Source: Phallusia mammillata (Eukaryota). From it: a stretch of 64,000 nt of DNA. Each line of letters starts with the position of its first letter. Within the stretch, counting starts at the first letter, position 1. The notes under the pieces are model-generated. The model made no database searches. It saw nothing but the letters and a program-made list of their open reading frames with translations, and was not told the origin of the DNA. The position numbers and the translations under genes were made by a program. Where the stretch lies: NCBI GenBank assembly GCA_965637545.1, contig OZ281496.1, positions 26,226,001 to 26,290,000 on the forward strand, in the 5' to 3' direction. This document shows positions 1-64,000 of this stretch, one piece after another.

Positions 1-394
1 TCTTTCCAGTTTAGTAAACGTTCCTACAGCCCCTAACTGGCTTTGAAGACTTGCTGTAGATCTAGAAACCTGTACACAAAGGTTGTTTAGTTGTTTATCT
101 TTGTTACAAGTGGTTGACTTACCATAGCATAAACACCTATAAATCCTACAATCGTTGTCAAAAATAGAGCACAAATAATTCCAAAAAACCACCGTTTTAA
201 ACCTTTTTCCTTTTTCTCAAAGTTGCCCACCAATTTCGCTTGTTGTTCTAGAAAATTATTTTACATTATTTCTTGAAAACCAACTTCATTATAATACTTA
301 TACGTTGATCCGGAAGTGAAGGTTGACCAAGGTTGCAGCTCTCGTTTTCGGTGGTAATTGTTGTGTATTTAGTGCAAGCCATATCACTTGACAT
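1..394 (-). CDS. L0: type II EGF/C-type lectin receptor, 5' exons only (gene continues off the window start)
   Basis: Exons 394-304 (MSSDMACTKYTTITTENESCNLGQPSLPDQ), 247-123 ([44 protein letters not shown] helix) and 69-<1 (stalk). GT-AG introns of 56 and 53 nt in consistent phase. Near-identical to the 5' half of L1. Confidence 0.85.
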
Positions 395-657
395 TGTTGT
401 AGAACTACGGAGTTATCTCAAACGGTCCCAAAATAAAGTCCTGCACTATTAAACGAAATTGGTTACTCTACTGAATATTTCACTTCTGCCAACTTAATCT
501 TTTAAAAAACTGACTTTATATCTCTGTCATAAGCGGTATGCAATGACGATAAATACAAACGACAGGTTAACATTGCGCTTAATTTGTTAAAACTTCGAAA
601 AAAGGTGAAGGGGCGGAATCACCACGATTTAGTGCAAGCAATTTTAATTATACAAGC

Positions 658-675
658 CTCAACGAGAAACGCAAT
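658..675. promoter_or_regulatory. Shared upstream motif CTCAACGAGAAACGCAAT of the L0/L1/L2/L3 lineage
   Basis: Same block upstream of L0 (658-675), L1 (~5774-5791) and L2 (11431-11448), and as CAACGAGAA upstream of the more diverged L3 (15682-15690). Regulatory function is inferred only from conservation and position. Confidence 0.3.
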
Positions 676-1699
676 ATAAAACACCAATCTTCAATCTTCG
701 CCTATTTATTGGCAGAGAAGGGAAATGCCCAACAAAATGCAGCAATTCAATCAATTCAAATGATTGGTATTTGTTTTTGAAATTTAAGTTCAAACGCCAT
801 ATTTTCTCCTTTGAATATGTTTTCCCATGCGTTCGGGGTCAAGATCGTGTTTTCAAGCTTTAGCAATTGCCTTTTTAACACAATTCTGACGAAGCCGTGT
901 TATTAACAGTTTGAAACATTTTGTGACTGTACAAACTTTTGAAATCCCCAACGACTGTGTTTAATTCAAACATATGTTTGTAACGAAAAAGTTTAGAAAA
1001 CATGAAATTTCATCGTTTTGAAAACAAATGACAAGATATGCATTTTATTGTTATTTACACTAAATAAGTGAATCTAAATTTGCTTTAGATTGTAACACGT
1101 TTGCAACTAAATTCACAATGGAAGGCTTACCCTTCCGGTCAAGATGTTAGACTTTTTTTTAGGAAAATTATTACACTTTTGCAGCGAACTTTCTCTCTCT
1201 CACTGGACAACGGATTACTAACACACCAACGGTGGATATTTAACGTGAAGTTGAAATAGCATTTGATTGAATCCTAAAGTTGCAGGTAAAATTTATAGTG
1301 TACACCGGTGTGTAATAAATTACATCGAAAAACATGCTGAGAGAGACTTAAAAAATATTTTACTTCGTACACCGACTTGTAGGCTAACCCTTAAAACCCC
1401 ATAGAGCCTAACGTTTAAAATGTAGGGGTTGTGCGGACCGCAATATCCATACTATTACTATTGGCCCTGTTCCAACGTTGCTCACAATAATGTTTTAAAC
1501 ATATCAGCAATACCCTTTTTAAAGACTTTAGTGACCAGCTTTAGCTTACGTAAAATTTAATTGGGAAACCACTGCTCTAAAAGCAACTGACACTCTTAAC
1601 AAGTTCTCAGTAATTGTGGACGACATTACCATGCCAACCTTTTAGCCGGACAGGTCCTGTGAAAAGCATTTATATTAACATTCACTTATAGGATGCCTA

Positions 1700-2060
1700 T
1701 ATGCATGAACAATGGTTTGCGATGGTAATTACAAACTGCAAATCTGTCTTGTAGTTGCTCAATTGGTCATAGTTGGCTCACTAGGATGAAGATCAATATT
1801 GGTTGTTGTCAAGAAAACACTATCATGATATATCCGTTTACGCCATTTTGATACGTGAATAAATTTGGCCGCTGCTGTTTTGGGTATTCAACGTTATGTG
1901 CTAGAAGCCCAACATGTTTTTGTTATTTTCCTGAAAAATTGGCGTGTTCTGAGAATCGATTATATAATTGCGAACAGCTAGGTATCTCGTTCATTATGTC
2001 GCGAAATCTCTATTAAATGACATAATTTCTCGCGCCTGTCCAATTACTTGGTTCTCTGTA
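1700..2060 (-). pseudogene. Decayed CTLD exon pair (relic); duplicate at ~6820-7185
   Basis: Minus strand reads ACC AAT ATT GAT CTT CAT CCT AGT GAG CCA (TNIDLHPSEP, cf. [10 protein letters not shown]) at ~1770-1805 and AAT TGG ACA GGC GCG AGA AAT TAT (NWTGARNY, cf. NWANARRY) at ~2020-2050, with stops and frameshifts. Collinear with the relic at 17700-18105. Confidence 0.55.
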
Positions 2061-3065
2061 CCGGCTCAGTTGGCCCAAATAGCCGCTTCCTATATCGTTT
2101 GGCGCGTCACGATAAAATCAGTACTGGTTGTTAACAATGTTCTGCGTCAAGGACGCGAGCCGAGCCAATTCGCGACAATCCAATGCAGCTTAAGTTGCGT
2201 AATTGGGACATTGAGTGTATATTCTAAAAATATATTGAATGTAAATTTTGTTTATTTTTAACCACGCAGTTGTTTTGACAAACTGGTAAAAACCATTTTG
2301 CGTGGACGAATAATTTGATTTTTTGTTCTTATCAACCGTGCGAATTTTGGGTACAATTAATGTTTTTTTTTTCAACTAATACGAAAAACTTATGATATTT
2401 CTTTTTCAAAATTAGACTGGGGTTTCTTGAAAACTGTGCAGACCCTTTCCTTTTTAAATGTTAACAAACTTTATTAAGTTTTCTTTATTCACTATATATT
2501 TGCAATGTATTTGGGAAACTGTTCGAACAAAAGCGCCGAATGACAAATACAATTCCATATGCGTTTGTTTACAGACGTTTACAACCAACCGAATAATTTG
2601 CGACAGTGAACGAAAACTCCAATTATTATGTTTGCAGAAAACGATTTAGTAACATACATTATATTTCAATGTTTGCATATTGGTCGTGCTGCGACTATAT
2701 TTAATCCAACTTTACGCAACAATCTTTCAAAACAAAGTTATAGCAGATTGTTTAAAAGAATCAAGAAATTTTAACATTGCGCTAAAGGCGACACCAGTGA
2801 CTTAAATGTTTACAGTTTCATTTACAAAATATTGCCTCATAATATTGTGACCAGGGATGAACACACTTGAAACTGAAGTAATTTTATGTTCAAAGTCCAC
2901 AAACAAATTGAAAAGGTGATTTTGGGTGATTGGTCCGTTTGCACTTGAAATGGTTAACATATAAAAAAATAATTAAGAAACATGTTAACTAACATTGAAA
3001 GTATAAATGTGACTGCCATGAGATTTTAAACGCGTTACCAAGGCAAAAATCGCTCACTAAGGCAA

Positions 3066-5510
3066 TCATTGTTCACAGATTGCCAATTTGTTACTACTAC
3101 ATGGGTGATCATCCATTGCAAAATCTTGAACATAGTAAAGATGGCCACAGTCCCCACTGTTGTTTGGCTCACCAGGATAAAAATCGGTGTTGGTGTTGGT
3201 CCTGGGAACTCCATCTATATATTTCCAGACTCCTTCCCGTTCAAGGTCATTCAAACCAATCCAGTAGTCCCCGGGGAGTCGCGTTTTGATCAAATAGGTA
3301 ACAATCCAGCTTAGTATGTAAAGAATATTATTAATAAAGCCACCCACTACAGAGGTCGTCAACCGTTTTTGCACTGTGTTATTAAACAGAAATTTTATCG
3401 CGGGCCGACATGAAAAGAAAACAAATGTTCAGCAATAAAGTTATGTTACTGGTCATATGAGCTTCTATGCGGTTGACAAAGCAACCGTATGTAAGGATTG
3501 CATTATATAAATCATTTTATCATCCCTGGGATGGACCGACTGCTACAAAAATGTTGCGAAGCATTTAACGTAAAAAAGTAGAAGGCCCGTTAACGAACTC
3601 CTCACAGACCTGCATCCGGTCACCCGGTGGTTGCCGACCACTGACCTATAAAGCATTTGCACGTTTGACAGCAATTTTCACGTATTTATGCCCTAACCTA
3701 AAATAATCCAGCTATGTAACCCCACTGTTACTTACGTGGTTCATCGCAAAGTAATTTTACGAAAAAGCACTTTTTGAGACAAATGTTACGTACTTGCGAA
3801 CAGTCGCATTTCTCATTCCCCAGGTCGCCAAATCTCCACCAATTGACTGACAGTATCTCCTCGCGTTTGCCCAATTTCTTTTAGTGGTCATAATCACATG
3901 GTCATGCTCTAGCACAAAGTTATTACTTAACACTAATACATATTTTATGCAAATACATAACACTTTGATAGATACCTTGCTCACAATGGTTTCCTGAATG
4001 CCAAATGTTGCAAGAGCAGTTGTAGCCAGTACTGGTGTCCGAGCAAGTTCCGTTATGCTGACAAAGGCCGACATTAGTCGAGCAAAAATTGGGCCCTAAA
4101 AGTATTATTTTTAGGAATGTTTAGGAAATACGCTTTTTTGTTTTCTCGTTAAGCTTACGGCATTGTCTTCCATCTCCTGTGTAGTTTGCGTTGCATGAAC
4201 ATTGGAAACTACCCACTGTGTTGATACAAGTTGCGTGTTCATGACAGTTGTGTGTTCCAGTTGAACATTCATCAATGTCTGAAAATAGTTTTTTACCATT
4301 GTCTTTAGGCCAAATAAAATAACGTAACCGATACGATAACATGATAGACTGTGTTTTCGAAAAGTGGCTGAAAAAAGCTTCAACCAATACAACATACATT
4401 ATATTCTGATGCCTACCTTTTCCACAACGAATTCCACTGTACCCTGATGCACACAAACACTTGTAATGGCGGGACTCGATGATGAATAATCCACCATTAA
4501 GACAGGTAGCTAAAGTAAAAGAACGTGATATTGTTTGACAAGTTCGTTATGGGAGGTCAGGGCGTCACACAAATAATATGTACTACTTTTATCCAAGTTC
4601 TCGCTATATAAACGAATACATTTAGTCACGTTTTGTCGTGCAAGGTCACTTTCAAATAAGCTAATGTAATGCAGGAATTCAATATGTAAATAATTTTGTA
4701 AATCCCTTGTGTGTTGCGTGGAAGTTATGTGGATGTCTTCAAGTGAAAACTATTGGCCTACGTCAGTGGTTTCCAACCTGTTTTGTCCTGTTCACTCTTT
4801 TAGTCGATATTCAAATTTAATTCCCCTCTACAAATAGCTGCATTCCTGCCTTAAATCAATGATATGAGAACTTTCTTTTTCTCAGCTCATATATGGCAAT
4901 TGCAGCAATAACACATAGCACAGAAAACCACTAAGAGATTAATATTGGGACACAAATTTCCCCCTACAAATTACAAAATTCCCCCCTGGTTGAGAACCAC
5001 TACGTTGCTCTTTAAGGTTATACAGCACCCATACGCTTAGTTGTTTCCCGTTGTTATTACTAAGTCTATCTTACATAGGGAACCAAGTGCTTCAAAAATG
5101 TGTACTTACTATTGTGTCTTTCCAGTTTAGTAAACGTTCCTACAGCCCCTAACTGGCTTTGAAGACTTGCTGTAGATCTAGAAACCTGTACACAAAGGTT
5201 GTTTAGTTGTTTATCTTTGTTACAAGTGGTTGACTTACCATAGCATAAACACCTATATATCCTACAATCGTTGTCAAAAATAGAGCACAAATAATTCCAA
5301 AAAAACACCGTTTTAAACCTTTTTCCTTTTTCTCAAAGTTGCCCACCAATTTCGCTTGTTGTTCTAGAAAATTATTTTACATTATTTCTTGAAAACCAAC
5401 TTCATTATAATACTTATACGTTGATCCGGAAGTGAAGGTTGACCAAGGTTGCAGCTCTCGTTTTCGGTGGTAATTGTTGTGTATTTAGTGTAAGCCATAT
5501 CACTTGACAT
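3066..5510 (-). CDS. L1: intact type II membrane protein, tail-TM-stalk-3 EGF-CTLD (327 aa)
   Basis: Exons 5510-5420, 5363-5239, 5185-5110, 4509-4417 (4-Cys EGF TCLNGG..CLC..RC), 4278-4159 (cbEGF DIDEC), 4095-3976 (EGF), 3908-3794 and 3309-3066 (CTLD with WIGLND, EPN, MDD and four core Cys). All introns GT-AG, total 984 nt, open frame. No signal peptide and one N-proximal hydrophobic helix. Confidence 0.92.
3350..3643. mobile_element. Old hAT-type MITE in the last intron of L1 (orthologous copies at 8483-8776 in L2 and 30236-30520 in L6)
   Basis: Ends CAG(A/G)GGTCG(T/G)CAACC ... GGTTGCCGACCACTG. TSD is degraded. Same intron position in three genes. Confidence 0.65.
4764..5002. mobile_element. 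hAT/Charlie-like MITE in L1 intron 3
   Basis: Terminal inverted repeats CAGTGGTTTCCAACC ... GGTTGAGAACCACTA. No clean 8-bp TSD found. Confidence 0.55.
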
Positions 5511-8500
5511 TGTTGTAGAACTACGGAGTTATCTCAAACGGTCCCAAAATAAAGTCCTGCACTATTAAACGAAATTGGTTACTCTACTGAATATTTCACT
5601 TCTGCCAACTTAATCTTTTAAAAAACTGACTTTATATCTCTGTCATAAGCGGTATGCAATGACGCTAAATGCAAACGACAGGTTAACCTTGCGCTTAATT
5701 TGTTAAAACTTCGAAAAAAGGTGAAGGGGCGGAATCACCACGATTTAGTGCAAGCAATTTTTATTATACAAGCCTCAACGAGAAACGCAATATAAAACAC
5801 CAATCTTCAATCTTCGCCTATTTATTGGCAGAGAAGGGAAATGCCCAACAAAATGCAGCAATTCAATCAATTCAAATGATTGGTATTTGTTTTTGAAATT
5901 TAAGTTCAAACGCCATATTTTCTCCTCTGAATATGTTTTCCCATGCGTTCTGGGTCAAGATCGTGTTTTCAAGCTTTAGCAATTGCCTTTTTAACACAAT
6001 TCTGACGAAGCCGTGTTATTAACGGTTTGAAACATTTTATGACTGTACAAACTTTTGAAATCCCCAACGACTGTGTTTAATTCAAACATATGTTTGTAAC
6101 GAAAAAGTTTAGAAAACATGAAATTTCATCGTTTTGAAAACAAATGACAAGATATGCATTTTATTGTTATTTACACTAAATAAGTGAATCTAAATTTGCT
6201 TTAGATTGTAACACGTTTGCAACTAAATTCACAATGGAAGGCTTACCCTTCCGGTCAAGATGTTAGACTTTTTTTTAGGAAAATTATTACACTTTTGCAG
6301 CGAACTTTCTCTCTCTCACTGGACAACGGATTACTAACACACCAACGGTGGATATTTAACGTGAAGTTGAAATAGCATTTGATTGAATCCTAAAGTTGCA
6401 GGTAAAATTTATATTGTACACCGGTGTGTAATAAATTACATCGAAAAACATGCTGAGAGAGACTTAAAATATTTTACTTCGTACACCGACTTGTAGGCTA
6501 ACCCTTAAAACGCCATAGAGCCTAACGTTTAAAGTGTTGAGGTTGTGCGGACCGCAATATCCATACTATTACTATTGGCCCTGTTCCAACGTTGCTCACA
6601 ATAATGTTTTACCATCTCTAAACATATCAGCAATACCCTTTTTAAAGACTTTAGTGACCAGCTTTAGCTTACGTAAAATTTAATTGGGAAACCACTGCTC
6701 TAAAAGCAACTGACACTCTTAACAAGTTCTCAGTAATTGTGGACGACATTACCATGCCAACCTTTTAGCCGGACAGGTCCTGTGAAAAGCATTTATATTA
6801 ACATTCACTTATAGGATGCCTATATGCATGAACAATGGTTTGCGATGGTAATTACAAACTGCAAATCTGTCTTGTAGTTGCTCAATTGGTCATAGTTGGC
6901 TCACTAGGATGAAGATCAATATTGGTTGTTGTCAAGAAAACACTATCATGATATATCCGTTTACGCCATTTTGATACGTGAATAAATTTGGCCGCTGCTG
7001 TTTTGGGTATTCAACGTTATGTGCTAGAAGCCCAACATGTTTTTGTTTTTTTCCTGAAAAATTGGCGTGTTCTGAGAATCGATTATATAATTGCGAACAG
7101 CTAGGTATCTCGTTCATTATGTCGCGAAATCTCTATTAAATGACATAATTTCTCGCGCCTGTCCAATTACTTGGTTCTCTGTATTGGCTCAGTTGGCCCA
7201 AATAGCCGCTTCCTATATCGTTTGGCGCGTCACGATAAAATCAGTACTGGTTGTTAACAATGTTCTGCGTCAAGGACGCGAGCCGAGCCAATTCGCGACA
7301 ATCCAATGCAGCTTAAGTTGCGTAATTGGGACATTGAGTGTATATTCTAAAAATATATTGAATGTAAATTTTGTTTATTTTTAACCACGCAGTTGTTTTG
7401 ACAAACTGGTAAAAACCATTTTGCGTGGACGAATAATTTGATTTTTTGTTCTTATCAACCGTGCGAATTTTAGGTACAATTAATGTTTTTTTTTCAACTA
7501 ATACGAAAAACTTATGATATTTCTTTTTCAAAATTAGACTGGGGTTTCTTGAAAACTGTGCTGACCCTTTCCTTTTTAAATGTTAACAAACTTTATTAAG
7601 TTTTTTTTATTCACTATATATTTGCAATGTATTTGGGAAACTGCTCGAACAAAAGCGGCGAATGACAAATACAATTCCATATGCGTTTGTTTACAGACGT
7701 TTACAACCAACCGAATAATTTGCGACAGAGCACGAAAACTCCAATTATTATGTTTGCAGAAAACGATTTGGTAACATACATTATATTTCAATGTTTGCAT
7801 ATTGGTCGTGCTGCGACTATATTTAATCCAACTTTACGCAACAATCTTTCAAAACAAAGTTATAGCAGATTGTTTAAAAGAATCAAGAAATTTTAACATT
7901 GCGCTAAAGGCGACGCCAGTAACTTAAATGTTTACAGTTTCATTTACAAAATATTGCCTCATAATATTGTGACCAGGGATGAACACACTTGAAACTGAAG
8001 TAATTTTATGTTCAAAGTCCACAAACAAATTGAAAAGGTGATTTTGGGTGATTGGTCCGTTTGCACTTGAAATGGTTAACATATAAAAAAATAATTAAGA
8101 AACATGTTAACTAACATGGAAAGTATAAATGTGACTGCCATGAGATTTTAAACGCGTTACCAAGGCAAAAATCGCTCACTAAGGCAATCATTGCTCACAG
8201 ATTGCCAATTTGTTACTACTACATGGGTGATCATCCATTGCAAATTCTTGAACATAGCAAAGATGGCCACAGTCCCCACTGTTGTTTGGCTCACCAGGAT
8301 AAAAATCGGTGTTGATGTTGGTCCTGGGAACTCCATCTATACATATATGTATATCCAATCTCCTTCCCGTTCAATAAGGTCATTCAAACCAATCCAGTAG
8401 TCCCCGGGGAGTCGCGTTTGGATCAAACAGGTAACAATCCAGCTAAGCATGTAAAGAATATTATTAATAAGACCACCCACTACAGAGGTCGTCAACCGTT

Positions 8501-9235
8501 TTTGCACTGTGTTATTAAACAGAAATTTTATCGCGGGCCGACATGAAAAGAAAACAAATGTTCAGCAATAAAGATATGTTACTGGTCATATGAGCTTCTA
8601 TGCGGTTGACAAAGCAACCGTATGTAAGGATTGCATTATATAAATCATTTTATCATGCCTGGAATGGACCGACTGCTACAAAAATGTTGCGAAGCATTTA
8701 ACGTAAAAAAGTAGAAGGCCCGTTAACGAACTCCTCACAGACCTGCATCCGGTCACCCGGTGGTTGCCGACCACTGACCTATAAAGCATTTGCACGTTTG
8801 ACAGCAATTTTCACGTATTTATGCCCTAACCTAAAATAATCCAGCTATGTAACCCCACTGTTACTTACGTGGTTTATCGCAAAGTAATTTTACGAAAAAG
8901 CACTTTTTGAGACAAATGTTACATACTTGCGAACAGTCACATTTCTTATTCCCCAGGTCGCCAAATCTCCACCAATTGACTTACAGTATCTCCTCGCGTT
9001 TGCCCAATTTCTTTTCGTGGTCATAATCACATGGTCATGCTCTAGCACAAAGTTATTTTATTAACACTAATTCATATTTTGTGCAAATACATAACACTTT
9101 GATAGATACCTTGCTCACAATGGTTTCCTGAATACCAAATGTTACAAGAGCAATTGTAGGCAGTACTGGTGTCCAAGCAAGTTCCGTTATTCTTGCAAAG
9201 GCCGACATTAGCCGAGCAAAAGTTGGGCCCTAAAA
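5117..9235. repeat. Segmental tandem duplication A, copy 2
   Basis: Near-identical to 1-~4100. Confidence 0.95.
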
Positions 9236-10810
9236 GTATGATTTTGAAGAAACGTGCAAGAAATTATGATACTTTGCTTCCTAATAAAGCTTACGGCATT
9301 GTCTTCCATCTCCTGTGTAGTTTGTGTTGCGTGTTGGTGACAGTTGTGTGTTCCACTCGTACATTCATCAAAATCTAAAAGGTATATTCAGAGTTAAATA
9401 AGGCACGTTTAGTTTCACACGGTGTAGTTTTGAGTTATGACCTAAAATGCATGGGCTATAGGGTTGACATGAAACAAAATAATGATTTCATTATTTAAAA
9501 TTTTCAAATGATATTTTACCCAATTTCAAACTAACAAATAACATTGCAAGACAGAAATCGCATAATGTTGTAAATATGTTGGCATATTTAAGGCCTTTTG
9601 TAAACGATTCGTGACTTTAACGTTGCTATGAGATGATCGATTTACTTCATGTGTGTCGGTTCCAGTGCAACATAAAACTTTGAAATTATTGGGAAGAAAC
9701 GCGATAAACGCGCTGCTCATCGCCCTAGCTAATAATGTGTGGCATTTCCCAGCTGCTATGTTTCACTTAATAGCTGGCAAAAATCATCTTTTACAGTATA
9801 TGGCTGTTTTTATGCACGCAAAACGTATCAAAGACAGTGTAAATTACAAAGGATCTCACGTGGTCTCCCCGATCCTCAGGAAGTTGGCCGTTGGTCGTAA
9901 CTTACCACATTGTCTTCCATTCGTTCACAAAATGCAACAACTGACTTTATCTGGTGCTATGTCTCATTGTTAACTCGCTTACCACACTGTGTTCCATTTC
10001 CTGTGTAGTTTGCGTTGCAGAAACATTGAAATCCGCCCACTGTGTTGATACAAGTTGCATGTCTATAGCAGTTGTGTGTTTTACTCAGGCATTCATCGAT
10101 ATCTGAAAATAGTTTTGCAATTAACTCATTAAGTTTTTGCATATTTTTGCTTTGGATAAGCACAAATGTGGAAATATCAATATTCATGCAAATAATGTCA
10201 ATAAAGAAACGTTTTACCGTTTTCGCAATGTTGCCCACCAAATCCCGAAGCACATACACACTTGTAATGGTTTAACTCAACAACAAAACTTCCGTTATTA
10301 AGGCAGGTACCTGAATGCAAAACAACAAATACATTATTTATACTGTACTTACTGCTTTGGCGTGAATGTTGTCAAATGGCGTATTATTCGAACTATTATA
10401 TTATTATTCTGTAGATAGTAGATCTAAAATCGTCTTTTTTACCTTTAAGTTGTTTTGAAGGCTTTGAAACCTGAAAATACATATTTCGGTTATTTGATGA
10501 ACACGCACCGTATGAAATGTTTTACTCACTATCACAAAAACTCCAATGAATCCACAAGTCGTTGCTGTAAAAAGGCCAAAAGTAATTCCCAGAAAGAGAC
10601 GTTTAGAAACTGAAACGTTTTTTACAAAATTGTTTGCCAATTGTGTTTCTTGTTTTGTGGGAATTGGAGTAGTTTTGCAATCTACAAAAAAAGCATATTA
10701 AATAAAGCACAGAGAAATAAACTGTCAACCTCAATGACCTGGACATGACTTCGATTACCTTCAAACATACATGTCTGATATCTTGGCTGTACATCTTCAT
10801 CGGACGCCAT
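8188..10810 (-). pseudogene. L2: disabled type II EGF/CTLD receptor gene
   Basis: Exons 10810-10759 (MASDEDVQPRYQTCMFE), 10681-10530 (TM), 10470-10443 (9-aa stalk), 10310-10218 (4-Cys EGF), 10102-9983 (cbEGF), 9374-9295 (cbEGF with a 40-nt deletion), 9229-9110 (EGF), 9041-8927 and 8442-8188 (CTLD). An 8-nt insertion in the last exon creates TAG at 8339-8337 before the EPN motif. Start codon assignment is tentative. Confidence 0.85.
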
Positions 10811-11488
10811 CCTTCATCCTAATTGGACAATCGATTGTACTTTTGTACAGGTGTAATGCGGGTTGCAGTTTGCTTACTGCGTTGCAAAACATGATTTTGT
10901 GATGAATAGGAAATGACGCTAGCAAAACAACCTATATTAACGATTTTAGGGAGTCGAACACCCGCACAGTAACTATAATTACATGGACAAAACAGTATTA
11001 TCGGGTGTGGGTGTGCGTTTGTGTACGCTGGTTATCTATGTCCGTGTTCTATGTGCACTAGGATCCATGCCATTACCGCAGTGCCTTCCATGTTTTGGAT
11101 GCTTCAAACGGGATAACAATCATATTTATTAACAATGCATTTCCCATGTTACATTCATAAAAATCTGAAACGTACAGTTGACATTGTTGTAAAACTACGA
11201 ACTTATATCCGTCGGTCCCAGAATAAAGTCATGCACTTCTAAACGAAATTGCTGGTTACTTCACTGAATATTTCAATTCTGTCTTTTCATTTCTGCAAAA
11301 ACAGGTACAATAACGCTAAACTGCCAACGACGGGTTAAACTTTGCATTTAACTTGGTTGAAACTCAAAAAAAGCGAAAGTGCATGTTGGAATCACCACAA
11401 TTTAGTGCAAAATTTTATTATTGCACAAACCTCAACGAGAAACGCAATATAAAGGAGCAATTTTCGATCTTCGCTTATTTATTTATCT

Positions 11489-12016
11489 CAGTGGTTCCCA
11501 ACCGCCGGTCCGCGTAAATATTTTGCCGGTCCCCAAATTATTTTACTTTATTTATACTTTTTAAAGTAGGCCTATTGCAAAGTTGTTGGTACTTATTGAA
11601 AAGTTGTTGACTGTAAAACTGGGGTAGCTCTCCATCGTTGATATCCGCAAAATTATTTAATAAAGCTTTTGTGCCGTTTATGATTGTTTTTTTTATAAAC
11701 TGCGTTTAGCATTCAACGTTTTTTTTTGTAAAGCAAAGTTATTCTTCACTTTTAAGATTGAGATTCATACTGAAAGCTAAACAACAGCAAACATCCCACT
11801 AATATTGATTTTGTATGTAAATAGATTGGCGTTTTGTTGTTAAAGTTGATTGCCGTTTGGTTGCAATTTTTCGTCCTAAATACATCGGCTATGACTAAAC
11901 CTTGCATTACGTTGCGCAACGACAACTTTGGTGAACAAATAGCATACAAATATCTGTTGCATTTACTACGATCTTTTGTTGCCGGTCCGGTGGCGTAGAA
12001 AGGTTGGGAACCACTG
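11489..12016. mobile_element. Non-autonomous hAT element (MITE), 528 bp
   Basis: TIR CAGTGGTTCCCAAC / GTTGGGAACCACTG with 8-bp TSD ATTTATCT at 11481-11488 and 12017-12024. Confidence 0.9.
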
Positions 12017-12661
12017 ATTTATCTGACCAGTCTCACAAAGTTGTTTAAAACAATTTTCGTATATTTTAGTTGGTCAACCTGAACATACAATGATGTGCGT
12101 TTCCCATATCGGACGTTGGTTTGTTGGCAATGTACCTGGAAATTAAAACAGCAGCACAATGGAAGCTAAAGAGAAACTGGCAGGTTTGTTTCCCAATTTA
12201 CATGTAGTTTACATATTACGTGTACAATGTTGCATGGGCCTAATGTTTTTTTGAAGGGGGTTTTTGAATTGAGTATCCGTTGTTAGTCTTTCATATCACT
12301 TATGTTGATGATGGCATAAGGGCATAAGCGATCGCCATAACGTCTGAGAAAAAATCATGTGGGCTTTTGTATTCATACTGCGACAGTCATAACAAAAGTA
12401 TGATTATTTGGATGAGATGCGCTAATACACACGCGTTCAGACGTGTACAACTGATTAATTGCGACAAAACACGTGACAATTTGTACAGTGTACATTTACT
12501 GAGTTATAAGATCAGGTATCTTTACCAACATGTTACGAAACGGTTTTGGTAATGAAATCTCAGCAACTTTGAGATGCATTGTACAGACAGTATAGATACC
12601 AAAATTATGGGGTAACTTGTTTGTGATATATATGCTTGCTTATGTTGTGGTTCAAAGCGGT

Positions 12662-15448
12662 TTAAAAGAGCCTCTGACATATTGCCAACTCGCGCGCATT
12701 ACAGTTTGTATCATCCATCCGGAATCTGAAGAAGTGTTGCAAGTGGCCACAGTCGCCATCATTGTCGTTGTTGTTTGGTTCACCAGGATAGAAATCGGTG
12801 TTGGCATCTGTCGCTGGAACACCATCAATGTATTTCCAAACTCCTTCCGTTTCAATGTCGTTCATACCGATCCAATAGTGTTGCCGGGGACGCGTTTGAC
12901 GCAAATATGCTACAATCCGCCTAAAGGTGCAAACTTTAGGTGAATTTTACCTGCTATTTACGTTTTATTTTTTACTATTGCATCGAAATAATCAATTTTT
13001 GTCAGGATATTATTACTCAGAACTATTCTAGTTGGGGTAAAACATACAACAGTCAACGTTCCTTTTTTATGTGCTTGCAACAAGCTTGCGTTACGTACTT
13101 GCGAACAGTTGCGTTTCTCATTCCCCAGGTCGCCAAATCTCCGCCAATTGACTGGCAATATTTTCTTGCGTTTTTCCACGTTCTCTTTTGTGTCATAATC
13201 ACGTAATCGAGCGCTAAAACAAATAGATTACATAATCACCCCAAAATTATCTGGATTGTTTAAATTCTCGAAAAGACTAAAGTCATTATACTTAATGCTC
13301 AATCCTATTTTTGTGCAAATACATAACATTTTAAACTATACCTTGCTCACAATGGTTTCCTGAAAACAAACTTTTGCAAGAGCAATTGTAGGCAATATTG
13401 GTGTCCAAGCAAGTTCCGTTATTCTTGCAAAGACCGACGTTAGCCGAGCAAAAGTTGGGCCCTAAAGATATGGTGTTAAGGAATGGCCAAGAAGTTATGG
13501 TATTTTGCTTCCTAAGTAAGCTTACGGCATTGTCTTCCATCTCCTGTGTAGTTTACGTTGCATGAACATTGGAAACTATCCACTGTGTTGATACAAGTTG
13601 CGTGTTCATGACAGTTATGTCTTCCACGTACACAGTGGTCGTCTTCACATCAAATAGCAAAAATGCGTTGCATTACTAACAGTAAATACTTTTCACACAA
13701 TAAATGTACCTGTTTCACAATGCTGGTCAATGTAGCCTTCGCGACAAGAACAGTTATAACTGATATCTGTATCTATGCATGTTCCGTTATTTTGGCATAT
13801 TCCGACATTTTGCGCACAGAAGTCAGCAACTGGTGTACATAAAAAACAACAACACAATAAAACAGTGGTGTTTTATCGATATTTGCTAAAAATGCAAGTT
13901 ACCACAACGCGTTCCTTCTCCGGTGTAATTTACGTTGCATGAACACTGAAAACTAGCCACTATGTTGATACAAGTTGCGTGTTGATGGCAGTTGTGTGTT
14001 CCACTCGTACATTCGTCGATGTCTGCACATAAAACGGCAAAAATGTGTTGCATTAGTAACAACAAATGCTTTTGACACAATAAATATATACCTGTTTCGC
14101 AATACCGGCCAGTGTAGCCATCAAGGCAAGAACAGTTGAAACTAAGATCCGTGTTTAAACACGTTCCGTTGTTTTGACATAATCCGACATTTTGCGCACA
14201 GAAGTCAGCAACTGGTGTACATGAAAAACAACACAATGAAGCAATAGTGTCTTGTCAATATTTACTAAAAATGCAAGTTACCACAACGGGTTCCATCTCC
14301 GGTGTAATTTACGTTACATGAACACTGAAAACTACCCACTGTGTTGATACAAGTTGCGTGTTGATGGCAGTTGTGTGTTCCAGTTGAGCATTCAATAATG
14401 TCTAAGAATAATTTTTCGCGATTTTGTTAGGCCCAATAAAACAACGTACGCGGTTTTATAACAGTATTGCCTCTGTTGTTGGAAAAGTCAGTAAATAATG
14501 TGCCAACCGATACAACATTCGTTCTTAAGCCTACCTTTTTCGCAGCGAATTCCACTGAACCCTGAAGCACACAGACACTTGTAATGACGTGATTCGATGA
14601 TGAATATTCCACCATTAAGACAGGTAGCTAAAGTAAATAAGTATGTTGCTTGATGAATTCATTATAGAAAGCCAAGACTCACACAATTAAGTAAATATAT
14701 ACCTCTACGACTTATATCTAAATTTTTTTTCAATAATTATTAACCAAAAAATTCTTATTGACAAGTGTAAACATTAAAAAAGGTCACTGCAAAATGAGCT
14801 ACTGTTATGCATATAATCAATAATTAAACAGTGTGGCAAATACCTTGTTGAGTGGTAGGTAAGCTTACATGTACTTATTTCAGTTTTAGTACCTTTTGCC
14901 TACACTATTGTAAGCTTGAGTAGCACCCCTACGTTTTTTCGTGACCCACTTTCGACCGTTTTAATAATTAACCAACTCACCAGCTGAAAAAGTTTCGTTA
15001 TGTAGGGAATCCCCCGCAGACAATACAACACCATTGGGTATTTCCAGTTTAGTAAACGTTCCGACATTCCCTGACTGGCTTTGGTGTTTCGAAACCTGTA
15101 GATCTGGGTTGTTAAGTTGTTTTCGTTTTTTTACAAATGGTTGACTTACCATGCCAAAAACACCTATAAATCCTATAATCGTTGTCAAAAATAGAGCAGA
15201 AATAATTCCAAGAAACAACCGTTTTAAACCATTTATATTTTTGTCAAAGTTGCCCACCAATTTCGCTTGTTGTATGGGGTTGCTATGCATTGTTTCGCAT
15301 TCTAAAAAAATTGAATTGCATTACCTGTGAAGACCAAACTCATTAAAATACTTATACGTTGATCCCACGGTAAAGGTTGAACAAGGTTGCAACTCTCGTC
15401 CTCGTCTTCCATTTGTACCAACTTACTGAGAGCAATTTTTGTTTCCAT
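12662..15448 (-). CDS. L3: intact type II receptor with 7 EGF modules and a CTLD (496 or 513 aa)
   Basis: Exons 15448-15358 ([30 protein letters not shown]), 15301-15150 (TM), 15095-14981 (or -15032; stalk), 14627-14535, 14401-14282, 14211-14092, 14022-13903, 13829-13710, 13642-13526, 13461-13342 (EGFs, all phase 1-1), 13213-13099 and 12920-12662 ([18 protein letters not shown]). Open frame throughout. Confidence 0.9.
13526..14401 (-). repeat. Intragenic tandem repeat (~380 bp unit: cbEGF exon + EGF exon + introns) in L3
   Basis: cbEGF exons end at 14282, 13903 and 13526; the EGF exons beginning ADFCAQNVG start at 14211 and 13829; the introns are also repeated. Confidence 0.9.
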
Positions 15449-15897
15449 TATTTTTTCTAAAATAGCGGAATTTTATCTTACAGTCCACGAATTGGGTCGA
15501 ACACTTTTAACAGAAATTGGCCACTTGAGTACTCGAAATTAGCTAACTTGATCTTTCGAAAACTGCCTTTTTATGTTTTATGTTCAACTTTGCGCTTAAC
15601 TTTGTTGAAACTTTCGTAACTTCTGAAGTGCGTATTAAAATCTCTTCGATCAAGTGCAAACACTATCTGTGACACAAGCCACAACGAGAAAGCATGATAA
15701 AACTGGCACGATTGTCAAAAACCAAAGCTTTTTAGAGCTATTTGCGATCTTTGCTTATTTGGCACGGAAGGGTAATGCCTAACAAATTGCAGTAATTCAA
15801 TCAACTCAAAATATTATTGTTTTTTGTTGAAATTAAGATAAATTGAGCGCCATTATTGCTCTACAAACAACATTGTTTACTGTGAATATGTCTACAG

Positions 15898-16176
15898 CAG
15901 GGGTCGGCAACCTTTTAGGCGAGGCGTGCCAATTTACTTGTTATTTCCATGTGTTATTGACCTCGCGTGCCAACGTTTTTCTAAATAATAGTGGTACGTG
16001 CCAGCAGATATCAATAATAAAGAGAAACCTGTTTTGTGCAGGTAGGGCTGAATTTTAAGACAATGACATGATAAAAACTGAAAACAAGCTGTGTAACTGG
16101 TTAAATTGTTACTTCAATATAAAAACGCAAATCGGAAAAATGAAATGGCACGCGTGCCATGGGTTGCCGACACCTG
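15898..16176. mobile_element. hAT MITE, 279 bp
   Basis: TIR CAGGGGTCGGCAACC / GGTTGCCGACACCTG with 8-bp TSD GTCTACAG at 15890-15897 and 16177-16184. Confidence 0.9.
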
Positions 16177-16389
16177 GTCTACAGTGAATCACTGTCAGTG
16201 ATGTTTGAATGCAGTAATGAGGTTGTTGTTTGCTGTACTGGCACACGACCTGTTTGCTATCGTCTGTTGAATTATAACTTTTCACCACCGACCGTCAGTG
16301 TGTCCAGTAAGTCTAAATAAGGTCTAGCAGATGAATGCCAATGTATATTAGGCCCCATCCAGGTAATTTCAGGCCAAAAAGTTTCTTTA

Positions 16390-17652
16390 AATTGTTTACA
16401 GGGAAACAATCGCATGCAAATTGCAAAACTGTTCATTTTACATGGGATGGTCATCCATTGCAATCCATACCTAGGTGCATGGCAGTCGACATTCCCGTTT
16501 GGTTCACTAACATTAACATGGTCACTGGAACACAACAATTGTTTTTCTGATTTCCTTTCTGATCAAGGGCATCCAAATCAATCCAGTAAAATTTCGTGGG
16601 TCGTGCTTGTAACAGATTCGCAGTTTATTATTATTATAGTTTCCCGCGCTCTTGGGCGCATTGGGCAGCAAGATTGTCTTTTGCAATTTCCTCCATCTCC
16701 TTCATGTTTAACCCTCTCATTTCCAGGTCTTTGCGGAAAGTCTTCCCCAGGTAAGCTTTGGCCTACCTCTTTTTCTTTTCCCTTGCGGTCTCCAGCTCAT
16801 AGCAATTGTTGGAGCCCGTTCGTCTGACATGCGTAACACATGCCCCGCAAGTCTAAATCTCCGCGCCGACATGATGGTACATAAAGACTTGGTACCACTA
16901 ATTCGGTACACCTCATCATTTGTAATGTGGTCCTTGTATGTGCTATTTAGGATCCTTCGAAGACAACGCTGATGGAAAGCGTTTATGTGCTTTTTCAGCT
17001 TGACTGTCATTTTCCAGGTTTCACTGGCATATAGAACGGTGGGCATTACAATTGACTGGTACAGTTTGATCTTTACCAATTTCGAAACTTTCGAGCTTGA
17101 CCAAACCGTTTGAGCCTTCTGAAGGCCGAAGTAGCTTTTCCGATGCGGGCATTTATGTCGGCCTCCACATCAACATCTGTTGTGAACACAATGCCAAGAT
17201 AGGTAAAGCTTGTGGTGTTGTTAATAGGCTCAATTCCATTGATGGTTAAATTTACGTTGGACTGAGTTTCCCCTCCAACTCGAAGTAACTTAGTCTTGTC
17301 GCTGTTGATCGTCAGACCGGATTCGCAGTAGTCAACGTAAAATTTCTAAAAAAGGAATCAAAAATACGAAACGTATTTGAAATCCACGATGCTTATGAGG
17401 AAGCCTAAATGTTTTTTATTATTTTCTGTTAGTTTGAATTGTGTTTCAAGCTGGTTCATATGTTTGTACTCGAGTGGGCCCAGTCCAACGATAATGTTAG
17501 CTCGAAGCATCAAACGAGGTTTATCGTTATAAAACAGTATTATACTTGCGAACAGTTGCATTTCTCATTCCCCAGGTGGTCATATCTCGATTTAAGTGAC
17601 AATATTTTTAGGCATTTGTCCAAGCTTGGCTTGCAATCGTAATTATGTGGTC
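16390..17652 (-). pseudogene. CTLD pseudogene fragment split by a LINE
   Basis: 17652-17546 reads [29 protein letters not shown] (first CTLD exon with a stop). 16615-16390 reads QARPTKFYWIDLDALDQKG..EPNGNVDC..AICMRLF with frameshifts (second CTLD exon). Confidence 0.75.
16624..17335 (-). mobile_element. 5'-truncated RTE-clade non-LTR retrotransposon (C-terminal RT region)
   Basis: Minus strand gives SGLTINSDKT..FTYLG..DINARIGKATSAF, then a frameshift, then LYQSIVMPTVLYASETW..FHQRCLRRIL..GHVLRM..GKRKRGRPKLTW. These are typical RTE-type ORF C-terminal motifs. 3' tail (TAA)n at 16625-16638. Confidence 0.85.
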
Positions 17653-17699
17653 TAGCTATACAAAGTGTTGCAAATCCACCGCTCACAGGTTGCAAATAT

Positions 17700-18105
17700 C
17701 CACTTTACGGTTGCAATATTCCATTGCCAATGTATGTCCGCTGATGGCTTACTTGGTCACCAAGATAAAGATCAATATGAGTATTAGTATTGTCATAGAA
17801 ACACTATATTTCCTGTTTACGCTATTTAAGCCGGAGGGCTAGTTTGGAACTAATTGATGGCAATCTAGCTCCATATGTACATTTGAGCCAGGAACGCGAT
17901 ATGTAAATGAAATTGGCCACTGTTGTTTCGGGGTTTCAACGTCACGTGCGGGAACCCGAATTGTTTGTGATCTTTTCTAAAAATTCGAATTCCTTGAAAA
18001 CCGATTGCTTGCGAACAACTTTGTCGCTTATTCATCATGTCAACAAATCTCCGTCAATTGACATGCAATAATTCCTCGCGTCTTTCCAATTACTTGCTGT
18101 ACTTG
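17700..18105 (-). pseudogene. Second decayed CTLD exon pair
   Basis: Minus strand NWKDARNYCMSIDGDLLT** at ~18100-18008 and HIDLYLGDQ (cf. NTDFYPGEP) at ~17780-17755. The intervening intron relic is homologous to 1850-1965. Confidence 0.6.
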
Positions 18106-18504
18106 ATTCATTTTTTTGCCATTCGCTTTCGTTCAACATCACTTTCTTTTTCAACAATATTTCAACAATAGCTTATTGTACTCAATTCTAACCAGTGTGT
18201 TTAATTTGCACTCTGTATGGTTTGGGACATTTTCTTGGCTGTATAAATACACATCTTAATTTGAACACATGTTTGCAACGAAAATATTACATAAAATTTC
18301 CGAAATTACAAGTAAAGGACAAGGTTTATGAATTTATCGTCATTAACAATATGTGAATCCAAATTTGCTCTAGATGTAGTACACTTCAACCAATCTTTAC
18401 GACAAACCAACATGACTTTTACAATGGATTATTAAAATACGAAACTCGTATGAGAACATGCTAGTATATTTGAATGGTTATATTATCGTCGTGGTGTGAT
18501 TTTG

Positions 18505-20631
18505 TTAGCGAGACTGATTCAACCGCCGCTCGCATATTGCCAATTGGAGATAGCTACACCGGTGATCATCCATTGCATAGTCTTGAACATGATTCAAATG
18601 CCCGCAGTCGGCATATCCAACATCGTTTGGTTCACCAGGATAGAAATCGGTATTGTCCTTAGTCACCGGAACACCATCAATGTATTTCCAAACTCCTTCT
18701 TGATCAAGGTCATCCAAACCAATCCAGTAATAGGCGGGGGGTCGCGTTCGAATCATATTGTCCACAATCCAACTTAGATGTAAACAACAACAGTAATGAA
18801 TAGTAAATATTTACTCACAATTACGCACAAATTCAAGGATGCGAGTATCTAAAAAAACGTCTATTAATTAAATTTTAGACCAAAATGATTTTTATTTGCG
18901 TCAATATGTTACTGCAATGCATAAACAAAACTGGTGAAAACTGCCTTACGCTAGCTTAATATTTTATTTCCGTGATTAAGTTAAACCTATGTTACATACG
19001 TGCGAATAGTTGCGTTTCTCATTCCCCAGGTCGCCAAATCTCCACCAATTGACTTGCAATATTTCCTTGCGTTTGCCCAATTTCTTTCAGTGGTCATGAT
19101 CACGTGTTCAAGCGCTAATGCAGAGGTGTTGGTAAAACCAAATCATATTTTGTACAGTTACATAAGCCTTCAATAATACCTTTCTCACAATGGCCTCCTG
19201 AGTACCATACTTTGCAAGAGCAATTGTAGGCAGTACTGGTGTCCAAGCAGGTTCCGTTATGCTGGCAAAGGCCGACATTAGTCGAGCAAAAGTTGGGTCC
19301 TTAAAGAATAAATTTTAGAGACATCCAGACATTTGTGATATTCTGTTTTCTAATCAAGCTTACGACACCGCTTGCCATCTCCTGTATAGTTTGCGTTGCA
19401 TGAACACTGGTAGCTACCCACGGTGTTGGTGCAAGTTGCATGTTGATTGCAGTCATGGGTTTGGGTTGAGCACTCATCAATATCTAAACACATTAACTCG
19501 TCAGTAAGATTGACAGGCTATAACACGTGAACGATTACAACTGAGGTTTTTGCAACTTACCTTTTTCGCACCGAATTCCACTGAACCCTGAATCACACAA
19601 ACACTTGTAATGTCGGGATTGAATGACGAAAAATCCACCATTAAGACAGGTGCCTGAATAAAAGACTATTAGTATTTGCCAATGTCAACGGTTCGCATAT
19701 GGTTGCTAAATCGTCTCAGCATTAAATCTCTTCTCTGAGGCAGGGGTTCCTATTCAAATCCTGCTAGAGAAATAGTTGAAATGATACTACTGTACATATT
19801 TTTATTGTCATTCCAATAGTAATAACTTCCCAGGTTTTACTTGTTACAGTGTTTTTTTCTTGTGGTAGTAATACAAAAACTAATTAGAGATGCAATATTG
19901 TGATGTGGAAAATTTGGCAATAAATGTGGGATAAATGTGTCCATTAAAAAATGTTTAGAACCACTGGTCTCTGTACGTTGTAATGGTAGAAATGAAACTG
20001 GTCTTTGCCTTTTTAAACACTTCGTTTTGTGTTGTTAAGTTGCATCAAGCATTGCCTTTATAAGCAGAACCATGCGAACATGTAGCCTACTGCTTTGTCT
20101 ATTTTTTATGCCTTGATAGTTCAAGCTAACGTCAAACATTATGTTCGAATTTTTTTTTAATATTATTAAACCACTTATATTGGCACCGTTAAGAACTTTT
20201 TATATAGTCAACGGTTACCTTTGTGTCTTTCAAGCTTAGTGAATTGTCCCACCTCTCCCAATTCGTTTTGAAGGTTTAAAGCCTAAAAATCAAGTCTTTA
20301 AAGGTTCTGTTGAAACTCGCTTTTGAGAAAAAAATACTTACCATGAAATGAACTCCTACAAATCCAAAAACGATCGTCAAAAAAAGAGCAAAAGCAATTC
20401 CCAAAAACAGTCTTTTAGAAGTCGTAACGTTTCCGGTCAAGATTTCGGACAATTTTGACTTTCCTGGCTGGTCTTGCATTGTTTTGCAATCTAAAAAACT
20501 CTACGTTATCTCATGATTTATCCAATTATCCCAATTTATGCAAAATACTTACGTTGATCTGGAGTTGTCATCTCACCAATTTTGCAGTTTTCTTCTTGAA
20601 CGTCCATGGTTATGTATTTATTTGAAGACAT
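18505..20631 (-). CDS. L4: intact type II EGF3-CTLD receptor (335 aa)
   Basis: Exons 20631-20553 ([26 protein letters not shown]), 20490-20342 (TM), 20282-20219, 19653-19561, 19483-19364, 19299-19180, 19114-19000 and 18772-18505 ([13 protein letters not shown]). 1008 nt, open frame, GT-AG introns. Confidence 0.92.
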
Positions 20632-21601
20632 TTTTTCGTTAGAACGTAGTTTCCTAAAGTGATCTTTTTTCGCTTTTAGATTTTACTTTACACTTTCTGG
20701 TGATTTTGCTAAGGCCCACAATTTGCGTTGCAGAATCTACCTTTTTTCAGAGTATTGCAATAATGGCTGAAAACCCTATTGCCCACTATGTATAGTTGTA
20801 AAATAACGTTGACAAAACTAAATTTGAAAACCAAACGACGTTTAAAAAACAACGTGACTGTAGACACCTTTCGCTACAAATGCCACCAAAACAAAGGCAA
20901 GGTAGATGTGGTCCGTTATACAAATGCACCGAAATGGCTCGTTTTGCACTAATGATCGCAGTTTGCCACACGTTACGTCAAAGGAAGAGAATGTCGTTAA
21001 AATTGCCATAATCAATCGCACAAAGTGACTGGTTTCTTTGAATTCCTAATTATTGAACTTATGTGGGGTGTTGTTGCATTTTTTGGCACGCATTTAAACA
21101 GTTTCGATATGCCTTGACCAATTTATCCTGACCGTTAAATTCAAAGCTACCTTTGTTAGACTGGAAAGTGAAAAAAACCTTTATCTGCTGTTTGGAATCA
21201 TTTTTCCAAATTAACCACGTTTGTGTCAGTATATTTAGGGATTTCACAAGTCGTATTCACCAATATTGTCGTTTTAGAATTGTGAAGTTATTTTTTACAA
21301 AGTGCTTTGTAGGACTTTGAAGAGCCTAGTAATGATGAACAGATTGCATGTGTTTATTGACAGCTATTACCCTGTTCTTGCTAAAAGCTGATGTTGGTTA
21401 AAATATTCACGTTACGTCGGCTGTTTAGTTTTTTTCGTTAGGTACTGTAGCTTTAAAATCAATTATCTGAACTGCTGCACACAATTTTTTTTTGTGTATT
21501 TTAGTTGGTCAACTTAACTTTCAATGACGTACTGTTCTTTCATCGGACATTAGTTTCATTTATGAGTTGGCAACGTCACTGGAAATTAAAACAGCAGCAA
21601 A

Positions 21602-21930
21602 ATGGAAACTAACCAGAGTTCAAGACTCACAGGTTTGTTTTTTAAACTACTTAATTGACATGTTGTGTGTGGGGTTACATGTATAATTTATCTTTGAATA
21701 GTCCTTTGAATCGAGTATAAAATGGGTAAAACTACAGTAAGTAGTCTTTCATGTCGCAAATGATGCTGATGGCATAAGCGATTGCCAAAACGTCTGGTAA
21801 TAAATCATGTGGATTTTTTCGGCCGATATTTTTAGGATATTTTGGTGCCAAAAGCGATTTTGGTGTTTGCAATCGTAATGATCGTCATCAAATTTCCATT
21901 GTGCTGCCAAAACTGACATTGGACTGTGAT
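21602..21930 (+). pseudogene. Relic two-exon 5' end of a second, plus-strand gene family (MET-start); related copies at 12159, 27981, 35017, 40632 and inverted near 26030-26370
   Basis: ATG GAA ACT AAC CAG AGT TCA AGA CTC ACA G|GTTTGT, a ~110-nt intron, then AG|TCTTTCATGTC. A hydrophobic remnant PKAILVFAIVMIVIKFPLCC follows frameshifts. Confidence 0.4.
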
Positions 21931-22369
21931 GAACAACTGTTATTCTTGAATGTTTGTTTAACGTCACACCACCGTTCCGTGGGGAAAAAATTCAATTTGT
22001 TTTGCTGTATGATCTGTAGGCGTTGAACCTAAGATCGCCTTTGCAAAATAGGTTGTTGTTTTTTTCAAAGAAAGATCGACTCACTCAAATTTGTGCTACA
22101 AAATTTACAATGATATTTTATTAAAAGAACTTTCTAACATTTGGTTTTTAGTACAAACATTTTAAACTTTTACCTGAAAACCATAAAAGTTTCACCATAA
22201 ATTGGTCACATAAGCAAACTAAATTTATTTAATTAATTTTAAACACCTTTATGCAGTCTTTCTGATAAGTTGTTTGCAAAACGAAACCAAAAAAACAAGC
22301 ACATTTTTGCTCCTACCAAATAAATCACCTTCAACCTTATAAACTATGTGTGTTTACAAGAGTTGTAAA

Positions 22370-22715
22370 CGGGCCTGAAATTGAGCCCGACCCCAGCCCG
22401 TACCCGAGAATACAAGCGCGAATCCCGACCCGAACCTGAATCGTTTTTGAGAAACCAGTCCAGGCCCGAAACTTAGATTGACATGCCTTTACAAAGATGT
22501 TTTCAGAAAGACAAAGACAACAATCATAAAAGACTATAATAGACAATGGTCTTAACTGTGGCGTTTTTGAGCTGTTCGGCATTAGGTTAAGTCCAGCAAA
22601 TAGCTACTGAGTTAGTTAGTTTTATTTTTTAAATTACTGACACACCGTTAGAAGTCAGGCCCGAATCAAGCCCATTTTTTGAGAAACCTAAGCCCGAACC
22701 CCCAAAAATCCCATT
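22370..22715. repeat. CCCGA-rich interspersed repeat, probably a DNA-transposon derivative (second copy ~35965-36285; related segments ~48340-48545 and ~55140-55290)
   Basis: Clustered AGCCCGA/GGCCCGA/ACCCGA motifs in otherwise AT-rich DNA. No clear TIR or TSD identified. Confidence 0.45.
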
Positions 22716-22995
22716 TTGAGTAATGTTCTCCTGAGTAAAAAATATTGCAAGAGCCATTCGATCCAATAAGTGTGTCTAAGCAAGTCCCGTTATTCTCGCA
22801 AAAGTTGGCCTCTGGAATTTTTTTATATTGTGCAGTTGTGTCCAGGAACACAGAACAAAGAAGGAGGTAGCCATGACGCAGTGTACATTTGTTGTTTTAC
22901 ACTTACCGCACTAATTTCCATCTGTGTAGTTTGGGTTGCAGGAACATTGGAAACCACCAGCAGTCGTTTTGTGCAGTTATTAAAATAAGAGCATG
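22715..22995 (-). pseudogene. Decayed EGF and cbEGF exons of a lost family member (second copy ~36285-36560)
   Basis: Minus strand [31 protein letters not shown] (Cys lost) and TAGGFQCSCNPNYTDGN*C|GTAAGT. Confidence 0.7.
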
Positions 22996-24081
22996 CACTA
23001 AATGGCAGATGTCTTTCATTTTAATGTCGTACAAAACATTTGGTTCAATCTAGTATTTCTTTTTGGTTGTTTAAACAGTATTTTGACTCAAGTATCTTAG
23101 CTGGGCCTACAAGTGTCGTTCCCTATTCGACATGGAAATGTAAACCTATGATTTCTGTAATGACAAAAACTAGAAATTGAGACAATAACTAAGACAGGTT
23201 TTTACACATTTTGTCGTGTGTCTGGGGTGGACAGATTTTTTTTCATAAATTTAAGGATTACAACTGCTGTAAATTTATAAATTATGGTTGTGGTTACAAA
23301 GTTTAAATTGCCGTTACCGTTTTTCTTTGAACAAATGTTTGTGTAACTGCAGCGCTGTTGCGTGGACAAAAAAGCAAAAGTTGCTTTTCTACCGTACCAA
23401 CTGTAGGCGTTGTATCTCAATCGTTTGTTGTAAAACTAACATAAAGGCTTTCTTTGCCTAATTGATCAAAAAATTCTGTAAGAATAATACAAAAAATGAA
23501 AAAAATTAAGTATTATGACAATTTTTCGCTGTAGTGGTTGTGTCATATCGGAACCAACATATTGGCCAAAACGCATACAGTCGTTTATTTCTCTTGCAAA
23601 TAAATGGATAACTTGCGATAAAACACACTCCAATACGTGCAGTAGCAAATGAAATCCAATATTGTCCCTTTTATAGCGACACAAATTTTATGTTAGATAC
23701 TCTGTTACATAATGATTGCATTAGAAAAATCCTACTGTACTTAAGAAATAAGAATTTTGTGAAAACTGTAAAAGTACATTGGCCAATAAACAAAAGAATA
23801 GCCGCATATAAACACAATCTTACCAAAATGTCCCTACTTTACAGAAAAATGATAATAATTAATCTTTAATAATATACAAAATCAAACTTAATCACTCATT
23901 GGTTTCTGCACGCCTGAACTAAGGCTAAATGTGCATGCATTCTATCAGAATTATGACATATAAAAGACGCTTTCGTGACTGCAGTACAGCACATGCAAAA
24001 ACAAACACTATAGCAAGGACTTTACTTAGTTACAACGCAACTGGTTTCATAAAAAGTGTATGGGTTTTACACATTAATCGA

Positions 24082-24548
24082 TCACATTTGAAACCTTATG
24101 TTATTTTCGTGTGAGCCTAAGTAGATGGCCAACTTGCGCCGTCCACACGGGTGGTCATCCATTTTGAATCCGGTACCATACAAGTAACCGCAGTCAGAAC
24201 CAGCCACGTTGTTTGGTTCACCAGGAATAAAATCGGTATTGGCTCTTGTCATTGGAACACCATCAATGTATTTCCAAACTCCTTCTTCTTCAAGGTCATC
24301 TAATCCAACCCAGTAATCCGCTAATGGGCGCGTTTGGAGCAAATTTTCGGTAATCCAGCTTTAGATTTAAAAGCAAACAAAGTGAAGTACAGTAAATGTA
24401 ACGGGTTGTTTTATTGCACAAAAAGTGGAATTCTTGGACCTGCAAAGGGCCGCTAGGGAATTCCATTTAAAAAGCGTTTAATTCTTTCTTCATCGTTCGT
24501 TGATGTTACACAATGTTTTGTGTGTGTAATAAACTCGGTACCTGCGAA
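24082..24548 (-). pseudogene. L5: orphan last CTLD exon (truncated copy of L7)
   Basis: Exon 24358-24082 WITENLLQTRPLADYWVGLDD..EPNNVAGSDC..MDDHPCGRRKLAIYLGSH. An 11-nt deletion removes the last CTLD Cys. Only 7 nt of the preceding exon (24542-24548) remain before an inversion junction. Confidence 0.85.
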
Positions 24549-26520
24549 ATTTTGCAATGGATGATTACCTATGTAGTCATAACATTTTTGCAATCTGTGA
24601 GCAATAATTGCCTTAGTGAGCGATTATTGCATTGGTTCGCCATCAAAATACTACCCATGTTGTCTAACCATTTATAATATGTTATGTTAACCATCCCATT
24701 ACAATCGCAAGCGTGTCCATCACCAACCAATTCACTTGCCTGAATCGGGTTTGGACTTTAATCATGCCAAAAGGTTGAATTTTAAGTGTGTTCACAATAT
24801 AAGACATTATTTTAAATGATGCTGTATATATAAATTGAAGTTAGTGGCATCGCCTATTGCTCAATGTTAAAATGTCTTCTTGCTTTTTTAGATAATCTGC
24901 TGTAATTTATTCGTTGAAACAGCCGATGTTGTAAATGTCGTTTAAACATAGTCGCAACACGGCCACAATATAACCATTGAAATATAAGTATGTTACCAAA
25001 TCATTTTCTGGAAACATATGTATTGGAATTATCGTCCTCTGTCGCAAATTATTCGGTTGTTTGTAAACGTCTGTAAACAAACGCAAGTAGAATTGTATTT
25101 GTTATAATTCGCCGTTGTGTTCCATGTTCCCAAATGGATTGCAAATATAGTGAATAAAGAAAACCTAACAAAGTTTGTTAATATTTTACGAGGAAAGGGT
25201 CTGTACGTTTTCCGTATTAGTTTAAAAAAATGGTGCATATACATCATTAGTTTAAAAAACATTGATTGTACCTACATAGGCACGGTGGATAGGAATAAAA
25301 AATCAAATCATTTGTCCAAGCAAAATCGTTTTTACGAGTTTGTCACTACAACCTTGTGGTTTGAAACACACAGACTTTAAATTCAACCTATTTTTGAATA
25401 TACACCCAACGCTTTGAACCACAACATAAGCAAGCATATATATTACAAACATGTTACCCCATAATTTTGGTATATACTGTCTGTACAAAGCATCTCAAAG
25501 TTGCTAAAATTTTATTACCAAAACCGTTTCGTAACATGTTGGTAAAGATACCTGATCTTATAACTCAGTAAATGTACACTGTACAAATTGTCACGTGTTT
25601 TGTCGCAATTAATCAGTTGTACACGTCTGTACCCGTGTGTATTAGCGCATCTCATCCAAATAATCATACTTTTGTTATGACTGTCGCAGTATGAATACAA
25701 ACGTATATTGAAAAGAATACGTCTTGTAAGAGACTTTTGGTGTTTAAAAAATCTATACAGTTGTGAGAAACTCCACACTAATTTCGTAAAACAGACATCA
25801 GGTTTATCGGGTATTTGAAAAATAAATTTGGTAAGCAGAGTAGGAGCACAAATAGAAAGCAACTCATTATTATTTTGAAAGAACACTAATTATCTTATAC
25901 CTGTTTAGGGATACAACGCCTATAGATTTTACACGCTAGTTACGAATAGTAAATTAAATTTCGTCTATCTATCGGCGCTTTGACATTAAATAAACATTAA
26001 TTTAAGGATATTAATCGTGATGGGCAACTTTTCTTCAATCATAATTCAAGTTTAGGCAACAAAATGACGATCGCTATTATTACAAAACGCAAAATTTCTT
26101 TTGGACTGTTTGCCATGCCAACAACCGAAAAAATCCTAATGGAAAATATACTGGTAATACGGGACGAAAAAAGTCCACATAATTTTTTCTCAGACGTTAT
26201 GGTGATCGCTTATGGCCTTATGCCATCATCAACATAAGTGATTTGAAAGACTAACAACGGATACTCAATTCAAAACCCCCCTTCAAAAATACATTAAGCC
26301 CATGCAACATTGTACACGTAATATGTAAACTACATGTAAATTGGGAAACAAACCTGCCAGTTTCTCTTTAGCTTCCATTGTGCTGCTGTTTTAATTTCCA
26401 GGTACATTGCCAACAAACCAATGTCCAATGTAGGAAACGCACATCATTGTATGTTCAGGTTGACCAACTAAAATATATGAAAATTGTTTTAAACAACTTT
26501 GTGAGACTGGTCAGATAAAT
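24545..26520. repeat. Left arm of a ~2 kb inverted duplication (right arm 27835-30017)
   Basis: 24545 onward is the reverse complement of 30017 downward (e.g. CGAAATTTTGCAATGG vs CCATTGCAAAATTTCG), continuing to AGATAAATC vs GATTTATCT. The right arm has an extra 192-bp insertion. Confidence 0.9.
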
Positions 26521-26876
26521 CAGTGGTTCCCAACCTTTCTACGCCACCGGACCGGCAACAAAAGATCGTAGTAAATGCAACAGATATTTGTATGCTTTTT
26601 GTTCACCAAAGTTGTCGTTGCGCAACGCAATGCAAGGTTTAGTCATAGCCGATGTATTTAGGACGAAAAATTGCAACCAAACGGCAATCAACTTAAACAA
26701 CAAAACGCCAATCTATTTACATACAAAATCAATATTAGTGGGATGTTTGCTGTTGTTTAGCTGTCAGTATGAACCTCAATCTTAAAAGTGAAGAATAACT
26801 TTGATTTACAAAAAAAAAACGTTGAATGCTAAACGCAAGTTATAAGAAAACAATCATAAACGGCACAAAAGCTTTA
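26521..26876 (-). mobile_element. Partial copy (one end) of the 11489-12016 hAT MITE; repeated at 27265-27620
   Basis: Starts CAGTGGTTCCCAACC and is the reverse complement of ~11661-12016. Truncated by the Penelope-like segment. Confidence 0.85.
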
Positions 26877-26991
26877 GAAAATGCTGTACAGGCGTTTTCG
26901 TCCACCAGGTTGCATATTTAACAAAAATGTCGTTCAACTGGTGTTAATGTTAAACAAAAATACTAGTTGTTTCTATCCATAACTTGTATTT

Positions 26992-27037
26992 TCGCTGACG
27001 TTTCGTCCACCAGAACGGTAGGACTTCTTCAGAGCAA
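26992..27037 (-). ncRNA. Minimal type I hammerhead ribozyme motif (Penelope-like element type), copy 1
   Basis: Minus-strand RNA UUGCU-CUGAAGA-A-GUCCUACC-GUUCU-GGUGGAC-GAAAC-GUC-AGCGA: core CUGAnGA and GAAA, helix II, 5-bp helix I (UUGCU/AGCGA), loopless palindromic helix III (ACGU) and a GUC cleavage triplet. Confidence 0.75.
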
Positions 27038-27052
27038 TGAATGACGAATGCA

Positions 27053-27252
27053 NNNNNNNNNNNNNNNNNNNNNNNNNNNNNNNNNNNNNNNNNNNNNNNN
27101 NNNNNNNNNNNNNNNNNNNNNNNNNNNNNNNNNNNNNNNNNNNNNNNNNNNNNNNNNNNNNNNNNNNNNNNNNNNNNNNNNNNNNNNNNNNNNNNNNNNN
27201 NNNNNNNNNNNNNNNNNNNNNNNNNNNNNNNNNNNNNNNNNNNNNNNNNNNN
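27053..27252. other. Assembly gap (200 N)
   Basis: Run of N. The ~540 bp before the gap (26509-27052) is repeated directly after it (27253-27796), suggesting overlapping contig ends. Confidence 0.99.
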
Positions 27253-27735
27253 GGTCAGATAAATCAGTGGTTCCCAACCTTTCTACGCCACCGGACCGGC
27301 AACAAAAGATCGTAGTAAATGCAACAGATATTTGTATGCTTTTTGTTCACCAAAGTTGTCGTTGCGCAACGCAATGCAAGGTTTAGTCATAGCCGATGTA
27401 TTTAGGACGAAAAATTGCAACCAAACGGCAATCAACTTAAACAACAAAACGCCAATCTATTTACATACAAAATCAATATTAGTGGGATGTTTGCTGTTGT
27501 TTAGCTGTCAGTATGAACCTCAATCTTAAAAGTGAAGAATAACTTTGATTTACAAAAAAAAAACGTTGAATGCTAAACGCAAGTTATAAGAAAACAATCA
27601 TAAACGGCACAAAAGCTTTAGAAAATGCTGTACAGGCGTTTTCGTCCACCAGGTTGCATATTTAACAAAAATGTCGTTCAACTGGTGTTAATGTTAAACA
27701 AAAATACTAGTTGTTTCTATCCATAACTTGTATTT

Positions 27736-27781
27736 TCGCTGACGTTTCGTCCACCAGAACGGTAGGACTTCTTCAGAGCAA
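27736..27781 (-). ncRNA. Minimal type I hammerhead ribozyme motif, copy 2
   Basis: Identical to 26992-27037. May be the same locus duplicated across the gap. Confidence 0.75.
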
Positions 27782-27834
27782 TGAATGACGAATGCAAGCA
27801 ACAAGCGAAAGGCGCAAGAACAGCGTGATTGATT

Positions 27835-30017
27835 TATGATTTATCTGGCCAGTCTCACAAAGTTGTTTAAAACAATTTTCGTATATTTTAGTTGGTCAAC
27901 CTGAACATACAATGATGTGCGTTTCCTACATTGGACATTGGTTTGTTGGCAATGTACCTGGAAATTAAAACAGCAGCACAATGGAAGCTAAAGAGAAACT
28001 GGCAGGTTTGTTTCCCAATTTACATGTAGTTTACATATTACGTGTACAATGTTGCATGGGCCTAATGTATTTTTGAAGGGGGTTTTGAATTGAGTATCCG
28101 TTGTTAGTCTTTCAAATCACTTATGTTGATGATGGCATAAGGCCATAAGCGATCACCATAACGTCTGAGAAAAAATTATGTGGACTTTTTTCGTCCCGTA
28201 TTACCAGTATATTTTCCATTAGGATTTTTTCGGTTGTTGGCATGGCAAACAGTCCAAAAGAAATTTTGCGTTTTGTAATAATAGCGATCGTCATTTTGTT
28301 GCCTAAACTTGAATTATGATTGAAGAAAAGTTGCCCATCACGATTAATATCCTTGAATTAATGTTTATTTAATGTCAAAGCGCCGATAGATAGACGAAAT
28401 TTAATTTACTATTCGTAACTAGCGTGTAAAATCTATAGGCGTTGTATCCCTAAACAGGTATAAGATACTTAGTGTTCTTTCAAAATAATAATGAGTTGCT
28501 TTTATTTGTGCTCCTACTCTGCTTACCAAATTTATTTTTCAAATACCCGATAAACCTGATGTCTGTTTTACGAAATTAGTGTGGAGTTTCTCACAACTGT
28601 ATAGATTTTTTAAACACCAAAAGTCTCTTACAAGACGTATTCTTTTCAATATACGTTTGTATTCATACTGCGACAGTCATAACAAAAGTATGATTATTTG
28701 GATGAGATGCGCTAATACACACGCGTACAGACGTGTACAACTGATTAATTGCGACAAAACACTTGACAATTTGTACAGTGTACATTTACTGAGCTATAAG
28801 ATCAGGTATCTTTACCAACATGTTACGAAACGGTTTTGGTAATAAAATCTCAGCAACTTTGAGATGCTTTGTACAGACAGTATAGATACCAAAATTATGG
28901 GGTAACATAGGTACACAAGACACGGACTTGAATAACAGCTTTAATAAAAAGCAAATTGCCAGCGACGTAGAGTAAAACGCATTCATTTTATTTAAACAAA
29001 CGTTTCGAAAAAACTATGATGACAATAGTTTTGTCGAAACGTTTGTTTAAATAAAATGAATACGTTTTACTCTACGTCGCTGGCAATTTGCTTTTTATTA
29101 ATGGGGTAACATGTTTGTAATATATATGCTTGCTTATGTTGTGGTTCAAAGCGTTGGGTGTATATTCAAAAATAGGTTGAATTTAAAGTCTGTGTGTTTC
29201 AAACCACAAGGTTGTAGTGACAAACTCGTAAAAACGATTTTGCTTGGACAAATGATTTGATTTTTTATTCCTATCCACCGTGCCTATGTAGGTACAATCA
29301 ATGTTTTTTAAACTAATGATGTATATGCACCATTTTTTTAAACTAATACGGAAAACATACAGACCCTTTCCTCGTAAAATATTAACAAACTTTGTTAGGT
29401 TTTCTTTATTCACTATATTTGCAATCTGTTTGGGAACATGGAACACAACGGCGAATTATAACAAATACAATTCTATTTGCGTTTGTTTACAGACGTTTAC
29501 AAACAACCGAATAATTTGCGACAGAGGACGATAATTCCAATACATATGTTTCCAGAAAATGATTTGGTAACATACTTATATTTCAATGGTTATATTGTGG
29601 CCGTGTTGCGACTATGTTTAAACGACATTTACAACACCGGCTGTTTCAACGAATAAATTACAGCAGATTATCTAAAAAAGCAAGAAGACATTTATCATTG
29701 AGCAATAGGCGATGCCACTAACTTCAATTTATATATACAGCATCATTTAAAATAATGTCTTATATTGTGAACACACTTAAAATTCAACCTTTTGGCATGA
29801 TTAAAGTCCAAACCCGATTCAGGCAAGTGAATTGGTTGGTGATGGACACGCTTGCGATTGTAATGGGATGGTTAACATAACATATTATAAATGGTTAGAC
29901 AACATGGGTAGTATTTTGATGGCGAACCAATGCAATAATCGCTCACTAAGGCAATTATTGCTCACAGATTGCAAAAATGTTATGACTACATAGGTAATCA
30001 TCCATTGCAAAATTTCG
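27835..30017. repeat. Right arm of the inverted duplication
   Basis: Reverse complement of 24545-26520. Includes the last 63 nt of the L6 CDS. Confidence 0.9.
28909..29100. mobile_element. 192-bp insertion dominated by a 77-bp-arm hairpin, with 12-bp target duplication
   Basis: ATGGGGTAACAT duplicated at 28897-28908 and 29101-29112. Arms 28941-29017 and 29025-29101 pair at 75 of 77 positions with a 7-nt loop. The empty site is present in the inverted copy near 25450-25465. Confidence 0.8.
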
Positions 30018-32267
30018 AACATAGTAAAGTTGGCCACAGTCCCCACTGTTGTTTGGTTCACCCTGATGAAAATCGGTGTTGGTGTTGGTCGCGGGAACTC
30101 CATCTATATATTTCCAGACTCCTTCGTGTTCAAGGTCATTCAAACCAATCCAGTAGTATCCGGGGGGTCGCGTTTCGATCATATTTGTAATAATCCAGCT
30201 AACCGTGTAGATAATATTATTAATAAGGCCCAATACAGGGGTCGGCAACCGTTTTGTACGGCGCTATTAAACTGAAGTTTTGTCGCAGACCGGCCCAAAT
30301 GTTCAGCTATAAATATATGTTACTATTGAAATAAGTTATTATTATTTGCACTTGCCAATACAACCGTATGTAAGGATTGCATTATATAAATCATTTTATC
30401 ATCCCTGGGATGCACGGACTGCTACAAAAATTTCGAAGCATTTAACGTAATAAAGTAGGCGGCCTGTTAACGAACTCCTTACGGACCTGTCCCGGGCCAC
30501 CCGGTGGTTGCCGACCACTGACCTAAAGCATTTGCACGTTTAATAGCATTTTACACTTATTTTATGCCCTAAAATAATCCAGGTATGTAACCCCACCGTT
30601 ACTTACGTGGTTCATCGCAAAGTAATTTTATGAGAAAGTACAAGTCGAGACAAATGTTACGTACTTGCGAACAGTCGCATTTCTCATTCCCCAGGTCGCC
30701 AAATCTCCACCAATTGACTTACAGTATCTCCTCGCGTTTGCCCAATTTCTTTTAGTGGTCATAATCACATGGTCATGCTCTAGCACAAAGTTCAACACTA
30801 ATTCATATTTTGTGCAAATACATAACACTTTGATAGATACCTTGCTCACAATGGTTTCCTGAGTACCAAATGTTGCAAGAGCAATTGTAGGCAGTACTGG
30901 TGTCCAAACAAGTTCCGTTATTCTTGCAAAGGCCGACATTAGTCGAGCAAAAGTTGGGTCCTTAAAGTATAAATGTTAGTGACATCCAGACATTTGTGAT
31001 ATTCTGTTTTCTAATCAAGCTTACGACACCGCTTGCCATCTCCTGTATAGTTTGCGTTGCATGAACACTGATAGCTACCCACGGTGTTGGTGCAAGTTGC
31101 ATGTTGATTGCAGTCATGAGTTTGAGTTGAGCACTCATCAATATCTAAACACATTAACTCGTCAGAAAGATTGACAGGCTATAACACGTGAACGATTACA
31201 ACTGAGGTTTTTGCAACTTACCTTTTTCGCACCGAATTCCACTGAACCCTGAATCACACAAACACTTGTAATGTCGGGATTGAATGACGAAAAATCCACC
31301 ATTAAGACAGGTGCCTGAATAAAAGACTATTAGTATTTGCCAATGTCAACGGTTCGCATATGGTTGCTAAATCGTCTCAGCATTAAATCTCTTCTCTGAG
31401 GCAGGGGTTCCTATTCAAATCCTGCTAGAGAAATAGTTGAAATGATACTACTGTACATATTTTTATTGTCATTCCAATAGTAATAACTTCCCAGGTTTTA
31501 CTTGTTACAGTGATTTTTTCTTGTGGTAGTAATACAAAAACTAATTAGAGATGCAATATTGTGATGTGGAAAATTTGGCAATAAATGTGGGATAAATGTG
31601 TCCATTAAAAAAATGTTCGTTGTAATGGTAGAAATGAAACTGGGCTTTGCCTTTTTAAACACTTCGTTTTGTGTTGTTAAGTTGCATCAAGCAAGCAACT
31701 GACATTGCCTTTATAAACAGAACAATGCGAACATGTAGCCTACTGCTTTGTATATTTTTTATGCCTTGATAGTTCACGCTAACGTCAAATATTATGTTCG
31801 ATTTTTTTTTTCAAAATATTATTAAAAAAGAAATATTTATATAGTCAACGGTTACCTTTGTGTCTTTCAAGCTTAGTGAATTGTCCCACCTCTCCCAACT
31901 CGTTTTGAAGGTTTAAAGCCTAAAAATCGTGTCTTTGAATGTTCTGTTGAAACTCGCTTTTGAGAAAAGAATACTTACCATGAAATGAACTCCTACAAAT
32001 CCAAAAACGATTGTCAAAAAAAGAGCAAAAGCAATTCCCAGAAACAGTCTTTTCGAAGTCGTAACGTTTCCGGACAAGATTTCGGACAATTGTGACTTGC
32101 CTGGCTGGTCTTGCATTGTTTTGCAATCTAAAAACTCTACGTTATCTCATGATTTATCCAATTATCCCAATTTATGCAAAATACTTACGTTGATCTGGAG
32201 TTGTCATCTCACCAATTTTGCAGTTTTCTTCTTGAACGTCCATGGTTATGTATTTATTTGAAGACAT
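29955..32267 (-). CDS. L6: intact hybrid type II EGF3-CTLD receptor (327 aa)
   Basis: Exons 32267-32189 (MSSNKYITM..), 32127-31979, 31919-31856, 31314-31222, 31144-31025, 30960-30841, 30779-30665 and 30198-29955 ([15 protein letters not shown]). 984 nt, open frame. 5' part is L4-like, 3' part is L1/L2-like. Confidence 0.92.
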
Positions 32268-32928
32268 TTTTTCGTTAGAACGGAGTTTCTTAAAGTGATC
32301 TTTTCTTCGGTCTTTTTACTTTACACTGTCTGGTGATTTTGCCAAGACCCACAATTTACGTTGCAGTATCTACCTTTTTTCAGAGTATTTCAATAATGGC
32401 TGAAAACCCTATTGCCCACTATGTATGTGGAAAATAACGTTGACAAAACTAAATTTGAAAACCGTTTAAAAAACAACGTGACTGTAGACACCTTTCGCTG
32501 CAAATGCCACCAAAACAAAGGCAAGGTAGATGTGGGCCGTTATATAAATGCATCGAAATGGTTTGTTTTTTGCACTAATGACCACAACTTGCCACACGTT
32601 GCGCCAAAGGAAGAGAATGTCGTTAAAATTGCCATAAATCAATCGCACAAAGTGACTGGTTTCTTTGAATTCCTAATGATTGAACTTATACGGTGTGTTG
32701 TTGCCGTCGTAAATTTTTGGCACGCATTTAAACAGTTTCGATATGTCTTGACTAGGGATGTGCTAAAACTGCAAATGTTCTGTTTGGTCGAGCACCGAGC
32801 ATCGTGCATTATGACATCACAAAAAATCCCCTTTCTACGTTTTAGCTCTACAAGGCCTCTTACGTCACCGGCGGTGTTTTATTAAGCTGTACATGCCCAT
32901 AAAGTACGCGTTTTTTCCCAATCTAGTG

Positions 32929-33389
32929 CAGTGCTTGTCAACCTTTTTTGAAACGGTACACCCTTTTAACGTTTACACAAAATTTGTACACCCCAGTAAA
33001 AAAATTATTCAACCCTGTAACTCACTGAATCTGTGGTCCTAACAGAAATGATGATGAGCGCAATATCAACAAGCCATAATCCACAATTCACTTTCTACAT
33101 CTGAAAGAACCACCATTAACAACGATTATCAAGTGAAATATTAAATTATGATGTCACAAATAGAGTTTTGTAACTTAAAATCTGTGAACACTTGAGATGC
33201 ATGTTGTGCCAGGTATTGTACATTCCAGTCAGTCTGTTCTAAAACTGAAACCTGCCTGTTGTGATACCTGGTCATAGGTATATTATATTTTTTGTCTGGT
33301 ACACCCCAGTACACCCCATCAAAGTGGTACACCCTTTAAAAATTATGGTACACCCTGGGGTGTACAATACACCCGGTTGAAAAGCACTG
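32929..33389. mobile_element. Nested hAT MITE with GTACACCC subterminal repeats
   Basis: TIR CAGTGCTTGTCAACC / GGTTGAAAAGCACTG; TSD ATCTAGTG at 32921-32928 and 33390-33397. Confidence 0.88.
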
Positions 33390-33441
33390 ATCTAGTGCAT
33401 TTAAAAAATCATTCGTTTTAGTTCATGGACACCCTTTAGAA

Positions 33442-34183
33442 CAGGGGTGTCAAACTCGTGGGGTTCGCGGGCCACATTGCAGTTTGGGAATTATGCCGAG
33501 GGCCGCATGTAATTTTTAGTCTAGTTTTATACACTTAAACAACCCTTTCGCTTCGACGACCGCATTGCAGATCCTTATTTCACCAACGGCCGCCAATTAT
33601 CTGCTGGTTTTTGTTTAAAAATTACAAGAAAAAGGTATATTATATATATTATATACCATCTACTAACGCCCCAAAAGCGCAGAATAATTTCCAACTTAAT
33701 ATACAGATTAAGCTCCACAATGTGAAGACCAGCAGTTTTAACTCTATTATTACGTCATAATCTATATTGTGACGCTTTTCGTACCTGTTTTTTTCACATT
33801 GTTTGCACATAATTAGGCTGGTAATACTCTTTTCAGTGACACAAAATCTGTTTAGGGCAGTTTAAAAATCAAAAGTTTTGGCAAAGGAGTTTTAATTACA
33901 TCACGCCTGCCAATACATATATTTTAATGTGGCCGTACGGCCGCGGGTTGTACACCCTTGACTGAAACTTTAAGGAACGGCTTAATTACTACCGTTTCTA
34001 TTCATAACATATGAATTTGTATGTATAAATTAAATTTCGGTAAACGTCTGTTTAAATAATAGCTTTAAACTTGAAAAGTAAGAAAAATTTAGTATAATTA
34101 GATAAAAATCTGACAAAATACTACAATTGTTGTTCACTGTTCGTGGGCCGTATTGGAGGGCTTCCGCGAGTTTGACAGGCCTG
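33442..34183. mobile_element. Nested hAT/Charlie-like element
   Basis: Ends CAGGGGTGTCAAAC / GTTTGACAGGCCTG; TSD CTTTAGAA at 33434-33441 and 34184-34191. Confidence 0.85.
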
Positions 34184-34542
34184 CTTTAGAACACTAGTTA
34201 CATGTGTTAACAGGGCATGAATATGCAAATTACCGCTCGGGTCAGTTTGTGCAGCTGCTCGGCCGAGCACCGAGCATTAAAAACAGCGATGCTCGGTACC
34301 GAGTACTCGGGTTCTGGCTCGGCTCGGCCCATCCCTGGTCTTGACCGATTTATCCTGACCGTTAAATTCAAAGCTACTATTGTTAGACTTGAACGGGAAA
34401 AAAACCTTTATCTGCTGTTTGGAATCAATTTTTGTCGTTTTAGAATTGTAAAGTTATTTTTACAAAGGGCTTGTTTGTAGGACTTTGAAGAGCCTAGTAA
34501 TGATGAATAGATTGCATGTGTTTATTGACAGCTATTACCCTG

Positions 34543-34782
34543 TGCAGCGAGTTACTAAGCAATTTACGCTCGTGGGCTCATCTCTGTATTTTGCTCACTC
34601 TTTGCCTTAAGGGTTATTTGTATTCCTGCGTAGTTTAATTACATTCCTTAGTTCCGCTTAAAGTCTCTCATTTTCTTGTTGCTTTCCTCAGTTGTAGTTT
34701 TCGCGTTTACTTGACTTATAGTGTCGATCTCTGTTGTTTAAAGCTAATAAATATTATTACGTTTATGTAGTCAATTACTGCA
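34543..34782 (+). mobile_element. Probable solo LTR, 240 bp
   Basis: Begins TGCAG, ends CTGCA, 5-bp TSD CCCTG, AATAAA at 34746-34751 near the 3' end. Empty site ATTACCCTGTTC in the paralog near 21366-21377. Confidence 0.7.
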
Positions 34783-37338
34783 CCCTGTTCTTGCTAAAAG
34801 CTGATATTGGTTAAAATATTCACGTTACGTAGGCTATTTAGTTTTTTTCGTTAGGTACTGTAGCTTTAAAATCAATTATCTGAACTGCTGCCCAAAAAAA
34901 CATTTTTATGTATTTTAGTTTGTCAACTTGAACTTACAATGACGTACTGTTCTTTCATCGGACATTAGTTTCATTTATGAGTTGGCAACGTCACTGGAAA
35001 TTAAAACAGCAGCAAAATGGAAACTAACCAGAGTTCAAGACTCACAGGTTTGTTTTTTTAATCACATAATTTACATGCTGTGTGTGGTGTTTTATGCATA
35101 ATCAACTTTCAAATAGTCCTTTGAATCGAGTATAAAATGGGTAAAACTACTGAACGTAGTCTTTCACATCGTAAATGATGATGATGGCATAAGCGATTGC
35201 CAAAACGTCTGGTAATAAATCATGTGGATTTTTTCGGTCGTTATTTTTAGGATATTTTGGTGCCAAAAGCGATTTTGGTGTTTGCAATCGTAATGATCGT
35301 CATCAAATTTCCATTGTGCTGCCAAAACTGACATTGGACTGTGATGAACTGTTATCCTTGAATGTTTGTTTAACGTCACACCACCGTACCGCGGGAAAAA
35401 AATCAATTTGTTTTGCTGTATGATCTGTAAGCGTTGAACCCAAGATTGCTTTTGCAAAATCGGTTGAAGAAAGATCGATTCATTTAAATTTGTGCTATAA
35501 AATTTACGACAATATTTTATTAAAATATATTTCTAACATTTGATTTTTAGTACAAACATTTTAAACTTTTACCTGAAAACCATTCATTTACTTCCAAATT
35601 GATGTTTTACGAAATCCATTGATAATTAATTCACACACAAATTGCCTGTTAAGTTACTCACAAACAATCAAATAGCATGTCACACAACATATGTAAGTGA
35701 CATCAGCACATTGAACTGGCGTTGTTAAAAGAATTTAAACACAACAATATCTACGTAAAAGTTTCACCATAACTTGGTCACATAAGCAAACAAAACTTAT
35801 TTAATTAAATGTAAACGCTTTTTATGCAGTCTTTCTGATAAGTTGTTTGCAAAACAAAACCAATAAAACAAACACGTTTTTGCTCCTACCAAATAAATCA
35901 CCTTCAACCTTCTAAACTATATTCGAAAATATATATTTTGCTGTGTGTGTACAAGAGTTATAAACGGGTCTGAAATTGAGCCCGACCCCAGCCCGTACCC
36001 GAGAATACAAGCGCGAATCCCGACCCGAACCTGAATCGTTTTTAAAAAACTTTTTCAGGCCCGAAACTCTGATTGACAGGCCTTTACAAAGATGTTTTCA
36101 GAAAGACAAAGAGAACAATCAGAAAAGACTATAATAGACAATGGTCTTAACTGTGGCGTTTTCGAGTCCATCATAGCTACTGAGTTAGTTAATTTTGTTT
36201 TTTAAATTACTGACACACCGTTAGAAGTCAGACCCGAATCAAGCCCATTTTTTTAAGAAACCTAAGGCCGAACCCCCCAAAATCCCGTTCTGCGTAATGC
36301 TTTCCTGAGTAAAAAATATTGCAAGAGCAACTGTATCCAATATAGGTGTGTCTAAGCATGTCCCGTTATTCTCGCAAAGTTGGCCTCTGGATTTTTTTAA
36401 TATTGTGCAGTTGTGTCCAGGAACACAGAACAAAGAAGGAGGTAGCCATGACGCAGTGTACATTTGTTGTTTTAGCACTTACCGCACTAATTTCCATCTG
36501 TGTAGTTTGGATTGCAGGAACATTGGAAACTACCAGCAGTCGTTTTGTGCAGTTATTAAAATAAGAGTATGTACTTAATGGCAGATGTGAAGTCTTTCAT
36601 TTTGAAGTCGTACAAAACATTTGGTTCAATCTAGTTTTCCTTTTTGGTTGTTTAAACTGTATTTTGACTCAAGTATCTTAGTCGGGACTACAAGTGTCGT
36701 TCCCTATGGAATTGTAAACCTACGATTTGAAAAAACTAGAAATTGGGACAATAACTAAGACACGATTTTACACATTTTGTCCTGTGTACTACAGTCTTTT
36801 TCAAAATTACTTGGGTGGACTTTAGTAGTTTTGCGCGCCAAATTTTTTTTGTAAACTTAAGGATTACAAGTGCTTTCAATTTATGAATTATGGTTGTGGT
36901 TGCAAGGTTTAAATTACCGTTACCGTTTGTCTTTGAACAAATGTTTGTGTAACTGCAGCGCTGTTGCGTGGACAAAAAAGCAAAAAATGCTTTTCTACCG
37001 TACCAACTGTGGCGTTGTATCTCAATAATTTGTTGTAAAACTAACATAAAGGCTTTTTGTGCCTAATTGATCAAAGAATAATACAAAAAATGAAAAAATT
37101 AAGTATTTTGACAATTTTTCGCTGTAGTGGTTGTGTTGGTCATATTGGAACCAACATATTGGCCAAAACGCATACAGTCGTTTATTTTTCTTGCAAGTAA
37201 ACCGACAACTTGCGATAAAGCACACTCCAATGTGCAGTAGCAAATTAAATCCAATATTGTCTCTTTTATAGCGACACAAATTGTATGTTAAATACTCTGT
37301 TACATAATGATTTTATTAGAAAAAAACCTACTGTAGGC

Positions 37339-37699
37339 CAGTGGCGTAGGCATCCAAAAATTTTGGGAGGGGCCAAATGATTTGTTGTCTAATACAACTT
37401 TTTGCTAACGCTCAGCGTGCTTTTACCAAACACGTGACTTGCCAAACTGTGGTTCGACGGAACAGCCAAACGCTTTATTGATTTATTCCATGTCTACATA
37501 AATCAAAAAAGCATGGATTTCGGCTTACAACTTGGTGACAAAAGTCATTTTTGGTAATAAATATATTCCTTTGATAGTTGAGAGACGAAACCACAATGAT
37601 GAGGGACGAAACTACACTAAATTTAAGTTTATCAATGTAACACTTTGAAAATTTGGGAGGGGCCATGGCCCCTTTGGCCCCTCCCTGGCTACGCCTTTG
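37339..37699. mobile_element. hAT-type MITE, 361 bp
   Basis: Ends CAGTGGCGTAGGC / GGCTACGCCTTTG; TSD CTGTAGGC at 37331-37338 and 37700-37707. Absent from the paralogous site near 23730. Confidence 0.85.
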
Positions 37700-38091
37700 C
37701 TGTAGGCTACTTAAAAAATAAGGATTTCGTCAAAACTGTAAAAGTGCATAGGCCAATAGACAAAAGCATAGCCGCATATAAACATAATCTTATCAAAATG
37801 TCCCTACTTTACAGAAAAATGATAATAATTAATCTTTAATAATATACAAAATCAAACTTAATCACACATTGGTTTCTGCACGCCTGAACTAAGGCTAAAT
37901 GTGCATGCATTCTATCAGAATTATGACAAATGAAAGACGCTTTCGTGACTGCAGTACAGTACATGCAAAAACAACCTAACACTATAGCAAGGACTTTACT
38001 TAATTACAACGCAACTGGTTTCATAAAAAGTGTATGGGTTTTACACATTAATCGATCACATTTAAAACGTTATGTTATTTTGGTGTGAGCC

Positions 38092-39752
38092 TTAAGTAGT
38101 TCGCTCGCAGATGGCCAACTTGCGCCGTCCACATGGGTGGTCATCCATTTTGAATCCGGTACCATACAAGTAAGCGCAGTCGGAACCAGCCACGTCGTTT
38201 GGCTCACCAGGAAAAAAATCGGTATTGGCTCTTGTCATTGGAACACCGTCAATGTATTTCCAAACTCCTTCTTCTTCAAGGTCATCTAATCCAACCCAGT
38301 AATCCGCTATTGGGCGCGTTTGGAGCAAATTTTCGATAATCCAACTTTAGATTTAAAAGCAAACAAATAAAGTACAGTAAATGCAACGGGTTGTTTTATC
38401 GCACAAAAAGTGGAATTCTTGGACCTGCAAAGGGCCGCTATGGAATTCCATTTAAAAAGCGTTTAATTCTTTCTTCGTCTTTCGTTGATGTTACACAATG
38501 TTTTATGTGTCTAATAAACTCGGTACCTGCGAACAGTTGCATTTCTCATTCCCCACGTCGCCAAATCTCCACCAATTGACTGACAATATTTCCTTGCGTT
38601 TGCCCAATTTCTTTCAGTGGTCATAATCACGTGTTCAAGCTCTAATACAGAGGTGTTTGTAAAACCAAATCATATTTTGTGCAGTTTCATAACGCCACCA
38701 ATAATACCTTTCTCACAATGGCTTTCTGAGTACCATACTTTGCAAGAGCAATTGTAGGCAGTACTGGTGTCCAAGCAAGTTCCGTTATGCTGGCAAAGGC
38801 CGACATTAGTTGAGCAAAAGTTGGGTCCTTAAAGTATAAATATTAGAGACATCCAGACATTTGTAATATTCTGTTTTCTAGTCAAGCTTACGACACCGCT
38901 TGCCATCTCCTTTATAGTTTGCGTTGCATGAACACTGGTAGCTACCCACTGTATTTGTGCAGGTTGCGTGTTGATTGCAGTCATGGGTTTGAGTTGAGCA
39001 CTCATCAATATCTAAACATATTTATTGGTTGGTAAGACTGACAGGCCCATAATCCGCGAACAATTTCAACTGAGGTTTTTACAATTTACCTTTTTCGCAT
39101 CGAATTCCACTGAACCCTGAATCACACAAACACTTGTAATGTAGGGATTGAATGACGAAAAATCCACCATTAAGACAGGTGTCTGAATGAAAGACAAATG
39201 GTTGCAAAAGCGTCTCAACATTAAATCTCTTCTCTAAGTTTAAGCTAACGTTAAAGGTTATGTTCGAAATGTTTTTCGATTAAAAATTAATTTACCACTT
39301 TTATTAGGCACCTATAAGAACTATTAATAGTCAACGGTTACCGTTGTGTCTTTCAAGCTTAGTGAATTGCCGCACCTCTCCCAACTCGTTTTGAATGTTT
39401 AAAGCCTAAAAATCATGTCTTTGAATGTTTTGTTGAAACTTTTTAGAAGAAAAAATACTTACCATAAAATGAACTCCTACAAATTCAAAAACGATTGTCA
39501 AAAAAAGAGCAAAAGCAATTCCCAAAAACAGTCTTTTAGAAGTTGTAACGTTTCCGGTCAAGATTTCGGACAATTTTGACTTTTTTGCCTGGTCTTGCAT
39601 TGTTTTGCAATCTAAAAAACTCTACGTTATCTCATGATTTATCCAATTATCCCAATTTATGCAAAATACTTACGTTGATCAGGAGTTGACAGCTCACCAA
39701 TCTTGCAGTTTTCTTCTTGAACGTCCATGGTTATGTATTTATTTGAAGACAT
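38092..39752 (-). CDS. L7: intact type II EGF3-CTLD receptor (330 aa)
   Basis: Exons 39752-39674 (MSSNKYITM..), 39611-39463 (TM with internal Glu), 39405-39342, 39182-39090, 39011-38892, 38827-38708, 38641-38527 and 38344-38092 (EPNDVAGSDC..MDD). 993 nt, open frame. Confidence 0.92.
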
Positions 39753-40631
39753 TTTTTTCGTTAGGACGTAACTTTTCTTCGGCTATTTTCCTTTATACTG
39801 TCTGTTGATTTGTTGAAGACCCACAATTTACGTTGCAGTATCTACCTTTTTTTCAGTGTATTGCAATAATGGCTAAAAATCCTATTGCCCACAATGTATA
39901 GTTGTAAAATAACGTTGACAAAACTAAATTTAGACACCTTTGGCTACAAATGCCACCAAAACAAAGGCAAGGTAGATGTGTCCTGTCATATAAATGCACG
40001 GAAATGGCTCGTTTTGTACTAATGAGCGCAGTTTGGCACACGTTACGTCAAAGGAAGAGAATGTCGTTAAAATTGCCATAAATCAATCGCACAAAGTGAC
40101 TGGTTTCTTTGAATCGCTAATTAATGAACTGATGTGGTGTGTTGTTGCCGTCGTAAATTTTTGGCATGCGACAGTTTCCATATTCCTTCACTAATTTTTG
40201 CCTGGCCATCGAAAGCGAAATTACTTTTTCCTTTTCGGTTTGTTTGCGAGATTTGAACCTAAAGAAACCTCTAACTGTTATTTGGAAATCAAATTTCTAG
40301 TCATTAAATATTGCAGCTTAATTACTTTCCACAATAAGTCATTTTAGATTTGTAAAGTTTTTTTTTTTTTACTAGGACTTGCTTTTCAGCTATTGCCCTG
40401 TTCTTACCAAAAGTACACACTGGTTAAAATATTTCACTAGTTTATGTAGGCTATTTCGTTTTTTCGTTACACATTGTAGCATTAAAATAATTCTCTGACT
40501 AGCCACACGAAACTGTTTGAAATCATTTTTGTGTGTTTTAGTTGGTCAACTTGAACATACAATGATGTGCCTTCCATATATCGGACTTTAATTTGTTGGC
40601 ATTGTAACTGGAATTTAAATCAATAGTAAAA

Positions 40632-40990
40632 ATGGAAACTAAAGAAAAATCAAAGCTGACAGGTTTGTTTCTGAATTCATATGTAGTTTACATAGTACGT
40701 GTACAATGTTGCATAGGCCCAATTCATTTTTAAAACAGGTTTTTGAATCGAGTATACCTATGTTAGTCATTCAAATCGCTCATGATAATGATGGCATAAG
40801 CGCTGGCCAGACGCCTGAGAATAAACCGTGTGAGTTTTTTTCGTCCGGTATTCCCAGTATATTTCTCATTAGGGTATTTTGGATTGGAAACGCGCCAAAA
40901 TCAATCTTGTTATTTGCAGTTGTAATCTTTAAATTTCCACTGTATTGCCAAAAAAATTGCGATTGCAGTCAAGATGGCCACAACAACTGA
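40632..40990 (+). pseudogene. Best-preserved MET-family relic: two-exon ORF of 85 aa, possibly a small membrane peptide or a truncated gene
   Basis: 40632-40662 (METKEKSKLT) |GTTTGT..TTAG| 40767-40990 in frame (VIQIAHDNDG..RVFWIGNAPKSILLFAVVIFKFPLYC..). No downstream exons found. Confidence 0.35.
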
Positions 40991-41325
40991 TATCTTTGAA
41001 CTAACATCTTTAAACCTTCAATGGACAAAACATAAGTTATATGTAATGTATTGATTACAGCTCTGCCCAGTTTTTTTAACACCATTCCTTTGTGGTAACG
41101 CTTGTTGGTTTGATGTAGTACACTTATAATGAAAAAATACGTTATGGTATGTGGTAGGTACTAGTTAGTTTGTTGCATGTGAAAGTAATATGACGTCACA
41201 AGGAAACAATCTAACAAACCAAAGGCATTGTTATTTCATTGTTTAAACAATGGTTTTGTAAAACTGTGTTTTTTTAATGGCAATCTTTACTGCGTGTAGT
41301 TTGAACTTTCACACTTGCTGCCATC

Positions 41326-44198
41326 ATGTCCTATAATCGGGGAAGAAGAAATACGAAAAACGCCTACATTGTTCCCGACCGAAAAAACACCACCAAAACC
41401 CTTTCAGGTAACCTTAGCTTGATTTTTTGTAAGCTTTTAAAATCTTTTTTGTGTTTCATGCAGGTCATCGCTTGGGTGGCTTTAAACCGACTCAGCCACG
41501 GTCACTGCAACACGTTGTTAAAGATGTGGACGATTTGCGTGGTGTAGTAGTAGGAATTTCAAGTGTAATGCTTATCACATTCATTTGCGGATTTGCAACA
41601 ACTTATATTTTGGTATGTAGCCTTGGAAAGAGTATCGACGCAATGTATACTAGCGCAATTTTTCCATGTTTATTTATTATCAGGAGTGGGTTTAGTTTAC
41701 CGTAAACATCCCGCGCTCTCAAACATTTTTCATGATGTCAAAATCCAGTTGCACATTCATAAGATTTTTTCTTTGCATTGGAATCTTACATTGTGGTTTA
41801 GATATGTTCTTGAAGCCTAAACACTGAAAATTCCAGTTCAAATTTTTACCAGGGTTTAAAAGAGCGAGTTGTTTTGTAGGTGCCGCGTTTTGTTAGAATA
41901 CTTAGGTTTGGTAATGTTATGCTCAAAAGTTGTTTTGTAGCGAAGGGTTATTGTTGGCTGCATATATATAAGTTATAACCTACCTAAAGTGTGGTTACAT
42001 ACTACTTTCAGATTTTGGGATACGAACCGCCACAAGAAAAATACAACGGTATTACAAATATAGTTTATTCGTAGTAGGCTACTGTGCTCTTAACAAAATC
42101 CCTTTTTTACAGGTACATGTCTCAACAATGGATCATTTAATTTTAGTGTTGAATCACTTGATTTCAATTGCATTTGTACTCCGGAATTTACAGGACACGA
42201 TTGTGGAATTGGTGAGTTTAGGAGCAAAACCCTTTAAAATTTGTTTTTGGTGCATGTGCGCATCTGGATCGCTGGATTTCAGCTAAAATTTTCAAAAAGT
42301 ACTAACACGTTTATATGTTTACACACACCACCTCTTACCTAAAAGGGTAAAACTGTTAAAATACGCAAGAAACCGATTAAAAATAAATAGTATGAGGTTT
42401 TTATCCAAAGCGTTTTTTAATGGCGTGGTCTTTCAAATCATTTGAAAATAATTCAAAAGCCTTTTTTTATCTGTGTTATTTGTGACATTTAGACATAGAT
42501 GAATGTTTGATTGGGACTCATAACTGCAGCCACCAGGAGGATTGCACAAACTTATATGGAGGTCACCTGTGTACTTGTAACTCAAACCACACTCAAAATG
42601 GCACCCAGTGCAGTAAGTCATATCAAAAGATCTGACAAAGTTACGAATTGGATCTTTTTGTCCAACGTGCATAAGACTAAAAAGTACTGACTATATTTAC
42701 TTCGTTGGTAGTTTCTGATTCGATATTGCAATGCGCGACCTGGGCAATGTTATAGCCAAAGAAACAATTAAACGGTGGGAAGTTTTGTAATGTGTATAGG
42801 CTTTACTTTTAAAATAGTTACAGCCGAGTATAGTGCGCCTAAAATAGCATTAAAAGTACAAGTCGCCTAAAAATTGTATCAATTTGCAGCACCTAACTAC
42901 TGTTCTTCTAATCCGGGACTTTGCATACATGGGACATGTGTGGATACAACTACAGATTATGATTGTTTATGTGAACGTTGGTGGGAAGGCAAAAACTGTG
43001 ACAGTAAGCTGCTACGCTACATAAAACAAATGCTGTCCAAAATTTATTTTTATATTTTTTATAGGCAATTATAATTTGAACTTAAATTAAATTTGTAGCC
43101 TCTCAAGCTTGCTAAACGAAAACAAGAAATGTTCACAGCGCGTAGAAACGTTTTGCATCCAACTTTATTCTGTAAACCTAAAACTTATGTGTTTTATGTT
43201 TATCCTTTGCAAATAAATTTTACTTCACAATAACTCGCTCATTTTGTTTTCCCTATAAATCACGACAAAGTATAGAATCAGCTAAAGCAGTGGTTGCCAA
43301 AATATATGCTTGACAATTCTAAACATTCTTATTCCTTCCCAATAGACTATATAGTGGATGCTTAACCATACAAAGATCATTGAATTAAAGTTAATTTCTC
43401 CCTTCAAGTTTTAAAATTGTATTATATATGTTGTAGTTCCAAGTCGTCATGCATTGTCAAACAGATGGCGCAACTGGACGAGTGCAAGGGCACTTTGTCA
43501 AAAGCTCGGCGCAGACTTAGCGCACTGGGGAATGCAAGATCCAATAGTTAGAAGGTAAAATATTAAAGATTCAAACGATGTGTATTTATTTACCAAGCAT
43601 TACTGGTTGCCGGCTATAACTATACTGGCAACTGTATTTGAACTAGCAACAAAACAATTTACTGAATATGCTTGTGAACACAAGTGTTAACCTTTTAGGC
43701 TTAACTCTCTTCGACAACAATACAACACCATTAAAGAAACATTGATTACTGTAAAATAATAATTTATAGTTGCTTTAGTAAGTGGGTCCTGAGTTGGGAC
43801 CCAAATCCGAATATGTAGGCATAAAACCAGGGCAGAACCCACTAAAAAATGTGATTCAAACCCACCAGCCCTGTACCTCCTCTACTCAAATATAGGATTT
43901 TAGCTAAAAATATTATGAATTGTTTTTTACCAGACGATTAGTCGATTTCTTGCTTCGTCCCCAAGGCGGTGCATTTTGGATCGGTTTAACGGACCTAGAT
44001 GTGGAAGGTGAATGGAAGTACATTGATGGTGTAGCAATAACAGACAGCAATTCCAATTTTAATCCCAACGAACCAAACAACCTTGGAGGCTCAAATGACG
44101 CGAATTGTGCCGTGATAAAAGAATATTATGGCTTTCGAATGGACGATATTGACTGCGGTGCACTCCGAAACTCAATTTGCGAGAAAAGTCGAATATGA
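41326..44198 (+). CDS. L8: plus-strand type II EGF3-CTLD receptor (325 aa if the short stalk exon is used)
   Basis: Exons 41326-41407, 41464-41612 (TM GVVVGISSVMLITFICGFATTYIL), 41880-41910 (short stalk; the homologous long form 41853-41910 has TAG), 42113-42211 (4-Cys EGF), 42493-42612 (cbEGF), 42890-43003, 43437-43554 and 43934-44198 (FWIGLTD..EPN..MDD). AATAAA at 44232. Confidence 0.75.
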
Positions 44199-45518
44199 AC
44201 TTCAGTTTTATGGCATTTTTCTTGGTAGTACAATAAACTTTACATTCAAAAGTGATGCACTTGCTGCCTCAGTTGCTTTTAAAGCCGCCCACGAATGATT
44301 GTTACTTTTGACAAGCGACATTGGACAATAACGATCAAATTTGTTGCAATCGTTGCGAGTTGAAACATTTGACCGTTTAATCACTCGAGGCTTTGATAAA
44401 TTTTGCAGAATTACTCGATCGCCAAGCAGCCGTTTTGGCTCCGCTAATATTTTTCCAGGTACATTTTTTTTCGTTGAAATTCAGTGTTGACACAAATGTA
44501 CGTCCTAATTTCCGTGTTCTCATTCCAACAGGTATTCCATGATAGTTTCCACACGGAATATGCGCAATCAACATGCTTTTCTAGATATTTTACCAATGCC
44601 AATGAGGATATGGAAGATATGTTTTTGTATTCACTTTGGTTCGTAACGACCTAGCAGTTAAGGTATTTCTTGATATTGTCCTTATTGTAAACATGACTAG
44701 ATGAATGTGTTATGTGGTACACAGTAGAAGTACATTGCCCCGAGAGGGTCGGTTATAAACATTTAATATCACACTTGTTACTTTATTTACTTTTATGTTA
44801 ATGATGTTACAATGTGTAAACGCTGCCAGTGCTCAGGTTTTAAACGATCTATCTTTGTTGTTAAACGCATGGTAAATCTTTGTTGTATTTGTTTTTACAA
44901 AATGCTTCTATGAGAAGTACTTGGATGCTTTTCAGGTGGTTAGTAATGATGAACAGATTGCATTTGTTTGTTGACAGCTATTACCCTGTTTTTGCTAAAA
45001 GCAGATACTGGTTAAAATATTTATAATCATGTGAGGTTTTTGTCCTGTATTCCCAGTATATTTCTTATGAGAATATTTTGGATTGGAAACGCGCCAAAAT
45101 CAATTTTGTTATTTGCAGTTGTAACGTCTTTAAATTTCCACTGTGTTACCAAAACTTAAAATTACTATTGCAGTCAAGATGGCCACAACAACTGATATCT
45201 TTGAACTAATATCTTTAAACCTTCAATGGACAAAACATGTATGAAATGTAATGATTACACCTCTGCCCAGTTTTTTGACATCATTCCTTTTTGGTAACGC
45301 TTGTTGGTTGATGTAGAAACACTTATAATTAAAAAATACATTATGGTGTGTAGTAAGTACAAGATTGTTGCATGTGCAAGTAATATGACGTCACAAGGAA
45401 ACAATCTAACAAACCAATGGCATTGTTATTTCATTGTTTAAACAATGGTTTTGTAAAACTGCTTTATTAATGACAAATTTTACTGCTTGCAGTTTGTCAT
45501 TTAACAGTTGCTGCCATT

Positions 45519-48500
45519 ATGTCCCATAATCGGGGAAGAAGAAATACCGAAAACGCCTACATTGTTTCGGACCAAAAAAATACCGCCCAGACCTATTCAG
45601 GTGACCTTAGTTTGCTTTTTTTGAAAGCTTTTAAAGTCTTCTTTGTGTTTCATGCAGTTCAGCGCTTGGGTAGCTTTAAACCGACTCAGCCATGGTCACT
45701 GCAACACGCTGTTAAAGATGTTGACGATTTGCGTGGTGTGGTATTAGGAATCTCTAGTGTAATGCTTATCACATTCATTTGCGGATTTGCAACAATTTAT
45801 GTTTTGGTATGTAGTCTGTGTTTGGAAAGAGTGTATGGAAGCAATGTATACAAGAACCGTTAAAGTTTAAGTACCGTAAACTGCCCGCGCTCTCAGTAAA
45901 AACCTTTTTGAATACATCCCGCATTTTCGCAAATTAAAAAAAGATTAAACTGTTTCGTTTTCTTTTATTCATAATGTAAAATCAAGTTTCACCTTACCCC
46001 TTACATTGTTGTTTAAATATGTTCTTAAAGCCTTGACATTGAAAATCCAGGGTTTCAAACAGTGAGTTCTTTTGTACTTACCACGTGTTGTTAGAATACA
46101 AAAGTTTGGTAATATTATGCTTATTAGTTGTTGTTGTTTTTTGTATCGAAGAGCATTGTTGGCTGATTTATAAATAATTTGAATACATATATATATATAT
46201 ATAAATAAATAAATATATCCTACTTAAACTGTGATTACATTTTTAGATTTTGGGACACGAACCGCCACAAGAAAAATACAACGGTATAACTAATATATTT
46301 TATTTGTAATAGGCTACTGTGCTCTCAATAAAATCCCACTTTTGCAGGCACATGTCTCAACAATGGATCATACAATTTTAGTGTTCAATCTCTTGATTTC
46401 AATTGTATTTGTACTCCGGAATTTACAGGACAGGATTGTGGAATTGGTGAGTTTAGGATTGTGAAACTTTTGGGTTTGTTTATTGATGCATGTGCGCATC
46501 TGGATCGGTCGCTTTAGATGAAAATCGCAAAAAGCGCTAAAACGTATGTCTACACACACCACTTCTAAAACTATTTGGTGAAACTGTTAAAATACACGTA
46601 ACAGACTGATTTAAAACAAATAGTATCAGGTTTTTATCCAAACGTTTTTTAATGGTGTGCTGTTTCAAATCGTTTTAAATTAGTTCAAAACTATTTTTTT
46701 CCATCTGTGCTATTTCTAACATTTAGACATAGATGAATGTTCGATTGGGACTCATAACTGCAGCCACCGGGAGGATTGCACAAATTTATATGGAGGTCAC
46801 CTGTGTACTTGTAACTCAAACCACACTCGAAGTGGCACCCAGTGCAGTAAGTCGTATCAAAAGATGTGGCAAGGTTACGAATTGGATCCTTTTTTTTCCC
46901 AATTACTACAAAGGCTCAAAATGTTGTCGACTTTGTTTACTTTGTTGGTAGTTTCTGATTCGATATTGCAATGCCCGACCTGTGCAGTGTTAAGGGCAGA
47001 GAAACAATTAAACGGTGGGCAGTTTTGTAATGTATACAAGCTTTACTTTTGACATAGTTACAAACAAGTACAGTGCGCCTAAAATGGCGTAAAAAGTATA
47101 AGTCGCCTAAACCAGTGGTCGGCAACCGCCGGTCCGCGAGGAGTTAGTTACCGGGCCGTATGCTATTTCCGGTTAAATGCTTTTTAACATTTTGCCCATG
47201 TGTCTCGGGGAATATAAACTAACTTAGTCGTTTTCATTGGTAAATATTTGTAGTTTTTTGAAGGCCGGTCCTCGATAAAATTTCGGTTTCAAAAACGGTC
47301 CTTGGTACAAAAAAGGTTGCCGACCCCTGGCCTAAACAACCTACGCTTTTGCAGGAACTAACTACTGTTCGGCTAATCCGGGGCTTTGCATACATGGAGC
47401 ATGTGTGGATACAACTACAGATTATGACTGTATATGTGATAGCTGGTGGGAAGGCAAAAACTGTGACAGTAAGCTGCTACGCTATATAAAATAATGCTGC
47501 CTAAAATTTGTTTTGCCCGAAATATTTCGGCAAGCACGTATAATTTGGACTTGAACTTAATTTGGAGCCCCCTGCTCTGATCGAGCTTGCAAAAGGAAAA
47601 CAAGAAATGTACATATCGCACAAACACGTTTTGCATCCGTCGCAACTTTATTCTGTAAACCTATAGCTTATATGTTTTGCGTTTATCCACAGCAAATGTA
47701 TTTTACTTCACAGCAACTCGCTCATTTGGTTTTCTCCATTAATCAAGACAAAGTAGAATCAGATAAAACAGTAGTTCCTAACATTTTTCGACGAATTCCA
47801 CATTTGACAATTCAAAACATGCTTATTCCTTCCCAATGGACTGCATAGTGGATGCTTAACCATACAAAGATCATTTAATTAAAGTTAATTCCTACCCTCG
47901 AGTTTCAAAATTTCTTTCCGGTTGGCAAGCACACAATTAACACACCAACACGACATATCAGGTGACAATAAAAAAGATTATTTTATTATATATATTGTAG
48001 CCCCAAGTCGTCATGCCTTGTTAAACAAATTGCGTAATTGGACGCATGCAAGGATACATTGTCAAGATCTCGGCGCAGACTTAGCGCACTGGGGGATGCG
48101 AGATCCAATAATTCGAAGGTAAATGTTACATGGCACAAGAATGAATATTTATTTTCCAAGCATTACTGGTTGCTCGTTGTTGCTACTGGCAACTGTGTTC
48201 GAACCAGCAACAAAACAATTTGCTAAATATGTGAACACACGTGTTAATTCAAAGGATGAATCTGTTCGACAACAATACAAGAAAACCATTGAAGAAACAT
48301 TGATTATAGTAAAAAAATATTTTATAGTTGGTTCAGTGAGTGGGTCCTTAGTTGGGACACAAACCCGAACATCCAGGCCTAAAACCAGGGCAGAACACAT
48401 TTTTTTTAAATCGTTCCAAAGTTAGGTTTCGTATGTGGAAACTCAGACATGAAAATACAAAGTTAAGTTTCAGGCTACAGTTAAGTTTATTTATAAGCTT

Positions 48501-48980
48501 ATTCAAAACTAAGCCCAAACTTGGCCCGAAAAGCCCGGTCCGACTGCTCTTGTTTGTTAGGCTGAATATCATATGTGATAAAAAGTTGATTTAAACCCAC
48601 TGCTCTTTTTTGTTAGGCTAAATATGATAAAAAGTTGATTCAAACCCAGCGTGTACCTCCCTTACATTAGGATTTTTAGCTAAAAATATTATGAATTGTT
48701 TTTTACCAGACAAATAGTCGATTTCTTGCTTCGTCCTCTTGGCGGTGCATTTTGGATCGGTTTAACGGACCTTGATGTGGAAGGTGAATGGAAATACATT
48801 GATGGTGTAGCAATAACAGAGAGCAATTCTAATTTCAAAACCAACCAACCAAACAACGTTGGAGGCGAATTGTTAAAGGACGCCAATTGTGCTGTCATAA
48901 AAGAATACGATGACTTCCAAATGGACGATATTAACTGTGATTTAATCCGAAACTCTATTTGCGAGAAAAGTCGAATTTGA
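45519..48980 (+). pseudogene. L9: paralog of L8, all exons open except the putative stalk exon (in-frame TGA); pseudogene or rescued by unidentified splicing
   Basis: Exons 45519-45600, 45658-45806, 46051-46108 (TGA at 46063-46065), 46348-46446, 46727-46846, 47355-47468, 48001-48118 and 48710-48980 (QPN..MDD). AATAAA at 49011. Confidence 0.65.
47113..47329. mobile_element. hAT MITE in an L9 intron, 217 bp
   Basis: TIR CAGTGGTCGGCAACC / GGTTGCCGACCCCTG; TSD GCCTAAAC at 47105-47112 and 47330-47337. Absent from the L8 paralog. Confidence 0.9.
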
Positions 48981-50845
48981 ACTTCAGTTTTATGGCATTT
49001 TTGGCAGTGCAATAAACTTTACATTCAAATGCGATGTTCTCGCTTCTAAAGTAATAGTTGCTTTTGAAACCACCCACGACTGATTGTTACTTTTGCAAGA
49101 GATATATTGGCAATCGAAGTTGAAACCTTTGACCGTTTAATAACTCGAGGATGTGATGGAATTTACAGAATTACTTGATGCCCAAGCTGACGTTTTGGCT
49201 CCGCTAATATTTTTGCAGGTACAATTATTACTGGCGTTGGAATTTAGTATTGACACAAATGTACATCCTAATTTCCGTGTTCTCATTTCAACAGGTATTC
49301 CATAATAATTTCTTCACGGAATATGCGTAATCAACATATTTCCTAGATATTTTACTGAAAGCAATGAGGATATGGAAGATATGTTTTTGTATTCACTTTG
49401 GTTCGTAACGACCTAGCATTTAAGGTATTTCTTGATATTGTCTATATTGTATACATGACTAGATGAATGATACACAGCAGAAGTACATTGGCACAAGTCG
49501 GTCGGTTGTGAACAGTAAAAATCACAATTGTTAGGATTTTGGTAAAGGTGCGCTTGTCTAAAAGAATACTAAACTAAACTGTCAAAAAGGCTACAGATTT
49601 CACACGTAATGTCCGTTTTATTTGCTTTTACGTTAATAATGTTACAATGTGTATACGCCGCCAGTGCTGCTCAGGTTCTAAACGAACTGTCTTTGTTGTT
49701 ATACGCAACATTATACCTGTGAAATACATGTAAAAGCTCTTGAACGGGCGTTCCCGAAAATGTCTCGACAGTGTTGCGTTCAATTGTCTCTTCTAATTGT
49801 TTGTTGTAAAACTGACCAGTGTGTAAACAATCCACGTCGCGGCGGCCGTAAAACCCATTTGACAATTAAAAACTCCCTGAAATGTCATGCTACGCACTCA
49901 AGGGGGTCGTAATTTTTGATAAAATCGTACTGATATTTTTTGTAAAAGCTATATTACCTTTTAAAGTCATTTTATTTGAAAAAAAGGTTTATTAAACGAA
50001 ATTCGCAGTTTATTGTTATTTTATCGGATATTAGCATGCTTACTTTCAACAACTTATATCTGCTAGAAGTTTCTCCTTTCTATAAAAAAGTTTAAAATAT
50101 AAAGATTCAAAATCAAGTTTCTTTGCGCATAGTACTGCAAAACCAAAGTGTTGTTTTCATTATTACATTTATATCCCTATGGAAGTCAAATTACATATAA
50201 ATTATTAACATGGTTGATTAGTTCTTACACAAAATACCAAGACGCAATATTTTGTTCTTACATGGTTTACCGTTTTGGTCCAACTTCACATTAAATCAAC
50301 AAAGACGACATTTTAACAGCTATCGCTCAATTGGTACCATCACAGACCAATCTGTAAAGTGTTTAAGCGGGTATGACCTTTTAGCAAACCGTTAGTGGAA
50401 CGGCGCAATTTAGGGACTCATGACATTTTGTAAGCATGGCGATATATTGCCGCTATAGTCCTTAACCTGACCGGCAGGGACACCAGGCTGTATCACGTGT
50501 CTTGCGCGTGTGAAAATCTTACTTGCTGTTTGTTGTCAGTGAGTGTTTCAAGGAATATGCGCCGTAGAGTAGGGCAATAATCAGGGTGGTTTTGACGTTC
50601 TAACTGCCCTTCGTTGTGCCCTGCGGTGCCGGACTGTCAGGTTGGGCGAAGCTCATATGTTTATTTGAAAGATTGCCCTGACGCCTGTCTAAATGCCAGC
50701 GCCAACTTAATCAACATGTTTTTCACGTTGTGCCACGCCACGCGTAAAATACTACGGGTCGTAACCTGGTGTTTAAAAGACCAGCAACTAGCCTATGGAG
50801 TATCATTCAAACGGAGCAACGAAGTAAAACAGACTATTCGTTAAA

Positions 50846-53800
50846 ATGAAGGCTTGTCTTTTCATCGCTCTTGCCTGTGCCTTTTTAAGTTTCGCAAGCA
50901 GTAAGTAATGCCGCATTTATGGCTGTGTGATTAGCGTTAATTGTGGTAGGGTAGCATACGTTAAATAGTTGCGTGTTCGCTATCGTTTTCCGCTTTTGCT
51001 AAAGTTTTCGTAATATAAAGCTGGTAATAATTGAAAAAAATGACGTAAATAAATTTTTGAAGTTTGGTTGTCGCTTTTAATTTTTTTTAACCAACTTCAC
51101 TGTGTTACAGGTTTGCATTGTTGGACCTGCAGAAACGCACGCAGTGTTGAAAGTTGCGACCGTTTCGGAACCTTGGAAAAATGTCAATATAACGAGGTAG
51201 TTCTAACGCGTCTATAACTATGTGTAGACACAAATCTGAGATACTTAACTGTGTTTTGTTATAGCAAGCATGTCAGACCGTTCACAGAAGAATTGGATAT
51301 TTCTCGGTGATAAACAAACGTTGCAAGCAAGCTCATGCTTGTGAAACAAATCAAGCTCAAGTAAGTAAACCACTTCACTCGATATTTTGTGCCCAATTTC
51401 TCACTCGCTGAGCTGATGCGCTCAATGGTGTTTTTCTTTCATAAAAACTGAAAAGTGACTTTACGAGAAAAAAATTGCACCTTTGTTAGGCGATTTAAAA
51501 AAATAACAATACTTATTGGTGGATCATTTTCCGTAAAATTTTAATGTGCAAACAATTGCGATTGTTAAAACATGTGCAAAAATATCAGTCATTTATGAAA
51601 CTCGTTGGTATAAACCAGTGGTTCTCAAACTTTTTTTTATTGCGACGCCTCTGGAAAAGTTTTCCCGACTTGCGACGCACCAGCAAATAAAAGTTAATGA
51701 GGAAACTTATTAATAAAGTTGTGTTTATTGATACAACAACAAAAAGCCACGAAACGAAACTATTCTGCGAGGCCCTTGGAAAATTGAAACGACGCACCAG
51801 GGCGTCGCGACGCACAGTTTGAGAACTACTGGTATAAACGATTGTAATTAATCTAGCTCCTCGTAGCAATCGTCTTAAAAATTTGTGCAAAAATGTTTTC
51901 CAAAGTTTTTGTTTGACAATTAAATTCACTAGATCGTGTTGCAATCATTTCCTTCGACCTTTGCTTGTGCAATTGCGATATGCTCGCACATTCTTAAGGT
52001 GTCTAGTCCGTGCATAAAACAATGTCCAACATAGAGCATACGTAACTAATGTTGCTGTAATATTCTAACGGACTTGTGTGTTGCCTCGTTGACGAATATA
52101 ATTTCACATTTCAGAACGATCGACCGTCTGGTAAATCCACGCAGTGCAACACAGACCAAGTCAATTCGGTATGCAGATGTTGCTGCAAAGACGACAAGTG
52201 CAATATGGGAGGTTTAAAATGCAGTTCAAGAGGAGGTAATTGACAAATGATTTGTAACAACTGTGGCATGTTAAACAAAAGTAACCGAATTCGTATTATT
52301 ACTGTTGTCGGGGCAGTTTCTACGAATCACATTTTTGGCTTGGTTACGATAACGGACTATATTAGGCACCCGAAGTATAGCTTGTATTAAAATAGTAAAA
52401 GGGCAAAAAATGACAATCGTAGACTGATACAAAAAACGCTTTCGTGTAATGGATTTAACTATTAACTAACATAATATGAAAATGCGCTCGGTACAAACCC
52501 ATTTTTCCCAGCCTCAAAGTGGAACCATGTATATCTTCACAGTAACAGAGTTCCCGACTCTTAAGAAAAAGAAATTGGCCTGAAAGATACTAAACCACGA
52601 CTTAAACGAGCCCGAGTGGGAATTCAGCTCCGAATCTACACTGTGATATCTTAACTTAAACCCGAACACTGCCGGAAAAGTTCGGCCATACTTACAACTC
52701 TGTATCATTATGTCTTACTGTAGACCAAGTTTGCCCTGCACTTGAGCCAGTGTCGTACGGAAGCACTGACTGCACTCGTGGTAACTCTTCTGGATCAGTG
52801 TGTTCGTTTGGCTGCAACAGACCAGGGTACTCACTTCACCCACCACGTCACACTACATCGGAATGTTTTACCAGCGGGAAATGGAGCAATCCTGCGCCAT
52901 GTTGTGCACGTAAGTTTCAAATCACTTGAATTGTTTTGTAGCGAAACGATTTTTAACACATTGATGCTGATGTTCAGTGTTTATGTTAATCTGCAGCATG
53001 TAGTTTTATTGTATGAAAAATAGATTCTATAAAAATCCAACGCAGTTATATTACACTGGGATATTTAGGAAAACATTAGTTCACTTGTCAATCACACATA
53101 TTGCTGACTATAAGAATAAATAATACGTAGAACGCGTCCCCGCAACTAAACCGTTTTCAAAAGGTTTCTACTTCTAATGATGATTTTGACACTGTTTGTC
53201 TTTTTATCGTTATGGCTTGTAACATACAAATCATTATTTGTGAAGGTCAGTGCCCACCTTTCCTGCTTTTCGACTCTGTAATCTTGTTTCACGCTGATCA
53301 ACCGAGAAATACTGGAGCCATGATGATGCTCGCCGAAATCTTTCGCCAGTAAGTTGTATTCCACACAAAAAGGATCGCAAAATGTAGTTTTCTCCCAAAT
53401 TTGAGATTTATAACATCAATCCTCTGTACAGATCTGTGGAAGTTGGCCAGGACAGCATTCGATTTGCAGGCGCTTACTTCAGTGGCGTGACGATGATCAC
53501 ATCAAGGATACGTTTCAGCGATTACACTGATTCTGACTCTTTGCGTCAACTTGTTATTAACCGACTTCACAACCCTAAAAACACAGGTAAACCCAACACA
53601 GAGTTAACCAGAGTTGTAATGACTGGAGTCATGAACTCGAGTCGTTTAATTGAACTTGACAAAATCTTAGTGGCTTTGTGACAAACACTCAACAAACGTG
53701 AAACGGCTTATCCATCAGTTGAAGATACTTTATCCAAAAACTAATTACTAAAACTCTGACCTTGACTCGTACTCGCTGGGTTCTTGATTCTACTCGACTG

Positions 53801-54447
53801 TTTTTGTGATCTGGACGTTTTATAAGACTTGTTTTATAAATAGGGAAAACTCGTTTTAGGGGTTATATTTGTTAACTCTGCAAATTATTGTTTATTGCAG
53901 AGGATGGTTTGGTAAACGCAACATCGGCGTTAGAGTTCACCATGCAGAACCTTCTAGTACCAGAAGCTGGAATGCGTGGACCTGAAGTCCCCAAGAAAAT
54001 TACTATCATGACTAATCAAAATCCAGACGATGACACAGCAGAATATGCAAGGCAGCTTCGTAACAATCCTGACCTACCAGTTGAGGTAATCTGAATGTCT
54101 ACATGCATGGGTAGCAGAAACTCAAAATTATGTCTAAAGTTTGGTCACAAAACAATAATGTCCCTTAAATGGGTTTCAGAAGCCATAAATGCAAGACATT
54201 AATACGCTGCTAATAGCGTGTAAAACAGGTTTTTCTTGAAACTCTTTTTTTGACACAGTTTCTGGTCCTGGGATTCCAGAACGAAGGCATGGAATTGGAT
54301 TACAATAAAATGGTCGATATAACCGGATCTCCAGACAGAGTTTTCCTTTTTGAAAACGACCCTACCAAAATCAACTCCGATTCTATCAAAGAGATTCACG
54401 ACTTCTTGTGTGCGAACCCATGCAGGCACGTTCTGCCAGGTCTTTAG
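50846..54447 (+). CDS. V1: secreted three-finger(LU-like)-sushi-vWA protein (391 aa)
   Basis: Exons 50846-50900 (signal MKACLFIALACAFLSFAS), 51111-51196, 51265-51360, 52115-52235 (LHCWTC..CRCCCKDDKCN), 52724-52909 (CCP, W..PCC), 53246-53348, 53432-53586, 53901-54085 and 54259-54447 (vWA-like; VPEAGMR..PK; CANPC). 1176 nt, open frame. Confidence 0.88.
51616..51831. mobile_element. hAT/Charlie MITE in V1 intron 3, 216 bp
   Basis: TIR CAGTGGTTCTCAAAC / GTTTGAGAACTACTG; TSD GTATAAAC at 51608-51615 and 51832-51839. Confidence 0.9.
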
Positions 54448-54859
54448 GCTTTTTTCAATTATTTTTTTGTGTTTTTTTGCTGCGTTTTCGTATGCCTAAA
54501 ATGATATTAGCGCCTATCTTTCGTAAAATACACCCTGTCTGTTACAAACGAATATATTTCTCAAGCACACAACAAACAAGGAAATTGGGCGCGCAGAAAC
54601 CATGTAGACCTTAAACAAACTATCACTCGTATATCAAAATCCCGAAAACAAATGTTACAAAGTCCGTCATGCAAAAAAGACAAGTCAGTTGGGGTAACTG
54701 CAGTAGCCTACACATTTTGGCAATTTTGAATATTATTTACTATAATATTGTCTCCGCAAAGTAGTACAGTAGGTTTTTCAACAAGCATATTGAATACATG
54801 TTGTTCTTCAAATGCGCGCCAGTATATAAGCATGCAAAAAAAATCAAAGGCATACAAGG

Positions 54860-57800
54860 TTAGACCTTAGAGCGAACGTAATTACAAGGGTTTTGACAAA
54901 AGTGCAGTGTCACGTCGGCAAGGTAGTCTCCTGTTAACTTGCTGGCGTCACCGTCAAAGATAAAAACGTGTTTTGGATTGCCAGCAATTTCCTCCAACAA
55001 TTCCACATTCAGTTCTCCGACTGGCGGACGAAACCCATACACGTGCGTCTAAATGTCATGAGAATATATTAGAAACTAACAGAGATTTCTAATTTAATTT
55101 CATACATTGTACCAGAGCTGTAAGCGCTCCTGAATTTGGGGTCCAAACCGAAATACGGTTTAGGTCCTATAACTTACTTATCAGAAAGGCAGATTTAATG
55201 ATGCCGAGTTTGAGGTCCGGCTTGAAGAACAATTTATTGAAACTTCAGACCGAACCCATACCCTACTGGAAAAACCTGGCCCAACCAAGAATTGAAAATT
55301 CCGAAGCAAACAGTTTTGCTGGGTGCAATAGTTTTACACGCAATCACACTACACAACCTAAAAATTAATGTTCACCCCTGGACGTTTTGCATTTTAGACG
55401 TATAATAGATAACAATATCGGTATACCCGTAGGCAGTAGATTGAAAGAGTTGGGAAAAGAGAGGAGAATCTACTAACACAAGAACTCACAGACAGGCCTG
55501 CTAATTTCCAAAAGGGGGTCTTGTGTTAGTGGCTCTACCGAAAAGAAAAGAACTGTATACCAAACAAAGGAAAGGTTTACATTACCTCAATGCCACGAGC
55601 TCTAGCCTCCTTCGCTGCCTCCACGGCATCATCTGTTGGGTTGTTGTCCAAAGCAATGGTTATGGCTTTTGGTACATCTGCCCCTCTGGCCCCAACTTCA
55701 GGCACAAACAAATTGTCGACAGCATAGCGGATTGCCAAACCTGTCTTGATTTCACCATCAGCTGCAAAACAACAGTTGCTTACTCAGTTTTAAACCGTAC
55801 CTGAAGTAAACGTGCTATCTTTTGTTAGAATTAGTGCCAATAAATTACAAATTTAGTTTATAGTGAGCTATATATACACAAGAAGCAGAGCATTCGTCGA
55901 AATCAAGTTAGTTGACAGTACAGATGATGGTCTTATTGCGAGTGCAAGTCTCAGGGTCTGACGTTACAGGCTTATCAAAACTTTGCATCCTTTGGAAACA
56001 TTTTTCTTACCGGTCAGAAATTTATCTCAAAATCGAAGGTCAAATGCTTTTTCGTAATGACCTAAAAAAGTATTCTTTTACCTGTGTTGTTAACCTGAAG
56101 TCGTTCCAGTATCATTTCAGTCATTATTGTCTTGTCGTTGTTATATTCGTCGTATCTTACGATGGATTCTGTGTGTAGAATTCCGCTGTAAGCCATAGCA
56201 GCGAGTTTTGCAGCGTTTTCTCCGACATTTACGTTTCTGAAAATTTAAACAAACTAAATTCCAGGGTACATGATGCAAAAAAAAAACATGAACACTTGTG
56301 TAATCGGGAACTATAAAGCCAGTTTCACAGAGTAGCCTACGCCGTGACCATCACATTTTATCATTTGCTTGTGCGAAAAACGGCCAGCTAAACTTACTAA
56401 AAGCTCGTTATCATTTTTTTTTTGGTTTTGGAGTCTTCTACTTTACTTAGTAAACTTGCTCGATATCTTTTCCAAAAATATATATCGCGACGTTTATTTT
56501 GAGTTTTGTTATTGAAACTCAAATTATCCTATAAGTATGTATTGCACTTACGCAAAGAAATCTAAAAACACTTGTGTTCTGGCTGGTCCGGTTTCCTCCG
56601 GGTAGGCACCATGAAGAAGAATAACTGAGTCAAACAGAATATACGGAGGACACGGACCTGAAATTATGCAATGCAAGTTATAATTCGCTGACAAAGCAAA
56701 ACAAACAAGAAACAAGACGGATAACCTTCCAGAATAATTTGCTATTAGGATAAAAACTTACGGGCGCAACAAGGCGTTGAATACTGCCATGTTCCGTTCT
56801 CTTGACAAGAATTGGAGTCTTGTCCATTGGGGTGAAGTGCGAATTCTGGCGTGGTGCATTCATATTCACAGCGAGCGTCAGATGTAGCTTCGTTGCTGCA
56901 CTTTACATTTCCATTGGGAATGACTTTAGGTTGTGGTGGGCAGACACCTGTATGAAATCAAAAAAAAAAAGAAACCTGATTTGGATCCTGAACTTATGAT
57001 ACTGCTTATGCTGATGGATTCCTAACTTTTGCGGATTACACCTTACAATTATTAAGTGTTGTGGAAATGCTGCTGATTTGCTATGTAGCCTATACAGCGA
57101 TTTGTGTTGGCGAAATGACGGGCTCGTTTAATCTTTATTGTTGGTGTAAACCTCCGCTTTGCCAAGCTGTGCCCACCCACCTTGGAAAGCACTGGTCTAA
57201 ATCACATGCTCGTCGCTGCGTTTTACTTAGCAACAACGTTGCGTCGTACCTGGATACTTAACACACGGTACATCGCCTCGGTTGCAACCGTTGTCATGGC
57301 AACAGCAGGTGCAGAAAGAGTTTCGCTGATCCCCGTTGCATTGCGTTGAAGAACCAGAGTAGCGATCGTTCTACAATCAAGAAGGTGGTTTTCAGAATCA
57401 ACCTGTTCGGCTGGTTTAGTTGAAATCATTTGCTCACCTGAAGTTGGTTGTTTAAACATGCGCGCGTCTGTTTGCAGCCTTTTTTAACGATGTAATTGTT
57501 GTGATTTCGACGAACTACAGTCTCGCAGCTTTTCTGAATCATTACAGAAGCGGTGAATGCCTTGTAAGCTTACGAAACTGACAAAGGAACTTAGCGACAG
57601 TAATATTGACTTGGTCTATATTACTGATGATGCCTACGTTTTGCGAAAAAACTAACCTCGTTGGGAAGACACACTTTCAGTTCCCCTGTTGTGTCGCATT
57701 CAAAAGTACTTGACGAAGAAGAGCATGTCATGCACTGCAGACCTTAAACAGATATTTACGTTCTTCGTTAGAATTATGTTTGATACATCAATTTTTTTAC

Positions 57801-58055
57801 GACATACTACATAAACCGATAATTCATACGTCAAGAAATTATAAGAATACAATTTATACCAACATTATACTTTCCTAGTTTATTCTTTGTTAGACTGATG
57901 TTGCATACATACACTTTGCAACATATAACAGGCTTAATTTCATACGCTAAGATTAAAAAACTTCTTATCTCAACATTATACTTTTAAAATTGTAAATCTT
58001 TACCTGAAGTATACCCCAGAAACGCAGCGTAGATCAGAATTGCAGCGAAATACAT
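54860..58055 (-). CDS. V2: secreted LU-like-sushi-vWA protein (388 aa), tail-to-tail with V1
   Basis: Exons 58055-58004 (MYFAAILIYAAFLGYTS), 57742-57657, 57533-57438, 57370-57250, 56947-56762, 56657-56552, 56236-56082, 55761-55586 and 55048-54860. Same phases as V1, 1167 nt, open frame. Confidence 0.88.
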
Positions 58056-60157
58056 TTTCTTTGCCTTACAGTACAACAACGAAACTGAATACACCACAGC
58101 AGAAACGCATATGCGACACCGACACGCTTTCACAGATGAATAACCCGCCATAAGTGACTTCTAAACTGCAAATCGTGACAGTAATCTACAAATAACTACG
58201 TGTTAACATAGTGTTGATCGGATGCTTTATGGCCTTGGGGCAATTCACGATGACACCCAGGTGCATGTTGTCGTTGCTTACGTGTCATACACATTAAACG
58301 AAATAGAATATAACCCTGTTTCTTGCATTGTTATTAACGACCAAGCTTACTATTGTAACTTAGAAGTAGTAAACATGTAAAATTACGGTGCTTTTTTGTT
58401 TCGATAGCGTTTGTAGCGCTGGTGTTTTTTTATACTTTTGTTTCCCAAACCATAATGTTAAAACTATTAGATACCCTTACACCCACCTCCTATACAGCCT
58501 CAAAAACGGTTGAGATCGAATTTGATAACCTAAGGTTTGGCCCTATTTATAAACAAATACGCTTGTTAAAAATTTTTGAAGTTTAAAAAAGTGACGAAAG
58601 TCTAGTTTAGTTTTTTTGCCACTATACTATAGTTTCATAGTGAATTTGAAGGTTTTTGCTTCCTTCATATTTATTACCCTGGGATAGTTTAGATAGAGTT
58701 TTTACAGATAACTGAGACAATCTCGATAGAGCAACAACTGCTTTTAAACACAGACGCCGCTGATTGAGCTTTCCAAACGTTTTTTTGCTTCCTCCTTCGG
58801 GCACATTGCACCTCAGAAGGCAGTGCGTCGAAGGCGCTTTGTTACTTACTGTGCATTTGGAGATGTAGCTGTGTGTCAGGATTAACATATCTTGGACATA
58901 TGTGAGAAATACAAGCTAACATCTCGGTTGGAAAGAAAAGGTAAGTTTAATTTTATCAAATTTGGTTATTTATTTTTTGTAAGTTATAAATTTGTAGTTC
59001 GATTTTTAATGCGTTTAGGTGCCACAAAGCGTAAGCCAAAATATTTCACTACAAATTTAAATGCGTTTACACAATTAGTGTGTTTATCATCCAAGTTCAT
59101 GTCATACACACACAAATAACAATAGTAAGTCACTTTTAATAGCGTTGTATAATTCCACCATCGGTTACACACAGCTCAACAAGAACAATATCAGAAATTC
59201 CGGTTAGCGTGATGAACATTGATTAGTATTCAACAAGAAGTGATGCCGTATGCTATCTGTTATTGGTCACTGAACTATTTCTTACTCTGGACTACATGGT
59301 TTTCGACAATATTTTTTTATCATCCGTTTAAGGTTTGATTCTGCGTTAAAACGTTTTCAAAGTTGTCGCAAAAAATGAAACCATGTTTGTCCACACCTTT
59401 TGAAATGTAGCATCTCAAGCACTTAAACCATGACAACAACAGTTTGTTTTATCTCATAAAGTTTGTTTAATAATCCTAACAGATCGCATTAAATGGGCTA
59501 CTAAGTTGTGCTACCTGCCACGAACGCAACTCCCCCCCAAAATCATACAAAACCCAAATAGAATTTCCATGCCTGCTTCCAATCGATTTTAGCAGAAGGT
59601 GTTGTAACCTTAGCTTACAGAACAACTTCTTTAAAACTAAATAACGACTCAAAACAAATAATATGAACGTTTTGCAAAAGTACACTTCTAATTAAACATT
59701 CACCAGTTTGTGCCTGTTGTTTATCATGCTTTGTCTTCATCAAGTTATTGCTCAGGGGCCGGTTAAACATCTAAAATCTAATACTTGCTGACCTAGCAAT
59801 TTGCGCGCAGATTGTGCGAAGAAACGAGGTAACTTAATTTGTTGCCAAAAATGTCAGAAAATTTCCTGGCTAGTGTAAACAAACCGCGTTGTTTCTTTCA
59901 TGCGAAATAATATACCTTGATTTACGTTTTGTATTTAAGTGTGTCGTTGGTTACTATTGGTAACAGTGGCATTTGTCTTTACTCTCAACCTTACACAATT
60001 AAATGCAAAAATGTAAGGTAAGGGCGTTAGAAAAATGAAAGGTTTCTATGTTCCACCAGCGGTTAGAAGTAATCACCCAACCAACCATAAACAAACGTTT
60101 TAGACAATTGATGGTTCCGTTTGCTGTTTCTTTGAATTTTTTGAGCAACTTCAGTTG

Positions 60158-62399
60158 TTAATTGTGATCGTGCATTACGTGGTCGCATGGGTTTTTGCAA
60201 AAGTATTTGTCCATCACTGTTAGGGTTTGAGTTGTAACATCTTCGATGTTCTCGTCGATGATATAGACAAGTTCTTCATCTCCCGTTAGTTCGGTCAATT
60301 TTTTTCTGTCGAACTTTACGTTGCCTGTTTGATACGCCATAATGTAAACCTGCATTGAGAAAATCAATACCGTGGTTATCCACCATATATTTATATTTTA
60401 AAGTATTGTTGTTTTGTTCTGTTTTGTAGCAATTGATAAACTCTATGAAACGCAATTAGGAGTCAGGTCAGTAGCTATTTGCAAATTCCAGCGAAAAAAC
60501 TTTATGTATACGCCTACCCACCACAAACTACACATGAACCAATGCGTTAAAAATAATTTTTATTCTTGATTGCTACATAACTGACTTTTGTCAGAGTATA
60601 ATTTGATACAATGGTCAATCATTTGTTCGTTGCTTGGGTGCCAGTTGGTTTATCTGAAACAAGGTTAAGTGTCTGATAACACTCAAGTCTAGTGTGCATA
60701 AATAAATATGGGTATTTTATTCCAGGGATCTGGAAGTCCGTCCGTGCAATTAATGTGCTGTGCATTCTTACTTTTTTAAGTAAATTTCTACGTGCGTCTG
60801 AAGCTGAGTTGATTTGAGCAAAATTAAACTCACTATGTAACCACGTCTTCTGGCTTCTTCTGCCGGGCCCTTTGCATCTTCGCTTGGATGTGTATTTGTT
60901 ACAATTCCCAAACCTTTTGGTGCTCTGTTATCCCTCATTCCCGCTTCCGGAACAAAAAGATTATCAAGAGCATATTGAATAGCTCTTCCAGTACTTAGTT
61001 TACCTATAAAAGACCAGATTTAAAACCAGGTCTTTGGCTTACCCGTTTTACCACTGTATTCCTTACCTTCGTTTACTACAGTCATTCTTTGGCGAACCAA
61101 TTCCATAAGCAGAGTGGCATTTTCGCCATACTCGTTGAACTTAACTATAGACGATTCGACTGGTTCAGCGCTGTGATATACTGTTGATACTTTTATTGCA
61201 TCATTTGCAATAACTCCACTGCAGAAAAATGTTAGACAATACATACTTTTTTTTGTCAACATCAAACTACTCACTACACGACGAATTCTAGCATCTTTTG
61301 AAGTTGTTTTTCGGCATCGTCTCCAACAACATGAAAGAGTCCCAAGTCGTCAAGTAAATAGTAGGGTGGGCATGGACCTATCCAAAAACCAAAATGCTGT
61401 ATAGAAGCCCCTGGAATGATCTTTTTAAAACTTGTTTTCCTTACGTGCACAGCAGGGTGGCTCGTAAGCCCAAGAGCCGTTTCCCAAACAAACGTTTGTC
61501 GAATGTCCTTTTGGCCAGACGGAATAGTCCTTTCCCGTGCATTGATATTCACAAATTGCCGATCCAGGTTTGTTGCTACCATAACATTCGATATTGCCGT
61601 GTGGTAAGACTGTGGACGATACTGGGCAATCTTGCGCCAAAACTGCCACATTAAATCAATTAGTATACGCGATTTACGTAACATAGGTTATGTCCAAACC
61701 TGGCTCAATGTTCTTGTAATGGCCTATACACGTTGGCAGACCAACATTGCACATATTTGTACCACAGCAGCACGTACAGATTGAAGTAACTTGATCTAAG
61801 TTGCATTGTCTTGAGCGTTCTGAGTATCGTTTGTTCTGGTTGTTCAATTTGATGTTTATTGGGCGTGGGTTGTACATTTTATACATTTATACCTGTAGTT
61901 GATTGTCTTTGCACGCTCTCTCATCTTTACACCCTTTCATCACTGTTATGTGTTTATCTTGACGCCTCACGACAGTTTCACATGAGAGCTACAAGTTACA
62001 TTGAGTTGGGTTGAGTTAATTTGACTTAAAAGTAATTTAATATCGTCTCGTCTCGGTTTTTAGTCTTGATTAGACCTGTTTTTTATTGTAAGGCAAAAAC
62101 GACATGGTCTTTCCGCTTACCTGATTGGATAGACATTGTTGTACTTGTCCATTCAAGTTACAGTCTTCAAAACCACTTGAACTGTAACATCTCATGCATT
62201 TTAGACCTACAAGCATATTATAGTTTAGACATATCATAGTTTTATTTCACTTTGCGTATTTTTAAGCATGTACGGCATTTCATATTGATCCAAACAAACG
62301 CATTGTTAATTAATTTTGTGTAGCTTACTTACTTTGGACGCATAAGAGTACTTTAAAAAGCGCCAAAATCCTAATAAAAAATCTCATTCTGCTTCTCAT
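60158..62399 (-). CDS. V3: secreted LU-like-sushi-vWA protein (391-395 aa)
   Basis: Exons 62399(or 62387)-62333, 62206-62121, 61988-61893, 61835-61700, 61630-61445, 61377-61275, 61218-61067, 61003-60834 and 60349-60158 (ends FCKNPCDHVMHDHN). Open frame, GT-AG introns. Confidence 0.88.
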
Positions 62400-62899
62400 T
62401 AAAATTTGAAAGAGAATATTTAGGCCCTGTTGGCGACAACTAATCGGTAAAACTAAGCTGCAATCTGTCTTAACTTCTGTTTTTACCCCTCGGGGCAGTC
62501 CATAAGTGCTAATTTCAAAACGACAAACTTTTAACGTAGAAACCGCGGTTGAATGAAACATCAAAGTTCATTAGTGTTGTGCGTCACGCTTTGTCCATGT
62601 TATTGCACCTGTACTGGTGACAAATACTTTCTGGTCCCGTGTGTCTTGGTATTTAGCCTGTGTAAAAGTACGCAAAAAAACACAGATAACCTTCATGATA
62701 ATGATAAAAAAAGTAGTTGGACGAAATCCCGCTAAAAATTTCGCTAGGAATACTTAACATTAACGCACTGCGCAAACAGTGCATTGGCATTTCTATCGAG
62801 CGCGTAGTTAAAGTAAAACAGGAACTCATTTTTTGGGGTTTCCAAACATAATGTTACATATTCTTCATTCGGGCCATTGTAACTACTGCTGGTTGGTTT

Positions 62900-64000
62900 C
62901 TATTGGTGTTCATGCATCACGTGATCGCACGGGTTGTGACAGAAGTATTTGTCCATCACATCAAGTGTTTGTGCTGTAACCGCTTCAATGTCGTCGTCAA
63001 AAATGTAGACAAGCTCTTCCGCTCCCGTGATTTGAGCCAAACGCTCTCTGTCGAACTTAGTGCTACCGGTTTGATAAGCGTTCACGTACACCTGCATAAA
63101 ACGCTTGATTTTGTAGCAATGCGTTAACGTGAATGTCCAAGTTTGATGAAATTGTTTTGGTGCAAATTAAATGTGCTTAAAACTAAATTGATTTGTCATA
63201 GGGATATTGTAGCCTACAGTAAAATTGTATGAAAACTAATGCATTTTGGTCGTATTGTTTTGAAACCCGTTTTGGATGTAACTGTGTTGTATTAAAAGTG
63301 CTGAAACCACTTACAATATAACCTCGTCTTCTTGCTTCTTCTGCCGGCCCCTTGGCGTCTTCGCTTAAGTTGGTATTTGTTATAATTCCCAAAGATTTCG
63401 GTGCTCGGCCATCCCTCATTCCAGCTTCAGGGACAAACAAATTGTCCAGAGCATACTGTATAGCATTTCCAGTGCTTAATTCTCCTGTTAGTAAGGCATT
63501 AACGTGAGAAAACAGCCATTGTGATTGATGCATTGTAGGCTGTACTTTTACCTTCGTTTACCACAGACATTCTTTTTCGTACCAACTCCACAAGGAGTGT
63601 AGCATTTTCGCCATAGTCGTTGAACTGAACTATAGATGATTCGACCGGATCACCGCTGTGATACATCGTTGAAATTTTGATCGCATCGAATGCAATAACA
63701 CCACTAAAAACATTTACAGTATACATTTGACAGGAGGGTCTTTTGGCGAAACGTAAATGCACTTACTACACGACAAACTCCAACATTTCTTGAAGTTGTT
63801 TTTCGGCATCGTTTCCAGTGACATGATAAATCTGCAGGTCGTCAAGCAAATAATAAGGCGGACAGGGTCCTTCGTAAAACAGAAACATGATAGAAGAGAA
63901 ACCTTTATTTGTTACCTAATATTTTTGCACCTACGGGCACAACATGGTGGTTCGTATGCCCACGAACCGTTACCCAAACAAACATTTGTCAAACGTCCTT
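62900..64000 (-). CDS. V4: 3' part of a fourth paralog (sushi end + vWA); 5' exons lie beyond the window
   Basis: Exons >64000-63935 (CCP end), 63869-63767, 63703-63552, 63484-63315 and 63091-62900 (ends FCHNPCDHVMHEHQ). Closest to V3. Confidence 0.85.

Follow-up and report, generated by a model that had tools for sequence, protein, structure and literature searches.

The window (the whole stretch of DNA analysed, 64,000 nucleotides of Phallusia mammillata contig OZ281496.1) carries at positions 1-48980 (~49 kb) 11 loci that are paralogues of one another, together with two EGF relics; these were located by a six-frame motif scan and by tblastn with exon peptides. The order of the CTLD, EGF and TM exons was identical at the 11 loci (L0-L10); L9 and L10 are plus-strand loci, and the other nine (L0-L8) are read from the minus strand. 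An earlier note on this DNA had claimed a tandem array of at least ten loci (L0-L9) in which intact, broken and relic copies were mixed. The array was confirmed, with 11 loci placed, and so was the mixture, as seven intact ORFs stand beside three broken or relic copies (L2, L4 and L6) and the two EGF relics.

1-394, minus strand: L0, 5′ exons only (E0, 304-394; TM exon, 123-247; stalk exon, 1-69), a 97% copy of the L1 5′ exons; the rest of the gene lies beyond the left edge of the window.
3066-5510, minus strand: L1, intact, 8 exons, 327 aa, 3 EGF modules and an EPN CTLD; all introns GT-AG.
8188-10810, minus strand: L2, a pseudogene with its own 5′ exons and a 3′ body that repeats L1 in tandem at 97.4%; its defects are a cbEGF exon without a GT donor (9983-10102), a second cbEGF with a 40-nt deletion (9295-9374), and a CTLD exon (8188-8442) with insertions of +3 and +8 nt that lead to a frameshift and a stop.
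12662-15412, minus strand: L3, intact, 12 exons, 501 aa, 7 EGF modules.
16404-18088, minus strand: L4, a relic in which tblastn placed CTLD exons containing stops (16404-16621, 17545-17655 and 18008-18088) and the ORF list shows a retroelement-like ORF breaking the series at 16717-17079.
18505-20631, minus strand: L5, intact, 8 exons, 335 aa.
22723-22964, minus strand: EGF relics containing a stop; the stretch duplicates 36297-36540.
24124-24556, minus strand: L6, a terminal CTLD exon with the final Cys missing.
24545-30017, no strand: non-coding palindrome, arms of ~2 kb around the assembly gap at 27053-27252.
29955-32267, minus strand: L7, intact, 8 exons, 327 aa.
36297-36540, minus strand: relic EGF fragments with a stop (tblastn).
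38092-39752, minus strand: L8, intact ORF, 8 exons, 330 aa, with a Glu within the TM helix.
41326-44198, plus strand: L9, intact, 8 exons, 327 aa, EPN motif; a divergent subfamily with ~40% identity to L1-L8.
45519-48980, plus strand: L10, intact, 329 aa, 83% identity to L9, with QPN replacing EPN.

Hand-built models gave complete ORFs of 327-501 aa at seven of the 11 loci (L1, L3, L5, L7, L8, L9 and L10), and all introns of these models (53/53) were GT-AG. Splice positions and exon phases were kept between subfamilies that are ~40% identical. The DNA has a GC content of 36%, yet the seven ORFs were free of stops over 327-501 codons. None of the seven proteins was present in the protein collections searched, and across the window no Rfam family reached its gathering score. 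The number of EGF modules, given as 3-7 in the earlier note, was 3 in all intact genes except L3, which has 7 and in which cbEGF/EGF exon pairs are duplicated (internal repeat 13535-14014 versus 13912-14393, 84%). L3 also has a second possible in-frame ATG, 12 codons upstream.

Positions 1-4197 and 5117-9333 form a 97.4% tandem duplication and the assembly gap lies within a palindrome; given both, the copy number could be wrong by one or two. The gap is flanked by a 544-bp direct repeat that is 100% identical (26509-27052 = 27253-27796) and is enclosed by an inverted repeat of ~99% identity (24545-26522 versus 30017-27837). A 60-bp piece from the end of the final L7 exon lies inverted in the left arm, at 24551-24604 on the plus strand. 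Homology between L6 and L8 ends at 24556, within the CTLD N-exon and at the start of the inverted repeat. Because of the palindrome, the apparent truncation of L6 is unsafe, and it may be either genuine or an effect of the assembly. The gap lies in non-coding repeat, with 2.7 kb separating it from the closest family exon on each side, so that frame and continuity over the gap are irrelevant to every gene model. A reading frame running through the gap was rejected, since none crosses 27053-27252. The assembly of 38050-44049, which covers L8 and L9, was supported by DNA contigs from two runs at single-copy depth.

A P. mammillata paralogue from outside the window, CAB3231610.1 (P0051, 337 aa, “CLEC4F-like”), has identical exon joins, including the loss of a 53-62-nt mini-intron behind the TM exon. 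Its name style is that of a de novo developmental transcriptome (PMC7237864), from which we infer that it was derived from mRNA, apparently from an egg-to-larva data set. P0051 carries the join of TM to CTLD exons, the lack of which the earlier note had named as evidence against its proposal; this bears on the family as a whole. Several secreted LCCL-EGF-CTLD paralogues also exist in P. mammillata, and these, like the TM-type paralogue, are probably in the embryonic/larval transcriptome. When reads were compared with 38050-44049, two RNA-type runs yielded no L8 or L9 transcripts and only short paralogue-derived contigs, and two further runs proved DNA-like; in one RNA-type run, a paralogous CTLD transcript was found at a depth of ~99. 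Protein searches with P0051 (whole, and residues 100-337) returned P. mammillata relatives only and no protein of the same architecture (185-590 aa) from other organisms. Among the best 150 HMMER matches to the CTLD exon, most of which were unrelated multi-CTLD proteins, P0051 was the only one to combine TM, EGF and terminal CTLD. A protein search with a single CTLD exon, in which one candidate was compared, gave no match, and a literature search for the TM-EGF-CTLD combination found no paper describing such receptors.

The proteins share the order of cytoplasmic tail, one TM helix, short stalk, 4-Cys EGF, Ca-binding EGF, plain EGF and a C-terminal CTLD encoded by two exons. Pfam matches on single exons bore out the domains named in the earlier note: Lectin_C was found on single terminal exons (E values of 1.9e-12 and 3.2e-9; 48.3 and 37.9 bits, with a gathering cut-off of 22.6 bits) and in P0051 (44.9 bits), and EGF_CA/EGF_3 and EGF were found as well. 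In each intact model the N-terminus is polar and lacks a signal peptide, a single hydrophobic helix follows at about residues 46-81, and the disulfide-rich domains lie C-terminal of this helix. From these sequence features, we infer a type II topology (N-in/C-out) with one terminal CRD, in agreement with the earlier proposal of a type II TM protein with an EGF stalk and a terminal CTLD. Short Tyr motifs (YITM, YTTI) are present in the tails, as TxYxxI in L1 and YxxM in L5, L7 and L8; L3 is without them. No ITIM ([ILVS]xYxx[ILV]) was seen when the tails of the seven models were read by eye, and none of the TM helices contained Lys or Arg.

An AF2 model of the ectodomain (60-row alignment) had a pLDDT of 81.5, with values >90 within the CTLD, and was used instead of a model of full-length P0051 from an 8-row alignment, which was unusable (pLDDT 37.8). 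The CTLD superposed on Mincle, Dectin-2, DC-SIGN, MBP and collectins at an rmsd of 1.6-1.9 Å, and its sequence was closest to the CLEC4, mannose-receptor and collectin CRDs; CTLD alignments showed four conserved Cys and a WIGL motif. The sugar motif reads EPN in six of the genes, with QPN taking its place in L10 and QPD in P0064; the canonical WND is MDD in all, and the Glu ligand position before the second Cys is occupied by Asp, Asn or His. Binding of Ca and sugar by these CTLDs is considered plausible, and not more strongly predicted, because WND has become MDD and the Glu ligand is replaced. The binding loops of the array CTLDs vary by indels, and entropy in the alignment peaked on both sides of the conserved EPN/QPN and MDD.

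Overall dN/dS was 0.25-0.42, whereas dS formed a mosaic along the genes, differing by up to ten-fold between segments within one gene pair. The low dN/dS and the mosaic dS together indicate that the genes are functional, under purifying selection and swapping segments. L7 is itself a mosaic, with a CTLD like that of L1 and a 5′ half like that of L5, and the L1-L7 CTLD comparison gave an omega of about 1. The description of the family as rapidly evolving was therefore right in part: the overall dN/dS is that of purifying selection, but the variability is clustered round the sugar-binding site.

The earlier note had stated that type II topology with EGF spacers fits neither of the vertebrate arrangements it compared. 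This holds in that the two features occur together in no CTLD group of vertebrates, but the comparison had overlooked the EGF modules that precede the CTLD in lectican G3 and in SEEC/CLEC18 (PMC514892, PMC11103991). In sequence and in single-domain fold, the closest matches are the group II type II receptors (ASGPR, DC-SIGN, langerin and the CLEC4 members Mincle, Dectin-2 and BDCA-2), which share the short tail, the signal-anchor helix and the single terminal EPN-type CRD, and which likewise have clustered genes. However, their neck is an oligomerising coiled coil or a plain stalk, whereas 3-7 EGF modules are found here, with MDD in place of WND and an identity of ~25% that does not establish orthology. 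The top multi-domain fold matches (fold search; Atlas structure search) were the G3 regions of neurocan, aggrecan and brevican. In the lecticans (aggrecan, versican, neurocan and brevican), EGF modules, one of them Ca-binding, also lie directly N-terminal of the CTLD, but these are secreted proteoglycans with a sushi module after the CTLD, whereas the array proteins have a TM helix and no Sushi match; the order here is cbEGF, plain EGF and CTLD, and the identity is ~20%. SEEC/CLEC18 forms CTLD group XVI (CAP-EGF-EGF-CTLD, with the CTLD last; PMC514892, PMC11103991) and shares the C-terminal EGF-EGF-CTLD module, with a fold match over ~215 residues. Unlike the array proteins, which have a tail and TM helix and no CAP match, it is secreted, with an N-terminal CAP and no TM, and its family is small and conserved, in contrast to an array with decaying copies. 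The logic of CLEC18 recurs, with another head domain, in the secreted P. mammillata paralogues of the LCCL-EGF-CTLD type.

Group V of the NK complex (KLR, CLEC2, NKR-P1), with the known tunicate CD94-like members BsCD94-1 and CiCD94-1 (PMC5465252), also comprises type II CTLD proteins in tandem arrays with birth-and-death turnover. The Ca/sugar site is missing from the CTLDs of these receptors, which signal by way of an ITIM or of a charged residue in the TM helix, whereas the array proteins keep EPN/QPN and MDD, have EGF modules and lack an ITIM. Membership among the NK receptors was rejected because the sugar site motif is retained, and the terms “NK-complex-like”, innate-immune and allorecognition, as applied to possible roles, are analogies. 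The selectins and the thrombomodulin/CD93 group (group XIV) are membrane proteins with CTLD and EGF, but their topology is type I and their CTLD is N-terminal, the reverse of the domain order here; kinship with them was rejected, since topology and order are wrong. Teneurins share the type II topology and an EGF rod, with a weak EGF_TEN Pfam match below cut-off, but they are very large and have no CTLD.

As a whole, we consider the region, with a probability of about 0.78, to be a tandem, duplication-prone array of type II membrane C-type lectins with an EGF rod between membrane and CRD. In such a protein, a tail of ~50 residues and a signal-anchor helix would be followed by a very short stalk, a rigid EGF rod and one terminal CRD. 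The rod would consist of 3 modules, or 7 in L3, each module being one phase 1-1 exon, and the number of modules would set the reach of the head from the membrane. The EPN...MDD site is predicted to bind mannose/GlcNAc/fucose-type sugars in a Ca-dependent manner, the hypervariable stretch between and after EPN and MDD may tune specificity, and the N-terminal Tyr motifs (YITM, YTTI) may serve uptake or signalling. This would be a third build for a type II lectin receptor, with an EGF rod in place of a coiled-coil neck or disulfide stalk, and its modular exons would allow head and stalk length to be readily exchanged. It is represented by seven concrete genes that are apparently unannotated. The parts are ordinary and the principle is not new, since invertebrates commonly show CTLD expansions that are lineage-specific and bring novel domain combinations.

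The likeliest single function, which we propose tentatively and at somewhat less than even odds, is that of a putative surface glycan sensor of blood or epithelial cells, acting in pattern recognition or endocytosis. We give little weight to a polymorphic, fast-recombining recognition system (for self/non-self, gametes or microbes) in which phase 1-1 EGF exons and CTLD exons are swapped among neighbours and with the secreted LCCL-EGF-CTLD genes. If true, exon swapping would generate receptors varying in reach and glycan specificity, and the array would correspond, in an invertebrate chordate, to the NK/APLEC complexes, though built on another stalk principle.

It is unlikely that the proteins serve developmental or structural adhesion (cell-matrix, tunic or epidermis) in the manner of lectican G3, which binds matrix proteins and not microbes. 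Such a role would suit the neurocan, aggrecan and brevican G3 regions as best multi-domain fold matches, the probable presence of TM-type and secreted paralogues in the embryonic/larval transcriptome and the paralogous CTLD transcript at a depth of ~99 in one RNA-type run. However, genes of this kind are usually few and conserved, whereas the array has pseudogenes, indel-variable loops and EPN/QPN/QPD switches; moreover, the sushi module is absent and the CTLD sequence is nearest to the CLEC4, mannose-receptor and collectin CRDs. Gamete recognition, by a sperm- or egg-surface lectin for the GlcNAc/GalNAc-rich vitelline coat whose diversification would be reproductive and not immune, is quite doubtful. 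The P. mammillata vitelline coat is mainly GlcNAc/GalNAc and sperm binding needs GlcNAc recognition, but the known sperm ligand-binding activity of this species is a glycosidase, not a lectin (PMC3528131). GlcNAc is accepted by EPN-type sites, the sea-urchin sperm receptor suREJ has EGF and CTLD, with its N-terminus among the fold matches, and the tandem turnover of the array and the omega of about 1 for the L1-L7 CTLD would be consistent with such a role; the sole transcript-derived paralogue, however, is apparently egg-to-larva and silent on sperm. That the array is mostly non-functional or an artefact, with TM and EGF/CTLD exons in separate transcripts or with assembly or haplotype duplicates, is very improbable: the lack of L8/L9 RNA in two RNA-type runs, the 97.4% tandem duplicate, the gapped palindrome and the absence of the seven proteins from the collections searched would fit it, but against it stand the seven stop-free ORFs at 36% GC, dN/dS well under 1, the splice sites and exon phases kept across 40%-identical subfamilies, the identical joins in P0051 and the DNA contigs of two runs that back 38050-44049 at single-copy depth.

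A single ordered set of exons recurs throughout positions 1–48980, in AT-rich eukaryotic DNA (window GC 0.33–0.41), as detected by a six-frame motif scan and by tblastn with the exon peptides of one locus. The earlier note had claimed a tandem cluster of paralogous loci encoding a transmembrane (TM) helix, EGF modules and a C-type lectin domain (CTLD), and had suggested a Pfam check; single exons matched Lectin_C (E values of 1.9e-12 and 3.2e-9), EGF_CA/EGF_3 (1e-8 to 1e-14), EGF and partial EGF, scores far beyond chance, and these matches together with the repeated exon set bear the claim out. Gene models were built from a base-by-base reading of locus L3 and then from alignments of the 5′ regions of seven loci and of L9 and L10, in which donors and acceptors were conserved at homologous positions. 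Complete ORFs with conserved splice sites were obtained at seven loci, and all introns (53 of 53) were GT-AG.

Loci and exons of the lectin array (positions 1–48980)
L1, minus strand: complete ORF, 327 aa
L3, minus strand: complete ORF, 501 aa
L5, minus strand: complete ORF, 335 aa
L7, minus strand: complete ORF, 327 aa
L8, minus strand: complete ORF, 330 aa
L9, plus strand: complete ORF, 327 aa
L10, plus strand: complete ORF, 329 aa
L0, minus strand: 5′ exons only inside the window
22.7 kb and 36.3 kb: two EGF relics, found by tblastn
Exon E0: beginning of the cytoplasmic tail
Exon E1: remaining tail and TM helix
Stalk exon: 12–38 codons
Truncated EGF exon: 4-Cys
Ca-binding EGF exon: DIDEC ... 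CxNxxGSFxC
Plain EGF exon: between the Ca-binding EGF and the CTLD N-exon
CTLD: two exons, the CTLD N-exon and the CTLD C-exon

A mini-intron of 53–62 nt lies immediately 3′ of the TM helix. Because its length is not a multiple of three in L1 and an in-frame stop occurs inside it in L5, L7 and L8, it must be spliced out. Every EGF exon of the family is phase 1-1, and L3 contains two additional Ca-binding EGF/EGF exon pairs derived from an internal duplication (84% identity). In six genes no earlier ATG lies between the nearest upstream stop and the start codon chosen; L3 has a second candidate ATG 12 codons upstream of the chosen one. An exhaustive HMMER search in which the CTLD exon of L3 served as query recovered a P. 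mammillata protein of 337 aa (CAB3231610.1 / A0A6F9DA22), named “C-type lectin domain family 4 member F-like”, whose exon joins are identical to those of the models, down to the removal of the mini-intron (“...GM|VSK...”). Since its identity to the window loci in exon-level tblastn is at most about 60%, it is encoded outside the window. All close relatives in the databases bear the label P. mammillata. The naming style of the 337-aa protein, after the best Ciona match, agrees with a de novo egg-to-larva transcriptome (PMC7237864), and from this naming the protein is probably transcript-derived.

Four sequencing runs were compared with positions 38050–44049. Two of them (X1 and X2) had even coverage across introns and intergenic DNA, and contained both forms, at similar depth, of a 385-bp heterozygous indel (41621–42005) in the L9 intron after the TM exon, thereby indicating that they are DNA runs; both supported the assembly of this segment. 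No L8 or L9 transcript was seen in the RNA-type runs X3 and X4, which yielded only short contigs from other paralogues, 95–99% alike and confined to the conserved CTLD N-exon. The summed contig depth on that exon (38450–38649) was ~16 times the single-copy level in both X1 and X2, indicating that the genome holds many more paralogues.

Intact copies are interspersed with damaged ones, as the earlier note had also proposed: the seven complete ORFs stand beside L2, L4, L6 and the two EGF relics. L2 is dead, with one Ca-binding EGF exon lacking its donor, a 40-nt deletion in the following one, and insertions of 3 and 8 nt in the CTLD exon. L4 is a relic with stops, beside a retroelement-like ORF, and L6 lacks the last Cys and the 5′ part. 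The 120-aa ORF at 16717–17079 (minus strand), inside L4, resembles the C-terminal portion of ORF2 from a non-LTR retrotransposon; a Pfam search with it returned no family. The sole N run in the window is the assembly gap at 27053–27252, whose 544-base flanks (26509–27052 and 27253–27796) are 100% identical and are enclosed by inverted arms (24545–26522 and 30017–27837, ~99% identical). Since the closest family exons, the L6 CTLD exon (end 24360) and the last exon of L7 (start 30198), are each ~2.7 kb away, none of the gene models requires the sequence or its frame to continue through the gap. The identical flanks resemble the overlapping ends of two contigs, and the palindrome could be either genuine or a fold-back assembly error, so the truncation of L6 that appears at 24556 cannot be relied on. 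Between the lectin genes, a non-coding repeat of ~700 bp is dispersed (11655–12368, 26169–26882 and 27253–28189; weaker copies at 21489–21843, 34897–35258 and 40491–40886), and its copies at the gap make up the fold-back.

Two unit duplications were found, one joining 1–4197 to 5117–9333 (97.4% identity) and the other 18989–24556 to the similar 30654–38541; both units start and finish mid-gene. Whole-gene pairwise dN/dS was 0.25–0.42, a sign that purifying selection acts on the intact copies. Synonymous divergence was strongly mosaic along the genes: dS between the 5′ parts and between the CTLDs was 0.09 and 0.71 for L5–L7, 0.97 and 0.08 for L1–L7 (CTLD omega about 1), and 0.18 and 1.4 for L1–L3. 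The copies thus exchange segments via unequal crossing-over or gene conversion. Column entropy was minimal in the fold core, GEPN and MDD, and maximal in three places: the stretch rich in indels that follows EPN, the strand preceding MDD, and the residues immediately following MDD. In solved CRDs, these positions lie around the sugar site. Three further P. mammillata paralogues (P0152, P0064 and P0151) carry the same EGF-CTLD module with LCCL domains ahead of it, P0152 with a signal peptide too, and are secreted relatives; no LCCL exon was found in the window. The 7-EGF expansion of L3 recurs in P0151, suggesting that exons have been shuffled between the secreted and the membrane-bound proteins. 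In an EGF-CTLD tree, proteins of the TM and LCCL types formed one group apart from the outgroup CTLDs; L9/L10 sat on a long branch, and inner forks were unresolved. Run DRR090687 contained at least three divergent family CTLD exons (Logan contigs L001, L002 and L003), about 45–55% identical to the window copies and to one another, and L001 showed the exon order Ca-binding EGF, EGF, CTLD N-exon and CTLD C-exon with short introns.

Each protein has a polar N-terminus and a single hydrophobic segment (residues 46–81), C-terminal of which it is disulfide-rich throughout; on these grounds, an N-in/C-out (type II) topology would be the only sensible reading. The L8 TM exon (39463–39611) encodes a mid-helix Glu where paralogues have Gly, in an otherwise intact ORF. 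The predicted ectodomain model had a pLDDT of 81.5 (CTLD above 90). Its best multi-domain matches among Swiss-Prot models were the neurocan, aggrecan and brevican G3 regions, followed by CLEC18A/B/C residues 236–435 and then the sea-urchin suREJ N-terminus; a separate Atlas structure search placed neurocan and versican at the top. The CTLD alone matched Mincle, Dectin-2, DC-SIGN(R), MBP, collectin-11 and tunicate TC14 in the PDB, a picture with which its sequence search agreed, and the modelled lectin head appears to be a CRD of the classical sugar-binding type. At the EGF-to-CTLD junction the proteins are like lectican G3 and CLEC18, and in their membrane anchoring they are like group II receptors. 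Groups XIV and XVI lack this combination of three features (PMC514892), and no other vertebrate CTLD group is known to have it. A literature search for a type II EGF-stalk C-type lectin found no paper, none of the seven window genes was present in the searched protein collections, and the sole public family member has only an automatic name.

The products would act as membrane-anchored, Ca-dependent glycan receptors, in which an EGF rod, made stiffer by its Ca-binding module, would hold one CRD off the membrane, at a reach of roughly 8 nm (3 EGF) to 20 nm (7 EGF) as estimated from typical EGF dimensions. The tail contains a tyrosine motif in L5, L7 and L8 (YITM) and in L1 (YTTI), and none in L3; such tyrosines may serve in signalling or in sorting. 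As for function, a role in pattern recognition or uptake is tentatively the most likely, with a probability of about 0.4, ahead of adhesion (developmental or matrix) and of gamete recognition.

An Rfam search of the whole window returned no family at the gathering score. Past the lectin array, 50846–64000 holds a different repeated gene set, where ORFs 61020–61274 and 63499–63762 resemble each other and 60828–61510 matches 63309–64000 at 73%.

Follow-up and report, generated by a model that had tools for sequence, protein, structure and literature searches.

The window, by which we mean the whole stretch of 64,000 nucleotides analysed here, contains a tandem array of C-type lectin genes, L0 to L7, all of which are located on the minus strand (Table 1). 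These labels were deduced from the motifs and coordinates of an earlier sequence-only reading of the same DNA. L1, L3, L4, L6, and L7 are intact copies. The gene plan consists of a short N-terminal cytoplasmic tail, a transmembrane (TM) segment, at least three EGF exons that make up the stalk, and a C-terminal, membrane-distal C-type lectin domain with an EPN motif. The EGF exons are 93, 120, and 120 nt in length and are all of the symmetrical phase 1-1. From the N-terminus, the predicted protein reads as Met, about 50 residues, KR or KKR, a 23-residue hydrophobic stretch, the EGF domains, and the lectin domain. A type II topology is predicted from the lack of a signal peptide and from one hydrophobic segment that follows a basic cluster close to the N-terminus.

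The last exons of L1, L4, L6, and L7 score 39–44 bits against Lectin_C (PF00059; cut-off 22.6), and the exons of L1 match the Pfam families Lectin_C, EGF, and EGF_CA. The lectin cysteines at RYC, DCG, PC, and AIC are all present in L1, L3, L4, L6, and L7. In the Ca2+/sugar site, EPN is found in every head, and WND is replaced by MDD. None of the database proteins or transcripts corresponds to L1, L4, L6, or L7, and an RNA-like run yielded a single 55-nt piece of the conserved CTLDa exon, from another paralogue. The best explanation of this Phallusia-like minus-strand array is a birth-and-death cluster of ascidian type II membrane lectin genes.

Table 1. Positions of genes, exons, junctions, and repeats in the window
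Feature	Position	Strand	Remarks
L0	394->1	-	5' part only, cut by window
L0 exons	394-305, 260-99	-	tail (MSSDMACTKYTTI) and TM, respectively; from tblastn; remainder off window
L1	5510->3066	-	intact
L1 exons	5510-5420, 5363-5239, 5185-5110, 4509-4417 (EGF1), 4278-4159 (EGF2), 4095-3976 (EGF3), 3932-3794 (CTLDa), 3309-3066 (CTLDb)	-	
L1 junction	4000..4010	-	in EGF3 exon, near nt 86-96 of 120; identity to L2 about 85-91% before, about 98.7% after
Recent direct repeat, copy 1	1..4197		L1 3' half, intergenic DNA, L0 5' end; extends left of window
Recent direct repeat, copy 2	5117..9333		L2 3' half, intergenic DNA, L1 5' end
L2	~11184->8188	-	pseudogene as assembled
L3	15448->12662	-	intact, 496 aa
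Decayed lectin-domain exon relics	16416..18103	-	downstream of L4; stop-containing tblastn matches 18103-18008, 17652-17545, 16505-16416
L4	20631->18505	-	intact, 335 aa
Older segmental duplicate, copy A	18989..24556		L4 5' half, intergenic DNA, L5 head; collinear with 30654-38541
L5	24361->~24080	-	orphan last exon (CTLDb)
Inverted repeat, left arm	24545..26522		antisense copy of L6 last-exon end and 3' flank; joins L5 at 4-nt microhomology (TTCG)
Inverted repeat, spacer	26509..27796		holds N gap
Inverted repeat, right arm	27837..30017		L6 3' flank and last 60 nt of L6 coding sequence
L6	32267->29955	-	intact, 333 aa
L6 exons	32267-32189, 32127-31979, 31919-31856, 31314-31222, 31144-31025, 30960-30841 (EGF3), 30797-30665 (CTLDa), 30198-29955 (CTLDb)	-	
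L6 breakpoint, L4-type to L1/L2-type	30925..30943	-	nt 18-36 of EGF3 exon 30960-30841
L6 core tract	30665..30925	-	EGF3 3' part, short intron, CTLDa; 95-98% identical to L1/L2
Older segmental duplicate, copy B	30654..38541		L6 5' half, repeat-rich insert 32753-34782, intergenic DNA, L7 head
L7	39752->38092	-	intact, 330 aa
P1 and P2, two related genes	41305..48971	+	lectin exons 43974-44186 (P1), 48750-48968 (P2)

Mosaic genes of the array

L1 and L6 are intact genes of mosaic structure, whose two halves differ in age and meet inside the EGF3 exon. In self-BLAST, the two copies of the recent direct repeat match at 97.4% including gaps with a period of 5116, and between L1 and L2 the substitutions number 9–19 per 100 nt above position 4000 and about 1.3 per 100 between that position and the window start. 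In the EGF3 exon, the two genes are 92% identical. The repeat bears out the earlier proposal that L1 combines an L0-type 5' end with an L2-type 3' half, the comparison with L0 being made through its tail and TM exons (96–97% protein identity to L1), and the substitution counts bear out the reported rise in similarity to L2 from 92% in EGF3 to near identity downstream. L1 encodes 335 aa in an uninterrupted ORF with AG/GT at every splice site. In L2, CTLDa (9066–8927) has gained 1 nt and CTLDb (8442–8188) 3 and 8 nt, an extra copy of EGF2 (9374–9295) has lost 40 nt, and the first exon is disrupted; the TM, EGF1, and EGF2 exons (10681–9978) are divergent, yet still open. The earlier description of these copies is corrected in that L2 is frameshifted and L5 is just a fragment. 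In age, the duplication that gave L1 does not exceed the divergence between alleles.

The sliding identity of L6 is 94–100% to L4 from 32570 to about 30955 and 95–99% to L1/L2 thereafter. The partner switch had been placed near nt 35 of EGF3 (~30926), in agreement with the interval assigned by the maximum chi-square test (647; 0/2000 permutations reach the observed value), and the L6 ORF is uninterrupted across this junction. L6 contains at least two tracts, which corrects the simpler structure described before. Past the CTLDa donor site, identity to L1/L2 drops to 85–88% in the intron and last exon, with K2P distances of 0.027–0.048 in the core and 0.17 in the next intron. Since the L6 head is 13–17% and the core 3–5% away from L1/L2, a single event does not explain L6. 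The head is equally distant (13–17%) from all other heads of the window, the 5' half is 3.8% from L4, and the true donor lies outside the window. At the L6 junction, the patchwork may be a different one in a unitig that comes from another individual (5/8 differences listed).

An insertion of about 290 nt is common to the lectin-domain introns of L1 (3310–3793), L2 (8443–8926), and L6 (30199–30664), all on the minus strand, which measure 484, 484, and 466 nt, respectively, versus 178–227 nt in L3, L4, and L7. It is a good marker shared by L6 with L1/L2, as had been noted, but its description as a MITE is tentative: a 15-nt inverted terminal pair is found in L6 only (30236–30250 and 30506–30520), with none in L1. 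One diverged extra copy of the insertion is present in the window, at 47128–47329. The k-mer depth is raised over 30500–30700.

The tail, TM, and stalk blocks of L4, L6, and L7 are 90–98% identical and their heads 65–68% identical, in keeping with the earlier view that these genes carry the same tail on three different heads. Their head introns cannot be aligned, whereas their 5' introns are 90–100% identical. L4 has the tail MSSNKYITM and a head motif of 10 protein letters (letters withheld). L7 shares its tail with L4 and L6 and has the head motif EPNDVAGSDC and a Gly-to-Glu change within its TM segment. The boundary between the L4 and L7 heads coincides with the 3' end of CTLDa and is not, as previously assigned, in EGF3. 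L5 is a CTLDb exon whose head type is that of L7 (95.7% identity to the corresponding exon); it has no upstream exons, its truncation falls where the CTLDa exon ends, and a 10-nt deletion removes its last conserved Cys. In self-BLAST, the older segmental duplication forms a second collinear repeat system of the same geometry as the recent one. Its copies A and B show 3–10% mismatch in 250-nt steps, apart from a nearly identical patch (19489–19988), and k-mer depth is very high over 32700–34500 within copy B. L3 contains three EGF2–EGF3 modules, with an internal repeat at 13535–14014 and 13912–14393.

Phylogenies of the 5' and 3' segments, the check proposed in the sequence-only reading, conflict with strong support. 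The segment A tree separates (L0,L1,L3) from (L4,L6,L7) with support of 100/99 and joins L0 with L1 at 99/98, whereas the segment D tree contains (L1,L2,L6) at 99/98 and (L5,L7) at 99/99; AU tests reject the opposite grouping in each segment (p of 1e-58 and 2e-43). Synonymous divergence (dS) repeats this contrast. For L1 and L6, dS is 1.07 in the N-terminal, tail-bearing block and 0.09 in the lectin domain, whereas for L4 and L6 it is 0.09 and 0.75, respectively; the K2P distances of introns and flanks agree with it. L1 and L6 do carry closely related heads, as had been claimed: their proteins are 83% identical across the lectin domain and 87% across EGF3. The plus-strand genes P1 and P2 provide an internal control, as their uniform divergence (80–82% in every block) marks them as plain whole-gene duplicates. 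Conflicting trees, AU tests, the dS contrast, and the breakpoint test together confirm the head–tail mosaic structure of the receptor genes, and the array displays the marks of hybrid genes, namely abutting direct repeats, in-register junctions with an intact frame, and conflicting supported phylogenies.

Origin of the mosaics

Mosaicism of this kind is what unequal crossing-over and gene conversion ordinarily produce, and the mosaics probably arose through repeated homologous unequal crossover together with gene conversion among neighbouring paralogues. The conflicting trees, the AU tests, the tenfold dS contrast, and the breakpoint point to homologous recombination in the EGF3–CTLDa region as the process that re-assorted heads with N-terminal halves. 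Because the ORFs of L1 and L6 run uninterrupted across in-register junctions, the joining appears to be homologous rather than random. The order of events and the mechanism of crossover and conversion are what we infer from these patterns.

Non-allelic homologous recombination would have recurred within about 400 bp made up of the last EGF exon and the first lectin-domain exon with the 43-nt intron between them; no stretch other than this EGF3–CTLDa core remains similar in every copy. An unequal crossover there would duplicate a head, the intergenic DNA, and the 5' half of the next gene, leaving an in-frame hybrid mid-way. A recent event (about 1.3% divergence), in which the L2 3'/L1 5' segment equals the L1 3'/L0 5' segment, probably made L1, and an older event (about 5–7% divergence) equates the L7 head/L6 5' segment with the L5 head/L4 5' segment. 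L6 may afterwards have acquired an L1/L2-related head through one junction in register in EGF3 and another that is non-homologous and tied to a 2-kb inverted duplication. The head formerly at the L6 locus would have been left behind as the decaying L5 exon, and short gene-conversion patches may have been added later. Displaced heads (the orphan exon L5 and relics of older ones) are found downstream of current heads. The earlier proposal of the EGF exon as a recombination hub stands in part: the L1 and L6 junctions are in register inside EGF3, but the hub is wider, since the L4/L7 boundary and the truncation of L5, both located where CTLDa ends, extend the hot region to the core of about 400 bp.

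A history of whole-gene duplication followed by faster evolution of heads (or tails) under diversifying selection, with no recombination, would suit the clustering of variable residues around the EPN loop of the lectin domain. However, synonymous sites and introns repeat the tenfold contrast of the protein, the head introns of L4, L6, and L7 are unalignable beside their conserved 5' introns, and the 5' and 3' groupings conflict beyond any difference in branch length, so that this history is vanishingly improbable.

The assembly offers another account, in which L1 and/or L6 would be chimeric joins or retained haplotypes placed in tandem and the inverted repeat a fold-back error at a contig end. 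An N gap at 27053–27252 is intergenic, 2.7 kb past the L6 stop, in the spacer of the inverted repeat, and no open frame of more than 31 codons touches either of its edges. The 544 nt before it (26509–27052) recur as a direct copy of 100% identity in the 544 nt that follow it (27253–27796); the flanks therefore look like overlapping contig ends rather than the borders of a missing stretch, and they show that redundant sequence was kept. L6 is 2.7–5 kb from a contig end and beside this unusual inverted repeat, whose arms, 98.7–99.2% identical, adjoin the gap; the junction of L5 with the left arm is non-homologous. The recent repeat, with a divergence of only about 1.3%, is within the likely allelic range, as a 31-mer share of about 0.6 implies a difference of about 1.6% between this assembly and other individuals. 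Against these points, both L1 and L6 are within gap-free sequence, and a false join would need to have been made across about 100–250 nt of just 91–95% identity. Three frame-breaking indels separate L2 from L1, and the distances of the L6 head and 5' half from their relatives in the window indicate separate loci rather than sequence used twice. None of the unitigs from public runs (each at most 490 nt) bridges a hybrid junction; unitigs matching all parts of L6 are found in runs of three studies, and run X2 contains a 139-nt unitig, at roughly twice the depth, whose end coincides exactly with the arm boundary, 30017, as a second copy there would lead one to expect. An artefact of assembly is on balance improbable, and recombination among neighbouring paralogues is the preferred origin of the mosaics.

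Tails, signalling, and related receptor systems

The tail motif is TKYTTI in L0/L1 and NKYITM in L4/L6/L7; P0060, the A-type transcript from Phallusia, has TKYTTM. Both tail types are homologous, with a single tyrosine motif at the same aligned position, and the L3 tail is without it; the tails of L1 and L6 are 45% identical. The canonical ITIM ([SIVL]xYxx[IVL]) does not occur in the tails of L0/L1, L3, or L4/L6/L7, no ITAM (YxxL/I(x6-12)YxxL/I) was found, and Lys and Arg are absent from every TM segment; a TM Glu occurs only in L7. With homologous tails, no canonical ITIM, ITAM, or basic TM residue, and L2 a pseudogene, the proposal that the array is a paired-receptor matrix recombining ligand specificity with signalling output is not supported.

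It is accordingly unlikely that re-assortment of heads with tails yields functionally different signals, ITSM/ITIM-like from TKYTTI and PI3K-type from YITM, in the manner of the inhibitory and activating receptor pairs of vertebrates. TKYTTI does fit the ITSM pattern TxYxx[VI] and YITM the pattern YxxM, but all the tyrosine variants fit a generic YxxPhi sorting or endocytosis signal as well as any SH2 motif, and the +3 residue is Ile or Met even among A-type tails, as P0060 illustrates. The tyrosine is located 6–10 residues from the N-terminus, and many vertebrate type II lectin receptors have a tyrosine similarly near the N-terminus. The lectin domains of L1 and L6 are far more alike than their tails, and the dN/dS of their heads is raised (0.86, on few sites); their ectodomains are close, yet less alike than those of many vertebrate pairs. 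Among solved structures, the nearest lectin domains are those of the CLEC4 group, which includes the DCIR/DCAR pair. The loss of the tyrosine in L3, the decay of L2, one presumed parent, and the reduction of L5 to a fragment also speak against a functional matrix.

The best matches among solved structures are of the CLEC4 family, and the source name of the Phallusia relatives is "CLEC4F-like". Like the group II myeloid receptors of this family (DC-SIGN, langerin, Dectin-2, MCL, BDCA-2, and DCIR), the array genes are predicted to be type II with a single C-terminal EPN lectin domain, and they share with the family a short N-terminal tail, a tyrosine motif near the N-terminus, and a clustered arrangement. 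Unlike CLEC4 receptors, which have a coiled coil or a short stalk, their neck consists of at least three EGF domains, MDD stands for WND, and no basic TM residue is present. Identity to the CLEC4 family is expected to be only about 30–35%, and orthology is therefore not implied. Selectins and thrombomodulin/CD93 likewise place a membrane-distal lectin domain on EGF domains; they are type I with an N-terminal lectin domain, the reverse of the arrangement here, and the families are unrelated as far as tested. The in-frame duplication and exchange of EGF exons, including the triplicated EGF2–EGF3 pair of L3, resembles classical phase 1-1 exon shuffling, and the Phallusia proteins P0151, P0152, and P0038 carry the EGF2–EGF3–lectin cassette too, preceded by LCCL domains. 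However, the recent junctions are inside an exon and in register, which argues for homologous exchange between paralogues and not for intron-mediated shuffling.

In ascidian blood cells, BsCD94-1 of Botryllus and CiCD94-1 of Ciona are type II C-type lectin-like membrane proteins, the latter described without carbohydrate-binding capability in the relevant portions of the published account (PMC5465252). Those portions describe them as single genes and mention no EGF domains, unlike the array here, which has several genes, EGF stalks, and the EPN motif. Hybrid genes formed by unequal crossover and gene conversion are described in portions of the literature on the KIR, Siglec-11/16, and CEACAM clusters (PMC5701461, PMC2768862, PMC2832619, PMC5290243). 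As those portions present them, these clusters resemble the array in that tandem paralogues swap ligand-binding and signalling parts by homologous recombination, exon trees conflict, and copies of different age adjoin. Their partners are proteins with Ig domains and proven opposite signalling, an ITIM versus a charged TM segment with an ITAM adaptor, unlike the lectin/EGF genes of the array with homologous tails and one tyrosine motif.

It would be a long shot to regard the array as an ascidian counterpart of vertebrate lectin-receptor complexes, in which crossover in the EGF/lectin core would keep generating head–tail combinations that segregate as copy-number variants. If this were true, the repertoire of receptors would vary among individuals, and the tails would direct one and the same ligand to different responses in the cell.

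Gene Models and Protein Architecture of the Array

Motif and exon searches, together with reading of the strand, identify a minus-strand tandem array of related lectin receptor genes in the window (L7 to L0 from high to low coordinates). The L1 model consists of eight exons with AG/GT at all borders and an open frame of 335 codons. The first is the tail exon, which starts with MSSDMAYTKYTTI, and is followed by a TM exon, a short stalk exon, three EGF exons (93, 120, and 120 nt, all phase 1-1), and two lectin exons, CTLDa and CTLDb, with the sequence EPNNSGDC...MDD...AICEQ and a stop at 3066. Lectin_C, EGF, and calcium-binding EGF were matched by Pfam on separate L1 exons. On sequence inspection, a basic cluster lies about 50 residues from the start and is followed by 23 hydrophobic residues, and there is no signal peptide; this indicates that the array genes encode a predicted type II protein. 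The other copies were modelled by projecting the L1 exon model onto them, and two plus-strand relatives, P1 and P2, were found by exon search (Table). Through triplication of EGF2-EGF3, the stalk of L3 comprises seven EGF domains. The Glu in the TM segment of L7 either is a damaging substitution or may serve to bind a partner. L5 was considered as an alternative last exon of L6 and dropped, as its final cysteine is missing and its frame runs on. The EGF and lectin exon relics are remains of earlier gene copies.

Table. Array genes, relatives, repeats, and boundaries in window coordinates
Feature	Position	Strand	Observation
L0		-	Cut by window edge; 5' part in window
L1	5510-3066	-	Intact hybrid
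EGF3 (last EGF exon) of L1	4095-3976	-	
L2		-	Broken as assembled: +1 nt in first lectin exon; +3 and +8 nt in last exon; 40-nt deletion in extra EGF2 copy; first exon disrupted
L3		-	Intact, 496 aa
L3 internal repeat	13535-14393	-	About 378 nt at 84%; three EGF2-EGF3 exon pairs, all in frame
L4		-	Intact, 335 aa
L5		-	Last exon only; final cysteine gone through 10-nt deletion
L6	32267-29955	-	Intact, 333 aa
EGF3 of L6	30960-30841	-	
L7		-	Intact, 330 aa
L7 TM exon	39463-39611	-	Glu mid-TM (IVFEFVGV) vs Gly of L4/L6 (IVFGFVGV)
P1 and P2	41305-41700; 45520-45860	+	More distant relatives; own tail type MS[YH]NRGRRNT.NAYIV, tyrosine again near N-terminus
EGF exon relics	22723-22964; 36297-36540		Contain stops; downstream of L5 and L7 heads
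Lectin-domain exon relics	16416-18103		Downstream of L4
Recent direct repeat	1-4197 = 5117-9333		Period 5116 (self-BLAST)
Older collinear pair, copy 1	18989-24556		L4 5' half, spacer, L5 head
Older collinear pair, copy 2	30654-38541		L6 5' half, repeat-rich insert, spacer, L7 head
Near-identical 500-nt patch of older pair	19489-19988		
Repeat-rich insert	32753-34782		Upstream of L6
Intervening segment	24557-30653		L1/L2-related head, its flank, inverted duplication with gap
Boundary at CTLDa 3' end	18989 / 30654 / 38523		Homology common to L4, L6, and L7 ends
Boundary at CTLDa 3' end	about 30665		L6 identity to L1/L2 steps
Boundary at CTLDa 3' end	24545-24556		L5 truncation
714-nt segment	11655-12368		L3-L2 spacer
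Its copies in the inverted repeat (both arms and spacer)	26169-26882; 27253-27626; 27837-28189		96%
Copies of its 3' half in other spacers	21489-21843; 34897-35233; 40491-40839		More diverged
Gap	27053-27252		200 N; intergenic, 2.7 kb past L6 stop codon
Inverted repeat arms	24545-26522; 30017-27837		98.7-99.2% identical; spacer about 570 nt
Hammerhead-like motif stretch	26992-27781		Within 26509-27796
Hairpin-like element	28941-29101		161 nt, self-complementary, 94% paired; inside right arm

Mosaic Structure of the Genes and Its Breakpoints

The genes are mosaic in sequence, as the sequence-only reading had proposed, and this is confirmed and statistically strong by self-BLAST, identity switches, a breakpoint test, trees, and synonymous divergence (dS). 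L1 and L2 look unrelated above 4300, show 19, 19, and 9 differences per 100 nt from 4300 to 4001, and differ by about 1.3 per 100 nt from 4000 to the window start. The change point lies at about 4000-4010, or nt 86-96 of EGF3, and the 92% identity first read over the whole exon is reproduced. The first 394 nt of L1 are nearly identical to those of L0 (K about 0.008). Starting 500 nt ahead of its start codon, L6 matches L4 at 94-100% identity as far as about 30955, and past that point it matches L1/L2 at 95-99%. With L4 and L2 as parents, a triplet maximum chi-square test places the switch between 30943 and 30925, at nt 18-36 of EGF3, in agreement with the position near nt 35 given by the sequence-only reading. 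Informative sites stand at 753:16 on one side of the switch and 85:234 on the other, and none of 2000 permutations reached the observed value.

The per-segment phylogenies that had been proposed as a check yield strongly supported groupings that conflict between the 5' and 3' segments. The tail-TM-stalk segment separates (L0,L1,L3) from (L4,L6,L7), both at 100/99, whereas the 3' part of EGF3 to the first lectin exon separates (L1,L2,L6) at 95/96 from (L4,L7) at 99/99, and the last exon groups (L1,L2,L6) at 99/98 and (L5,L7) at 99/99 with L4 apart. Imposing the head (lectin domain) grouping on the tail segment lowers the log-likelihood by 164 units (AU p 1e-58), and imposing the tail grouping on the last exon lowers it by 101 (AU p 2e-43). 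The dS between L1 and L6 is 1.07 in the N-terminal block vs 0.09 in the lectin domain, and that between L4 and L6 is 0.09 vs 0.75, a contrast that excludes a rate explanation of the mosaic. Introns point the same way: the 5' block of L4/L6 has a K2P of 0.038, and the head introns of L4, L6, and L7 are unalignable. P1 and P2 served as a control and are 80-82% identical throughout in each of four blocks, as expected for plain whole-gene duplication. L7 was also tried as a recombinant of L4 and L6; no significant breakpoint was found (792/2000 permutations), and it is better read as an unbroken descendant of a gene with the B-type tail and its present head type, H4.

The proposal that the last EGF exon acts as a recombination hub holds in part. 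The two cleanest junctions, those of L1 and L6, lie inside EGF3, in register and about 60 nt apart, but the other boundaries fall at the 3' end of CTLDa (Table). The EGF3-intron-CTLDa core of about 400 bp is the sole part that keeps 75-99% identity among all copies. Boundaries in both exons, together with the EGF2-EGF3 triplication in L3, therefore define this core, rather than EGF3 alone, as the hot region. High shared identity is what homologous recombination requires, and the similarity of the core may have promoted repeated exchange as well as resulted from it. No sign of a dedicated recombination signal was seen.

Proposed Order of Exchanges and Reliability of the Assembly

In the recent direct repeat, a unit consisting of the 3' half of one gene, a spacer, and the 5' half of the next gene is present twice with the intact hybrid L1 at the seam, which is the content that unequal crossover between adjacent paralogues would leave. 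The older collinear pair repeats this geometry with mismatches of 3-10% per 250 nt, and the hybrid gene of this older event would be the L6 5' half joined to L5. The segment 24557-30653, which now lies between these two pieces, would have given L6 its present head and left L5 decaying. We infer an order of events that fits three observations: homology between L4 and L6 stops at 30654, homology between L5 and L7 stops at 24556, and the pieces ending at these two positions together make one L7-like gene. Relative to L1/L2, the EGF3-CTLDa tract of L6 is 95-97% identical (K2P 0.027-0.048), and the K2P rises to 0.17 in the next intron, 0.13-0.16 in the last exon, and 0.32 in the 3' flank. L6 therefore needs more than one event. 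A short conversion tract could overlie a head of greater age, or the actual donor may sit outside the window. A mechanism of repeated homologous exchange in the EGF3-CTLDa core plus one non-homologous inverted duplication is well supported for the sequence as assembled.

Several repeats accompany these genes. In three DNA runs, k-mer depth over the insert upstream of L6 is hundreds-fold above its flanks, and the insert contains many internal joints of deletion type; it probably represents nested high-copy transposable elements interrupting the older segmental duplicate. The 714-nt segment looks like part of an ancestral repeat unit or a mobile piece. An inverted-repeat search of the L1 lectin-domain intron found none, so that the MITE label given earlier to the intronic insertion stays weak.

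The gap lies in the spacer of the inverted repeat, and no gene model crosses it. No stop-free stretch longer than 31 codons touches either gap edge. The 544 nt on either side are identical letter for letter in the same orientation and look like overlapping contig ends retained side by side. The hammerhead-like motif stretch is mostly within these flanks and the gap, and motif counts there may therefore be doubled by assembly. The right arm consists of the L6 3' flank and the last 60 nt of L6 coding sequence. At a 4-nt microhomology (TTCG), the left arm meets the final three bases of the former first lectin exon of L5.

The public reads, in the form of Logan unitigs no longer than 490 nt, come from runs of the same organism label in three studies; none bridges a junction, and unitigs matching all parts of L6 are present in runs from all three studies. 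The best runs share about 0.6 of the 31-mers, which corresponds arithmetically to about 1.6% between individuals. The L1/L2 repeat copies differ by 1.3%, which does not exceed this value, and on divergence alone the recent repeat could be an artefact of a retained haplotype. However, L1 and L6 both lie in gap-free sequence, and a false join would have to change partner within 100-250 nt that are 91-95% identical. Three frame-breaking indels also separate L2 from L1, and each half of L6 differs from all the other window copies. A 139-nt unitig of run X2, at about double depth, terminates exactly at 30017, the arm boundary. This end is what a second, differently continued copy predicts, and the inverted duplication is therefore probably real in another individual. 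A unitig of run X1 at 30914-31151 has L7-type letters at five positions (30975, 30980, 30998, 31014, and 31071; five of its eight differences are listed) and L6/L4-type letters further upstream, which may hint at a different conversion patchwork in that individual.

Tails, Relatives, and Significance of the Receptor Family

The A-type tails (L0/L1) and B-type tails (L4/L6/L7) align as MSSDMAYTKYTTITTENESCNLG...PDQ and a 19-residue B stretch...PDQ, with the tyrosine at the same place. TKYTTI matches the ITSM pattern and YITM matches YxxM; both also match the general YxxPhi sorting signal of many endocytic type II lectins. The Ile/Met difference is seen within the A type too, in P0060. The tyrosine is lost from the L3 tail, and the tail block compared between L1 and L3 has a dN/dS of 1.5, on few sites. 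A paired-receptor matrix had been proposed, and the defining features of paired inhibitory and activating receptors do not appear: no canonical ITIM, ITAM, or basic TM residue was found in the array tails and TM segments, where L7 alone has a Gly-to-Glu change. The paired-receptor reading is unsupported, although the array may still work like such a system. The accessible parts of the literature document well the re-assortment of ectodomains and tails by gene conversion or crossover in the vertebrate analogues KIR, Siglec-11/16, and CEACAM (PMC2768862, PMC5701461, PMC2832619, PMC5290243).

A search of a library of 1.84 billion representatives with the L1 last exon, rather than spliced models, as the query matched mostly multi-lectin proteins. 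One protein, P0060, has the same length and layout. The L1, L4, L6, and L7 copies are absent from the database proteins found in this way, and their expression is therefore putative. A word search returned only four Phallusia mammillata proteins, P0060 and three LCCL-EGF-lectin proteins, named "CLEC4F-like". P0060 combines a tail of type A (MSADMAYTKYTTM) with a head of a fifth kind, and no contig encoding it is on record. Its closest window gene varies by part: L1 for the N-terminal block (69%), L3 for EGF1 (97%), and L6 for EGF3 (95%). In the RNA-like run X15, one 55-nt piece of the conserved CTLDa exon was found, whose extra letters are those of an L3/P0060-type paralogue, not L6. Three P. 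mammillata proteins (P0151, P0152, and P0038) have the same EGF2-EGF3-lectin cassette, including an invariant 11-residue motif, behind LCCL domains, which places the cassette with unrelated N-terminal modules as well. Of the three, P0152 may be a secreted protein, with a hydrophobic N-terminus.

The nearest lectin domains with solved structures belong to CLEC4C, CLEC4D, CLEC6A, DC-SIGN, and langerin, and the EGF part resembles the EGF domains of Notch and NELL. The tunicate type II lectin-like receptors BsCD94-1 and CiCD94-1 are described, in the accessible part of the source, as single genes, with CiCD94-1 not binding sugar and EGF domains unmentioned (PMC5465252), whereas the array is multi-gene with EGF exons. 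No description of the TM-EGF-lectin type II architecture or of this receptor family was found in the literature searched.

The array provides a clean, well-dated case of a tandem receptor family building new domain combinations: it joins crossover in register within a conserved core with displaced heads that persist as relics and with conversion patches added afterwards. The case comes from a tunicate, the sister group of vertebrates, and it also documents the TM-EGF-lectin type II architecture. The mechanism itself is textbook, and an immune or "paired" meaning is conjecture. The value is mainly descriptive, in good gene models and a candidate locus for copy-number variation and the evolution of ascidian lectin receptors. 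The array adds a further case of an evolutionary process that is already known, in an ascidian receptor family undescribed in the literature searched.

Follow-up and report, generated by a model that had tools for sequence, protein, structure and literature searches.

Why should the last exon of tandemly repeated lectin-type receptor genes appear hypervariable when the exons preceding it look nearly alike? The question is raised by a 64-kb window (the whole stretch of DNA analysed here) of the Phallusia mammillata genome, for which an initial annotation had proposed that diversifying selection on specificity shapes the ligand-binding loops of the CTLD. This window is an ordinary birth-and-death tandem lectin array of an ascidian, with seven intact lectin-type receptor genes (L1, L3, L4, L6, L7, L8 and L9), two broken ones (L2 and L5) and several relics. 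We propose, with a probability of roughly two in three, that the last exon owes its hypervariable appearance mainly to the mosaic make-up of the genes, whose parts differ in age.

Layout of the array and its broken copies

Using tblastn searches, translations and splice contexts, we found the genes to share one layout: the cytoplasmic tail comes first, followed by a signal-anchor, a short stalk and three EGF domains, and the protein ends in a CTLD spread over two exons, CT1 and CT2. The features of the window are:

1..382, minus strand: L0, 5' exons (cytoplasmic, TM and stalk), the remaining body lying past the left edge of the window
3066..5498, minus strand: L1, intact; cytoplasmic exon ~5418-5498, TM exon ~5215-5361, stalk ~5111-5218, EGF1 4418-4510, EGF2 4154-4279, EGF3 3977-4093, CT1 3794-3908, CT2 3066-3309 (tblastn and splice contexts)
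8188..10649, minus strand: L2, pseudogene; CT2 8188-8442, partial EGF2 9290-9375
12662..15427, minus strand: L3, intact; CT1 13092-13211, CT2 12662-12920
16416..18103, minus strand: decayed CTLD pseudogene with stop codons in its CT1-like and CT2-like pieces
18505..20631, minus strand: L4, intact; CT1 18993-19112, CT2 18505-18772
22723..22964, minus strand: EGF2/EGF3 relics with a stop codon; counterparts at 36297-36540
24082..24556, minus strand: L5, orphan last exon; exon 24124-24358 plus ~200 nt of intron, 93% identical to L7
24545..26522, unstranded: left arm of an inverted duplication, 99% identical to the reversed 27837-30017 (1959 matches, 16 mismatches)
26509..27796, unstranded: region of the assembly gap (gap proper 27053-27252), non-coding, between L5 and L6
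29955..32267, minus strand: L6, intact mosaic; CT1 30658-30783, CT2 29955-30198
38092..39752, minus strand: L7, intact; CT1 38523-38645, CT2 38092-38344
41514..44198, plus strand: L8, intact; TM exon 41514-41645, EGF1 42115-42210, EGF2 42492-42617, EGF3 42892-43005, CT1 43439-43555, CT2 43934-44198 (tblastn and translations)
45711..48980, plus strand: L9, intact; CT1 48003-48119, CT2 48710-48980

L8 is arranged head to head with L7, is covered by contigs from three studies and shares ~80% identity with L9 along the entire gene. L3 has seven EGF exons, its EGF2-EGF3 pair being triplicated (13343-14628). Both the Met-initial hydrophilic exon and the hydrophobic exon were located in L0, L1, L3, L4, L6 and L7, the anchor exon alone in L2, L8 and L9, and neither in the orphan L5. 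The last exons of all seven intact copies possess an AG acceptor, an open frame and a stop codon. Pfam matches on L1 comprise Lectin_C and EGF_CA; in an Rfam scan of the entire window zero families reached the gathering score. The tail, the uncleaved signal-anchor and the single C-terminal CRD correspond to the layout of group II type II receptors, from which we infer that the array encodes type II membrane proteins; Ca2+-dependent sugar binding, and any recognition role, are likewise predicted.

The two broken genes, which the initial annotation passed over, have distinct histories. The 3' part of L2 is a 97% copy of L1 (5117-9333 against 1-4197), with insertions of 3 nt and 8 nt that result in a frameshift in its CT2. 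L5 has suffered a 12-nt deletion that takes out the last Cys, and the inverted duplication cuts the piece at 24556; the adjoining 24539-24604 is a mirror copy of the final 22 codons of the L6 CT2. As the last Cys is lost and the frame continues into non-coding sequence, we rejected the possibility that L6 uses L5 as an alternative last exon. Both sets of EGF2/EGF3 relics lie inside a segmental duplication (18989-24556 / 30654-38541). The 544 bases flanking the gap on either side are identical and in the same direction (26509-27052 = 27253-27796), and the gap looks like two overlapping contig ends left unmerged; it overlaps no last exon or other exon under study.

Fold, metal site and relatives of the receptors

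Taken alone, the last exons score 38-48 bits against Pfam PF00059 (cut-off 22.6), and CT1 scores 15 bits, under that cut-off, as expected for 37 residues. The four conserved cysteines are present, one in CT1 and three in CT2 (C54, C70 and C78), and form putative disulfides. W16 and G18 of the WIGL motif are invariant, with L7 reading WVGL, and the EPN tripeptide is found in L1-L8, L9 having QPN. Each of the nine copies, and every close relative, has M-D-D in place of the WND motif, whose Asn and Asp are ligands of Ca2+ site 2: Trp gives way to Met and Asn to Asp, and the original Asp is retained. The Glu two residues before Cys2 (E193 of MBP-A, E293 of langerin) is also missing, the position being occupied by G, A or S (A in L8/L9). 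Directly before Cys2 there is Asp in L1-L7 and Asn in L8/L9, the consensus of a wider CTLD alignment being E-D-C. A coiled-coil neck and orthology to CLEC4 are not borne out, the stalk being made of three EGF exons and identity to CLEC4 CRDs being 24-28%.

A protein word-index search with the last exon of L1 returned a single unrelated fragment of 103 aa, its length window shutting out full-length relatives; these were instead gathered by one large HMMER search. None of the Phallusia mammillata protein records compared is encoded in the window, and their CT2 identity to the array is at most 60%. One of them, P0071 (CAB3231610.1, 337 aa, 'CLEC4F-like'), shows the same succession of tail, anchor (hydrophobic stretch of 23 residues, 59-81, mean hydropathy 2.5), stalk with VG-FTKLE, three EGF domains and CTLD, shares the MDD motif and has exon joins exactly as predicted for the array genes. 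Its EGF and CT1 exons are 77-97% identical to L1-L7 and 40-54% to L8/L9, and P0071 and the array genes belong to one gene family. The name 'CLEC4F-like' is an automatic label. P0070 differs in having an N-terminal Cys-rich module, which looks LCCL-like, in place of the anchor and QPD in place of EPN. The double-loop alpha/beta fold is supported by an AF2 model (pLDDT 94) of residues 214-337 of P0071, a relative and not a window copy, for which the top Foldseek match is DC-SIGN (TM 0.86, rmsd 1.8 A).

Where the last exon varies

The seven last-exon peptides quoted in the initial annotation all lie where it had placed them (L1 3170, L3 12781, L4 18633, L6 30059 and L7 38205 on the minus strand; L8 44070 and L9 48846 on the plus strand), and the interval it described fits the last exons exactly, 3066 being the stop of L1 and 48980 that of L9. 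Its contrast between an almost invariant first CTLD exon and a variable segment from EPN onward (the tail) is real within the L1-L7 clade, where 27 of the 38 columns of CT1 are invariant as against 13 of 42 from EPN onward (Fisher p=0.0007). It disappears against L8/L9, to which CT1 of the clade is only 44% identical. At this deep split identity is 40% in the tail and 42-51% in the EGF exons, and the differences between these regions and CT1 are not significant (Mann-Whitney p 0.56-0.79). Nor is the variation limited to the tail: it is the first 14 codons of CT2, corresponding to the alpha2 helix and the next loop, that vary most, 3 of the 14 columns being invariant and identity inside the clade standing at 47%. 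Among the window copies and relatives, the EPN-Cys2 loop is 4 to 11 residues long.

Mosaic structure and probable age of the parts

The observation that L4 and L7 are nearly identical in their EGF exons and far apart in the last exon proved accurate: the three EGF exons differ by 1, 1 and 2 residues, the last exon extensively. This contrast exists because of a recombination boundary. L4 and L7 are 85-97% identical up to CT1, introns included, while the last intron beyond is unalignable; their similarity stops in CT1 at ~19059-19029, which places the breakpoint at CT1 or the last intron (maximum chi-square p<=0.001). Self-BLAST blocks terminate at 18989/30654/38524. In sliding windows the 5' part of L4 is 97-100% identical to that of L6 through mid EGF3, again with the introns, and identity is 100% across several hundred bases. 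L6 is itself L4-like from its 5' end to ~30884, inside EGF3, and L1-like downstream (179/183 informative sites, then 262/345; maximum chi-square p<=0.001). P0071 is a mosaic too, its EGF and CT1 exons being 89-97% identical to one or another window copy and its CT2 at most 60%. The 5' exons have been homogenised together with their introns by recombination or gene conversion, whereas the last intron, last exon and 3' flank are old. The front halves are alike because recombination made them so and they are young, not because the tail is being driven.

Substitution rates and site models

Between types, pS rises in parallel with pN, the EGF and CT1 exons showing values of 0.19-0.45, the CT2 core 0.49 and the tail 0.73-0.78. 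That pS in the CT2 core stays below that of the tail, despite the unalignable adjacent intron, could point to micro-conversion or constraint at the nucleotide level. Under M0 the tail has an omega of 0.24, as against 0.18-0.30 in the other partitions, and a tree length of 7.7, as against 3.3-4.3; its synonymous sites are saturated, so that its omega is poorly measured and could hide episodic selection. Among the young pairs, tail omega is 0.37 for L8-L9, 0.17 for L5-L7 and 0.78 for L1-L6; over the whole last exon L1-L6 reaches ~0.95, which could be relaxation or adaptation. The recently homogenised exons are under strong purifying selection, as exemplified by EGF2 of L4 and L7 with 6 synonymous versus 1 non-synonymous differences. 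Diversifying selection is probably not the cause of the variation concentrating in the tail.

The site models were run in our own GY94/F3x4 implementation, which was checked only against a small null simulation. M1a places 53% of the codons at omega 0.07 and 47% at 1, and CT2 has 24 invariant columns. The M1a/M2a, M7/M8 and M8a/M8 comparisons all favour a class of ~3-7% of the codons with omega 3-7 (p=0.029, 0.019 and 0.0055, respectively, with 7 genes). The p-value was 0.017-0.018 with two other trees, 0.029 with gapped columns dropped and 0.015 with 11 sequences, spanning 0.015-0.075 across choices of taxa and tree; the tail-only partition gave p=0.051, and 1 of 24 null simulations matched the observed statistic. 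The omega>1 signal is thus nominally significant and borderline. The M7/M8 comparison is among the checks that the initial annotation had put forward for diversifying selection. The signal is carried by a single codon, the one whose posterior for omega>1 exceeds 0.95. This codon, alignment column 79, stands at the third Cys plus two residues:

3093-3095, minus strand: column 79 of L1, S
12695-12697, minus strand: column 79 of L3, A
18550-18552, minus strand: column 79 of L4, Y
29982-29984, minus strand: column 79 of L6, H
38125-38127, minus strand: column 79 of L7, R
44160-44162, plus strand: column 79 of L8, A
48942-48944, plus strand: column 79 of L9, L

Column 79 aligns with K313 of langerin, a residue of the extended sugar site that affects specificity (PMC7618208, PMC3873535), and the runner-up columns 68 and 76 are also in the tail. 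There is a borderline case for repeated adaptive replacement at one codon on the rim of the sugar site, perhaps at up to three.

Origin of the pattern and alternative explanations

In the mosaic reading that we favour, unequal crossing-over and gene conversion would recently have made both exons and introns uniform across the 5' two thirds of the genes, with exchange breakpoints in EGF2, in EGF3 and at the border of CT1 and the last intron. This would have left old, unhomogenised lineages of the last intron, last exon and 3' flank, namely L1/L2/L6, L3, L4, L5/L7 and L8/L9. Within CT2, purifying selection would fix the residues of the fold and the metal site (WIGL, EG-WKYIDG, EPN, the residue before Cys2, MDD and the cysteines), while about half of the other positions would drift at omega near 1, with in-frame indels tolerated, in the alpha2 helix, the post-EPN loop, the beta3-beta4 hairpin and the beta4-beta5 loop. 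The adaptive replacement at the sugar-site rim may form a thin layer added to this drift.

That the binding half of the CTLD has escaped homogenisation could stem from selection for diversity or from conversion failing once the sequences had diverged. We consider it doubtful that the last intron and last exon are a protected 'specificity cassette'. Exchange would in that case homogenise the receptor body family-wide, including copies outside the window, and selection would keep old, differing heads, recombined onto the body through the last-intron breakpoints and bearing a rearranged metal site, in which the Asn position of WND has taken over the carboxylate of the Glu before Cys2, giving MDD. 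If this is true, a tunicate would possess a repertoire of glycan receptors that is diversified and encoded in the germline. It is unlikely that the differences in sequence and length from EPN to the end are driven by pervasive diversifying selection on glycan specificity, with each paralogue pushed to a different ligand. Such selection would account for the omega>1 class with its three foremost columns in the tail, for the match of column 79 to a specificity-changing residue of human langerin, for the range of EPN-Cys2 loop lengths and for metal-site residues fixed amid variable ones. However, the whole tail shows no excess of omega, pS climbs alongside pN, the deep split shows no faster change in the tail than in CT1 or the EGF exons, young pairs remain below 1 and a borderline likelihood-ratio test yields a single codon; moreover, variation is even greater in the alpha2 helix, which lies far from the sugar site, and a recombination breakpoint accounts for the L4/L7 contrast. 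What survives of the proposed selection on specificity is a small part, the borderline signal at that one codon.

It is quite improbable that constraint is simply relaxed, most copies being redundant with tails decaying towards gene death. L2, L5, one decayed copy and the EGF relics are indeed already dead, omega is close to 1 between the last exons of L1 and L6, the L8 CT2 has a net gain of 23 nt in another study's individual, and the window copies' own sequence is absent from every listed RNA-like public run, an absence that is not evidence of silence. Against this, seven copies keep open frames, AG acceptors, four Cys and the invariant CT2 columns, half of the codons are strongly constrained, and the homogenised exons are under strong purifying selection. 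The identical gap flanks, the adjoining 99% inverted duplication and the stretch of complete identity between L4 and L6 might indicate an assembly artefact, with haplotypes or collapsed repeats joined so as to create spurious paralogues and mosaics. We regard this as very improbable: nucleotide differences among the last exons amount to 20-60%, far more than the ~1-2% between individuals (a figure suggested by the 0.60-0.61 share of 31-letter words in runs X4 and X5), contigs from three studies tile L8-L9 free of conflict, and the independent protein record P0071 repeats the mosaic pattern. Three of four public runs are identical to the window, the fourth having only two coding SNPs, both in EGF2 of L9; the contigs did not include one for CT2 of L9.

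Comparison with known lectin receptor systems

The array is a worked case of a tandem immune-type family in which recombination gives the appearance of 'hypervariable binding loops', and it leaves knowledge of CTLD evolution unchanged. It adds an unstudied tunicate family of predicted type II lectin receptors with an EGF stalk and an unusual MDD variant of the metal site, in which the codon equivalent to langerin 313 is the first candidate for differences in specificity. Like the predicted array proteins, the vertebrate langerin/CLEC4K, DC-SIGN/CD209, CLEC4F and mincle are N-in single-pass proteins with one C-terminal CRD and EPN, and the vertebrate group II CRDs share with the array an extended site made up of beta3 and the residues that follow Cys3; the best PDB sequence match is langerin (E 3.6e-9). 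They differ in having a coiled-coil neck where the array has a stalk of three EGF domains, WND where it has MDD, and the Glu two residues before Cys2 that the array lacks, at an identity of 24-28%.

Among tunicates, the ascidian BsCD94-1 and CiCD94-1 are type II membrane proteins with one CTLD, found on blood cells, and CiCD94-1 is reportedly without carbohydrate-binding capability (PMC5465252). By description they resemble the predicted array proteins in being tunicate type II proteins with one CTLD, but they are single genes and an EGF stalk is unmentioned. TC14 of Polyandrocarpa (PDB 1byf) is a tunicate CRD whose fold matches the P0071 model (TM 0.85, 26% identical), but it is soluble and has neither EGF domains nor a membrane anchor. 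With respect to their evolution, the NK-cell Ly49/KLR receptors and the snake-venom snaclecs are of a similar kind: they too form tandem arrays whose genes are duplicated, lost and subject to exchange, and their CTLDs vary in the loop region, as seen here. In those systems, however, omega>1 is documented across many contact residues, whereas in the array it is borderline and concerns one codon.

Organization of the lectin receptor array

Searches with the L1 exon peptides as queries (tblastn) resolved a tandem array of C-type lectin receptor genes in the window, with the intact and broken copies numbered in window order:

1-382: further copy, 5' exons only, at the left edge
Minus strand: L1, L2, L3, L4, L5, L6, L7 (tblastn)
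16416-18103: decayed copy
22723-22964 and 36297-36540: EGF relics
Plus strand: L8, L9 (L7 and L8 lie head to head)

The intact genes have a hydrophilic exon with a Met at its start (none was found for L8 and L9), one strongly hydrophobic exon, three EGF exons, of which the middle one is of the calcium-binding type, and a CTLD split over a first exon of about 38 codons (CT1) and a last exon of 80-89 codons (CT2). A short stalk exon with VG-FTKLE is present in the L1-L7 copies. Introns are in phase 1 where they flank EGF exons and in phase 2 within the CTLD, an AG acceptor is present at every last exon, and CT2 matches Pfam Lectin_C with 38-48 bits. The CT2 of L2 is broken by insertions of 3 nt and 8 nt, while in L5 an orphan last exon is left, lacking the final Cys and cut off at 24556. 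L3 departs from the common plan in having seven EGF exons (13343-14628) with a tandemly triplicated cbEGF-EGF pair, the repeat matching at 84% between 13535-14014 and 13912-14393. The short tails encoded by the cytoplasmic exons (5418-5498 in L1, 20539-20631 in L4, 32175-32267 in L6 and 39660-39752 in L7) keep a Tyr as Y-x-x-hydrophobic, namely K-Y-T-T-I in L1 and K-Y-I-T-M in L4, L6 and L7, as in endocytic sorting signals.

The non-coding DNA between L5 and L6 contains an N gap (27053-27252), which touches no exon compared here. The gap has an identical 544-base sequence in direct orientation on either side (26509-27052 and 27253-27796), with the identity beginning exactly at the gap edge; on the simplest reading, it is probably a case of two overlapping contig ends left unmerged. 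In the same region, 24545-26522 is an inverted copy of 27837-30017 at 99% identity, with arms of about 2 kb, 16 mismatches and one indel of about 200 nt. This duplication truncates L5, places a mirror copy of the final 22 L6 CT2 codons at 24539-24604, and has in both arms copies of a 714-bp element that is also found downstream of L3 (11655-12368). Within the L9 introns, 47100-47330 and 47800-48000 show a summed contig depth 100-1000x that of neighbouring DNA in 4/4 runs, with many loose ends, and are high-copy interspersed repeats. No contig from four DNA runs covers 48800-48999 in L9 CT2, with both flanks covered, a kind of hole that proves nothing. At 44103, in the post-EPN loop of L8 CT2, a contig of another individual (run X4) differs by a net +23 nt, which, if real, would shift the frame and point to a possible L8 null allele. 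No Rfam family reaches its gathering score anywhere in the window.

Relatives and predicted fold

A search of 1.84 billion representative proteins with a profile built from the last exons of the seven intact genes gave single-domain matches that include P0068 and the P. mammillata proteins P0070 (CAB3231614.1) and P0071 (CAB3231610.1, 'CLEC4F-like'). In P0071 (337 aa), architecture and exon joins agree with those predicted from the window DNA, and residues 59-81 make up a hydrophobic anchor. P0071 is encoded outside the window, its CT2 being <=60% identical to any copy therein. A single other public run yielded contigs with four additional relatives. With P0071:214-337 standing in for the window copies, the AlphaFold model (pLDDT 94) has DC-SIGN as its top structural match (TM 0.86), and other sugar-binding CRDs, namely collectin CL-K1, dectin-2, langerin and the tunicate lectin TC14, were also retrieved; langerin is the best solved sequence relative of L1 CT2. 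P0070, also outside the window, has the same cbEGF-EGF-CTLD cassette, 50-59% identical to the window copies in local matches, behind a different Cys-rich N-terminal module of LCCL-like appearance, and bears the motif QPD. This suggests module shuffling reaching beyond the array.

Distribution of the variation

The variation among the paralogs is real, yet the initial annotation described it incompletely. Every peptide that it quoted was present in a six-frame scan of the window, and its bounds are exact, 3066 being the stop of L1 and 48980 that of L9. It had set a nearly invariant CT1 against a tail variable from EPN onward. Within the L1-L7 clade this holds, with 27 of 38 columns invariant in CT1, 21/32 in the CT2 core (YWIG to PG) and 13/42 in the tail (CT1 versus tail, Fisher p=0.0007). 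However, the most variable segment, with 3 of its 14 columns invariant, lies in the same exon but ahead of EPN: these first 14 CT2 codons correspond, in the model, to the end of helix alpha2 plus the loop that follows, away from the sugar face. Nor does the conservation of CT1 extend to L8/L9, against which identity is only 0.44 in CT1, 0.42-0.51 in the EGF exons, 0.57 in the core, 0.40 in the tail and 0.22 in alpha2; in this comparison neither CT1 nor the EGF exons differed significantly from the tail (Mann-Whitney p 0.56-0.79).

About 30 nt encoding EG-WKYIDGV in the CT2 core (18675-18705 in L4) are near-identical in L3, L4, L5 and L7, with L8/L9 being similar. Elsewhere these copies are saturated at synonymous sites, and the intron, 45 nt upstream, is unalignable. 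This could be micro-conversion or nucleotide-level constraint.

Recombination, constraint and selection

Self-BLAST revealed that L4, L6 and L7 share long blocks of 91-93% identity ending at 18989, 30654 and 38524, which is the CT1 end. In sliding windows, L4 and L6 share 97-100% identity between EGF1 and mid EGF3, introns included, past which L6 becomes L1-like (95-99% up to CT1, 80-92% across the last intron and CT2); the breakpoint falls at ~30884, up to which 179/183 informative sites agree with L4 and past which 262/345 agree with L1 (maximum chi-square, permutation p<=0.001). Similarly, L4 and L7 are 85-97% identical up to CT1, beyond which the last intron is unalignable, with a breakpoint at ~19059-19029 (same test, p<=0.001). 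Two segmental duplications, 1-4197/5117-9333 and 18989-24556/30654-38541, have ends inside genes; the second spans the interval between the last introns of neighbouring genes. P0071 shows the same mosaic pattern, its EGF and CT1 exons closely matching window copies (EGF1 97% to L3, EGF2 90% to L1, EGF3 95% to L6, CT1 89% to L1) and its CT2 not. The juxtaposition of near-identical EGF exons and different tails in L4 and L7, which is indeed observed, thus marks a recombination boundary rather than the selection contrast that had been read into it.

The substitution rates show a gradient along the gene. Between the old tail lineages of the L1-L7 clade, pS is 0.21 in EGF1, 0.19 in EGF3, 0.33 in CT1, 0.45 in EGF2, 0.49 in the CT2 core and a saturated 0.73-0.78 in the tail; synonymous differences thus climb from 5' to 3', and non-synonymous differences climb in parallel from 0.05-0.09 to 0.30. 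Under a codon model, omega is 0.18 for EGF1+2, 0.30 for EGF3+CT1, 0.29 for alpha2 and core, and 0.24 for the tail, which is distinguished by tree length only (7.7 versus 3.3-4.3 in the other partitions). In young pairs, where dS is measurable, tail omega is 0.37 for L8-L9, 0.17 for L5-L7 and 0.78 for L1-L6.

Site models, run on the seven intact last exons with our own GY94/F3x4 implementation, gave an M0 omega of 0.30 and, under M1a, 53% of codons at omega 0.07 and 47% at omega 1. The M7/M8 comparison that had been proposed as a check prefers a class with omega>1 (p=0.019; M8a/M8 p=0.0055), as does M2a, which places 4% of codons at omega 5.5 (2dlnL 7.06, p=0.029). Two alternative trees gave p 0.017-0.018, dropping gapped columns 0.029, and adding four relatives 0.015 (2dlnL 8.44); the signal was weaker with five taxa (p 0.075) and with the tail partition alone (p=0.051), and no partition other than the tail has such a class. 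The observed statistic was reached in 1/24 data sets simulated under the M1a null. In all runs one codon carries the signal: column 79, two residues past the third Cys (S in L1, A in L3, Y in L4, H in L6, R in L7, A in L8 and L in L9), while columns 68 and 76 have posteriors near 0.5. Column 79 aligns with K313 of langerin, which together with K299 makes up the extended sugar site of that receptor (PMC7618208), and the human K313I variant alters glycan specificity (PMC3873535). The signal is sensibly placed but small, and comes from saturated branches and several tests with uncorrected p-values. The diversifying selection on specificity that the initial annotation had inferred is supported, at a borderline level, for only one codon, perhaps up to three. 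The dominant cause of the variable tail is probably mosaic age together with relaxed constraint in an array evolving by birth and death.

The metal site and comparison with known receptors

These proteins would be cell-surface receptors that present a single CRD on a three-EGF stalk. The differences between paralogs include positions that follow EPN, MDD and Cys3 or lie on beta3, whose equivalents tune specificity in DC-SIGN. Their langerin equivalents do so too, going by our alignment and published work (PMC7618208). Judging from these positions, the glycan preferences of the heads may well differ, but most of the difference between paralogs is not shown by the sequence data to have been driven by selection. 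The four Cys and the Asp at the WND position are fixed, as is EPN apart from QPN in L9. Whereas canonical CRDs have W-N-D and a Glu two residues before Cys2, all copies and relatives have M-D-D (e.g. 3111-3119 in L1) and this Glu is absent family-wide; immediately before Cys2 there is an Asp in L1-L7 (3147-3149 in L1) and an Asn in L8/L9. This looks like the relocation of a carboxylate within the putative Ca2+ site 2.
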